From the NCBI RefSeq assembly GCF_021869535.1, contig NW_026262690.1, positions 47,492,001 to 47,556,000 on the forward strand: a DNA stretch of 64,000 bases. Direction: 5' to 3'. The notes beneath the pieces were generated by a model. The model was not told the origin of the DNA and did not search any database. It saw nothing but the letters and a program-made list of their open reading frames with translations. Source of the DNA: Mytilus californianus (taxonomy: Eukaryota). Positions 1 through 64,000 of this stretch are shown here, one piece after another (the stretch's first letter is position 1; each line of letters begins with the position of its first letter). The position numbers and the translations under genes were made by a program.

Positions 1-166
1 GGAAGATGTGGTATGAGTGCCAATGAGACAACTCTCCATCCAAGTTACAATTTATAAAAGTAAACCATTATAGGTCAAGGTACGGCCTTCAACACGGAGC
101 ATTGGCTCACACTGAACAGCAAGCTATAAAGGGCCCCAAAAAATTACTAGTGTAAAACCATTCAAA
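1..166 (+). repeat. Fragment of an abundant interspersed repeat (Mytilus-type)
   Basis: aagatgtggtatgagtgccaatgagacaactctccatccaag...tgtaaaaccattcaaac resembles a high-copy mussel repeat known to me; related cores recur elsewhere in the window. Confidence 0.5.
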
Positions 167-1024
167 CTATGCTTATACAACTGCATACCAAATATCATTG
201 ACCTACCACTAGTGGTTCCCTATAAATTGACCTAATCACAAACTAATACATGTAAACTATGAAAACTTTCAAAGTCAATAGACCTTGACTGAGGGGGCGG
301 ATCCAAATAATCTCCATGGTAATGAGATGTGGCAATGCTAATACAACTGCATACCAAATATCATTGACCTACCACTAGTGGTTCACCATGAACTAGACCT
401 AATCACAAACTAATACATTGTTGACGTCACCGCCACCGTCGCCGAAACAGCATACCTATATGTCTCGCTTTTTGACTCCGTCAAGAGTATAATGACAGAC
501 TGAAACTTCATAACATATTAGCTATCTGATCAATACAAGATAAGAAGCATCCAGATCTTTTAGCTTTTAAAATGTAAAGCTTAAAAAATAGTTTACGTCA
601 CCACCCCCAGATTGAAATACCTATTTCTTGCATACCACCAACTTTTGTCGTAGGTGAGACAATAAAATGATACTTTGAAGTACATGTATTGTTTAATATG
701 CTTGACAAGTATAAAATGCAAGTTTCAGTATGACCAATAATTTAGACTATTATCAATATACATGTATGTACATTCAGACTCTTATAAGTACAACAAGCAG
801 TCATTTGACACTAACCAACAAGCATGAGAGGGCTGTGACAGACCCTCATGGGTAGTCAAGGTTGTTTAACACCCCCTGGTGGTACATGTAGCTCACAATA
901 GCAATGACAGCATTAACTTCAGATGTGATGTACTATAAATTTCACAGAAACCAGAAATTCTCATAATCCAAATTTGAAATGAATAATTATCCAAGGTATT
1001 CATGAATTCAGATATGATGCACTA

Positions 1025-1465
1025 TGGAGACACCTAAAAATCCCTAGGGAAAACAGGTTGTGTCAGTCCTACAATACAATTGAGGATGAAAAACATTAAT
1101 TTTTCTTTTCTATTGCAGGAAAAATGCTACCATTAGACCCTTTTTTCATTGAAAAATTAACAAAGGCTAAAAGTATAGAAAATTTTAATAGCCTCAATGA
1201 AAATGAAAAAATGATAAACATTCTTTGCCCATCAACACAAAAACAGATAGAAAGCATAGGTTCCTTTATAAAAAAGTCATTGGCACTAAGGATAGGGGAC
1301 TCTTAATTGAATTTTGAACTATTTTCATCAGTTTGTTTAATATGATTATCATGATTATACATGCTTTTTTCTTGTCATTTAATGTATATAATTATTAATG
1401 TTGTTTTTGTCACAAATCGTATAAGTTGGTTTATATGGCAATACAAGTTTGATTTGATTTGACTA
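1025..1465 (+). mobile_element. 5'-truncated non-LTR retrotransposon (CR1/L2-group) 3' end
   Basis: Frameshifted RHLKIPRENRLCQS..IEDEKH..CRKNATIR Cys/His motif, then the ORF2 C-terminus (ORF 1124-1306) and a (TTTGA)n tail at about 1447-1462. Confidence 0.7.
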
Positions 1466-1999
1466 TTAGTAATCACTGAAACTATGAATTTTCATTATTC
1501 CAATTTGCTATTCTAAATGAATAACTATCCAAGATATTCATGGAATTCAGATATGATGCACTATTAATATTCCCAGAAAACTATGAATTCTCTTTATTCC
1601 AAATTGTTATTTCAAATGAATAATATATCAAAGGTATTCACTGTCATCAAGTAATGTAGTCTTTCTTACAAATTGTAAGATGGCTATTTGTTCAATGCAC
1701 AATTTTCTTCTTGTCCAATCTAATCCGAACATCCCTTCAACATCATGGCATAATGCTGTAAGCCCTATTTGTTATTTACAAAAGCAATAAGTAAACACAA
1801 AGTTATGAATTAATCCACTGTTTCACAATTAGCAGCTATGAGAGTTACTTAGTGACATCTATATATATTTCCTATACCATGTATATGCCGGCTTCATAAT
1901 CTGGCTGGGAATCATGCTCAAACTAATGTGAATTCTACAAAAAAAAATATACATTAAGAATAAAGTACTGAAACTAATCTAATATTGTATATATTTACT

Positions 2000-2730
2000 T
2001 GTATTTAGTATCTAGAAGAAAAACCGGCGAGTCTAATTTGCTTGATAACAAAGTTCTATGACTAATACGACTGTATTTATGACTTATACAATTGAACTTA
2101 TATATAAGTCTCATATAACAAGAAGAATAAAATCTTTCTTTGGGGTTCTATTTTTAAAAAGATATTGTCTCTCTTTCTACATTAATGTTTTCTTATGTGT
2201 GTACTTCATTGAAGGGTTACTGTCTAATTGAGGCTAGCACTTTACATTTGTTTTGATCAATTCTTTAAAGTCTGACATAGTTATTTCTCTCTAAAACACA
2301 ACAGCTGGTATTTCTTTTGATCATTTTATAAAATTACTACAAAGATAAGTTTAAAGAATGATTAATAAAAACAGAAATAAATGCATTATATCTAAAAATT
2401 ACTTTATTTTAGAAAGAAGGTATATTCTGGAATCTGGATGATATATTAGCACAAACTTGGTCAATTTGATTTCTCCAGTTAAGTGTGCTGTCAATTTTAA
2501 CACCTAATAATTTTTCACATGAAGAATTTTGTAATACTTTTGAATTTATTATCAAGTTTGGTTGATAAGTCTGAATTGATAGTTTCTGCTTTGTTCCAGT
2601 AACCAAACATTTTGTTTTATTTTCATTAATGAACATGTTATTCCTTTTGCACCACTCTTCAACCCTGTATTAATCTTCTTGAACATCATCATGTATATTT
2701 TATATGTTTTTCATGTGGACGACCATTCAT
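2000..2730 (-). mobile_element. Degenerate CR1/L2-group LINE reverse transcriptase fragment
   Basis: ORF 2409-2636: WCKRNNMFINENKTK...KLLGVKIDSTLNWRNQIDQVCANIS, the typical post-RT segment, with stops and frameshifts on either side. Boundaries are approximate. Confidence 0.75.
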
Positions 2731-3770
2731 GCCAATTCCAAAACATGACTAAAAGGAGATGTTGGGTATATTCCAAAGAGACAGCAGTCCCAAAACCAAG
2801 ACAAGTAAAAAGGCATCAATGAATTTCGACTAACCATGCTAACAGGGCAAAATTTATGTAACAACTGACAAAGTTCACATGAAAATATAAAGTTTAGGCC
2901 ACACTAATTTGATTCATAGTTCTTTGGATTGAATGATAATATAAGACAAATCTGTGTGCCGTGTGCAGAGCGTCATCCCTCTACTATAACATGATAAAAT
3001 ATTTACAGATATTTTATTCATCATGTTCATTGTAATTATTCATTTTGAGAAAAGATGAATCCTCCACAACACTTGTTCAATATGAATCCTTATAGGTACA
3101 CGCCCGGGGGTACTGTACATGATGAAACAATAAACTCATTTTGTTTTATCAACTGTTTTTAAATGGCAACTGTTATGACTCTGTGCATTGTTTCAGGAAT
3201 ATTAATTTAATAACACTGTGAAGTTGTTTAATTTTGATGATTAATTTTATTTTGAACCATCTAATAGATATTCACTTTCAATGCTTTATTATTATTATAA
3301 AATCTATTCATGTTTCGTTGTCCATGACTCAGGAATTATTTGAAAAATATACTGAACATGCATTTTTGCTAAATAAGTCAATAAAATTAATAATTTTCAC
3401 AACATTTTATATATAAATATTTGATTTGTAGTAAAATTCAACTTGAATTATCTCAAATTCTATTAAATAATTTTATAATTGTAATTATTGTACATCGGCA
3501 TCGCCCACAACGGGCACAAGGTAATTAAGTAAAACAAGGGACATACTTATAAACCAGCGTTAGCAAAGTTATCATATGAAAATGGACATGTAAAGATTTT
3601 TTGGTTGTTGGTAATAAAAAATCCAGCGACAAATTAATCATGCAAATTTAGGACGAGACAGTTATCAATACATTAACATTATCATACAATATGTATAGGT
3701 CCTGTAATAGGCCATCCTGCACAACCAAACCAATGCACCACATGTTAGGGTTTAACAGTAAGACGATGAA

Positions 3771-3912
3771 CAGGGGTGGATCCAGCCATTTTTAAAACGG
3801 GGGAGGGTCCCGACCCAGGATAAAGGGGGTTCAAACTATATGTCCCCTTTCAAATGCATTGATCCTCCAAAAAAGGGGGGTCCAATCCCAGGAACCCCTA
3901 GCCCCGCCACTG
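3771..3912. mobile_element. Short GC-rich MITE-like element
   Basis: Ends caggggtggatcc ... ccccgccactg; termini related to the element at 15608-15774. Confidence 0.5.
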
Positions 3913-5717
3913 GATGAAGACCAAGAGTAACCTTTTTTCTATTCCTTTGTCACCCTTGGGATGTATTTGAAGTACATAAGTCGTAAGGGTTTAAATGACA
4001 TAATTTCATAAACATGATATTAAAAGGGGAGGGGAATGGTGTCATACATGAATTTCAACGATGCATAAACTTTTTACAATCCTACATCCTAACGTTGCAT
4101 TGGAACACGCCACTATGCACGAGTGCGATGATATAGAACGTTGATTCATACCTGTAGGAACAAATGTGCACATTTTTCCTTCAAAATCTTGGATCCATGA
4201 TTATTCTCAAATTCTGATGCAGTGAGTGATGGACATGCTTTAAAATATTGTTCATTTCTACTCACCGATTGCAATATTCAGAGCAGCTTATATTGTACTG
4301 TAAGTTTCCCTTCTACGATTTTGAGTAAAATATAGTTTGCCGACCTGCTTTTCCGCCGACAGAATGCAACAAAAATAAAGTGGGTACAGTAACGTTAAAT
4401 CGTTTACGGGTGAAGAATTGTTTTCCGTTTTTAATAAAACTTGACAGATTTGATTAATTATTATCGGAAAATGTCCCTAATGGATAGTAATTCAAATTAA
4501 ACCAGTTTTATTATGCTGTATAATATATGTAACTAAGTCATATTCTTTAAATTTACTTCACATACACCGACGGAACATTTTCACTTCCGCATAATCATCA
4601 TGCTAATTTATCAAATATATTTCAAATATAAATTTGAAATTATGAATTCATAAACCATCATCTCCAATAATATATAAACTCTATTTTTAAACGAAGGCTT
4701 CTGGTATGTAAAAGAAGTTATAAAAGACTCTAAATAGACAGAATAAAAAAATAAAAGATACCTTTAGGAAAGTCGAATGCACAAGTCAAACACGATTGCA
4801 AAATGATTAAATAAACAACAACAACAATATATTTTTTTTAATATAAAACATGTTTAATAATTACATACGAAAAAGTAAGAATCGAAATTGTTTTATTTTT
4901 TTAATTAAGTAGACTTGGTAAACTATCAAAATAACATAAACCGTCTTCTTTCTAATTTGTATTTCACTCTTGAAGGGGAGCAACCCCTGATACACACTGG
5001 GAAAGTTTCACTCGTTTTGTGTCCAAATTATTAAAATCTGAACACGACTGAACACGGTCTGACAACATCTTGACGTAATTTTGTATCCATGGTCTGATTT
5101 CGACTGAATCAGTCGTAACGGATCTTAACAGCTCGCTAGAAGATTCAGTCTTGTTTATCTTGACATGCCTTAACGGACTGATTTACCTGATGCGACTATC
5201 GATCGAAACGGCGTCTGAAAAGTTCTTAAAAGTCTTGACGTTTTTCTCTAGCGGTAAATCCAGTCGATTAAGATATGATCAGACCAAAATGACCGTTTCA
5301 GACTGAAATCGTGCTACTAGTGTTAATTAATAGGAAAAATTTCTGTTTTTATATTATATAAAAAATATGATGAGATTTAACAACTGAGATTTAATAACTG
5401 GAATTTCAATTTCTGGTAACATTATTTGTATGAATCATTTGCTGAGTATGGATTAATTCATCTTACATTTTAGTCTGTCTAACAGCAATCACATTAATGA
5501 ATGCAGAAAATAATTTCTTAATTTACAGTCATACAGAAATTTCTAAAATGCATTCTCCTTTGGGGAATACCATAGTTAATTTTGAATGCATGACCTTGAA
5601 TTATTTATTCCTAAGGTCCAGATTCATTTTCATTCACTTTCCAAGTATAGGTACTACCGTACACAGATATTAACCCAAGTATCTTATGTTATGTATTTGT
5701 ACTTTTTCATTTTGTAG

Positions 5718-8700
5718 GATTCTGTTCTTCACATGAGCTCTCTGTTTCATGCCTTCATTCTATGTCAAGTAAGTACAAACAAGTTAAATACATTCAGTTT
5801 TCTAATCTCTATTTTTTGTATAACAATGTTACCTGTTTTTTTTCTGTATCAGATTACTAATCCCAACAAATATACAAGGAAAATTACAAATTACATAGTC
5901 AAACAGTAAGTGATAGAAAGGCACAAAAAAATTGATTAGCTATAGGTTATACTTATTTTGTAACCTTATTCTTATGATGATATATTCTATAGCTTGCATG
6001 ACCCATTGGAACAGTATGAGCTATTTCCATCTTTTGTCACATTTCTTGTCATCTATTAACTTTTCATCATGAGCATGCATGAAATATTTGACACTGTTAA
6101 GGAAACAATCAATCAATTCATTAGCTTTTCTCATTTCATTTGGTTACATAAGACTACAAGGCTTGTTTAAATCAACTTTGTTTAAAATAGTGTATGTTAC
6201 ATGTATGTCTTCATAGAAATTTATCATTTTAATCATATAAGGTAAAAACCATGGAGATCAACCAAAGTCAAGAATTGGTTTCTTCTGTTGAAATACAAAC
6301 CCAAATATTTTGAAAGTAGATTGACCATGACTTTCGGAAGATCATTAACAAAGATTCCCTTATTCCTCATGATCAGGTGGCAAACAATTTAATTGAAAGA
6401 TGTTATAAGAATTCATTATTTTTTTCCATCGACTCTTAAAGAGTTGTCCACCAGAGGTATTTCTTTAATATTTAAAAATGGCTTATGTCTTGTTTTTTGT
6501 TTCATGTTTAATAGTTATGGTCAATGTATTGTGAGTCTGCAGCTGCTCAACACCCAGTTACATCAGAAAGTCATCAGATAGCATCATCTACTATTATGGA
6601 CTTCTGGGCAAGGGTAACACCTGGTATTCTACAGCTACTCTCTACACCAAAAGAGGTAAATTATTCTTCTAATTAGTAATAAACAGCAATTCTCATCATT
6701 TAATGTCTATTACATTTCCATTAATCATTCTTTTTAGCTTTGTTTAATAGTTGAGAAACTGGATTGAATTCAAATACAGTAGGTTTCTTACATTATATAG
6801 ATTAACTCAATGATGTCACACATCTTAGAGGGCCACTTAATTCTGTTTTTGAATATTTTTCAAAGATCTTTACATATCTTCTAAATTTCTCTTTAACTTT
6901 TCATTTGAATGCAGACCAAAAGGGATAATTTTTAGCAGAAATGTTATTGAATCTTGTATTTTATTTGTCAATATTACATGATTAATTTTGGTTTCTTTCT
7001 TATTTAGAGATTACATAACATTTTAAGCCATGAACCAAACTATATTTAGAGATTGCATAAAATTTTTTAAGCCATGAACCAAACTATATCTAACAATGCA
7101 AATTTTATAAGAGACTTTTGTTAGATTAAAACAAAAAACTTGAAAAATATTTATATTCGTATAAAGTGTACAATAAATTTAGATAGCAAAAACTTTGATC
7201 TGTTGTTTGTCATGACAAATTGGAGGTCAAGTTCCTTGCAAAATATAGGGCCCTTGATTAATTGAAAATAGTTAGTAGGCAGCTCCTCACCATTTCTGTG
7301 TGGTAACTTGAAAACAGTTCAACCAATCTTTATCAAATTTTATGTTATTTCTCTCAACATAACAAATTGGAGGTCAAGTTTGATTTTGGCAGTTTTCATT
7401 TTGCCTTTCAGGAGTTATGGTCCTTGATGTATTGATATATGGTGATTCATGTTGTTTCCATACATTAATTTCAGAGCTATTCAACCAATTTTGAATTTTT
7501 GTTGTTGTGTTGTTTCTGTTGACAAAAAGGAGTTCAAGTTTTGATATTAACAATTTGCCCTGATGCTGTTCAGGGTTATGGTCCTTGATTGCTTAATAAT
7601 GAAAACAAGATGTTCAAAGAATAATTCGAATTTTAATGTATTTTTATTTCTGTGATTTACAGTTTTCTGAGAAAGTGAACCTACATTTCTTAGGATTGAT
7701 GGAAGCTTTAAGAGAATGCAACTCTTCGGTATTAGCTAAGGTAACAATGCTATATTTATTAAAACTTTTTGATCAAAATTTATTGTTCCAAAGAAAAGGT
7801 TTATCTTCAGGACAGACATGTTTACCTTTTTCAGTATTCTGAATTTTCTTTTTAAAAATAAAGGAATGGAAAAAAATGTATTTAACAAAAGAAGTCTATT
7901 TGTAAGTTTTTTGTTTTCTGTTAGCTATCATAATGTTTTTCTTTTTAAATATTTTAGCATATACTGTTCTGTAGGCCTACAATATTTTTGTTTTTTTAAT
8001 TTAAAATAGCAAAATGACTTTCTTTTGCATTTTTACAATATAATGATAAGCATTTCAGTAGTTTTACTGTTTTTAAATAGATATATGAAAGTAGAAAAGT
8101 TTATTACATTTATAGATACTTATATCATTTGAAAAAAAATAATTGGAGATTTAAATAGAAAATTAAAACATAATGAAGGATAATATACATTTTTATTTTT
8201 TACATTTAGTTTTTATTAAACCTATTGAATCTAATGTATATTTGTCTATATTTTTCAGCTGTTCCCAATGTGGACATCCATTTTATTCACTTATCATTCA
8301 CAGGTTAGTTTTGTATTAACAGTTCATTTATATTAGGTCAAATGATGTGTCGATCAAGCATTAAAAACATGACTATTTTTATACGCCCGTTTACGGGATG
8401 TATTATGGTATACCTCTGTCCGCCCGTCGGTCTGTCTGTCTGTCTGTCCGTCATCAACATGTCGAACATTAACTCAAAAATGCTTTAACCAATTTGCATA
8501 AAACTTTGGTGACTTGTTTATATCTATTGACGTGAGCTCCCTTTCGTTTTTTTATAAAATTTAAACTTTACGTTTCTGAGTCATGGGGTTTTATTCATGA
8601 AAAAAAGGGGGATTTTCCAGTTTTCGGACAAAAAGTCAAGAATGCTTTCACCAACTTGCAAGAAATTGTGGTGAATTGTTTATATCTATTGACATGAGCT

Positions 8701-10209
8701 CCCTTTCGATTTTTATATATTTTGAATTATACGTTTCTGAGTTACAGGGTTTTATTCATAAAAAAAGGGGAGATTTTCCAGTTTTCGGACAAAAACTCAA
8801 AAATTCTTTCAGCAATTCTTATGAAACTTTGGTGAATTGTTTGTATGTATTGATGTAAGCTCCCTTTAGAATTTTATAAATTTTACATTTTACATTTCTG
8901 AGTTGTGGGGTTTTATTCATTAAAAAAAGGGGTGATTTTCCAGTTTTTCGGACAATAACTCAAAAATGCTGTCACCAATTCTCATGAAACTTTGGTGAAT
9001 TGTTTATATCTATTGATGTAAGCTCCCTTTTTATTTGCATAAATTTCTAATATGACATTGAGAATTAATTGAACTTTATTTGTTTATAGTCTGACAACAG
9101 ATTTACTAAGTATTGTGGACTATTGCACAACAGCAAGAAATCTTTAATTGAATATAAATTCAGTTCATATAACCAATTTCAAGTTCTTTGACTACATTTA
9201 TTCAGAAACCTATAATTTGTCAAATATTTAATTACAATCCAAATTCAGACCTTAATCAAGCTTGAATATTGTGTCCATTTTTGCCCCAACTGTTCAGGGT
9301 TGGACCTCTGCGGGCGTATCTAGCTGCGCTCAGCGAAGCAGTTTTTTCTTACATGGGGGAATTTTTTTGTTGTTGAAATAAACATGATAAAGACAAATGA
9401 TGCAGTAAAGTTTATTGCTCGGCGAAACAGTTTATGTGACTATGAAATACTATTAAAAAAAAGTATGGTTGAACGAGACACCATCACAGAGACCTTCAAA
9501 TTATCATAATCTAGGTGTCTTTTGCTAATTTGAGCAAGGTCGAACTAATGATACCCCCGCTTTAAAAAAGTGGGGGTATACTGTTTTACCTCTGTCTGTC
9601 CGTCCATCCATACATCCGTCAGTCAGTCCGTCTGTCCGTCCCATGAATATTTTTCGTCGCATCTTTCTCAGGAACTACACTACAAGGATTTCTGAAATTT
9701 GGTTTCAGGGTTTTATATTAGTCAGCTATTCCGTGTCATGTGTTTTCAGAGTCATCACTCAACAACTTCCTGTTTACCGTCAAGTATTTGGGCAGGGGTA
9801 TCATCAGTGAGCAGTAGCTCACAGTTTCACTTGTTTGCCTTAAATACGTATTGGTCAAACAGAAGCATATTTACTTACTGAAATTATTAAAGGAAAATAG
9901 ATTGTTTACATAGAGTCTCAATTTTATTCTTGATGTGTTTATTTCAGAATCAAACATGTATGATTAAATTTCTAATGTAAATTTATCTTTCAATAAAACT
10001 GACGATTAAACCATTTTTTGTCCAAACAGTTACCAGGCCACTTACAAGTAAGACTTCAGTCTGTTGAGAACTGGGAACCACCTGCTCCATCCAATGATAT
10101 GGCTCTTTTCAACTCTAGTGTGTTGTTGTCATGGCTGAAACGTATACAATTCAAACTGGGACAGAATGAAATCCAGTCTTCTGCTGCTACACAGTTTTAT
10201 ACAGTTTAG
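5718..10209 (+). CDS. unc79: UNC-79 (NALCN channelosome subunit), 3' five coding exons; the 5' part of the gene lies upstream of the window
   Basis: Exons 5718-5768, 6515-6655, 7663-7740, 8259-8303 and 10030-10209, all AG/GT bounded and phase 0, join into DSVLHMSSLFHAFILCQ-LWSMYCE...MDFWARVTPGILQLLSTPKE-FSEKVNLHFLGLMEALRECNSSVLAK-LFPMWTSILFTYHSQ-LPGHLQVRLQ...LKRIQFKLGQNEIQSSAATQFYTV*. I recognise the motifs HAFILxQLWxxYCE, FWxRVTPxILQL, LMEALxECNS and QFKxxQxEIQSSxAxQFY as the UNC79 C-terminus (from memory, no search run). Confidence 0.88.
8378..9340 (+). mobile_element. Helentron/HINE-like element with internal ~162-bp tandem units
   Basis: 5' cccgt-ttacggg hairpin, (GTCT/GTCC)n microsatellite, about 3.3 copies of a unit starting gtgaattgtttatatc (8509, 8671, 8832, 8995), and a 3' GC hairpin near 9320-9338. 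Confidence 0.65.
9549..9835 (+). mobile_element. Short HINE/Pearl-like element
   Basis: ataccccc-gctttaaaaaagt-gggggtat subterminal inverted repeat, GTCY microsatellite, and 3' end ggggtatcatcagtgagcagtagctcacagtttcacttgtt. Confidence 0.65.
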
Positions 10210-10860
10210 GAGCTTGTACAAACTGATGGATTGGAAATCTGGAAAAAAAATTGTCTGTTGTTATACTGATATTTACATCTTAGATGGACAAATGTGAATT
10301 CAAATTATATAAGTTATAATCTATTACTTACCTCTGAATAGTTGTTCACAGATTAGTCCAACAGTACTGAAAGAACACAAGGATTTATTAAAAAATCATT
10401 GCCAAACTGTGTAGATTTCAAGTTAAACAATTACTGCTGGTACAATACTATAGTATTACTAAACTTAAGAAATCTGCAAATTCAAACCATCATGTAGGTT
10501 GAAAATCAATTTATATATTATATTACAAAGTGTAAGAGGCATATTTATTATCACTAGATCATCTAACACTCACATATTATTTAATGTGAGATCTGTATTT
10601 GGAAATAAACATCTAAACATCAATATAAGGCATACAAGTAAAGCATGACATTTATCTCCTTTCGATGTAAAGTTTTGGATCAAAAGTTTCTTCTTTAGAT
10701 TGTAATTACTGTTTAAATGTACAGCAATTATATCAGTCCAAGTGATTGTTAAAGATACAACTCATCCTTTTAAAAGTTAACATAAAAAAAAAGTATTTTT
10801 TCCTCCTGAATTGTAAATAATTTTGCAAAATTTATCTCTCCCCTGAAAAAAAATCACATA

Positions 10861-11040
10861 CTGTAAATTCAGAAATTATTGCGTGCATTTATAATTGCGA
10901 TTTTAAGAGAATGTACAAAAATGCGAGATTAATTATTGCAATTTCAAGAAAATAAGAATGTGAGTTCTTATTATTGCAATACTTAACCGGTTGCATTTTT
11001 CACATTAATAAAAACCTCGCAATAATTTCTGAATTTACAG
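10861..11040. mobile_element. MITE, 180 bp, TA target duplication (Tc1/mariner-like ends)
   Basis: Perfect 23-bp TIR ctgtaaattcagaaattattgcg / cgcaataatttctgaatttacag with TA on both sides; probably lies in the unc79 3' UTR region. Confidence 0.85.
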
Positions 11041-11959
11041 TATTTATGAAGAGGTCAGAAATTTCAGTATTTTTTAAACAAAAGAATAATATCAATGTTT
11101 TGAACAAATTCATTTCCCAGAAAAATTAAATCAAATTCTGGGTTTTGTCTTAACATTTGCCAATTTTTAAAATATATGAAACTGACTTTTGAAAGATGCA
11201 ACAAATACAACATTGCATCCTGGGACAAGAAATTAGTTATAATCGTGTCTATCTTCCATAAGAATTTATTCTTATAATCATGTGCAATAAATACAAGATG
11301 GCACCCCATGACAAGGATTTAGTTGTAATGGTGTCTACCTTCCATGAGAATTTATTCTTTTATTCATGTGCAATAAATACAAACAAGTGCAATATTGAGA
11401 AGTAAGATTTTATAAAATAGCAGAACCAATTTGTTGTGATTAATTTATTGACTGTGTAATTATTTGTGAGTTATTTGATTGTTATTGTTGGTGTAGTTGT
11501 TTGTTAGCTGTGATTTAGATTAGTTATGTTATGTCTGAATTATTAAAGGCATATGAATAAAATGATGTGTCAGCTACTTCCACCTCTTCCCCTTTCTACT
11601 TTATAGTGACAAACTCCAACGCACTGAAGTTTATGTCAATGGTAATAATTTAGAAGACAATAAATAGACAACACAGGTTTTTTCAGAAATAGATCAGACA
11701 AGATTGAATCATTTACATCAACACCTGATTTTAAATTGAAAAAAAAATATAAAGAGAAAGTTATAAAAAAACAAAAGTCTAATTCTGTATTCAATGTGTG
11801 CCACCCATGTTTTTGGAATTACCTAGCCTTCATCTACTCTTCAGACAAAAAGTTTTGAAAACCACATTAAGCATAAAATCTAAAAAGAGGCAACACTGTC
11901 TTGGGTCAATTTAGACTGAGGTAGTTTTAGTATAATTACAAATTTATGAAAGTGAAATT

Positions 11960-13250
11960 TTTAAAGATGAAATGTATCATTTAAACCATGTCTGTACAGG
12001 GGCATTGGCTACTGTGTGGATTGTACACATGGGGACATATAGTCCTCCACCAGCAGTACTGACACAGTGATAGGAAAAAAAATGTATCATTTGTATAAAC
12101 CACACCAAAGCAGGAGGACTGGCTACTTCCTGGATTGCACCCATGGGCACTGATAGTTCACCACTAGTGGTAGATATACCGTGTCCCAGTGCTAATAAAA
12201 AAATGTACCATTTAAACCACACCAGTACAGGGGCATTGATAGTATAGAAAAACCATCATTAATCCATGCTAGTACAGGAGCATTGATAGTGTAAAAAATA
12301 CATTTCATTTAATCCATGCCAGTACAGGAGCGTTAATAGTATAAAAAACGATCATTTAATCTATGTCAGTACAGGAGCAAAAAACGCTCATTTCATCTAT
12401 GCCAGTACATGAGCATTGATACATTGTAGTAGGAAAAAAACGTATCATTTAATCCATGCCAGTACAGGAGCATTGATAGAAGTATAAAAAAAAACGATCA
12501 TTTAATCCATGCCAGTTCAGAAGCATTGATAGTATAAGAAAATATATTATTTAATCCAATCCAGTACAGGAGCATTGCCAGTATAAAAAAGCGATCAGGA
12601 GCATTGATATTAAAAAATGTATCTTTTAATCCATTCCAGTATAGGCGCATTGATAGTATAAAAACGATCATTCAACCCATTTCAGTACAGGAGCAAAAAA
12701 AGATCATTTAATCTAATACCGTACAGAAGCATCGTTATGAAAAAAAAGATCATGTAATCTATGCCAGTACATGATAAAATTGAGAATGGAAATGGGGAAT
12801 ATGTCAAAGAGACAACAACCTGACCAAAGAGCAGAAAACAGCCCAAGGCCACCAATGGGTCTTCAACACGGCGAGAAAATCCCGCACCCGGAGGGGGGCT
12901 TCAGCTGGCCCTTAAATAAAAATATGTACTAGTTCAGTGAAAATGGACGTCATACTAAACTCCAAAACATATAAATGAACCAAAATTAAAAAACCTACAA
13001 GACCAGCAAAGGCCAGAGGCTCCTGACTTGGGACAGGCGCAAAAATGCGGCGGGGTTAAACATGTTTTGTGAGATCTCAACCCTCCCCCTATACGAGCAT
13101 TGATAGTATGGATAAAACAATCATTCAATCCATGCCAGTACATGAGCTTTGATGTGTAAAAAATGTATCATATATTCCATGCCAGTACAGGAGCATAGAT
13201 AGTATATAAAAACGATCATTTAATCCATTCAAGTATAGGAGCATTGATTG
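11960..13250. repeat. Minisatellite array (~46-bp unit), interrupted by an interspersed repeat
   Basis: Unit aaaaaacgatcatttaatccatgccagtacaggagcattgatagtat; longer (~80-bp), more divergent units at the left end. Confidence 0.85.
12775..13094 (+). mobile_element. Truncated copy of an abundant interspersed repeat inserted in the minisatellite
   Basis: aaaattgagaatggaaatggggaat...gagatctcaaccctcccctatac is the reverse complement of the copies at 35841-36382 and 49300-49934. Confidence 0.8.
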
Positions 13251-15303
13251 TTCAATGAAAGGAAGTCTTGTTTAATTCCTATATAATTGTCAAGTCTAAT
13301 TTTTTATACTATTCCTTTTAAAATGTCTTCTATATTTATAAGAAATTGACATCAATTTGAATTAAAGGTTGTTATACATGTATGTGAATATGCAATATGT
13401 TGTCAATATCATCCTTTTTATATGGAATCGTGATTGGACAGTCTAATCTTCCTTTAACACCTCATAAACTTCATGAAAACATAATTTTTTTTTATCTTAG
13501 CTGCAAGTATATTTCGCTTGAGTATTTTACATTTTAAATTAAAGATAACTCTTTAACATGTAAAGAAAAATGACATTTTAGAAGACATAATTTAAAAATT
13601 TAAGTAAGACATTTTTTACAGCAATTAAAAAAAAAATCTACCATAACTTTCAACTGACTTTACAATAAATATGATTAGAAATTGTTATATAATAGTAACA
13701 AGCACTGTCAACCGTGTGAGGTCCTCATTTGTAGTCAAGGTCATTAACCCACCCCTAGTATTAGTAACGAGCCGACCATGCGAGACCCTCATGAGGAGTC
13801 AAGGTAGTTAAAGTTCCCGTAGTAGTAATAGTAACGATGTAGTGGTAATCAAACCTATTAGAATTTAAGATATTCCACAACAGTTATTAACATTTCTGAC
13901 AAGTTACACATTTTCGAATCAATAAAATACATTGCAATTGAGTCACAGCTTCGAATGAACCACAATAGAAGGAGGTTAAGATTTAGTATGAAAGTAAAAT
14001 CAGAGTAATAGTGTCGTTCCTATTGATTATTTTGTAGATCTTGAATAACTGATAATTTTTGCTGATCCCTATTTCTCTCTATCTATAATAGTTTTCAAGT
14101 TAATAGACTAAAATGATGTACTAAAAAAATCGTTAGCAATCTCTCCTATTAGGAGTTGTCTGATGAGTATTTTTACAGAGTAGATATATCTGGGAATTCT
14201 AACAAGTTTGCCTGATCGGTCTTTCTCTAAACTTTGAAAATAATAGAACCATTATATTTCACCGTTTTATGTATATTTAAAAGAAAGCTTTTCATCATGG
14301 TTCCTGGTTCATTTCAAAATAATCAAAATAATAATAAAGGACAACTTTATTTTCTTATCAATGTTGAACGAATGTCCTGTCAAATATTTTCGAATTAGGA
14401 TAGGGGCTTACAATCAACAGAGACAACGTATATATACTCTAAACCTTAAAGTTTTTCTTAAATAATGTGTAAGAATTATACTATGGGATTAAACATTTGT
14501 TTGTAGTGTTGAAGCTTTCAATATTGTGTTCATTACATCAAAACATTCAGTTAATTCCTTTAAAAAATGAAAATCTTATCGTGTCTATCTTCAGTTTAAT
14601 CTTTTAAATGAAATGATTGTTCATCTTTAATGACCAATCTAGTTTAAAGTATATAGATGGCATTTATTCAGCTTATCTTGTTAGTCTTTGAAAAGTTTGC
14701 CAGCCACTATAAATAGAAGTATATATATAAAAAAATATGAAATAAGTCAATGCACAACCAGGCATTTTAGACAAGACCTCGTAAGTTAAAACTTGCCGAC
14801 CTATCCATTATCATTTTTTTTCTTGCTTTGACAATTAAAAGTGTTTAACCTAACAAGACTTGTGACAAATGTATTTTCATATATTTTCCCCACTTTCTAT
14901 TCTCATTTTAATTTAAAATTACAACGTATAATTTATTAACAAATGAAGGTCTTTAATTGTTAAATACTACGTTTTCATTCCTTTCGATTTCCTTTTTGTT
15001 CAAAGATTGATTTTATTGACTACTTACGTGTTTTTTAGTTCTTTCAATGCACCACTATTTATACAAAGGCCAACATTAAAGAACTGAGATAAAAAGGACC
15101 TGTATTGTTTACTTTAATAATGCACATTTGATCAATTAAGACATAAATCGTCTTTATGAAGCATTGACAAAATTACATTGTTGTTCGGGAAAGATAATTG
15201 CATGGTGGTTAGCAATGAATAGTTTTATCTTTGAAACAATCTAGATGTCATTTATGTACCAAGGACGTGAAACCCTAGTCCGGTATGGAATAAATACTAT
15301 AAC

Positions 15304-18300
15304 ATGGTAAGAAAAATATAGTTTTCCAAAGTCAGTTTTTGATATGTTTTTTTTACTTATTTTTACCCTATCTCTTTATATAGATTATTCAAACAAAATA
15401 TGTAAAAAAAACCACATTTAAACACAATTTGCAAACATACAACCACGGAAAATATCTGTCAACGAACACAAACCATATATACATTTACAAAAAAACTATA
15501 TCCGGAACCGATTATATGCATACATGGTTTAAGCCTCACTTCGCGGTTAGCTTTGTGACCAGAAATATTCATTAGCATATTTCAGCGAAATTGGTTGCAA
15601 TGAAATACAGTGGCGGATCCAGAAATTTTCATAAGTTGGGGCCCACTGACTGCCTAAGAGGGGGCCCACTCCAGTCATGCTTCAGTTATTCCCTATATAA
15701 TCAACCAAATTTTTCCCACAAAACGGGGGGCCGGACCCCCTGCCCCCCCCCTTTCCCCCCTAAATCCGCCTCTGAAATACTATTACTATCATTCAAATAA
15801 AAACAGATAATTTCACATGTGACCGAAAAACACTGATAACTCCCTATTGCGCGTACCACAGAATTTTGTTGTTTGGTTCTGTCACTTTTTGAATATTTGT
15901 TTTATTCTGTGATTAATCAATGAACTGAATTATGTGCTGAGGGAAGGTTAGCATTTTTTTTTCTATTTGCGTGACACCCGTTGTATTGTCTGGTTTAAAA
16001 AAAAACTTAAAAAATAATTCAAAATACTTTGTAGGCAGAACATGGGCTTTCTGAAGAACAGATAGCAGGTAAGCCTACTAACCTAATTTAAAATACAGTC
16101 TAAAACTAATGACCGAAATTTTTACTGTTTCTTGACTGCAAGTGTTGCTACCCACCTATTGCAGTTCATTAAAAATTCTGACCAAATTGCAATCTTTTTT
16201 CTCAACCAAACTGTTCAACTGGTCAGAAATTTTAGCCAAACGCTGTAGAAATCCCTGAGTCAAGTCATCAAAATGCAAGGTGATAAGGTGATAATTTAAA
16301 GCATGCTTAAATATATGTGGTTACAATATGATGTTAATAAGTTTCCATGGGAGATTATCTAAAACCATTGACCCCTTTTTTGAAATGTTGATCTTTAAAA
16401 CTTCATGAGAACATATTCAAGCTTAAAATGTATTTCACCAAGTGTTTTAGATGTTACCCGGTAATTTAAAGAAAGCTTTGTAACATGCATAGAAAAACAC
16501 CATTTAAGAAGAAATAATTCAAAAACTTAAATTTTGACATTTATTCAGCAATTCAAAATACAATCCTGTAAGACTTGTTTTAAAACTATTATATTCGATA
16601 TATCTCTTTAACCAGACCTTATTACTATGATGAAAATATTGCTAAAAACTTCTATATACATCATTGTTATTATAAACAGTCATTTAAAGGAGATAGGTAG
16701 TCATTTTTTAATTGCTATAAAAATGTCAAAACTTAGCTTTAATACAATTTTTCTTTTAAAACGTCTTTTATTTTCATAAGAATCAGCCATCAGTTTTAAA
16801 TTAAAACCTGTTATATTCACTAAAATATATGTGGTTACAATATGTTGTTAATAAGTTTCCATGGGAGATTATCTAAAACCATTGACCCCTTTTTTGAAAT
16901 AATGATCTTTAAAACTTCATGAGAACATATTCAAGCTTAAAATGTATGTCACCAAGTGTTTTAGATGTTACCCGGTAATTTAAAGAAAGCTTTGTAACAT
17001 GCATAGAAAAACACCATTTAAGAAGAAATAATTCAAAAACTTAAATTTTGACATTTATTCAGCAATTCAAAATTCAATACCTATCATCTTTGGAATGCAC
17101 CTTTACAATAACAATTAGATGATAAGAAATTTATAGCTACACTTTCATAATAGCAATGAAATTGCCCAGTTGAACAGTTTGGTTTAATTAAACAAATGGC
17201 AATTTGGTCAGAATGTTGAAAGAAGTGCAATATGTTGAGAGCAACACTTGCATTCAAGTCACAGTAAAACATATTTATATTTAATAGTATCATGATTTTT
17301 TAAAACCCACAACGGGTCTTTCAGGCTTAAGATTTGAACGATTGGGACAGTTTTGTGTGATCATATAAATTCACACCCTTTTATTGTTCATCGAATTTTT
17401 ACAAGAAAAGCCTTCACCTTGTAAGCTACACAAGGGTTTGTCTTTGGGAATTGATTTCGAACGTAAAACTGTTGATTGATTGATTGACTTTTGTTGGATT
17501 TGCGCCATATTGCAAATATTTTACATACATATAAACAATAAATCTGGAGAGCTGATGGACCGGAATGGAGCTAGGGAATTTAGACTGACATGCAATGGTA
17601 AATGAGGTTATGTTGAATTGGGGCAGAGATTTTGAATTTCCATTTTGAGTGTCCCTATACCGACCGGACGTGGCTGCGGCCTATTTGTACCTCCCGCACA
17701 GCCAAAACGGACATTCTTCTTCGGTATAGCATGGAATTTATTGCCGGATATGGGCCCTTTATTGTTGAAAAATCCAGCTGTAATATACCAATCAGTCATA
17801 AAGAAAATAAATTTGTAGTTTTTTTTTTTTAAACCACAACAAGTTCTAAAGACGCTGCCCTGTACATGGTGTAATTTTTTTGCTACAATGAAATCCTAGC
17901 TGAATTCTGATCTCGTGTAAAAAAAAGGGATATATAGTAATTTTGGAAGTGTGATATCAGAACCATTAGATTTTAAATACGTTACAGTTTGAACTAGCTT
18001 ATACTAACTGCAAACTTTTCACATATTTAAAAACTATATTCTAGTTAAAATAGGCACTATCTATATGCATATGTGTGCAACTTCTTATTTGTCGTGTTTC
18101 GATGCATGTGTGTATATATATGTGTGTTCTTGTGTCTAAGACTTTTTGTGTCTGAATTTTCTCTTAAATATTATGAATGAATTTCAGCTATTAAACATGC
18201 CTTTTCTATCTATGATCGTGGTGGAGAAGGGGTTATTCTTACAAGAGAGATAGGAACACTAATGAAATCGCTAGGATACAACGTACCAAAAGATGAACTT

Positions 18301-21300
18301 GTTGATATCATGAACGAGGTTGATTTTGAAGGTTGGTCATACAAAAACTGTATTTCTTTTCATTTTAATTCCAACAGTTTTTTTGGGCAATTTGCATTTT
18401 AAAATGTCCTATGAATATCCGAGGATGTTAATCTAACAGCGCATGCTTGATTGTCTGAAGCAAGATTTTGACAGCCGATTGAGTAATTTAGTTAGATGTT
18501 CAAGTTATACATATATGGTTTAAAAATATGTTTGCAATATGACTTATGTAAACCAACATCAGTAGTTTATAAGACATGTATTACCAAAATAAGACTTAGT
18601 AGTCATAATTTAGCTATAGAATGTGAACGTTACTCTGTAATTTCTAGAAGTAATAGACCCTGTTGTTTTTGTAAAGATGACATTGAGGATGAGATACATT
18701 TCATTCTAAAATGTCCTACTTATCAAAGTCTTAGATCTTATTTTATTTCACCTTATTATTGGAAAACCTTCTATGTATAAATATATATAATTAATGAGTT
18801 CTATTAATCTTAGAGAGCTATGTAAATTCATATTTCGTGCACAAAAAATTAAGATCTGACATGTTGTAATATGTTTCACACTACCTTCTGCTATTTGTGT
18901 AGTTTATATGTTGTATGCCTATAGTTGTTATGACTTTGATAAATAAATATTATAATATTTACTTAGTATTAGATTTATAAAACTTATTTTTTTTATTTTC
19001 TAATTCATGAGATCTAAAAAATGGTGTAATCTCTCCTATTCATATACAATTTTTGTTGATTGCAGGTACCAGTGATTTTTTTAGAATAATACAGAATCAG
19101 AACTGATCGATGGAATATATGAAAAAATAACATGTATTATACTTACAAAATGCAATACAAAGTACAAACTTTTAGAAAATTATGGAGACGACTTATTATG
19201 CTTTGTGAACAGAATGCATTTTATCAGAACATTTTTTCTAATCTAAAATTTAAAATTATAGAAATGAAATCTTTTCCAACTGCGTGTTGTTAGATGACAT
19301 GCAATTCCAAATAATATGTTTTAGTTAATCACAAAAACTTTATTACTCCAAAGAAGCCATGCTTTCAATGAATAACAATGCATATAATTTTCCTAGTTAT
19401 TTTATTTTCATTCTAAAATGTTTACCTACTTTCAGGTAAAGGAATAATAGGTATACAAGAGTTTATGTCTGTAATGGTTAACAGGTCAAAAGAAGAAGCT
19501 TTCTCTAAAAAGTTGATAGATGCATTCCGGGTATTTGATGTCAGAGGAAAAGGTGTTGTTGACACTGAAGTTGTTCGCCATATATTTTCTTCAATGGAAG
19601 AAGAAATGCCAGATGAGGAAATAGACGAACTGTTAAAGGAAGCTAAAATTGATAAGGATGGTAATATCAAATATGAAGGTAAGTGTACAAAAAAATATAC
19701 AAACTCTTTTAAAGGTGTTTTTTTTAAAGTAAATATTGATTTAATCTTCTGTAAATACTAAGTTTGGCTAAGTCCATGTCGTTACATGTTATGCCATTGC
19801 AGGATGCATGTCATTTCGCGTATTTATCGTTCATTTTTGTAAGGTCACTAGATAGAACTAATGTGTAAGGTCACTAGATAAAACTAATGTGTAACATGAG
19901 TGTGTTCCTAACGCAACATTTATTTCACGTGTTACGATGAAGAACGACTGAAACCGATGTTACACAAGTTTTACGGTCACGATAACAAATTAGATATGTT
20001 CAAAAATGTGTCCTAAAAACAACACATCAGCATTTGTAACCCCTACATGAGAATGGTTACAATAGGTAACAAATGAGAACCAAGCAAATGCTGAGTTACA
20101 ATGGTTGCATTGGTTGAAAATGTTAAATTTACTTTTATCATTTATTATAAAAAACTTTTTTAAAGCAAATGCTATACATGGGTTACAATGGTATATGGTT
20201 ACAATGGTAACATGGGTTACAATGAATACAATGGTAACATGGATTACAATGGTTACATGGGTTGCACTGGTAACATGGGTTAAAATGGTAACATGGGTTA
20301 CAATAGTAACATGGGTTACAATGGTAACATGGGTTACAATGGTTATATGGGTTACAATGGTTACAAGGGTTACAATGGTTACATGGGTTACAATGGTTAC
20401 ATGGGTTTCAATAGTAACATGGGTTACAATGGTTACATGGGTTTCAGGTATTACAATGGTAACATGGGTTACAATGATAAACATGATAACATGGGTTACA
20501 AAGGTAACATGGGTTACACTGGTTACAATGGTAACAATGGTTTCATGGGTTACAATGGTTACATTGGTTACACTGGTAACATGGGTTACAATGGTAACTT
20601 GGGTTACAATGGTTATATGGGTTACAAAGGTAACATGGGTTACAATGATTACATGGGTTAAAATGCTTACACTGGTTACAATGGTAACAATGGTTACATG
20701 GGTTACATTGGTTACACTGGTAACATGGGTTACAATGGTAACTTGGGTTACAATGGTTATATGGGTTACAAAGGTAACATGGGTTACAATGATTACATGA
20801 GTTAAAATGCTTACACTGGTTACAATGGTAACAATGGTTACATGGGTTACATTGGTTACACTGGTAACATGGGTTACAATGGTTACATGGGTTACAATGG
20901 TTACATGGGTTACAATGGTAACTCGGGTTACAATGATTACAATGGTAACATGGGTTACAATGATTACAATGGTAACATGGGTAACAATGGTAACATGGGT
21001 TACAAATGTAACATTGGTTACACTGGTTACATGGGTTACATGGGCTACAATGGTTACATGGGCTACAATAGTTACATAGGTTACAATGGGTACACTGGTT
21101 ACAATGGTAACAATGGTTACATGGGTTACATTGGTTACACTGGTAACATGGGTTACAATGGTAACATGGGTTACAATGGTTACATTGGTTACAATGGTAA
21201 CATGGGTTACAATGATTACAATGGTAACATTGGTTACATGGGTTACAATGGTTACATGGGTTACAATGGTAACATGGGTTACAATGATTACAATGGTAAC

Positions 21301-24300
21301 ATGGGTAACAATGGTAACATGGGTTACAAAGGTAACATTGGTTACAATGGTTACATGGGTTACATGGGCTACAATGGTTACATGGGTTACAATGGTAACA
21401 TGGGTTTTAATGGTAACATGGGTTTCAATGGTAACATGGGTTACAATGGTTATATGGGTTACAATGGTTACAAGGGTTACAATGGTTACATGGGTTACAA
21501 TGGTTACATGGGTTTCAATAGTAACATGGGTTACAATGGTTACATGGGTTTCAGGTATTACAATGGTAACATGGGTTACAATGATAAACATGATAACATG
21601 GGTTACAAAGGTAACATGGGTTACACTGGTTACAATGGTAACAATGGTTTCATGGGTTACAATGGTTACATTGGTTACACTGGTAACATGGGTTACAATG
21701 GTAACTTGGGTTACAATGGTTATATGGGTTACAAAGGTAACATGGGTTACAATGATTACATGGGTTAAAATGCTTACACTGGTTACAATGGTAACAATGG
21801 TTACATGGGTTACATTGGTTACACTGGTAACATGGGTTACAATGGTTACATGGGTTACAATGGTTACATGGGTTACAATGGTAACATGGGTTACAATGAT
21901 TACAATGGTAACATGGGTTACAATGATTACAATGGTAACATGGGTAACAATGGTAACATGGGTTACAAATGTAACATTGGTTACACTGGTTACATGGGTT
22001 ACATGGGCTACAATGGTTACATGGGCTACAATGGTTACATAGGTTACAATGGGTACACTGGTTACAATGGTAACAATGGTTACATGGGTTACATTGGTTA
22101 CACTGGTAACATGGGTTACAATGGTAACATGGGTTACAATGGTTACATTGGTTACAATGGTAACATGGGTTACAATGATTACAATGGTAACATTGGTTAC
22201 ATGGGTTACAATGGTTACATGGGTTACAATGGTAACATGGGTTACAATGATTACAATGGTAACATGGGTAACAATGGTAACATGGGTTACAAAGGTAACA
22301 TTTGTTACACTGGTTACATGGGTTACATGGGCTACAATGGTTACATGGGCTACAATGATTACATGGGTTAAAATGGTTACACTGGTTACAATGGTAACAA
22401 TGGTTACATGGGTTACATTGGTTACACTGGTAACATGGGTTACATTGGTTACAATGGTTACATGGGTTACAATGGTTACATGGGTTACAATGGTAACATG
22501 GGTTACAATGATTACAATGGTAACATGGGAAACAATGGTAACATGGGTTACAATGGTAACATGGGTTACAATGGTTATACGGGTTACAAAGGTAACATGG
22601 GTTACAATGATTACATGGGTTAAAATGGTTACACTGGTTACAATGGTAACAATGGTTACATGGGTTACATTGGTTACACTGGTAACATGGGTTACAATGG
22701 TAAAATGGGTGACAATTGTTACATGGGTTACAATGGTTACATGGGTTTCAAGTATTACAATGGTAACATGGGTTACAGGTTTCATTCTCAAAAACCATTC
22801 ACCTAGTGTTAATATAGTGTAACCATTGTAACCGTGTAACTGGTCTTGAGAATGACAAAAGGTGCAAAAGTGAATGTAACCATTGTTACCAATGTTACCA
22901 TTGTAACCTATGTAACTATTGTATAAAGTAACCATTGTAACCTATGTAACCATTGTAACTCAGAAATTTCCAGAATCTAATTTAAAGTATAAACCAGTGT
23001 TACTACATGTATAGTGTAACCATACACCTTATCGCTAATCCCGCTTGACCCGAGAATCAGTCCCGCTCGAACTTTTGACGTCATACAACAATCACTTTTC
23101 CATTGTGGCGTCAGATATTTTCTATTATGACGTCAAAATTTTACGGGAACTTGTGTGATGTCCAGTAATGGCGGACAAATAGCGATAAGGTGTATTGTTA
23201 CTGTGTAACTGAAGATTGAAGCCTGTATTAACTTTATGAATAATAATACTTCAAAAAAATATTGAAAGTGAATGTAACCATTGTAACTCAGAAATTTCTA
23301 GATTTTAATTCAAAGTGAGAAAAAAAAACGCTTGTAAAAAGAGAATGTAACCAAACTCTGTACCTTACATATATAAAAAACTTAAAATGGTGAATGTTAC
23401 TGTTGTCACCAGTGAAACCATTCTCCTGTAGCAGTTACAAATTCTGACATGTTGATTTTAGGACACATTTCTAGCCATATATGTAACAAATTGTTTGATC
23501 GATAATATGTGTCTGCCTTAGATCCTGTCTTAGATATATCAAGAATAGTGATCTATTCTGTAAATGAGCCGATTGTGAAGTGACAATTACTAGTTGGAAA
23601 TGACTTTTAACAAGCTTTTGAAAAGTCTTTTAGATCGATACTTTTGCATTTTGTTAGGGTTTAAGTATGCTTAGTGAAGATCTAATAAGTCAAGCCTTTT
23701 TCAACTGATTTTCATAATTTGTTCTTATGTTGTGCTGTTACACCACTGTCACAGGTTAGGGAAGGATTGTCCAGTAAACATATTAAACATCATGCCATGA
23801 TTTATTTATAAGTTGTAATTTGCTTTGAACTAGTTTTCAGTAACTGCGAGTACTCTTAGATTGGTACTTAATTTTTGTTTGTGCTTCGTGCCATTCGTGC
23901 CAATCTAATAAGTCCAGTCATTTCCAATTGATTTTTACAATTTGTTCCTTTGTTGTGTTGTACCACTATCCCAGTTTAGTTGTTTTTTATAGTAACCCCG
24001 CCACATAGTTTATGATCTTGTGCCAAGTCAGAATCCTGTAATTCAGTGGTTGCCGTTTGTTGCTGTGTGCCATATTCGTTTTATGTTCATTGTTTTTAGC
24101 ATAAATTGTACCACATCTCATTATTTATATTTTATCTGTTAATGCAATAAATTTGCATGGTTATGTTATAATGATAGTATTTCCTAAATGTGTAGCTTGT
24201 AGAAGATAGATTTAATATTAAGTACTCGTGATATCATATTGAAAACTTAATGAAGAATTAGAACGACTTCAAGATTTGGTTAATGTTAATTTTTTAATAT

Positions 24301-25010
24301 ACATTAAAGCTTAATATATCATTCGTGAATGAATAAAATAAAAGAACATATTTCAAACCAATGTTACATATAGTCGTATGATTTGTAAATACACTGTAGT
24401 ACACGTTTACTCTACCTCATGTACATTTCAATAAAGATCGTTGATGATCGTAGGAAAATACGTTTTCTGGAGTGTTTAAAAAAAATTCTGAAATCTTACG
24501 AATAATTTGTTTTCATTTATATGTGTGTACACAACGCAAATATTCTGTATGACTTCGATACTTAATTGATCTGTGATGAATATTGCAAATGAAAGATCGT
24601 AGAACAATGCAGATATAAACATACAAATTTTTTTTCTTTTACAAAATTTTGACATATTATTAAGCAGATTGGTTTCTTGAAAGAAAGGATTTTTATAAAT
24701 CCACCTTTTTTCCCTATCCAATTTATCCCTTATACACGTTGTGTGTGATGCGAACTTGTCCTTCCATGGTTTAATTGAAGGGAGTGATAATAACTGTTTA
24801 GCCTTCAAGCTGCTAACATTTCCCGGTTATGTATTATATCTGAAAATTTCAATATATACCACATTTTCTTGTGATAATATGTATCTCATCTTTAAACAGC
24901 TACAGATCACAGATTTTAACGACAACAAAAGATTGGGATTTGAATTTTAATTAAGCCTTTATTTTATGTTTTTCTCTTTTTCAGATTTTGTTAGACAGAT
25001 AGTTAGATGA
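15304..25010 (+). CDS. Calmodulin-like protein A (149 aa), all four EF-hand loops degenerate
   Basis: Exons 15304-15306 (ATG|gtaaga), 16035-16068, 18188-18331 (144 nt), 19436-19678 (243 nt) and 24985-25010; phases are compatible, 450 nt total. [149 protein letters not shown]. Confidence 0.85.
15608..15774. mobile_element. Short GC-rich MITE in gene A intron 1
   Basis: TIR-like ends cagtggcggatccag ... aaatccgcctctg. Confidence 0.6.
16311..17078. repeat. Direct duplication of ~255 bp (period 514 bp) in gene A intron 2
   Basis: 16311-16564 is nearly identical to 16825-17078 (atatatgtggttacaatatg...cagcaattcaaaat). Confidence 0.85.
18440..18950 (+). mobile_element. LINE 3' remnant (CR1/L2-group C-terminal Cys/His domain)
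   Basis: ORF 18496-18780: [16 protein letters not shown]...[25 protein letters not shown], followed by an AATAAA-containing tail. Confidence 0.8.
20172..22780. repeat. 9-bp-unit satellite (ATGGGTTAC / AATGGTAAC / AATGGTTAC) with higher-order structure
   Basis: About 2.6 kb of 9-mer variants; landmark variants recur at spacings of 963 and 1107 bp. It produces all the MGYNG, VTMVTW and VTIVTH ORFs in the track. Confidence 0.95.
23024..23193. mobile_element. MITE nested in the right arm of the foldback-like element
   Basis: TIR acaccttatcgcta / tagcgataaggtgt; splits the unit gtaaccATtgttac and duplicates AT. Confidence 0.8.
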
Positions 25011-26344
25011 TATGTAAAAAGTAAAAGAATCTTACCTAGAGGATATACATTTTAACTGCTAAAACACATTGTATATTTGACAGTCAGATGATATATTTAT
25101 ACATGAATATACTGCATAGATTCGATTTTGATAGAATAGCTAGGACACACATATACCGCGTTTTGAATGTTTCTGATATAGATGTTCGTTCTCATGTATA
25201 AAATATAAAATGTCTTGCAAGATAAAACTGTCTTTTTAAGCCTTTGACATTGTCAATTCTTCTCGAAAATTTTTGTACTATTGGGTCCTAATTACAATTT
25301 TGTTTGTCTGAAATCTATATTTTATCTGCATCTATTTCAATATTATTCGTATGTTTATTTCAAATGTGCATCCACACAGAGGCTCTTTTAAACGATCAAA
25401 GTTATCCTTGTCAAAGTGTTTTGGTTGTGTTAACATGTATACAAAATTTTGACATATTTTGATGGTCTTTGGTGAAGTAGAACTCCCTCCTATTTTCCTT
25501 AAAACTTTTGATTGCCTTAAATTTGACGAGAACTGACCGAAGAGAACGAGAAGAGAAAAGTACTTGGCAATTATGAAAAAAAACAGCAAACCTGCAATTT
25601 TTTGCCATAGTGTTGTTGGTTTCTCTTCGACTTATACACTTTGATTGTCCGCCGTTTGGTATTGTCCGCCTCTTTTTTTTTTTGCTATCGAAGACACTTT
25701 TGGCAAAAGTAAAACCAGATGGAAAATACAAACAAGTTTAATGCTTTATGTGAAGATAAGTAAGCAAATTATTTTTGCCAAATTTGTGGAATTATTAAAT
25801 CAAGATATTAGATCGACCAATTAAACAATTGCGTGGATGTAAGAAACTATATGTCACAAACTTCAATAATGAGCGAAACCAATACTCTATAGTCAGCTAA
25901 AAAAGGACCCGACATCACAAAATGTGAATCAATTCAAATGAGAAAAAATCCAAAGGCATGATTATTGGTAACAAAATAAACGAAAATAAATAAAACAGAC
26001 AGAAACCAACGATAACCACTAAATAAAAGGCTCCTGACTTCGGGCAGGTACATAAAGAATGTGGTGGGGTTAAACATGGTTTTTGAGCGCTCAGTTGAAA
26101 ATGGCTCGACTCATTAGATTGGCACGAAGCACAAACAAACCAACTAACAAAAAGTCAAAAGAAAAAATTACCGATCTATGAGTACTCGCAATTACTGAAA
26201 GATTGTTAAAAGTCAGTTTTAACTAACAAAAATAAATCCTGTTCTATAAGACTTATATATCAATCAGTATATGCATCCACAGATTTAGTGTAAAGACGCT
26301 ATAAACAATCGAAAAACAGCATGACCGTGTGCAATGCCAAAATG

Positions 26345-26750
26345 CTAGTACATTGCATCGACACTGGAAGATGGCAAAACTTAGAAAGAGAAAACAGAAA
26401 GTGTGTATTGTGTAATTTAGATGCCATTGGTGATGAATACCATTACATTTTTAATTGTTCAGCTTTTCATAACTGTAGAAAACAATTTATTACATTTCAT
26501 TATAGGAATAGACCTACCACGTTGAAGTTGCATGACTTAATGAATTCCAAAACATATTCAGAACTGAATGAGCTGTGTAAACTCATTAAGGAGATCAATA
26601 ACAAATTGAACTTTTCTGGATGAACAATTGTAAATGCCTCTATCTACTTTCGTACATTATTTATTTATGTAATTGTATTGAAATATGTATTATTATCTCT
26701 ATACCTTTGTAATTTGGTTTGTGAGAATAAAGATATATATATATAGATAT
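26345..26750 (+). mobile_element. LINE 3' remnant (CR1/L2-group)
   Basis: DTGRWQNLERENRKCVLCNLDAIGDEYHYIFNC...; 3' tail aataaagatatatatatatag. Confidence 0.8.
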
Positions 26751-27129
26751 ACAGGATGTATGACCATGCACTTTCGTAACGGAAAAAACCCAACAAGACA
26801 TAATTAGCTATGTTTTAATTTATTTTAAAAGAATCAATCTTTAGTTATCACAGAACAGAGGTTATTCTGAAAAACCCTGTTCACTGGAGCGTGAAATTGA
26901 GTCAAAGTCCACCTATTATATATCAAACGGACACTGACACATCGCAAACAATACATATACTTATGTAGCCAATATTGTTGACCGATTATATATTGGTAAG
27001 TAGGAACATACGTCATCCTGAAATCTTAACCTGAAGGCAGGAACATGAACATAAGATCAAGATCAAGTAACAATCTCTCCTTTGTTAATGTTAAAAACAA
27101 AATGAAAATTAGCAGAAAATGCAAAACAA

Positions 27130-28150
27130 TCTAGTATATGGTTTAGTTTAAACATATTTTATTTGCTCAAAGCAAAAAGGATCAGACACAAGTAAAACAT
27201 ACTTATAAATTCTTCTTCACAATACAATATATATAACAATACAAATTGAATGTGAGCATGCATTATATAAAATAAACAACATAAATATTACTAATAAACT
27301 ATACTGAAAGAAGGAAAGGGGGTGAAGAAAGAACGACAGAGATCAGGATAATGATGATGTGCGTTTTACCTATATGTTGATATTATACTACGAGGAATCG
27401 TTTTGATCTCTTACTTGTCTAACAATTTGCATATTTTGATCATAGGAAAGAGTTTCTTTTCCAAACACCAATAGTTTTAAGTCCAAATTGCAGCCTTCGG
27501 GAAGCCAGCTGAGACTATTAAACAGAATAGCCTTTTCATTTAAATAGAAAGGACAATCAAAGAAAAAATGTCGCATGTCCTCAATATCCAAACCACATTT
27601 ACATGTTGAATCAGATATAATGTTAGCTCTAAACAAGTCACAATTCAAGAAAGATGCTGAGAACATCTAAATTGGGTTAAGATTATATTCAATTTTCTAG
27701 GACCATATAAATAATTTTGAGATTGATTCTGATTTCAAATGCCGTGGTTTTTTAATTCTACTTTGAATTTTGATAATGAATCTACATTTTGAACTGACAT
27801 GTTCAGATTATTCCAAAGTTTAATTGTTGAGGGGATAAATGATTGGAAAGTCAGTGTCAGCCTGTAAAATAGTAAAATAATATCTTGTCCATTTCGCAAG
27901 GGATATTGTGTTGTGCTTTGAATTTTAGTATAGGGTTGTAACCTTAATACTAACATGATGTGATACTGGATTATTGACATCAACATGTTTCGTTTAATCG
28001 TGTCAGTGCCAAAGCATTGGCTACATGATCAATGAAACTCTTTAGGATTAACACTGTTTTCCAAATCTTTGGCTATTACTCTTCTTATCATGGCTTAAAC
28101 GCAAATTAGTATTTAATTTGATTCACAGCTACATAAACTAGTGTGATGCA
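27130..28150 (-). mobile_element. Degenerate CR1-type LINE 3' portion
   Basis: ORFs 27735-27986 (SFIPSTIKLWNNL) and 27388-27666 (LNCDLFRANII...CKCGLDIEDMRHFFFDCPFY) are typical CR1 ORF2 C-terminal motifs, with frameshifts. Boundaries are approximate. Confidence 0.8.
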
Positions 28151-30037
28151 AGTTCACGAGGGCCTCATCTGGCTATTATCTAATACTTCGGCATTTAGCA
28201 AGATTCGATTCATAGATTTTGATGTTTGCTCTTTTCAGTTAGCCTTAGTTCTATGTCAAGTTGCAAATCTTTTCATGCGTATTTAGGAAAATAAAAAAAT
28301 TAAAAAAAAAAAACAATTAATGCGATAGGCATGTTCGGCAAAGTGGGTTTACCGAGATGAAGGTCTGGGAATTGAGAGGAATTGGATTGAACGTCCGCAT
28401 TCCGACCGATTGTGTCTATGTATCTATACATCCTGTACAGCCAATGGGGTGCTCCGATTTAGCATGAGTTCACTGCTGGATGAGAGAATTCCAGGTTGCC
28501 ATGTTACTTTACCCCAGTCTACGTTTGGTTGACAATGTTAATAATTTGTTTTAATGTTCTATTGAACTATAACTTGACTCTGAGCATTTTAGACAGATTT
28601 TCTTTAAAATATGACAGAATAATCTAACACAATATAGCGGTATATGAAATGAATTGATTCGTATAATTTAAATATATTTTATAATATAATTCTTCTAGAA
28701 AAAAAACTGACAAATTACTGCTACTTTAAATTGGCATGGAAGGCTATGATATTCCAATTTTCAACACAATGTTTATTTGGTCATTTGGTCACCATAAAAG
28801 GATTATAGGGTCCGTTTTATCATAGCATAATGTCAGCCAACACGGGTGTGTTGTCGATTGAGATCTATTTAAAAAGTTGGACCAAAGTTAGATTGAACTG
28901 TTCTAGCTCAGTAAAACGCATTGAATGAAATTATAAAATAACATTATTTTTAACATCAATGCACCTTTTGGTCAAAAGTGTATGTCCTCAAAAAGAAGTA
29001 ATCAATTTCGGTGGTATTTAAGATCGAAACCTCCTTTCCTTCCTTTTCTTAATAATGCCTCGCGAAATCGGAGAAAGTCAGGCTTGATCTTCTTTTTCCA
29101 GAAGTATTTCTTCAAGTAATGCCTTTTGAGTTTGCTTCACCTACTTTTTCCATTGAAGGGAATTCAAAGGACCTTTTCTGCATTTAATCAGCTGTGGATC
29201 TTAATTGCTTTGAGTTATTAAAAATAGATACGGTAAGGTATTACAACTTTGTGATTAGTAAAAGTACACTGTCACTGTATAACAATTAGTCAACAATTTT
29301 AAGAAAATGAGTTAACGTTGCGTTCCTATATTTTGAAAAGTAGATTTTTCAACATTAAGCCTTGACAGTTTCATAGAATTAATCAGAAATGTTGGTGATC
29401 TTTTAACAATTTTCTATGACTGGATGGATACCGATGTGTGGTCCTGGTTGACTGTTAGTCCCGAGGGTAGCATCAGCTCATTGGTCTGTGGTTCGCCACT
29501 GAAAAATAAATTTCTTAAATTTCCCGTTGGTAAATTTATAAATGGTTTGGAAACTATGGTTTTAAGTCCCCTAACCAAATTGACCTTCGTATGTTTTGAC
29601 TGTTTTATATATCAATACATTCCCGGCTTTCAAAATTTTGGGTTTGACCTTTCCTGGTGAAGTTAAACCCAGAAAAGCGCTCAACGCGCATAGTACCAAT
29701 GTGTTTCTTCATTCGTCGCTGTAGGGGACATGATGGCTGCTAAAACATTTTAAAGAGCACTTATATAAATAGGTCAAACAGCGTAAGTTAAATTAAACAA
29801 ATTAACTGCAGCTTTAAAATAAGTCGAAATTGTAAGGAATTAATTTATGAGATTAATGAAACTAGTTGTAGTCAGATTTTACTGTGAAAGATTAATTGTT
29901 GGACAATAAAAGTTCTTTTACTCATATTTGTTATATAGTTTATACCTAAACCAGTGTAAATTATATATAACTGTTTCGACACTAGTATACTCTGGACCTG
30001 AGAATACTTTATTTCATGATGATTATCTTCGTTACAG

Positions 30038-32217
30038 CTCATAAAGCCTTTGGATTATTTGATGTAACCGACAACTGTGTTATAAATACATGGGAACTGA
30101 AGTCTGTATTGAGTTCACTTGGACAAAATATCATAACAAACGAGAAATTGCATGGAATGATTCAGGAAGCTGATTTAGATGGTAAGCGTGTGCCATGTTG
30201 ACTGACAATGAAGAAGAATACATGTATATACAATATGAAAAAAGGAATCTTATATCAAAATTTTATGACATTCAAATAAAAGATTAATTATAATTATGTA
30301 ACTTTATTTTGAAAATGTACATAATTATATATCGATTATATATGTTGTTATACTTTGGTATGGATGTTTAGTTTGAACCTGAGAGGCGCTCATTTCAGAG
30401 GATTCCTTCTTTTCACTTGCTTTAGTATAATTCATTCTAGACATAATGGTATCCTATCTTTGCAGAAATACATTGATATACATTTAAGGTTTTGTCTAAA
30501 TATCTGTTTAAACTTCAAAACACTGTCTGTGTTTCTCTCTTTCTTCTCCCTCTCTATAAGCGGCTGGTTTTTTTAGTTGTATGGAGAGATTGCAAGAAAG
30601 AAAAAGGGGAAACATACTTGTTATAAGAAAACTGCCCAATTCTGATTTGCAAAGTTAAACGTAGACGATTTTGGCTTCTTTTCATGTCTGATTTGGTTTG
30701 GTATATCCACTTGGGCATTAGCGTTCCTTGCGAATGTTAAATCAGAAAAAAACGTTTCCTATAATAGCTTAATTTAATTAATGACTTACGGTAGAGGAAC
30801 CGCAACACAATTTGTTCATGTACCCCCAAACTAATGAACTCATGTGTATGTAAACAAAACTGTCAGTTCGGTAGTTTCGAAAGCAATTCATTTTTGTCGA
30901 GCCTTCGACTTTTGTCGCAAAAGCGAGACATAGCGATCCTATATTCCGTCGTCGTCGTCGTCGACTGTGTCCACAAATATTCACTCTGTGGTTAAAGTTT
31001 TTCAAATTTTAATAACTTTCTTAAACTATCCTGGATTTCTTCCAAACTGGGACATAAGCTTGTTAATGATCATATAAGATAGTATTCAAAAGTAAATTTT
31101 GTTAAAAAAAAATCCTGTTTATCCGTATTTTACTTATAAATGGACTTAGTTTTTCTGCCAGTTAACATTACATTCACTCTGTGGTTAAAGTTTTTCAAAT
31201 TTTAATAACTTTCTTAAACTATCCTGGATTTGTACCAAACTTGGACAGAAGCTTGTTTATGATCAAAAGCTAGTATCGAGAAGGAAATTTTGTAAAAAAA
31301 AAAAATCCTGTGTTTATATTACTTATAAATGGACTTAGTTTTTCTTCCAGTTAACATGACATACAGTCTGCAGTTAAAGTTTTTAAAACATTTATTCGAT
31401 TCATAAACCATCCTGGATTCTTACCAAACTTGAACAGAAGCTTCTTACATTCAAGAGCTAGTATCTAGAGGAAAATTTTTAATAATTATTTCCCGATTTT
31501 TGTTGAGCCTGCGACTAACAACAAAAGTAGGCGAGACACTGGGTTCCGCGGAACCCTTGCGAATTTTTATTCATTTCAGTTATTATATATTGTTTATCAG
31601 TGTTTCTTACTTTTATTTTTTTTTCCAGGAAATGGAATAATAGATTTTGATGAATTTATAAAAAAGATGATTTCAACAAATATTATACCGGTGAGAATAC
31701 ATAGTATAAGCCTACGAAAGTAACACATGGTGTTTATTTTGTTAATTCTGTCAATCAAAACATTTTTATGTAATTGACAACATAATCAATGTGCAAATCT
31801 TATTATATCAAGCAGTATATGAAGCATTGATATGAAATTCCGAACTAGCTTACAAAAATGAAAGGAGGTCTTTTTAAAAATTTAAATGGCAATTATTGAA
31901 ATAAAGTATACTAAGGTCATCAAGACAGTATTAATATGGTCTTAAAATTACAAGTCTCAGTGTAACTAATCTTTTATGTCAATTATTCAATCAGGTAGAC
32001 TTTTTTTTAATTTACACAAACTTTCAGTTCTCAAGATAGGTAATTGATTAATTGGCCTGAATGAAGTGCTATTGTTGATCGAAGCATTCGTGTTGATCGA
32101 AGTATATAATTATTAAATACTTGTGCATGAATTTACATGTTTGAAACTAGTATTTAAATGTATGTAAACATTATCTGTTAAAATCTTCGTCTATCGTAGG
32201 AGCATGTGAACAAGATG
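30038..32217 (+). CDS. Duplicated calmodulin N-lobe exons (B: EF1 plus EF2) and a linker exon; probable 5' extension of gene C, alternatively a partial duplicate or pseudogene
   Basis: Exon 30038-30181 (144 nt; [49 protein letters not shown]), exon 31629-31690 ([21 protein letters not shown]|gtgaga) and exon 32200-32217 (tag|EHVNKM|gtaagt). All are open and in phase with each other and with gene C exon 2, and are clearly paralogous to gene C exons 3-4. The upstream start exon is uncertain. Confidence 0.65.
30893..31566 (+). mobile_element. Helentron/HINE-like element with ~190-bp internal repeats
   Basis: 5' cgacttttgtcg hairpin, (CGT)n, units starting at about 30980, 31173 and 31361, and 3' hairpin gggttccgcggaaccc. 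Confidence 0.7.
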
Positions 32218-35200
32218 GTAAGTCTTTAATAAGTCTTTAATATATTGAAATTTAAAAAAAAAAGTATATATTGCGATATTTTTTCAACAGACTGTTGAGT
32301 TATTAAAATAAAAGTATCCAATTAGTCAAAACGGTATATTTTTTTTCTTTTTTCCTCAAATGCAAGAACGAATAGTATATCTGTATAGATGTTGAATTAG
32401 AATTTGTTGCTCTTAAAAAATGAGAGATCTCTGATTACATGTGTAACGAGTACTTATAAACCTTTGACTTGCAGTTTAATATATAACATATATGTATGTA
32501 AGGAGATATCGAGTAAAAGTCATTGAGACAACAACCAAACAACAAAAATGACCAAATGACACTTAGAAGGCAGCATACAATCTTCAACATTAGACAAGTG
32601 TCTATACAATATGCCAAACTCTTATTCGTCCTGATTCCATAAGAATTGTATATAAATTAAACTGTCATCAACACCGAAATCTCCTAATAAGAAAACGATG
32701 AAATATATGCCCAAATAAAAATACCGGAACACGGTTTAGAAAAAGGTAAAATAAAATGAATTAACTTGGTATCATTTTTATATGACTACCTCAGGAAAAA
32801 TTGACCTTTGTTTTTGTTGTTCTATTAAGTATCGTGGTTTCTTTTTTCAAAAAAAATATTTTTTTGTATCAAACAATATATACTGTTTAATGAATGTTTT
32901 GTCTAAAATGAATGTATACATGTTTGTCTTTTTTATTATTTTTTGTTTGTAATTGATATGCCCTTAGGGCCCCTTTAATCAGGAAATAAAATGATTTGAT
33001 TTGATATACTGGTCCAAAAGAGAAGATCTTATGCAGTAGATTCAATATCTATTATGAGACATTTTTGTATTGCCAACATATGATAGAAAAACAAGGGATA
33101 TGGGGTAAGAATTTACCGGTTATGCATTTGTTCTTTATCCGTTGTTGTGAAGAACAATTTAGTATATACAACAGCGACCAGCATCTTTATCTTTAGTTTA
33201 TCTCTCAGGCTCGTGTCATATGAGCTTGTGTAAGGTTTTCCCATATCATCTAGTTCCAGGATATATATTTTATTCACTATTTACTGTGTAGATCTAAAAC
33301 ATTTTAAGATGATAAAGTTTTTCAAATAAAGTTATTAAATTGAATGGTTCCCCAATAGTGCTTTTAAAAGGTTATTGAAATATTTACAGTCATGCATCAT
33401 CATTTAATAAATTACTCACAACATTGTATCTATACGAAAATTATAAATGTCTCATGATGTATACATGATTTATCAGTTACTATTTGAAAAGGTGAAATTG
33501 AATGCTCAGATGATTTACGATATTTGTACATGTGCAATTTAAAAGTTAGGACTGATAAAGTTATCAATAACTATAATAATTACGAATCACAGTGTAATAA
33601 ACCGAATTTTATTCGTTCGCTATTAACCAGAAACGTTTAGATAGTTTTAAAAAAATCGTTGGGAGTGACAAAGATGCATAGCTGCATTAGGAAAAATGGG
33701 CTATATAACCAAAATGTGCATTTGCTGTGTAACTATCCATAATTATACAATCAAAATCTAGACCAAAATTACTCTGACGTCCTGTTTTCGGGACTGGTTG
33801 GGTCCCATGTACCTACAATTCCCAAAACAGGCCATTGCACGTTTGAGCAATCTCGGACTACCATATAATGTAAACTCAATATCTGTGAGCAAAACATGAA
33901 GAATATGCAATAAGGATTTTTACTTTCTAGTAATCTCTATGTTTACTGGCCTTGATTTCATTAATATTTAAACCAACTGGAATTAAAAGCAAACTTAAAA
34001 AAGAACTATTTTCCTTTGTTGTTTTATCATAAACCAGGCCGTTGGTTTCATCGTTTGAATTGTTTTACATTTGTCATGTCGGGGTTTTTATAGCTTACTA
34101 TATGGTATTGGTTTTGCTCTTTGGTTAAGGCCGTACGGTGGGTGACCTGTCGTTGCTTATACCCATGTCCTTAATAAAAATTTTTCGTTGGCAATCCTAC
34201 CACATCTCGTATTTTTTTATCGGTCGGCCACTATACTTTTAATACAATTAAATGCAAACTTTAAAGCACATCATCAGCATGAACAAAGCATATTTTTATA
34301 TTTCGGAAGAAGGACATAGTAGGGTAGAATGTACGCATGCCCGTCCATTTACTGGGGAATATGACAATAGTTATTGATTTACGTATCAGTGAATGCCAAG
34401 GTTAACTCCGCCAGTTTCACTGAAAACCGTTAAAGACTTTAAGGTTAACTCCGCTAGTTTCACTGAAAACTTTTAAAGACTTTAAGGTTAACTCCGCTAG
34501 TTTCACTGACAACTGTTAAAGACTTTAGGTTAACTCCGCTAGTTTCACTGACAACTGTTAAAGACTTTGAGGTTAACTCCGCTAGTTTCACAGACAACTG
34601 TTAAAGACTTTAAGGTTCACTCCGTCAGTTTTACTCAAAACTGTTAAAGACATTTTTTAGATTTACAGAGATCTTGAAGTCAAGCCGTAGTACTTTAAGT
34701 TGATGTAAAATTCTGATTTTTTCATACTGATATATCTTCCAGAGTACATCAAAATATCAGGATACTAATGCTCTTTTTACCATCATGCAGCACTAGTTTG
34801 GCTCTTTATACTTTGGATGTATAAGAAATTCCTACTTTTTTAGAAACAGTTTAAGATTAATGTTTACTTAATGTACTTTTAGTAATGACTATGTTAAGAG
34901 GAATACTTTCCTTGAGTAGAAGCTACTAACTAATCAGACGTAACTCAGTAGGTTACAGCGCTGACTTGAAACACAGAGGTTCCTTGATTCTAAATATCTT
35001 TAACTCGAGGGAAGCAATCCCGTCCCATTAAGAACAATATATCGCTAGATAGCGGTCAACAACTTCGACAAAAAAAAACACAGAAAAAGACCCTTAAGTG
35101 TCTGGCAAGTAATTACACCAAAACGGTACTATGTGCCTGCATTAAACCTTCAGACAATCAGCTTTTGAAGTACTGTCTTGACTTTCAAATTAAGACCTAT

Positions 35201-38200
35201 AGGAACATCTGGAAAACTGCATAAACACAGTGCTTAAGTTTAAATTAACACGCTGTTCTCAAATTTTGTCTATATTTTTTTCAATTCAATACTTTGATTT
35301 TCAGGCTAGTGAACTGTCCAGAGAAGAACTTGAAGGTAAGTGAATAAGTTGATACAGACAAAAAATTGTTACACTACGTAGTACCACATAATGCAATCCT
35401 CGGTAAAACATTCATTGAATCGCTACGACAGAGATGATGTGAAATGAAGTAGCGTTAAACCGCCATAAATATACCAAGACACCACTCATATAATCATCTT
35501 TTTAATAAGCTTTGAATTTTAAAATATTTTGGCCTCGAGTATCACTGAATAGACATTGATTGTCGAAATGTGCATCTGGTGCAGAAATATGGTACCGTTT
35601 ATGTTATCGTATAAAACTACATATAAATTGCAGTTTGATGTGAAAACTCATGAAGACATGTATGGACTTAAGTTGATTAAGTAAAACGTCAATGAGACAG
35701 CAACCCAACGATACAAAACACATCAAGAGGTCAAGTAGTAGTGTATTCAAACAACGATACAAAAAACATCAAGAGGTCAAGTAGTAGTGTATACAAACAT
35801 TATTAAATCAACAACAAACAAACACATATGATGTGTATCATGCCTGATATTCATATGATGAAGACATAATCTTTCAATCAGTTTAATTGATGTCTGGAGC
35901 TGGCATGTCAGTAACTGCTAGTAGTCTGTTGTTATTTATGTATTATTGTCATTTTGTTTATTTTCTTTTGTTTCCTATTCTGACATCGGACTCGGACTTC
36001 TCTTATACTGAGTTTTACTGTGCGTACTGTTGTACGTTTGTTTTTTTCTACATTGGCTTGAGGTATAGGGGGAGGGTTGAGATCTCAAAAAACATGTTTA
36101 ACCCCGCCGCTTTTTTGTGCCTGTCCCAAGTCAGGAGCCTCTGGCCTTTGTTAGTCTTGTATCATTTTTAATTTTAGTTTCATGTGTATAATTTGGAGTT
36201 TAGTATGACGTCCATTATCACTGAACTAGTATACATATTTGTTTAGGGGCCAGCTGAAGGACGCCTCCGGTGCGGGAGTTTCTCGCTGCATTGAAGACCC
36301 ATTGGTGGCCTTCGGCTGTTGTCTGCTCTATGGTCGGATTGTTGTCTCTTTGACATATTCCCCATTTCCATTCTCAATTTTACAATAAGCAAATTGAAAT
36401 TAATTGAAGCAAAGCGAGTGCCATGATTTTATTAAATTATTTTAAATTGTTGATATTGCCCTAAAATTAATCAAAATTTCAAAAGTGGAAGATTTAAATT
36501 AAAATATTTTGAAATCGAATGGGATCGACTCATAGAAACAGTAAAATGAATCAGAAATGTGTACAAACTTAATCAATTTGATTGAAAAATTTAGGGGATA
36601 AATACGTGACTGTTGTGTAATAGAGGAGAACATAATCATATTATACACTGCCGAAAGTAATGTATGCACATTAATATATTTGTGTCCAGTATCATTTTTC
36701 CATCTGTTTTTGTTGCAGCATATAAAGAAGCATTCGGACTGTTTGATGCAAACGGTGATGGGGTAATATCAACATGGGAACTTAAATCTGTGTTGAGAGC
36801 ACTTGGTCAGAATCCCACAAACGAGGAATTGATTGAGATGATACGTGAAGCTGATCTTGATGGTATACTATGTACAATAAATTAGAATAACACCATACTT
36901 CTTCTAAAACAAGAAGCATTCTATATTATGGAAAACACCTCTTTTGTTTAGTGATGTATACCCCGTAGCCTTTTTATTTTTACGATCTGGTCCATATAAA
37001 TGTGTATTATGATAATGTAGTGGATGCATTCGTCCTCTGATCAATGGTTACCGTAGATTATTTTTTCATTGGCAACCATACCACATCTCCTAATTTTTAT
37101 ATGTATTAATGATATATGTATACTTCGTCTGAATTTTGGCCCAGCAGGTTGTTGGGCTCAAACGAAGTGTATTAACTGTTGAGGATGTATGTAGATAGTT
37201 AATATCTATACATTGTATATAAAACAGATTTCTCCATCGGTTCATACAATGACATTATTACACATCATACTGAATATATAACGTGAGGGTACCCAAATTG
37301 CACGGGCCTATTTTGACAGTTTTTTCACCTTTGTTTATTTATGATCATGACAAAAGTTTCCATTCTGTGTTTGTTTTGTAGATTTATCCTTATTTACTAT
37401 ATAGTTCTAAAAATTTATTTTTGAATCCATATTGAATCATAGAAAAATGGGTTTGAACCAACCTTCAAACGACCTATGATTCTGTAATGAGGAGTACCCA
37501 AATTGCATCCATGCATCAGCCGTAAATATCGAATAACTGATGTTTCGTTTTATTTCTTCAATTACTTAAAACAATTTGAAAATCGTCCATTCTTACTATC
37601 CATTTTTTAATAAATTGAGGCCTGTGACATATTTTAATTGCTCATTTTTAAAAGGTGACTTTGAAGTGAATACTTCATCGGTTGATATATACTGTGAACG
37701 TTTTGTGTATATTTAGATATATTCAGTTATGTTGAAAGACGTGCATAATGTCAAATCATAAAAATACAAGTTGTTTACTCTCTAAGAAAACTTGTAAGGT
37801 TCCGTTGCTATTTTTGCTATATGTGTGCAATTTGGTTACTGTGATGTTACATAAACATTTTAGAAACTACCCATTTACAACGGGGATACCTGCGGACGGA
37901 CGGGGTATCCACTAAATGTGTCTAACAGCATATGCAATGAATATATACAAACAAGTTAAAAATATTCATATGTCATTATCCGAGTTAAAAAATGGTATTT
38001 TATAAAATAAGACAGCTTACATAAAAGACAAAACAACATTATGTACAACATAAACAAAAGAAATAAAACTAAGAATTACATAAATCATATTGCACAAACA
38101 AATTACATTTAAGCTTAAGGTTCCAAAACCAATCCTCTGTGAGAATGCATTTCGTTCAACATTATTTTTACTAAACTATACATACTTTTACTAATATAGG

Positions 38201-39581
38201 GATAAACCTGATAAAAATAATCACTATTGTATTTTAAGCTCTCTCCAGGCCAGGCCTGGAAAGGTAATAAACACATTCTTTATGCGGATAAAATATACTG
38301 AAAAATCATTGTCATTTGAATGACGTTGCTTTACGGTGCAATGCCTTTATTCAGCTTTCACATTCATTCATCTGTGGTCACCATTGTCTTCCAGGAAATG
38401 GAATTATAGATTTTGACGAATTTATAAATATGATGATTCGGAGGAACAATTCGGAAGAAAGCGATGAAACACTCCGGGAAGCTTTTACCATTTTTGATCA
38501 TGACAACAACAATTTCATTACATGTGCTGACCTGAGATACGTCATCAAGTCTTTAGGATTGGACATATCAGAAGAAACAATCGATGAAATGGTTCGGGAA
38601 GCAGATGAAGACGGCAACGGAAAAGTTGGGGTTGAAGGTGAGGTTTGTCATAGCTTTAGTCATTGTATAAAGCTTTATAATAAAATATTTACTTTTAGCA
38701 GGTTTGTACACATTTGTTACTTATTCGGACTGGCAAACATAGTGAACGCATTGTTCAGATGAGGAAATGGTTTCGTTTGAAAGAACATGTTTATGTTGAT
38801 ACGTGAGGTCATATGTATTTCAAGGGAATATGGATCATTTAGCTTTGACTACTATCCACCGATTTATACTGGACAAAAAATGTAAACACACGGAGCAGTA
38901 CTTCACAAAACTAAAGTTAGGCTCAGCTTGCAAAAAGGACCGTGTTGTGTGTGAATTATCTTTTAGTATACATTTTGTAAATAAAAATATTCTCTGAAAA
39001 CACTTAACCACAGTCGCATTAAATGAAAAAGTTATTACTTTGACTAAAGGCGAGCTAGAACATAAATCATAAGTTATGATGATCTAAATGTCCAAGTATC
39101 TTAAAACAATATGATGAGAATACAATGGCAAAATAAATTTTTTGGACAATCCAATATTGAAGGGAAATGAACGAGGGTAAATCGGAACTCCGAAGGAGAA
39201 AAATGGGAGACCAGTCAAGTAGTCCCACTGTGCTGTGGCTCGTCACTTCTTTCACAAACCTTTCTAAATTACACACATTAATCAATGTTCATGCTACCGG
39301 TAAATTGATTCTAAGTGTTGTATCATTGTAACAGGATGAATGTTTGGCAACTGTAAACAGAAAAGGGATATATTTTGAGGATGTTTAAACTTATATCAGA
39401 GGTTTAATGCAAACCTTTAAGTACAGTATCAACGTGCAATTGTTTTCTTCAATCTTGAAATCATATAGAACCATCAGTACCTGTACATATACTGTAAAAC
39501 GTTGCTACAATTATTCAGCATGGATATAATAATTGTTTCTTTCTATTTACAGAGTTTATAAAAATAATGAGATCAAAATGA
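32215..39581 (+). CDS. Calmodulin-like protein C (149 aa from the ATG at 32215), four near-canonical EF hands
   Basis: ATG 32215-32217|gtaagt, then exons 35305-35335 (31 nt), 36719-36862 (144), 38395-38637 (243) and 39553-39581. [155 protein letters not shown] at 39772. Too divergent to be canonical calmodulin. Confidence 0.9.
34398..34655. repeat. Tandem repeat, 43-bp unit x6
   Basis: aaggttaactccgctagtttcactgacaactgttaaagacttt repeated six times with no spacers. Confidence 0.9.
35539..35582 (+). ncRNA. Degenerate minimal hammerhead ribozyme (core G8 changed to U)
   Basis: GTATCA-CTGAATA-GAC-ATTGATT-GTC-GAAA-TGTGCA-TC-TGGTGC; same architecture as 46120-46163 but with a core mutation. Confidence 0.65.
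35841..36382 (-). mobile_element. Abundant interspersed repeat (same family as 12775-13094)
   Basis: Near-identical over about 500 bp to 49425-49934; ends cccatttccattctcaatttta. Confidence 0.8.
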
Positions 39582-39927
39582 GTGAGGTCTGCTGCAAACA
39601 GAAGAGACGATGTATGCGAGCATGTCACGTAAATGTGTGCTACTAAGGCCATGTAGACTTCATTTTGAAGAAATACGCAATTATTCTGCAAGTTCTTTTT
39701 GTTATTCATTTTGTTATTGTTGTTGCTGAATGTTTGTTTTTGAAAGAAGATATTTGTAATCTTTTTTTTTTAATAAATTTTTACACTGAAAGGTTATTTG
39801 ATTTTTTTTTTCATAGGTAGTTTGTGCAAAACGTTACCACAAACGCTCACGGGGACTACTGTGCATTTTAAACAACAGCCACTCTCTAAAAGTGTAAACT
39901 AGAATATAAGTCCATGAAAAAAATCTC

Positions 39928-40400
39928 TTTTTAGCTCACTTGAACCAAAGGGTAAAGTTAGCTTTCTCGTCACTTGGAGTCCGTCGTCCGTTAACTTTTA
40001 CAAAAATATTATGCTTTGAAACTACGGGACCAATTGGAAGCAATCTTGGCCTTTATCAACTATGGAGTATCTAGTTTAAAATATGTGTCCGATGATCCCG
40101 CCTGCCAACTTACCTGGCCAACACGACCTAAAAATAGAACATAGGGCTAAAATGCAAGTATTGTCTATTACTAATACCTTTAAAAATCGCTATAGATAGA
40201 AAAAATCTCACCGGGGCAAAAAGTTCAGAATGTTGAGTTCTACCTTCTGTCCATCGACACCATAACTTTCTGACGACTCCTTATCTGAGTTATTGTCCTT
40301 AAATGACGATGTTTACCAATTTCTTAAACTATTGCCTATAATCTTGAAATTTTTTAAAAATACAATGGGTGACTGCTTAGTATACCTTTCTGTGTAAACT
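39928..40400 (+). mobile_element. HINE-like element between the converging 3' ends of genes C and D
   Basis: tttttagctcacttgaaccaaagggtaaagttagct 5' hairpin followed by gtccgtcgtccgttaac; right boundary approximate. Confidence 0.55.
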
Positions 40401-41265
40401 GCTTCTTTTGATGTTTCTTGATTTCTATCGAACAACTTAAAATATCGGAATATGGTAAACTGTATTTAACTCCCAGAATCAACAATTTTATAAATTGGGT
40501 ACGGGATGAGCACACAGACACCCTTTCTCACAAAGTAATTTGTGAACTGCTGTCTTATTAATAAAACTTTAAAACAAATAGTTCAGACAGAAGAGTATTT
40601 ATGTAAACTGTATTTATATGAATGAAAGTATATTTGGGTAAACGTCAACAAGACAGCAAAACTAACGACTCACAAATCCAAAATAATTAGAGGTCAATAC
40701 ACGGTTTATAATACAATATATCGAGCTCTGTATCGCCCCAAGTCTAAAAATATTGCAAATTATACAACAAAGACATGTCAAAGATCTGCCATTAAAACTA
40801 ACCCCCGAACAAATAAAGGAGAAAACATTAACATATAATAAAAGGCAACCTCAAGGACAGCCGGACACGTTAACATGTTGCGGGGTTAAGCTGTCTTTCA
40901 GGAACTCATTTATTTCATATTCAGTACAGGAAACCTCACTTAATTCTATAATAATGGTATAATTGATAATAATAACAAAAAAGCACAAGCAAAACAATAG
41001 TTAATAATACAGAAAAGTAGTACATCTTTGTTTCACCTTTGCAACATCACACTTAATATATACATACTATGGAGTGAATAAATACTCCTTTCATTTAGGT
41101 AACACATAAATGGAAACAATTGGTTAAATATAAATGTCTTAAATTCATTCATAAATTGACAATTATTCAAAATACATTATTATTATTATTTATAAACGTT
41201 TTTAAAAAAATTCTTTAAATGCACGACTTTTAACACATACTGTGAAAGTTTTTCTGTCAATCAAT

Positions 41266-44200
41266 CTACTGCTTTTCATTCATCATTTTCGTAAAAGCTG
41301 AAAAATAACAGTGTTAAAATTATTTTCTTGGTGAATAACGTGTTCATTGAGGATGGCAATATGGTTATATTTTCTATGGAATTAATCAAAAGAAGAAAAC
41401 GTCAGTTGTGTCGCAAAACTCTATAGAAATTCAGTACAGAATCGCTGGTTAAAAAGTGCACTATGAATAAAATAGAGTGGTTATGGTCAATGAGATGATA
41501 ACCCATCGATGAAAAAGACAGCTAGGGTTTACATACGGGTTTAAAAAATACGACAATGTCTCAATATATCCTGAGTCATTGAAATTTTTGAATAAAAACA
41601 TAGAATATCAAACATCTACCATCTACATCAAACTATAAAAAGAACAAAATATGAAAATATCCTCTGGCAAGATACCGCGTGAACATGTGCAGTGAGTCAA
41701 CTAATTATCAGTTCTTAAACCCATTTTCTTGATCCTCGAAATAACATAGAATTATATTTAACAAATATAACAATCAGCTAAGAAAAGCAGCTTCATAATA
41801 CTGTTATAACGGACAACATGTCAAGCAATCCTAAATAACAATCAGCTAAGAAAAGCAGCTTCATAATACTGTTATAATGGACAACATGTCAAGCAATCCT
41901 AAATAACAATCAGCAGAGAAAAGCAGCTTCATAATACTGTTATAATGGACAACATGTCAAGCAATCATAAATAACAATCAGCTAAGAAAAGCAGCTTCAT
42001 AATACTGTTATAATGGACAACATGTCAAGCAATCCTAAATAACAACTAGCTGAGAAAAGCAGCTTCATAATACTGTTATATTGGACAACATGTCAAGCAA
42101 TCCCAAATAACAATCAGCTAAGAAAAGCAGCTTCATAATACTATTATAATGGACAACATGTCAAGCAATCCTAAATAACAGCAGCTGAGAAAAGCAGCTT
42201 TATAATACTGTTATAATGGACAAAATGTCAAGCAATCCTAAATAACAATCAGCTAAGAAAAGCAGCTCCATAATACTGTTATAATGGACAACATGTCAAG
42301 CAATCCTAAATAACAATCAGCTGAGAAAAGTAGCTTCATAATACTGTTATAATGGACAGCATGTCAAGCAATCCTAAATAACAATCAGCTAAGAAAAGCA
42401 GCTTCATAATACTGTTATAATGGACAACATGTCAAGCAATCCTAAATAACAATCAGCTGAGAAAAGCAGCTTCAGAATACTGTTATAATGGACAACATGT
42501 CAAGCAATCCTAAATAACAATCAGCTGAGAAAAGCAGCTTCAGAATACTGTTATAATGGACAACATGTTAAGCAATCCTAAATAACAATCAGCTAAGAAA
42601 AGCAGCTTCATAATACTGTTATAATGGACAACATGTCAAGCAATCCTAAATAACAATCAGCTGAGAAAAGCAGCTTCATAATACTGTTATAATAGACAGC
42701 ATGTCAAGCAATCCTAAATAACAATCAGCTGAGAAAAGCAGCTTCAGAATACTGTTATAATGGACAACATGTCAAGCAATCCTAAATAACAATCAGCTGA
42801 GAAAAGCAGCTTCAGAATACTGTTATAATGGACAACATGTCAAGCAATCATAAATAACAATCAGCTAAGAAAAGCAGCTTCATAATACTGTTATAATGGA
42901 CAACATGTCAAGCAATCCTAAATAACAATCAGCTGAGAAAAGCAGCTTCATAATACTGTTATAATAGACAACATGTCAAGCAATCCTAAATAACAATCAG
43001 CTAAGAAAAGCAGCTTCATTATACTGTTATAATGGACAACATGTCAAGCAATCCTTAATACTGTCGTATCATAGAATGTTGGCTGTTGAAGTACACAAAC
43101 CTAAAGTACTGAACTGCTATCACAGAAATGTAGCATTATTCTCGTGTATCGGATGGAAACAATAATAGAAATGAAAATAAAGTATAAGAAGTAAAAAAAT
43201 ATATATCATCGTAAAGAATTTGACATCAAATTCCTAAAGTAGAATCATTTTTCCACAATGAATCCCTGTACTTGAGATCCCTGTCGTGAAGAATGTAGAA
43301 ATGAAAATATATGATTCATTGAAATCTGAGGAATCACTGTTGATAAGCGCATATCGAACCAACTGAGTGACGAAGAAGGTGCGAACCGAACATCATTTTA
43401 TAGAGAAGGAAAATAAAAAAAGTGAAAAGAAAATTGGTTGCCATTAATAAAAAATATTTAGAAAAATACGGAATGGCTAAGATTTGATTTTTTTTTCTTA
43501 GATAATTTAATATAGTCATATATGTTTAAGAACGTGCATTACAAAATAAATAAAATGAAATATATGAGTCATCTAAATATTTGAATATTTTCATTTGGAC
43601 AGGATAAAGTAGTCTCTGGTAATAAAATATTGTTGGCAGTATGAAAAAATTAAAGTGTATTTTGTTTTCATTGAAAATAAGACTGCTTGTTAATAAGGCA
43701 AAATTATTCTACCTTGATAGTATATTTTCCCCTCGCCGTCTACTTTAACTTCTTTTACTATTTTTCGAAACTCCACATCTGAAAAATTCTCTTCTCCAAG
43801 ACTTGTCATAATGTCTTTCAGTTCATGCAATTCTACAGAGCCATCTCCTTTCAGATCAAACTGTTTAAATGCTTCATTTGCTTCTTCCTCTTCATCTCTC
43901 GATGGGTCATGCAACTTTTTCGCATAATATAATAAAAAGTCATTTATATCAATTTTGCCATCACCTAAAATGAAAAAAATATTCAAAGCAAACGAGAACA
44001 AAAATCATCTATGAAAACAAAGTTCTAAAGAGTCGATGTAGTCGAAAATACGATAGCATGAATAATTACATTGCATGTATGTTAAACTTTAATTAGAAGC
44101 CGACAATTTGATTAGTAGGGAACAATCGCAAGGCAGTCCAAAAGTACATTTTATTTCACAATGAAATGAAACATTAATTTCTACAAGTGCTTCCAATGAC

Positions 44201-45517
44201 AACATCACAACATAGGAAAACAAATGAAAAGCTTGAAATAACTCGTAATTTCATGGTTGTAGCATTAAAATTTTATCATTAGAAATGAATGCTTCTCTTT
44301 TATAATTTTATAGAGCTTGAAGACTGTTGATCGTGCGCACATGATGTTTAATACAAAATGTTTTTTTCAGTGAACTCTTTTACACTCAACAAAATTTCAA
44401 ATCGAAGCATTTAATTCTTAAGTCGTGTTCATTTTATTTTTTTGCTTTTGCTTAACAATTCGACAAGTTATTTGAAATTAACCAAATAGTTAAAGATTTT
44501 ATCAAACTGAATAGACATTCCGCTACACAGGGCATACATGTCAATATTATATTGATTTTGGTTTTACATGATTTAATTTTTGCTGATACAATTTATTTTT
44601 TTAATCGGATCTAACCGTGTATTCAATGAAAACATCTGAAGTATTTTGATAAGGTATGGATTTGCATATAATTTTAAAAATGACAAAGTCTCAATCCATT
44701 TCTTACAGAGCCTATGTATAAGAGATAATGACATAGGTAAACAGTGAGCAGTTACGAAACGTCTATTTTCTACTTACTTTCCATACCATCGGAGTCTATT
44801 GCCTGGAACATATCTAACAGTTCTTTTTCTGTAGGATTACAACCTGTACTACGTACAACTTTTGCTACGTCATCTCTTGATAGATTCCCAGTTTCGTCAG
44901 CTTCAAACAAGGCGAAAGTTTCTCTGATTTCTATAAAGAGAATAAGATATGTTACTAGGTATAAAATGATACAAAATGCACAGACTTATTGTGGGGTTCG
45001 TGTTGCTCATTCTTTAGTTTTCTATGTTGTGTTTTGAGGACTGTTGTTTGTCTTTTGGTCGTGTTTCGTATGTTGCCATGGCGTTGTCAATTTGTGTTTG
45101 ACTTATGAGTGTTAATACGCCTTTGGTATGTTCCTCATTTCTTTTCTAATGCTATCTCATCAAAATTATCTTTCAATCTAACAACTGAGGATTCATAGGA
45201 TTATAGACGTTTTGATAGTGTTTTTCAAGTGGTGTGTGTTTTACTCATCTTACCTCTTTCTTCTTCCTTTGTTAAAAGTCCTGCCTGTAAAAGATGAAGA
45301 CTTTTTTGCAGAAAAAGGGTAAATTGTCATTACAGTCACTAAAAGTAATTCAAATGTAAAACGTATATCTCTCTCATATTATAAAAAAGGAGATGTGTTT
45401 AACTCACTACTAGGTTTTTATCTTGTAAAAAACATAACTATTGAAACTGGTCTGTTAGTAAGAGAAATTATGCGAAATTTACAAATTATAAAAGCTGTAA
45501 AAGTCTTAACTTACCAT
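41266..45517 (-). CDS. Calmodulin-like protein D (153 aa)
   Basis: Minus-strand exons: ATG 45517-45515|gtaagt, 45284-45254 (31 nt), 44930-44787 (144), 43964-43713 (252) and 41297-41266. MAGLLTKEEEREIRETFALFEADETGNLSRDDVAKVVRSTGCNPTEKELLDMFQAIDSDGDGKIDINDFLLYYAKKLHDPSRDEEEEANEAFKQFDLKGDGSVELHELKDIMTSLGEENFSDVEFRKIVKEVKVDGEGKIYYQAFTKMMNEKQ*. Confidence 0.88.
41765..43056. repeat. Tandem array, 68-bp unit x19, in the last intron of gene D
   Basis: aaataacaatcagct(a/g)agaaaagcagcttcataatactgttataatggacaacatgtcaagcaatcct; highly homogeneous copies. Confidence 0.95.
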
Positions 45518-45844
45518 GATTTAGCTGGTACATGTAACTTCAAAGTTTGACATTTTTTCAAATTTGTCGCAGTAAATATCAAACAATAAATCATTTAAAT
45601 TGAAAAAAGACCGATATAAGCAGTCAAACATATCATTGGTTTTGCCCTGACAAAAGATTTTATTGTCTATCTGTTACCGAATCGACATAGAAAGCAATAT
45701 TGATTTGAAATATCTAACTGTGTACCAAACTTTGAAGTATACAATAATATATGAAGATATCAAGTAAAGAGGTGACAACTCTATGATATGTTTTCTGCAT
45801 AGTCTCTCGAAGCTAGAGATTATATAGGGCTTTTACTATATATA

Positions 45845-46510
45845 TTTGGAAAATGCTGTTTGTGCTGTATTTAGACCCCTCTACCAAGAAAATTGTTTTA
45901 CATACACACGTATGAAAAATGCGGTTTTTATCCAACGGAATCATAGGTTTGAACGTTGTTTTCAATTTAGACTTGTTTATATTTTTTCGTTTGGGCTTGT
46001 ATTATATTTTCCTTCGGGTTTATATGATCCGTTCATCCTATTTCGACTCTTTAAAATCCAAGAGTCTATCCTAAATTGAGGTAAATTATTTGGCCTTCCA
46101 AATACCATTTCGACCCCTAACATCACTGAAGAGACATTAATTGTCGAAATCCGGATATGGTGTAAAAATTTCTGCACCTCATGTTTGCGGTATACCATCT
46201 TCTCCGCAAGTTTATTGTTTTCTGTTTGGTATTAAATTAACAATTAAGATCTATGTTACATCTCGTGATCAATTTATTTGGCAATCGTCAATGGCAGTCA
46301 GCAGGGTTTAAGAACATCAGTTGTTCGACCTGTTAGTCAAATGCGATTTGTTAAAATATACTTTTCACTTTTTTAGTCATTTTGAAAATGTTGTTTGTGC
46401 TGTATTTAGACCCCTCTACCAAGAATTTTTTTTACATGCACACGTATAAAAATTGCGGTTTTTATCCAACGCAATCATAGGTTTGAACGTTGTTTTCAAT
46501 TTAGACTTGT
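45845..46510 (+). mobile_element. Retrozyme/PLE-like element: ~130-bp direct repeats enclosing a hammerhead ribozyme
   Basis: 45845-45976 matches 46381-46510 (period about 535 bp); hammerhead at 46120-46163 between them. Confidence 0.55.
46120..46163 (+). ncRNA. Minimal type I hammerhead ribozyme, intact core
   Basis: ACATCA-CTGAAGA-GAC-ATTAATT-GTC-GAAA-TCCGGA-TA-TGGTGT: stem I ACATCA/TGGTGT, core CUGANGA, stem II GAC/GUC, GAAA, palindromic stem III TCCGGA, AUA cleavage triplet. Confidence 0.8.
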
Positions 46511-46529
46511 ATATATATATATATATATA

Positions 46530-46678
46530 ATTACTCTAAATATCAGCACAACAATGTTAAATCTGCAAATTTGCGCAAGCAAATTTTTGTTCTTCCCTCG
46601 CCGGGATTCGAACTCATGGGATATCGAGACAACACCGCCTGCACTGTGTCCAGCGCTCTAGACCACTCGGTCACCTAG
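46530..46678 (-). mobile_element. tRNA-derived SINE-like unit with a (TA)n tail
   Basis: Minus strand: A-box TGACCGAGTGGTCTAGAGCG, B-box GAGTTCGAATCCC, then a body ending at (TA)n 46511-46529; partial second copy at 47058-47149. No complete cloverleaf. Confidence 0.7.
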
Positions 46679-48589
46679 ACTGAACTAATAATTCAGCTTT
46701 CGGTGGCCTAGTGTTACCTTTCCTCGTCAGTAGAATCTAGAGTTGTAACACAGTACATGATATATTAGGCATGAAGATTGAATTGATTGCAGATTAGCTA
46801 AATATCTATCGTAAAGGATCGTAAGATACAGTCACAGAAATAATTATTTTGATAAGTACGTCTAAACAAGTGACAACTCTACGACAGATCCATCAATTGG
46901 ATCACCAGTGAAGGTGATACACGGCTGACAACACATATTATATTCATAATTACTCTAAATATCAGCACAACGTCTAAACAAGTGACAACTCTACGACAGA
47001 TCCATCAATTGGACCACCAGTGAAGGTGATACACGGCTGACAACACATATTATATTCATAATTACTCTAAATGTCAGCACAACAATGTTAAATCTGCAAA
47101 TTTTCTGAAGCAAATTTTTGTTCTTCCCTCGCCGAGATCCGAACTCATGCATACATATATATATATGTCTGCCTATTTGTAGTGACAACTGTAAATTATA
47201 CCTTATCCATCTGATTTCTTATGATTAAGAAATACCAGGCGTTAAAATATTTATAAAGTGCCTAGAAAATCAACCTAACAATGTTACAGTAGATCTGATT
47301 CTTTACTTCCTACCCGACCGGGGCTGGAACCTGTACTTTTCACTACACATACCTATATATATGCAAATCCTTTCATACTCTTTTACCATTTCTGGGTCGT
47401 CACCATTGCTGTTGGACAATCCACCCTGTAGTCATGCAGTGCTTCGGTATAAGCATTATTGAAATGATGCATTTTGTCTGTACTCTGCATCGGAACTGTT
47501 ACTGTTCTATTCTCATGAAACTTGTTTGACGACCTCACAAACTTTTGGCAAGAAGAGTTATTGTTCATGAAATTGTAACTCTGTGTACTTCTTTTTGTCG
47601 TGCTGATATTCAGTTAGTTTAGTGTATAGTAATAAATGAACAATGAAGAAGTGTAGATCAAATGTAAGTGTTTTGGTTACTTTAAATGGACTTTTGACAT
47701 TATTTGGGATATTAAATTGGATAAACTTTTTTTTATGGAGACAAGTTCACAAGAATAAAGCTGTGTTCACATAATCTGCCCTACCTAGAATTTTTGTGTG
47801 TTTAACTTTGTTTTCTTTTGTTTTTATTTGTATAATGAGGAGTTGCAGACTAAGTTTGCGTTATTTCCTCTTTGCCTACTACCCATGAACCAGTCACATA
47901 TCAGGAGCCTGTAATCCAGTAATTGTCTTTGGTTGCTGTCTATCATATTTGTTTTCGCTTATTGTTTTATAATAAATCAGACGGTAGGTTATCTCGTTTT
48001 TTTTTTTAACATATTGTCATTACGGGGCCTTTTATAGTTTACCTTTAGAAGGGCAACTGGAAGCTTCTGAATAAGGATTTTGCTGCACATTTATATGGTT
48101 CTCTAGACATGTTATTGCTAAAGCTCTGGAATGTTTTGGATTTGACATTATGTTTGTCTTATTTTTCAAACTATATTTATTCTCATTTTCGATATATCCA
48201 GAATTTAATAAAAGTATAATTTATCAAAGCGACAGTATTGACAAAAGAAAATAAAAAAATTAAATATGACACATCAAAAACAAAACGCCTGCCAATGTCA
48301 GATTTGATGAATTTTAGAAGTTATTATGAAACTAAGGTTCCAACTGTCTCAGGCAAAGTTGACCTACGATGGACATAGCACCTCATGTGTTCAAGTATTT
48401 ATGCATCCTTCATTGAAACAAATATGTAACAGATGAAGTACCTTAAATACAAAAAAAAGAGAAGTTTAAAGAAGTACTTTGGCATTTTACTTGTGTAATC
48501 AGAAAAAGCGCACTCATTTTATAAACTCTAACACTGAGTCAATATCGTTGCTTCTGGATTGCGATGGTATGCTCAGTTCAGTAGTCAGT

Positions 48590-48785
48590 GCTGGATATTC
48601 TTAAGCACCCAAGATCACCCCCGGTTTTTGTGGGGTTCGTGTTACTTGGTATTTAGTTTTCTATGTTGTTTTTAGTATACTGTTGTTTGTCTTTTGATTT
48701 TATTTGTTTTTTGCCATGCTGTTGTCAATTATTTTTCAACTCACGAGTTTGAATATCCATTTGGTATCTTTCGCCTCTCTTTTGC
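48590..48785 (+). mobile_element. Solo 3'-terminal fragment of a Penelope-like element
   Basis: gcacccaagatcacccccggtttttgtggggttcgtgtt...ggtatctttcgcctctcttt matches the 3' end of the RT-encoding copy (63605-63783); similar pieces at about 44990-45140 and 53830-53945. Confidence 0.65.
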
Positions 48786-49299
48786 ACGTGCTTGTCTATC
48801 GATTTATATTTATTTGCATCTCGGGCTTGACCGTCGGCAGTCTTGACTCGATGGTTAATAAGATGGCGTCTAGTCCTTATATATGCACGAAATAAGGATA
48901 GTTTATTACGGTTTCGTGCAATGTTTATTGTTTCCTATGGAATGTTTGTGATTCTAGTAAATATTATAGTTTGCTATAAATCAAATTAAAGAGTTTGAGT
49001 CTATTCGGTGGTAACGCATTTTGCAGCTTATGTCATTTTAAGTTTGAACAATACATACGGTCATAAAAAAATGAGGACAATGACGTGAAAAAAATACTAT
49101 GTACCTTTGTTGCCTGAATGAGTTTAATTTCCAATTTTAAAACAACTGCGAAAAGGTTGAATAACACCATCGGGATTTCGTTTACCGTTAAAAGAGCAAA
49201 TAGGAGAAATTTGACACCGTTTAAAAGAGAGAGGAGAGTTTGACCTTGAATACCGTCATGGTCATTAAAGATTGCATATTTTGGCGTTAATATTGATTC

Positions 49300-49934
49300 A
49301 CTTATAGGGTCTTTGCATCGGCACTAAACACATTTATTTAAAAACCAGTTGTTGGCATGACACGGGTTATGTTCTTCTCATATATGTTATGATGGTATGA
49401 TACTAAACCCCTAACGGGAAGGATTGTGCCTGATATTCATATGATGAAGACATAATCTTTCAATCAGTTTAATTGAAGTCTGTTGTTATTTATGTATTAT
49501 AGTCATTTTGTTTATTTTCTTTGGTTACATCTTCTGACATCAGACTCGGACTTCTCTTGAACTGAATTTTAATGTGCGTATTGTTATGCGTTTACTTTTC
49601 TACATTGGCTAGAGGTATAGGGGGAGGGTTGAGATCTCACAAACATGTTTAACCCCGCCGCATTTTTGCGCCTGTCCCAAGTCAGGAGCCTCTAGCCTTT
49701 GTAAGTCTTGTATAATTTTTAATTTTAGTTTCTTGTGTACAATTTGGAGTTTAGTATGGCGTTCATTATCACTGAACTAGTATATATATTTGTATAGGGG
49801 CCAGCTGAAGGACGCCTCCGGGTGCGGGAATTTCTCGCTGCATTGAAGACCTATTGGTGACTTTCTGCTGTTGTCTGTTCTGTGGTCGGGTTGTTGTCTC
49901 TTTGACTCATTCCCCATTTCCATTCTCAATTTTA
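49300..49934 (-). mobile_element. Longest local copy of the abundant interspersed repeat
   Basis: Same family as 12775-13094 and 35841-36382; lies just 3' of gene E. Confidence 0.8.
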
Positions 49935-50163
49935 TGGTAACTTGATAGCAGTATGACAAAATAGCAAAAATAGCATGAAAATGTTCCGCTCTGTTGTGTC
50001 TTGCTCATGTTATTCCAGGAAATTTTCTTTTTAAATTGTAATTTAAAAAAATTATGGACTAATTATAAATGAATAAGCATTTTTATTGTATATATTCACT
50101 GCTTATGAAAAAGTTGTCAAAAGATGTTTTCTTAAATGCTATCATCCATGTTGAAGCGCTATG

Positions 50164-53100
50164 TCAGAACTTCTTATTCATCAATCTAGTAAACTCTGCA
50201 ATAACAAAAATACAAATAGCTGTTAGGTAATAACAAAATACAAAGTTTTATTGCAGAATTTTTTCTATTAAAGTTACATTGCTTCTAATATCCAACGTAA
50301 TTACATATGATTAATTTACAGTTTGTATCTACGGAATACTTTAATGAAGAATAATATGCATATATACGGATTAATATATATAAAGTACATTGTTATTATA
50401 CCATGCAGTATTATAAATGTAACATAAATACCCTCGAGTCCGGTTATTTCGTTCATCATGCAAGTTTGTTCACTCCCTTAGGACAACGTTAAATGAACGG
50501 TAAGTTCTTGCTAACAAAAAGTAAAATAACAAAATATACCGAACTCCAAAGAAAATTCAAAACGGAAAGTCCCTTTTCAAATGGCAAAATAAAAAGCTCA
50601 AACACATCAAACGAATTGAAAACAACTGTCATATTCCTGACTTGGTATAGGCATTTTCTTATGTAGAAAATGGTGGATTAAACCTGGTTTTATAGCTAGC
50701 TAAACCTCTCATTTGTATGACAGTCGCATATAATTCCATTATATTGACAAAAATGTGTGAGCAAAACAAACAGAAATAATGGGTAAAAATGTCAAAAATT
50801 GGGTACAGCAGTCAATATTGTTAGTAAATAATTTTGTTTTAAACTGTTTAACAATTTCGATGAAGATAGAGTCCAAAAATCCAAAACAAGTAACTTTTGA
50901 ACACAGAAATATGTGTTGCGATAAAAAACGATGCTTTTGACTAGCTTCAACAACTTTCAACGTAGGAGTCATACAGCTTTAAACATGATAGAAATTACCG
51001 GTCAGCATCGTATATATCAGTTATTAGACACGGTAAGTGTCTTTTTCCAACAGTTAGTTTCTTTTTTATATCACTGTTTCCTTGATTGATACAATTGAGG
51101 AAAGCAAATTAAAACATGATCGAATTGACTTCGTTTGTACTTTTCTTTATTTACTTAAACCTGTTTACCACGTTTATAAAAAAGGAAAGAATTTTTTCCA
51201 TACATTTCATGAGTATTCATTTTGTTTTAACATTTGTTATTTTAATTTTTATAACAGGTACATTCCTTCATTATAAAAATTGTAGGCCATAATGAGTTGT
51301 TACTAATTTTGCTACCTGTGTACTATGAAATAGAAAGCTGAAGTAGATCCCATTATAAAAATCTTTTCTATTAGTTTTAGCGATTTTTTCAAAGTGTTTT
51401 TTTTTAGTATAACATTAAAAAAAAGAAGATTTTTTTCTTCTATGTTTTGACTTCAAGTAAAACTAGAAAAAACATTAAAGAAAAACTGCTACTGTCTATA
51501 GTGCATCAGAAATTTGATTTCTAGAACACAATGCATGTCTACCAGGGTGTGCTTACCCTGCTGACCCACTTGATCTTGCCACGATTGAAGATCAAACGAT
51601 TTTGGTTGTTCTCACTCCTATCGTTGTCTATGAATTGCAACTAATCATCGGTACCCTATCTTAAATTCATATAAAACTGACCTGTATAATCTACTTTACC
51701 ATCAAAATCAACATCAGCCTCTTTTATCATTTCTCGGAAATCTGCTTCCGACATTTTTTCATCTCCCATCGCGGTCATTACTGTTTTAAGCTCGTGTAGA
51801 TCTATATAACCATCACCATTTAGGTCGAACATTGAGAAGGCTTCTCGTGTTTCTTGTTCTTCGTTTCGTAGAGGATCATAAAAATGCTTAGCGTAGTACT
51901 CCAAAAACTGATTAAACTGAACTTCGCCATAGCCTACAATATGGAAATGGTGCTTTTACAAAATTATAATTCTTATTGCAATACGGTGCTTGTTTGAACT
52001 CTCTGCTGAAGGCCGATTTGTGCCGTTGAAATCTTTGCAACTTTCTTTTAGTTATTTAATATTTATTTTTCGTTACTTTTGTCTCGTTTTTTTTTTAACA
52101 TTATAAAATGTTCAACTCTTTCAAAAATCAATATGATATCTATCTGATACAGCAAATATGAGCAGGTAAACCCCACTTCTACTGGTATAAGTCCTATGAT
52201 GTTATACGAAACTACCTGCAAGATTTAATCTGTTTTAAATAATAGATAGTTTAAAAAAACGGAAAAAGAACTCTTTATAAGCGTCCAAACGCTTTTCTGG
52301 ATTTATCTTCACCAGTAACGCCGAAAATTTGAATGCCAAGGATGTTCAAATGTTGGAACAAATTTTTTCAACACATTCAGTCTTCATGGAGAGTTTCCAC
52401 ACGATTTTGAGAAATTATTTAAATTAGTTAATCGTGCAAGACAGAATCTATCAAAAAAATGTATTTTGATAATACTATAAAGTTTATAGCAAGATAACTT
52501 ATAAAATATAATTGGGACGGTTGTTAAAAGACAATCCTGGCCTGCATGGTAGAATTAATCTTTCCTATTTTTATAGCTGAGGTTAAGTGAAAATACAAAC
52601 CATCAGTATCGATTGCTTTAAACATTTCCTCTAGTTCTTTTTCTGTCGGATTACAACCTGTATTCCTAACAACTTTAGCGATTTCCTCTCGCGAGAGTGC
52701 TCCTGATTTATCAGCATCGAATAATTCAAACGTACTTCTGATATCTGGAACATAAGGAATGCTTAATGAAATAAATTGAATTCATTAACACATGTATTCA
52801 TATTTCTATTTTATGATCATGGCCGTTACTATTAAAATATACAGTCAACATGTATGGTAAACCATTCTGAAGAGAAGAATCTAACGGGTAGGTTTCAAAC
52901 TAACATCTAAAGGGGATGCTTCAAACTAACAGTGTTTGTATTAAATCCCGATGATGTCAGGCAATCGCCAATAGTTTCAATTATGTTCATTTAAAGAGAT
53001 TTTGCCCTTCGTGAAAAAGTATTAACAAAAATACCGAACTCCAAGGTAAATTTAAAAAAGGGGAAGTCTACAAAACCTCGAAAAAAATCAAACGCTCGAC

Positions 53101-56100
53101 CATATCAACCAACAGAAGGCATATTCCCGACTTAGTACAGACATTTTCAGAAGAACATGGCGGGTTACACGTGTTTTTATAGCTAGCTTAACCTACCAAG
53201 TGTACGACAGTTGTTTCCAGTAGTCAGCACTTCTGTGTTGACATGACATATCGTTGATGTGGTCATATTTATGACTTAACTGTAACAGTTAAGTCATAAA
53301 TATGACCATATCAATGATATGTCATGTTGTTCGAATTACTGAAATTATTTTCTACCCCAGGAATATAGTACCTTCAAGTTGGCTGTATTTGGCAAGACTT
53401 ACAGAATATATGTAAGAGATTACTATATTTTTATTTCTGTAGAATACGTCATCAACCAAGTCAGTAGTACTAAAAGTGCAAACCTATGAACTTTAGTTAA
53501 ATGAATGTGAATTTGAAGATGACCCTAAACATGCCAATAATATACTTAGCAAGAACACAATATGGACATGCGACCGCGTGTGGAGCCTGTATTTAATGAA
53601 AGAAAAGATGGCAGCTATCAAGTACCATAAGGCTAGGGAAGGCATACAACGCCATGGTAAAAATAGGCGGACCACATAGCAAACTAAAGATTGAACAAAA
53701 CGAACCCTGCCAAAACCGGAAATAAACTTAGTGGTCACGGAATGGCCAACTTAAGTCATATTCTCCTTTCCATACGTATGTCTTATCGTCGAATGTGATT
53801 TACTAGTATTACCGATAAACTTGCCCAATCTTTATTTTTGTGCAGTTTTTTTTCAGTTGTTGTTTTGTTTTCTTTTAGTCATTGAGTGTTCTTTCGTCCT
53901 TCCTAGCTTAAGACGTTTGATTACCCCGTTGGTATCTTTTCTGTTCCGCTCCACAAAAGTTGACCACAGGAGGTTAAGTCTATTCTATGAAGCCACTTTT
54001 GATATATTGCTCCAAATGAATTTAAACGTCTTCGACCTTCAAAACAGTTTGCCTTCGTCGTTGTTAATGAAAGTAATTCAAGTAAAGCATGCAAAATAAA
54101 TAAAGCGTGTTCAAGATTCACTACTACAGATTCAATACAATAAGTCTCGGGAATATCCCCCTTGTAGACATAGTTTCAGTACTGAAAATTATTACTTTAA
54201 ATTTTTCCTCGATAGGTCGATAGATGATCATTTCTTGAATGACCTTCATCAGAATGTTTGTGCATCCAAAAATGTATCAGAAAGGCATGGTGATCCCAAA
54301 AGGCCGAGGGGGTTGAAAATGAATAGCAAAACCAATCTGAAGTCTACTATGTCTATGGAAAGAGCTGTTAAAGCTTTAGTACGATATTCAACCTTTTAAC
54401 ACTGGACCAAACTATTAACCAACTAGCATGTCGATCGTCAAAAGATTGTAAAAGATGGCAGCTTCATTATTGTATCTTTACAAAAAATAAAGATTGTTTG
54501 TTGTCACTCCGAAATTATGTGCTTTACCTTCTCGTTCATGCTCAGGCAGTCTAGACGCCTAAAATAAAAATAAAGAAAGATTTAAAGAACATCATATTTA
54601 GCGATACATTTGTGAAATTGTACATTATTTGATTCAAAACGTTCTTTTCGTTTTAAAAAATTATGATTAACAACGATAATGAATGTGTGATGAATTTTAA
54701 ATATTAATTCATTTTTGTCCAGAACTCCTTTTCAATGTGTTTATACTACACCATGGAGTTTCTATACAATGACAATATATGATTAAGGATATTCGCTTCT
54801 AATGTGACATATGTAAATGATAAAAATGATAAAACATGAACAGTAGAGAATCAAATATAAAGTTTCCAACTTGACTGATATGTGACATTAAATAATTTCT
54901 TATCAGACTATGCCTTATGGGTAGTAAGATTTTTGCTTGGCATTGTCTTAAATTTGGCGGCGCAACGGGTTGGTAGATAATAAACTTGTTTCATGATTAA
55001 AACGATAGATGGAACATGCAAGCAGGATTTTTTACTCTTCAGGGAAACCATTCGAGTTCAGCCTGTTTTAGGTGATAATGCTATTTAATCTTCAATCGTT
55101 TTTATTTCTTATTAATTGTCCTTTGGGACCTCCAAACTCTTCTAATCTCATGTCAAATTAAAGACTCGTTGTCAATTTTTAGTTTTAACAACCCATGATA
55201 AAAAAAGGCGAAGGAACAAACAACAGTCTTGAAAACACTTCACATAATACTGATTATTAACTAACACGAACCCAACCAAAAACAATTGAACTCCGGAAGT
55301 ATGAACATTTCCAGCTCTACAAGTGACATCCGCCGGGTTACTTAAAATTCCCTTGATGAATATAGGCAACAGCAGTTTATCTATGTTCAAATTTCATGAT
55401 TCGACAAAGTAGATACAGATCAAAAGATAACAAACAAAACTGGGAATCGAATGAACTCCAACAAGAAGCGAGGCGGGATGCGTCGAGAAGGTAAACACTG
55501 CCTGATATGCAAGAATCACCTGGTATGCAAATCCACATTCAATCAAAATGTCACAATCGGGAATAGGATAAAATGTAAATTTACAGATCAAATGACTTTT
55601 CTGGTACCTAAAGTTTCTAGACCACGAAAACATGTCACGATTGAGTTCAGATACAGACACGTCGTATCGGCTGATCAAACCAAAAAGACCGAAGACAGAA
55701 AGCCAAACCTAGACAAGGAATCAGATCTATGCATGATGGAGATGCATTCTTTAATTTAAAGTTATATAGAAATTTGATAACAGCAATTTAAATAAAACAA
55801 TATCCTTAAAACTAATGCAGGTCTAGATCAGTCGTTTTTGCTCATAACTCTGTGAAGTAGCTTTTGTGTAAGGAGCACACCCCTGTCAATGAATTCTGTA
55901 TATATTAAACATAGACGATATGTAAACCCCATACGATGGGGCAAAGGGTTTGTTTTTTGAGAAATGAGAAGTTGACAATTGGAAATCATCACGTTTGTCA
56001 TAGATTCTAGTTCTGTATAAATATGGAGGAAGAGATCGAAGTATGAATTGTAGAAAAGAAAGACCCTCTAGTTTCGGACGTATCTTTAATATCAATTTCA

Positions 56101-58141
56101 CTGGGATATATGAGATACATGCACTCACTGAAAATTTGTTTATTGAGTGACAGAACATCGTCAATATATCTGAAAATGGAACTAATTTTGTATCAACAAT
56201 TCCCATTTTTGTAGAAAAAGATCTGTGTAATGAGACGTTGTAGTCGATCTTCCAACTGAGCATGGGGAGTAGTAATGTAAAGCATAAAAGAAGTATTGAC
56301 AGTACTGAATCAAAGTACTGAAGTACTGAACATCGGATGACCGCAAGTTCTTGTGGATGGTCACAAGCACTTGTCTCAGAAAACAAAATCATATCTCTAT
56401 ACCAGAAAGTGAGGTTAAGGTACATAGATATATTTTTTTCTGAGACAAGTTCGTGCGTGGATGATGAATAAATGACAGGGAATTCAACCTCACTGTAATA
56501 ACTATTATATTGTAGTGATACAAATCAGTATACTCTGGTTTGTTGTTATATATTATATTAATATTTGTATATAACAGTTTCATGTACATATAATTTTCAT
56601 TCATTTGTATATCATTCTATTCTACTATTCTAATTATAGTGCAGTTGCAAGTGCATGATGGACACTCTTCTGTAATAATTCGATTTTTCTAATAGATTGG
56701 ATTTGAATAGGCATTCATATTTTCCCGCAAAACGTTCTTGAGATATTCTTCCGCATGCGTTAACACAAATTTTCGGTATTCTTGATTTGTTATTGATATA
56801 TATATTTCTCACGACAAAACATTTTCATATCATTTATCTATGTTCTGAAAAATTATTTTCATGAATATTTATTGATGAAATTGATATCTAACAAGCGATT
56901 AGGAATGTTATTTTGCGTTCGGTTATCAGTCAAAAACGAAAGTCACGTGAGTAGAAATGTCTGTGGCAACAATACACCGGAATGCCCTCACGGTCATCCG
57001 ATGTAAAAATTGTAAATATTGTGATTGAAGATTTTGTAGTAGATTTATAGAACTTTTAAGAATCCACATCTAATTGACACCGCTGATTGCATATACATCA
57101 TCACAATATTTCCGAATGCCATCTTTAATTGTAGAAAATTGTTGTAAGAACTTGACAGTGATGTTCAGTTGAACATCTTGACGAAACGAATATATATCGT
57201 TCTTTGTAAGGATATTTATGACAAGAATAAAAACGGAAGATTTTTATCGTCCTTTTTTATGTTAAAACCCAAGAAAAGAAAGACTGATTTGTGATTTTCA
57301 TATATCTCCTCCTTCGTGAATGGTATATGTTGGATTTCTAGTTTTGCTGTGAATTCCAATTTCTTCCGTTAGGCAGTTAAAATAAAGCATGATACAATAG
57401 TGAATTGGCTTATTATCTTGTCAACCCTATGACATCCCCATTTTCATAAACTATCGGTGTCTGTAAATTCTCCATCCATAAAACTTATCCGAATGTGAAA
57501 GTTTCAAATAAAATTCAGGTTCTAACTCCTTTACGTAAAGAATGGGATACTTGTCGTTTTCTTAAAATATCTTACCACATCTAAGACATCTTGCCACATA
57601 TTTGTTTGCAAAGGTTCATCCATAAATGCGCTGCTTATGTAATACAGTATAGTTTTCATAAATAAAAAAAACGAGAATGTATAAAATGGCACCTGTATTC
57701 AATTCATAATCAAAGATTTCTACATTTTTATACATGGATTTTTGAATATTTAGGACTGAGCTTTAATTATGAAGTTTAATCCAGAAATGAGCTCAAGACG
57801 TATACAATTTATGAAGTGATATATTCAATTTCTGGTTATTCTCAAACCATAACAAGTGGGCGAAAGTTTGAAATGAAACTAATAAAAGTTTCTCACTCCC
57901 TTACATAAATAATGGATACTAGTTTCAATTCTTTTTCATTTTCTCACAAATTTCATACATTTTTTAATTTCAAACACATTGCCATAAAATTATATAAAAT
58001 GTCTTTCAACTGTGTTTACAATTAGATGATGTATTTTAATATATTAGTTACCAATCAAAGTAACTAGTATTCAATGGTTAAGACCACATAACTATGTACA
58101 AAATCAGGAAAGAGGTAAAGCAAGAAATAATTCCTTACCAT
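50164..58141 (-). CDS. Calmodulin-like protein E (153 aa), paralog of D
   Basis: Minus-strand exons: ATG 58141-58139|gtaagg, 54558-54528 (31 nt), 52744-52601 (144), 51933-51682 (252) and 50195-50164; AATAAA at 50087-50082. MASRLPEHEREDIRSTFELFDADKSGALSREEIAKVVRNTGCNPTEKELEEMFKAIDTDGYGEVQFNQFLEYYAKHFYDPLRNEEQETREAFSMFDLNGDGYIDLHELKTVMTAMGDEKMSEADFREMIKEADVDFDGKVDYTEFTRLMNKKF*. The ATG exon is the least certain part. Confidence 0.87.
53241..53327. other. 87-bp near-perfect palindrome
   Basis: 43-bp arms (53241-53283 and 53285-53327) separated by one base, with two mismatches. Confidence 0.92.
55200..56240 (-). mobile_element. Old, degenerate Penelope-like (Naiad-type) element in gene E intron 1
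   Basis: Minus-strand frames give FRYIDDVLSLN (about 56170-56140), IYDKRDDF, APSYGVYIS, LLTQKLL and LISRYDVSVSELNRDMF, followed by the PLE-type 3' UTR (gtcacttgtagagc...gggttcgtgtt). Confidence 0.8.
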
Positions 58142-58633
58142 ATTTAGTGACTGAATGTAAACAATGAAAGTATAAGCAATCACAATTTGAAGTTAATATA
58201 AGTTGTTTTGATTTCAGACTTCAAACAAATATAAGTTTAGTGTGACTATTGTCATATGGTTCACTACCTTCAGAAAATATTCTATGGTTGTGAAAACAAG
58301 TGTTTAAATGTAAAAATGCACGAAAGACAAGAAGCGTACTGAACGGATTGTGTTACATGGGACTTTTAATATACATTAAATATTTCAAATGCTGTGCACA
58401 AAATGGAGATCTAAGTCCCCTTTGTCTTAAAAGTAAAACAATGAAGAAAAGACATACAAACGTGTTGGACTGCATGATTTCATACCAGCAAGTTTAATCT
58501 TTGAGATGGCATCAGTTTATACGAGCATTCTTTGGTTCTGTATTTTGTTTATCCCTGTTTTTTTGTACTTGTGTTTTTGTTACATATTTTACCGTTACTT
58601 AGAATAAAAGGCTTTTTATTGAAAGTCCTTTAA

Positions 58634-59316
58634 GGGGCATTAGCTGTCAAATTCATATTCACCGATTTGACTCAAATTCTCCTTTTTTGATTTATAACAT
58701 ACTAAAACATATATCCGAATTAAAAAAAGTCTAAAATAAACAATTAACAATGCATGGACTCGATTATATGAATCCGCATTTCGTGTATTTTTGTCTAGAC
58801 GTCATCTTATTAACGATCGAGATGACCTCCGAAGAATGTTGACGGTCATATAACCCGATATAAACATAAATATAAGTATAAATAGATAACGACCACGTGC
58901 AAATGGATCTTTCTAGGTCTGTTTGAATTTATATTGTAGGTTAAAAGTATGTTTATCGTCGTGTTTACCTGTATAAGAATGATTTTTTTTGTGTGGATCG
59001 AATCATTCAACCAAATGGTCCATCCTTAATTCACTTTCAATGTTGATATTATTTTCCTTTTAATACGTGACTACATGCGTAACCCATCTCCATCTAAGGG
59101 GTTAAATTGAAGGTCACAGGAATACGGATTTAATGAGGTCGAATTATTCACTTGCAAGTGAATAATTCATCACCGATGTTTCTTAGCTTATTTTGACAAA
59201 ATTGAACCAAACTTGCTGCTAAAAGCGAATTTTTATTTCACTATTTCACTTTCATTGATGATCGAACAAAAAAATTCATATTGTATTTTTTAATATATCT
59301 CGTAGCTAATGCCCCT
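58634..59316. mobile_element. Non-autonomous DNA transposon with TTAA target duplication (Kolobok-like)
   Basis: ttaa|ggggcattagct ... agctaatgcccct|ttaa; purine-purine start and pyrimidine-pyrimidine end. Confidence 0.75.
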
Positions 59317-60799
59317 TTAATGTGCATATTGTTAGTCCACTTATCTAAATTACAAGAGGGCTATATCTGAAAAAACTAGTTTAACACTGTCACAAATTCA
59401 TGTGCTTGTCCCATGTCAGAATACTTGTTAGTGGTTCTCTTTGTCATATGTTGATGCGGTTTTTTTTTCCTTTTGAGTAATTTGATGTTGCAGACAGATT
59501 TCCCATAGTTTCTGTAAGTTTTATTTTCTAGATTTTGGCCGAATACATGCTTGACTTAATGTATAGACAATTTTTCTATTGTCGAAAACATCATTTTGAT
59601 CTCTACATGACTTTAAATTCTATTATTGTGTTGCTGTAACATTAACATCTATACTGCAACTGTGCAACTATTTACGCAGTCAAATTGAATTGACCGTATG
59701 TTCATTTGTGAAAACAGTCGCTGACCATATATCGCCTTGTTTATGACGTTGACAATGCGTTTCCTTAGAGTTTTATTTATGAAGTCAATAAAGAATACAG
59801 GTTCGCAAAATTTTTACGCTTCAAAATTGGTCCCCTCCCCCCCAACTATTTCATTTGGTAATTTGTAAGAGCTATAGTTTAAAGAGAATATCAATACATT
59901 ACTCGAAATATAATTTTTTGGTAGTCAGCTCGAAATAAGAAAGAAATGATCGGAAGAGCCTCGCATTCTACCAGTTTCTAAGCCTTTTACAAATACATTT
60001 TATATTTTGAGACAATGTATAGTTATTCTATATACATCTCATATCTCAATTTTTAACCGAAAATGTTGACTTGGGTAAAGGCATATAATTATCTGGGCTT
60101 TCCCTTTCCGGCAGAAAAGCATAGTAAAATAATAAATCAGACCGTTGGTTTTCTCGTTTTTCTCGTTATAAATTTTGTCATGCCGGGCCGTTTATAGCTT
60201 ATTATACTGTAAGCTCATTCGCTTGGGTCGTAAGGTTACGTAAAATACAATGTAGTAACTTACATCTATTTCTCTGGTCGGTAGTTGTCTTATCTCCTTA
60301 TTTTTATGAAGGTGTGTCTGTTTAGCGGGGCGGAATGTTTAAATACTTTACCACGAGTTTGCGTATTTCTTCGCTGTTTATGATCTTGGCCGCTTCAATA
60401 TACATGTAGAGTAAGCATGTATGGATAAACATTCTGCAGAAAAATTGCAAGCCAAAAAATGGTAAAGGTTGAAAGACACATACTTATTCCTTCCTACTTA
60501 TCTGAAAATACTAGTTTCTGTAAATGTAAGAGATAAACTCAAATTATATTTAGAAGAAAGTAATTCAGTTCAGTAAAGTGAAATTATTGAAAACTTGAAT
60601 TAGCGAAGTTTGTAGTTTAAACTAGTTTGACAGCCATAGTGAAATGTATATTAGCGACCACGTTACTTTGATAAATGAATATAATACTTTATAAATTTCA
60701 TGCGTCCGAAGCGCCTTTCTAGATATACCTTCACCAGGATAAATTTATATCAGTGTTAAAACTTTTAAACAGCCGCAAATGATAAGTTGGCAGTTAAGT

Positions 60800-61020
60800 T
60801 TACCTCATATCTTAACATACATCTAGAAATTGACAATAAGTGTCGGTTGACAACAAACCTTCACGGCAAAAGACATGATTTCAGCTTCGCAGTTGTAAAC
60901 TTTCCATTTGTATGTAGCAACATTCCAGTAGTTATGGAGTATATATCTCAAAGCTGAAAAGATATTCCAGAGCTAGCATTTTCTAACACGATAAATATCA
61001 TCTTACAAGGAAGATTCACG
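60800..61020 (+). mobile_element. Degenerate Penelope-like RT fragment
   Basis: HLEIDNKCRLTTNLHGKRHDFSFAVVNFPFVCSNIP..YGVYIS, homologous to 63140-63290. Confidence 0.75.
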
Positions 61021-61539
61021 TAAACAGTGCTAGTACCAAATCCCGATAATGTCAGTCATGATATCGCCAATAGTTTCTCAGATGATTATTTTAAGAGATT
61101 TTTCCCTTAAATAACATTATAGATTTCTGAATAATAACATTACATATGAGATTTGTTTGCTTATATGTCTGTCGAAAAAGTCATTAACCAAGTCAGTAGT
61201 ACTTGACGTGCAAAAGATAAATTTTAGTTCAATGCACGTGTATTCGAAGATCATGAACCTCACCTGCAAGAGACCCATAATATATTTAACAGATTGAATA
61301 CATCTAAGATAAACGAAATAAATACTTTGAAAAGTGCAATCAATGCAACAGATATTATTAAGTAAATTTAGATACTGTTGAGTCCGATATTAAAAAAAAA
61401 CTGTTGTCAATGTGGAAAAAATCAAAATGTAATTAATTTATTCCTTTCAATTGTACTTTGGGACATTCCAACAAATATCATAATAAAGCCAGTTATTTCT
61501 TTTCACATTGAATGTCAAATTAAAGATTCGGTTGCAACA

Positions 61540-61871
61540 CCACGGCCAAAAAAGACGAATGGACAAACAACACTTCCCAAATTATAACACTACACTAAAT
61601 ATGGATTCTTGACTAACATGAAACTAACAAAAAGCAATGGAACTGCCGAAGGGTGGGCAGTTCCTGCTCTACAAGTGACACCCGCCGTGTTACTTCTGTT
61701 AAAATTTATGATTATAGGCAAAATTAGTTTACCGATGTTGAAATAAATCCATTAAGATACAGATCAATGTAACAAACACAAACAGGGGAATCGCACGAAC
61801 TTTGAAAGGAGCAAGAACGACTATTCTGGTATCTAAAATTTTAAGACCGCGAAAACATGTCGCTGGTGAGT
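61540..61871 (-). mobile_element. 3' part of an old Penelope-like element (continuation of 64000-63784)
   Basis: Minus strand LTSDMFSRS* then a 3' UTR paralogous to 55400-55650, with cgggtgtcacttgtagagcaggaactgc at about 61690-61650. Confidence 0.7.
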
Positions 61872-63783
61872 CCAAAGGTCCGAAATATCGTGAGCCTAAA
61901 TCCATCAATTGGAAATACAACTTCAAAATACTGATAGATTCAGTCGAGGATTATGCCAGGCAATGGGCTAAACGCGAGAAAAAAGACGTAGATACTCTTT
62001 CCGAATGGATTGAGGCTGTGAGGTCGTTGATACAAATCAGAATTAAGAAACTAAATGGGTCTATCAATACCCACGCTACGTCAATTTTTAAAGACCCAAA
62101 TGTTGCAAAACACTTGTCCTACCTCCATAACAAATATGTTGTTGTCCCCGCAGATAAAGCCCCAAACAACATCGTTTTTGTGTGTAAATATCATTACATA
62201 AACTGCTTTATAAATGAATTAGGTATTGACAATTCATTTGGAAACTCAACATATACCCCCACGACACTTACCAAAGAGGAAATCCTGGATAATCATAGGT
62301 CTGTTCTATGTTCCTTTGGAATTTCAACCAAAGATGAAGATCTGGATCTTCCATCACTGTATTGGATACCTAAACTACATAAGTGTCCTTTACAAACAAT
62401 GGTATATTGATGGGTCTTCCAAGTGCTCCACGAAACCTCTTTCTAAATTATTAACATCTATTTTATCAGCAATCAAAGCCGGGCTCCAAAGTTATTGTGA
62501 AACTGCCTATTCTAGAGGTGGCGTGAATCAGATGTTGATACTAAAAAATTCCAAAGATCTTTTAGAGTACATACAATCGAAGAATATCCCATCTTGCAAT
62601 AGTATTAAAACATTTGACTTTTCTACACTTTGCACAAGTATTCCCCATTCCAAACTTAAAGACAAATTGAAAGAGTTGGTATTACTTTGTTTCATTAAAA
62701 AGAATGGCGAACGTAGATACAAGTATCTTGTCTTGGGGAGGGATAAATCCTACTTTGTAAAGAATCACTCTGATTCAAACAAAAAATTCTCTGAAACTGA
62801 CATTATCAAGATGCTTGATTTCTTCATTGACAACATATTTGTTCCGTTTGGAGGACGTATTTTTCAACAGACTGTCGGAATTCCAATGGAAACCAATTGT
62901 GCCCCTCTTCTTGCCGACTTGTTTCTTTATTATTATGAGGCCGACTTCATACAGGAACTTCTAAGGAAGAAAGATAAGAAGTTAGCAATATCCTTTAACT
63001 TTACGTTCCGCTATATAGATGATGTTCTCTCAATAAATAATACAAAATTTGGTGACTATGTTGAACGAATCTATCCCATCGAACTAGAGATAAAGGATAC
63101 TACAGATACAGTTAAGTCTGCCTCATATCTTGACTTACATCTAGAAATTGACAATGAGGGTCGGTTGAAAACAAAACTTTACGACAAAAGAGATGATTTC
63201 AGCTTCCCAATTGTGAACTTTCCATTTCTATGTAGCAACATTCCAGCAGCGCCTGCATACGGAGTATATATCTCCCAGTTGATACGATATTCCCGGGCTT
63301 GTATTTCCTATCATGATTTCCTTGATAGAGGATTGCTGCTCACAAGGAAGCTATTAAACCAAGAGTTCCAAATGGTGAAGTTGAAATCATCCCTTCGTAA
63401 ATTTTACGGACGCCATCACGAGTTGGTTGACCGTTATGGAATAACCGTTTCACAGATGATATCAGATATGTTCCTTATGTCGTAACTTCAATACCCTCCC
63501 CTTTTCACGAATGTGACCTACCGAATTAGACTATTTACCGAATTTGTAATAACATAAGCAACACGACGGGTGCCACATGTGGAGCAGGATCTGCTTACCA
63601 TTCCGGAGCACCTGAGATCACCCCAGTTTTTGGTGGGGTTCGTGTTGCTTAGTCTTTAGTTTTCTATGTTGTGTCATCTGTACTATTATTTGTCTGTTTG
63701 TCTTTTTATTTTTGGCCTTGGCGTTGTCAGTTTGTTTTCGATCTGTGAGTTTGACTGTCCCTCTGGTATCTTTCGTCCCTCTT
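61872..63783 (+). mobile_element. 5'-truncated Penelope-like retroelement (Naiad-type, RT at the C-terminus), one frameshift
   Basis: KGPKYREP...VVPADKAPNN...YWIPKLHKCP, a +1 frameshift near 62388, then TFDFSTL, QQTVGIPMETNCAPLLADLFL, FRYIDDV, LYDKRDDF and PAYGVYISQLIRY, ending YGRHHELVDRYG..MFLMS* with no C-terminal GIY-YIG domain; PLE-type 3' UTR to 63783. The clade assignment is inference. Confidence 0.85.
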
Positions 63784-64000
63784 GAGACACAGACACCTCA
63801 TATCAGTCAACTAATTTGTGATGGTTACCGTACAACTTGTGTAGTGTCTATATCAGTCGTTTTCCTCATAACTCTGTAGGAGCAGTTTTTGTGTAAGGAG
63901 CATATCCATGTTCATTAAGTCCGTATAGTGTTAACATGCGCGAGCGTAACGATTAACTAAGATATGTTAACGCCAAATGATATCACACATTTATCATGGA
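63784..64000 (-). mobile_element. Old Penelope-like RT C-terminal fragment (runs off the window)
   Basis: Frameshifted GV.IS.LIRYARAC*HYTDL..MLLTQKLLLQ...LHKLYGNHHKLVD*YEVSVS on the minus strand. Confidence 0.75.

What the first reader, a model, noticed from the sequence alone, without database searches (positions are those of the whole stretch)
15304..58141. Tandem calmodulin-like cluster in which each paralog has a different EF-hand on/off pattern
Seen, 12-residue loops: A = [12 protein letters not shown] / [12 protein letters not shown] / [12 protein letters not shown] / [12 protein letters not shown]; C = [12 protein letters not shown] / [12 protein letters not shown] / [12 protein letters not shown] / [12 protein letters not shown]; D = EADETGNLSRDD / DSDGDGKIDIND / DLKGDGSVELHE / KVDGEGKIYYQA; E = DADKSGALSREE / DTDGYGEVQFNQ / DLNGDGYIDLHE / DVDFDGKVDYTE. 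By the established rule (ligands at 1, 3, 5, 7, 9, 12; Gly at 6) the predicted usable sites are about 0 in A, 4 in C, 1-2 in D (EF2, perhaps EF3) and 3 in E (EF2 lost). Inference: a panel of Ca2+ sensors with graded stoichiometry and lobe specificity in about 43 kb. Bivalve calmodulin-like expansions are known in general (biomineralisation, muscle, cilia), but I cannot tell whether this cluster has been described.
Basis: partly seen in the sequence, partly recalled or inferred. Interest (0 to 1): 0.72.

Follow-up and report, generated by a model that had tools for sequence, protein, structure and literature searches.

The report
Conserved mussel calmodulin-like gene cluster

Summary
The cluster is real. 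Four intact genes lie at 15304-58141: A and C on the + strand, D and E on the - strand. All keep calmodulin's intron positions. A partial copy, B, lies upstream of C. All 16 loop strings can be read from the DNA.

The window is Mytilus californianus. Models A and D equal XP_052105257.1 and XP_052105251.1, both named "calmodulin-like". Gene order and loop states are conserved in M. edulis and M. galloprovincialis, with dN/dS of 0.05-0.11, so these are working genes, not decaying ones.

The genome holds at least 59 calmodulin-type exons, most of them in arrays on this chromosome. 24 of the 53 examined deviate in EF3 or EF4, so mixed on/off patterns are typical of the family. Expansion of the calmodulin family in shelled molluscs is published.

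A resembles the Ca2+-insensitive light chain CALML4.

The scan noted a similar calmodulin-like trio elsewhere in this genome (s1-312318).

Verdict: an ordinary, annotated paralog cluster of low novelty.

The parts
15304..25010 (+). Gene A, 149-aa calmodulin-like protein. Exons: 15304-15306 (ATG), 16035-16068, 18188-18331, 19436-19678, 24985-25010. No EF loop fits the consensus.
   Evidence: Model built. It is identical to XP_052105257.1 (P0013). It aligns end to end with calmodulin, E 2.6e-42. There are 0 PROSITE-type loops in 3 species. dN/dS is 0.09-0.11.
30016..31690 (+). Element B, a partial duplicate of C's N-lobe. Exons: 30016-30181 (EF1' DVTDNCVINTWE) and 31629-31690 (second half of EF2'). 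The donor is in phase 0, which fits C's 31-nt exon.
   Evidence: Relatives carry 224-aa annotated B+C proteins (P0001, P0025, P0028, P0026). dN/dS is 0.28.
32215..39581 (+). Gene C, 149-aa calmodulin-like protein. Exons: 32215-32217 (ATG), 35305-35335, 36719-36862, 38395-38637, 39553-39581. All four loops fit the consensus; EF3 is atypical (Asn at position 6, Asp at position 12).
   Evidence: The ATG exon and its upstream ~95 nt are conserved in M. edulis and M. galloprovincialis. The last exon and 3'UTR are covered by RNA contigs from 39551 onward and by a few raw RNA reads. dN/dS is 0.05.
41266..45517 (-). Gene D, 156-aa calmodulin-like protein. Exons: 45515-45517 (ATG), 45254-45284, 44778-44930, 43713-43964, 41266-41297. 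The 3'UTR reaches at least 40943.
   Evidence: Spliced contigs in runs X2 and X3 give joints 41297|43713, 43964|44778, 44930|45254 and 45284|45515. The model is identical to XP_052105251.1 (P0018). dN/dS is 0.09-0.10.
44776..44786 (-). Donor region in D's EF2 loop. It holds the 9 nt GTATGGAAA, which encode the extra Met-Glu-Ser, followed by the GT of the donor actually used.
   Evidence: The sequence GATGGTATGGAAAGTAAGTAG is identical in M. edulis and M. galloprovincialis. MES is present in the annotated D proteins of five Mytilus species.
50164..58141 (-). Gene E, 153-aa calmodulin-like protein. Exons: 58139-58141 (ATG), 54528-54558, 52601-52744, 51682-51933, 50164-50195. EF1 and EF3 are canonical. 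EF2 is dead (Tyr at position 5, Gln at position 12). EF4 has all ligand positions but Phe at position 4.
   Evidence: Annotated 153-aa orthologs with the same span exist in M. edulis and M. galloprovincialis. dN/dS is 0.08-0.09. Expression in this species was not tested.

Best explanation
The region is an old, conserved cluster of calmodulin-derived paralogs in Mytilus californianus, made by DNA-level gene duplication. It belongs to a chromosome-wide, lineage-specific expansion of the calmodulin family. Each gene encodes a small four-EF-hand adaptor that most likely clamps helical (IQ-like or CaM-binding) segments of partner proteins.

Shown here:
- The genes are intact and annotated.
- They keep calmodulin's exon borders.
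- They are syntenic in at least three species and under strong purifying selection.
- Their loop states are conserved between species.
- D is transcribed, with a 3-residue insert in EF2, and C's 3' end is also covered by RNA.

Inferred from the EF-hand ligand rule:
- C is a calmodulin-style Ca2+ switch with up to 4 sites.
- E is a sensor with a half-dead N-lobe (2-3 sites).
- A, and in this species D, have no canonical site. They most likely act as Ca2+-insensitive, constitutively bound subunits of the light-chain type, as shown experimentally for vertebrate CALML4.
For: - Gene models have GT-AG borders throughout.
- Models A and D are identical to RefSeq proteins.
- Every exon scores as EF-hand in Pfam.
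- The best PDB matches are all calmodulin, gap-free from end to end for A.
- 48 of 49 paralogous exons in the genome, including the canonical calmodulin gene at C110:43.516 Mb, share the same exon borders.
- The order UNC-79 / A / B-C / D / E is kept in M. edulis and M. galloprovincialis.
- dN/dS is 0.05-0.11 at dS 0.18-0.36.
- Loop states are identical or nearly so in orthologs. A more distant A ortholog (P0041) is also fully degenerate.
- Spliced D contigs were found in two runs.
- There are at least 59 family exons, in arrays at 6.3-6.8, 47.5-48.6 and 52.95-53.34 Mb.
- PMC7016017 reports 20-46 calmodulin-family copies in shelled molluscs.
- CALML4 lacks the chelating residues in all four EF-hands, does not bind Ca2+, and serves as a myosin-7 light chain (PMC10579538).
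- The Atlas cluster nearest to A by features is 'Calmodulin-like protein 4', score 0.95 (a lead only).
Against: - No Ca2+-binding or partner data exist for any of these proteins.
- The consensus rule (the PROSITE-type pattern, recalled from memory) misses non-canonical sites. D's 15-residue EF2 loop, or its near-miss EF1 and EF3, could still bind.
- Expression of A and E in this species was not examined. The single reads call covered only D and the end of C.
- D was absent from run X1 and from the 6% sample of raw RNA run X7.
- Runs X1-X3 are labelled RNA only by guess, although spliced contigs show they contain cDNA.
- The family tree on 81 columns is largely unresolved. Whether A, C and D/E arose locally or were brought together is therefore unknown.
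Confidence: 0.8

Rival explanations
1. One reading: a graded panel in which D keeps a working EF2 (and perhaps EF3), because the ancestral donor at 44787 is used and yields the canonical loop DSDGDGKIDIND in a 153-aa protein.
For: The ancestral donor G|GTATGG is intact and conserved in three species. The joined loop matches the consensus. Contigs drop rare variants, so a minor isoform cannot be excluded.
Against: Both spliced contigs (X2, X3) use 44778. All annotated D proteins in five Mytilus species carry MES, and no 153-aa member is in the 90% cluster. The used donor, GTAAGT, is much closer to the consensus.
Confidence: 0.1
2. C is not a plain four-hand gene. Its main product is the 224-aa six-EF-hand B+C protein, so the C entry in the panel is wrong: 5 canonical sites in this species, with an extra degenerate N-terminal pair.
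For: Annotated 224/223-aa models exist in M. edulis, M. galloprovincialis, M. trossulus and M. coruscus. The frame is open and the phases are compatible in the window. B's dN/dS of 0.28 lies below neutral expectation.
Against: C's own ATG|GTAAGT exon and upstream region are conserved. More distant relatives have spliced 149-aa transcripts that start MASELSRE... (P0002, P0034). No RNA junction 31690|35305 was examined here. Another annotation instead fuses A+B+C (P0027), which shows that these models are not settled.
Confidence: 0.35
3. A and D are decaying or silent copies (pseudogenes in the making), and their odd loops are simply mutational decay.
For: They have no canonical loops. D differs from its orthologs at several ligand positions: EF1 D to E, EF3 D/E and E/Q.
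Against: Frames and splice sites are intact in all species examined. dN/dS is about 0.1. A's degenerate loops are conserved even in a relative about 75% identical. D is transcribed and correctly spliced.
Confidence: 0.03

Closest known systems
Canonical calmodulin (present in this genome at C110:43,515,759-43,515,998, locus L010)
   Same: Length of 149-156 aa, four EF-hands in two lobes, and gap-free alignment. The exon borders are identical: ATG | 31-34 nt | 144 nt | 243-252 nt | 26-32 nt.
   Different: Only 38-52% identical over the C-lobe exon. Loops are degenerate in A, D and E. D carries a 3-residue insert in EF2.
Vertebrate CALML4, the Ca2+-insensitive light chain of myosin-7a/7b (PMC10579538)
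   Same: A calmodulin-derived protein, about 40-50% identical to calmodulin, that lacks the chelating residues in all four loops, as gene A does. It is the Atlas cluster nearest to A by features.
   Different: Orthology was not tested. No partner is known for A. A replaces several ligand positions with Lys or Arg.
Lineage-specific calmodulin-family expansions in shelled molluscs (PMC7016017) and plant CML families
   Same: Many tandem calmodulin-like paralogs with variable numbers of working EF-hands.
   Different: This particular cluster, its loop states and the EF2 insert in D are not described in any paper I could find.
Other calmodulin-like clusters noted by this scan in the same genome (s1-312318, s1-312168)
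   Same: Tandem calmodulin-like genes with EF-hand decay.
   Different: They lie on different DNA and I did not examine them here.

Membership tests
Calmodulin-like (calmodulin-derived four-EF-hand) proteins | Four EF-hand helix-loop-helix units in two pairs, ~150 aa, alignable to calmodulin over the full length | tested here: met
   Pfam EF-hand_7/_1/_6 hits on every exon. The PDB top 60 are all calmodulin, with A aligned at 4-148 without gaps, E 2.6e-42.
Calmodulin-like (calmodulin-derived four-EF-hand) proteins | Descent from the calmodulin gene, shown by shared intron positions and phases | tested here: met
   All four genes, B, the canonical calmodulin gene and 48 of 49 paralogous exons share the borders.
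Canonical calmodulin | Near-invariant sequence and four consensus Ca2+ loops | tested here: not met
   38-52% identity to the genome's own canonical exon. Only C has four consensus loops.
CALML4-type Ca2+-insensitive light chains | Loss of chelating residues in all four EF-hands | tested here: met
   Gene A has 0 of 4 loops fitting the pattern in three species and in P0041. This is true for D only in M. californianus.
CALML4-type Ca2+-insensitive light chains | Orthology to CALML4 and binding to myosin IQ motifs independent of Ca2+ | not tested
   There is only a feature-based Atlas neighbour. No CALML4 sequence was available through the tools, and there is no binding assay.
Troponin C / myosin essential or regulatory light chains | Closer sequence kinship to those families than to calmodulin | tested here: not met
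   None appears among the 60 best PDB matches for A's ortholog or D's main exon. The Atlas lists a troponin C cluster for D only at rank 4, with no better score.

The most novel reading that the evidence does not exclude
D's EF2 may be a splice-controlled or non-canonical site. Two conserved donors 9 nt apart would toggle the only consensus loop of D (DSDGDGKIDIND) against a 15-residue loop (DSDG-MES-DGKIDIND). In that case Ca2+ sensitivity of this protein would be set by 5' splice-site choice. Alternatively, the long loop binds Ca2+ in a new geometry. In parallel, A would be a molluscan Ca2+-blind calmodulin whose Lys/Arg-substituted loops hold it in one state as a permanent subunit.
Probability: 0.1. 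Interest if true: 0.55.

Novelty: new member of a known kind. Interest (0 to 1): 0.25.

Why it matters
The finding gives a clean, conserved set of natural calmodulin variants: 4 sites, 2-3 sites, none, and one with an insert in a loop. These sit next to each other in a mussel genome and could serve as test material for how EF-hand loss reshapes calmodulin-like proteins into Ca2+-independent subunits. It does not open a new question. Calmodulin-family expansion in shelled molluscs is published, and Ca2+-blind relatives such as CALML4 are characterised. The main practical value is the correction that rule-based site counts must use the real splice form.

Tried and rejected
- A pattern search for the 31-nt second exon found those of C, D and E but missed A's, which is 34 nt with a weak pyrimidine tract. 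It was recovered by aligning ortholog P0007.
- Raw RNA run X7 (6% read) gave no depth on D and only a few reads on C's 3' end. This gives no verdict on D in that sample.
- The high-depth blocks at 39940-40339 and 44940-45139 are dispersed repeats, not gene signal.
- The careful maximum-likelihood tree did not finish in 288 s, so the quick tree was used. It resolves only D+E+L036 (SH-aLRT 88).
- The pseudogene reading for A and D was rejected on dN/dS, synteny and RNA.
- Troponin C or myosin light chain membership was rejected on PDB ranking.
- Five literature searches found no paper on this cluster.
- Rfam found nothing in the window.
- Pfam found nothing in four other long ORFs.
- Spliced models were never sent joined to any search tool. 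Exons were searched by reference. Whole-protein searches used database proteins returned by the tools (P0007, P0012, P0013, P0018). Joining was done only inside local scripts, for translation and dN/dS.
- The third and last word search went to D rather than E, so E rests on annotated orthologous loci.
Full report
**Observation.** The EF2 and EF4 loops are not contiguous. Each is cut by a phase-1 intron, after the first base of the Gly codon at loop position 4 (EF2) and of the codon at position 12 (EF4).

The reported span runs from the ATG of A (15304, ATG|GTAAGA) to the ATG of E (58141, ATG|GTAAGG). Unique ATG|GTRAG sites also precede C (32215) and D (45517).

**Gene models.** With the small second exons located, four complete frames result:
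- A: 149 aa
- C: 149 aa
- D: 153 aa, or 156 aa with an alternative donor
- E: 153 aa

Exon sizes are 3 / 31-34 / 144 / 243-252 / 26-32 nt. From general knowledge of the vertebrate CALM genes, this is the calmodulin gene plan with exons 4 and 5 fused.

A fifth element, B (30016-30181 and 31629-31690), copies C's EF1 exon and the start of its next exon. It ends at a phase-0 donor that fits C's 31-nt exon.

Exons were searched by reference, and whole proteins were taken from database hits.

**What the proteins are.**
- Every exon scores as EF-hand in Pfam. A's scores are weaker than those of C, D and E.
- D's main exon and A's ortholog hit only calmodulin among the best 60 solved structures. A aligns without a gap over residues 4-148.
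- The paralogs are 28-56% identical to one another and 38-52% identical to the genome's own canonical calmodulin exon.

**Identity and annotation.** Word searches with the open segments around the large exons returned Mytilus proteins. Cluster look-up shows members from M. californianus on a contig of 126,941,415 bases, which is the length of the window's contig C110.

My model A is identical to XP_052105257.1, and my 156-aa D is identical to XP_052105251.1. Both are named 'calmodulin-like'. The window is therefore M. californianus, and at least A and D are already annotated.

**The D splice form.** Reads and contigs were laid on 39540-45539. Two runs each carry a spliced contig of depth about 20, with these joints:
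- 41297|43713
- 43964|44778
- 44930|45254
- 45284|45515

All of my borders are confirmed. However, the donor used in the EF2 loop is A|GTAAGT, 9 nt beyond the ancestral G|GTATGG. The mRNA therefore reads DSDG-MES-DGKIDIND. The same insert is present in the annotated D proteins of M. edulis, M. galloprovincialis, M. trossulus and M. coruscus, and the donor region is identical in three species.

C's last exon and 3'UTR are covered by contigs from 39551 onward and by a few raw RNA reads on the expected strand.

**Conservation.** Loci fetched for the orthologs show the order UNC-79 / A / B-C / D (reverse) / E (reverse) in M. edulis (two assemblies) and M. galloprovincialis. All exons map at full length without gaps, at 88-100% nucleotide identity.

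Nei-Gojobori estimates against those species:

| Gene | dN/dS |
|---|---|
| A | 0.09-0.11 |
| C | 0.05 |
| D | 0.09-0.10 |
| E | 0.08-0.09 |
| B | 0.28 |

dS across these comparisons is 0.18-0.36.

The loops of A, C and E are the same or nearly so in the orthologs. D varies at ligand positions: EF1 is EADETG here against DADESG, and EF3 ends in Glu here against Gln. B's EF2' is consensus here but DVHG in the M. edulis group. A relative of A about 75% identical (P0041, a spliced 149-aa product) is also degenerate in all four loops.

**Site prediction.** I applied the PROSITE-type EF-hand pattern, recalled from memory, together with the ligand rule:
- A: 0 of 4.
- C: 4 of 4. EF3 is atypical, with Asn at position 6 and Asp at position 12.
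- D as transcribed: 0 of 4 in this species and 1 (EF1) in the M. edulis group.
- E: 2 strict matches. EF4 fails only at non-ligand position 4. EF2 is dead, with Tyr at position 5 and Gln at position 12.

These counts are inference, not measurement.

**Family context.** C's large exon finds at least 59 matches in the 1.65-Gb genome. Most are on the same chromosome, in arrays at 6.27-6.80, 47.5-48.6 and 52.95-53.34 Mb. An exon with the canonical calmodulin sequence lies at 43.516 Mb.
- Three further genes lie 45-62 kb past the window's end. One of them (L036) groups with D and E, SH-aLRT 88.
- 48 of 49 paralogous exons share the same borders.
- 24 of 53 exons deviate from the pattern in EF3 or EF4, and 7 deviate in both, A and D among them.

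Mixed loop states are thus typical of the family. A and C sit on long, unplaced branches.

**Literature.** PMC7016017 reports lineage-specific expansions of the calmodulin family in shelled molluscs, at 20-46 copies. I found no paper on this cluster.

PMC10579538 shows that CALML4 is 44% identical to calmodulin, lacks the chelating residues in each EF-hand, does not bind Ca2+, and acts as a Ca2+-independent light chain of myosin-7a. The Atlas cluster nearest to A by features is 'Calmodulin-like protein 4' (a lead only). D's neighbours there are generic EF-hand clusters.

**Mechanism.** The following are shown: old DNA-level duplicates of calmodulin, retained under constraint, at least D transcribed, and loop states stable over the Mytilus radiation. 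The functional roles are inferred:
- C works as a calmodulin-type Ca2+ switch.
- E works as a sensor with an impaired N-lobe.
- A, and here D, work as Ca2+-insensitive bound subunits of the CALML4 or light-chain type.

Whether C is mainly made as the 149-aa protein or as the 224-aa B+C protein is open. Annotation favours B+C in four species. C's own conserved ATG exon, and 149-aa transcripts in more distant relatives, favour the short form.

**Verdict.** The genes are annotated and the phenomenon is known, so interest is low.

Noticed in passing
window:20175-22751: An 18-bp satellite (TACATGGGTTACAATGGT, ~145 copies) fills much of gene A's 5.3-kb last intron and creates long spurious ORFs on both strands. 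The scan also noted it as s1-302729.
   Followed up: partly
window:41767-43060: A 68-bp tandem array (19 copies, 95% matches) lies inside gene D's last intron.
   Followed up: no
window:39940-40339 and 44940-45139: Two short blocks show very high depth in RNA contigs and raw reads, with many loose ends. They are dispersed, transcribed repeats and not part of the calmodulin-like genes.
   Followed up: partly
window:45500-46900: Another first-reader note places a minimal hammerhead ribozyme at 45845-46510. Rfam finds nothing there at E up to 1, nor anywhere in the window at gathering score.
   Followed up: partly
window:9200-15300: The upstream flank is syntenic with the region after the UNC-79 gene's 3' end in M. 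edulis (L004 82-969 matches window 9858-10764). The last UNC-79 exon therefore probably lies near 9.8-10.2 kb.
   Followed up: partly
G000:C110 6.27-6.80 Mb, 47.60-48.59 Mb, 52.95-53.34 Mb; canonical exon at 43,515,759-43,515,998: Large tandem arrays of calmodulin and calmodulin-like genes lie on the same chromosome, with at least 59 exon matches genome-wide. Many copies at 53.0-53.3 Mb are nearly canonical.
   Followed up: partly
P0027 (M. galloprovincialis VDH98021.1, 358 aa): An older annotation fuses A, B and C into one 358-aa 'calmodulin'. The phases allow this, which shows how unsettled the automatic models of this locus are.
   Followed up: no
window:61802-63485: Two overlapping long ORFs (202 and 419 aa) have no Pfam match. 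A weak tblastn hit suggested a retroelement-like motif.
   Followed up: partly
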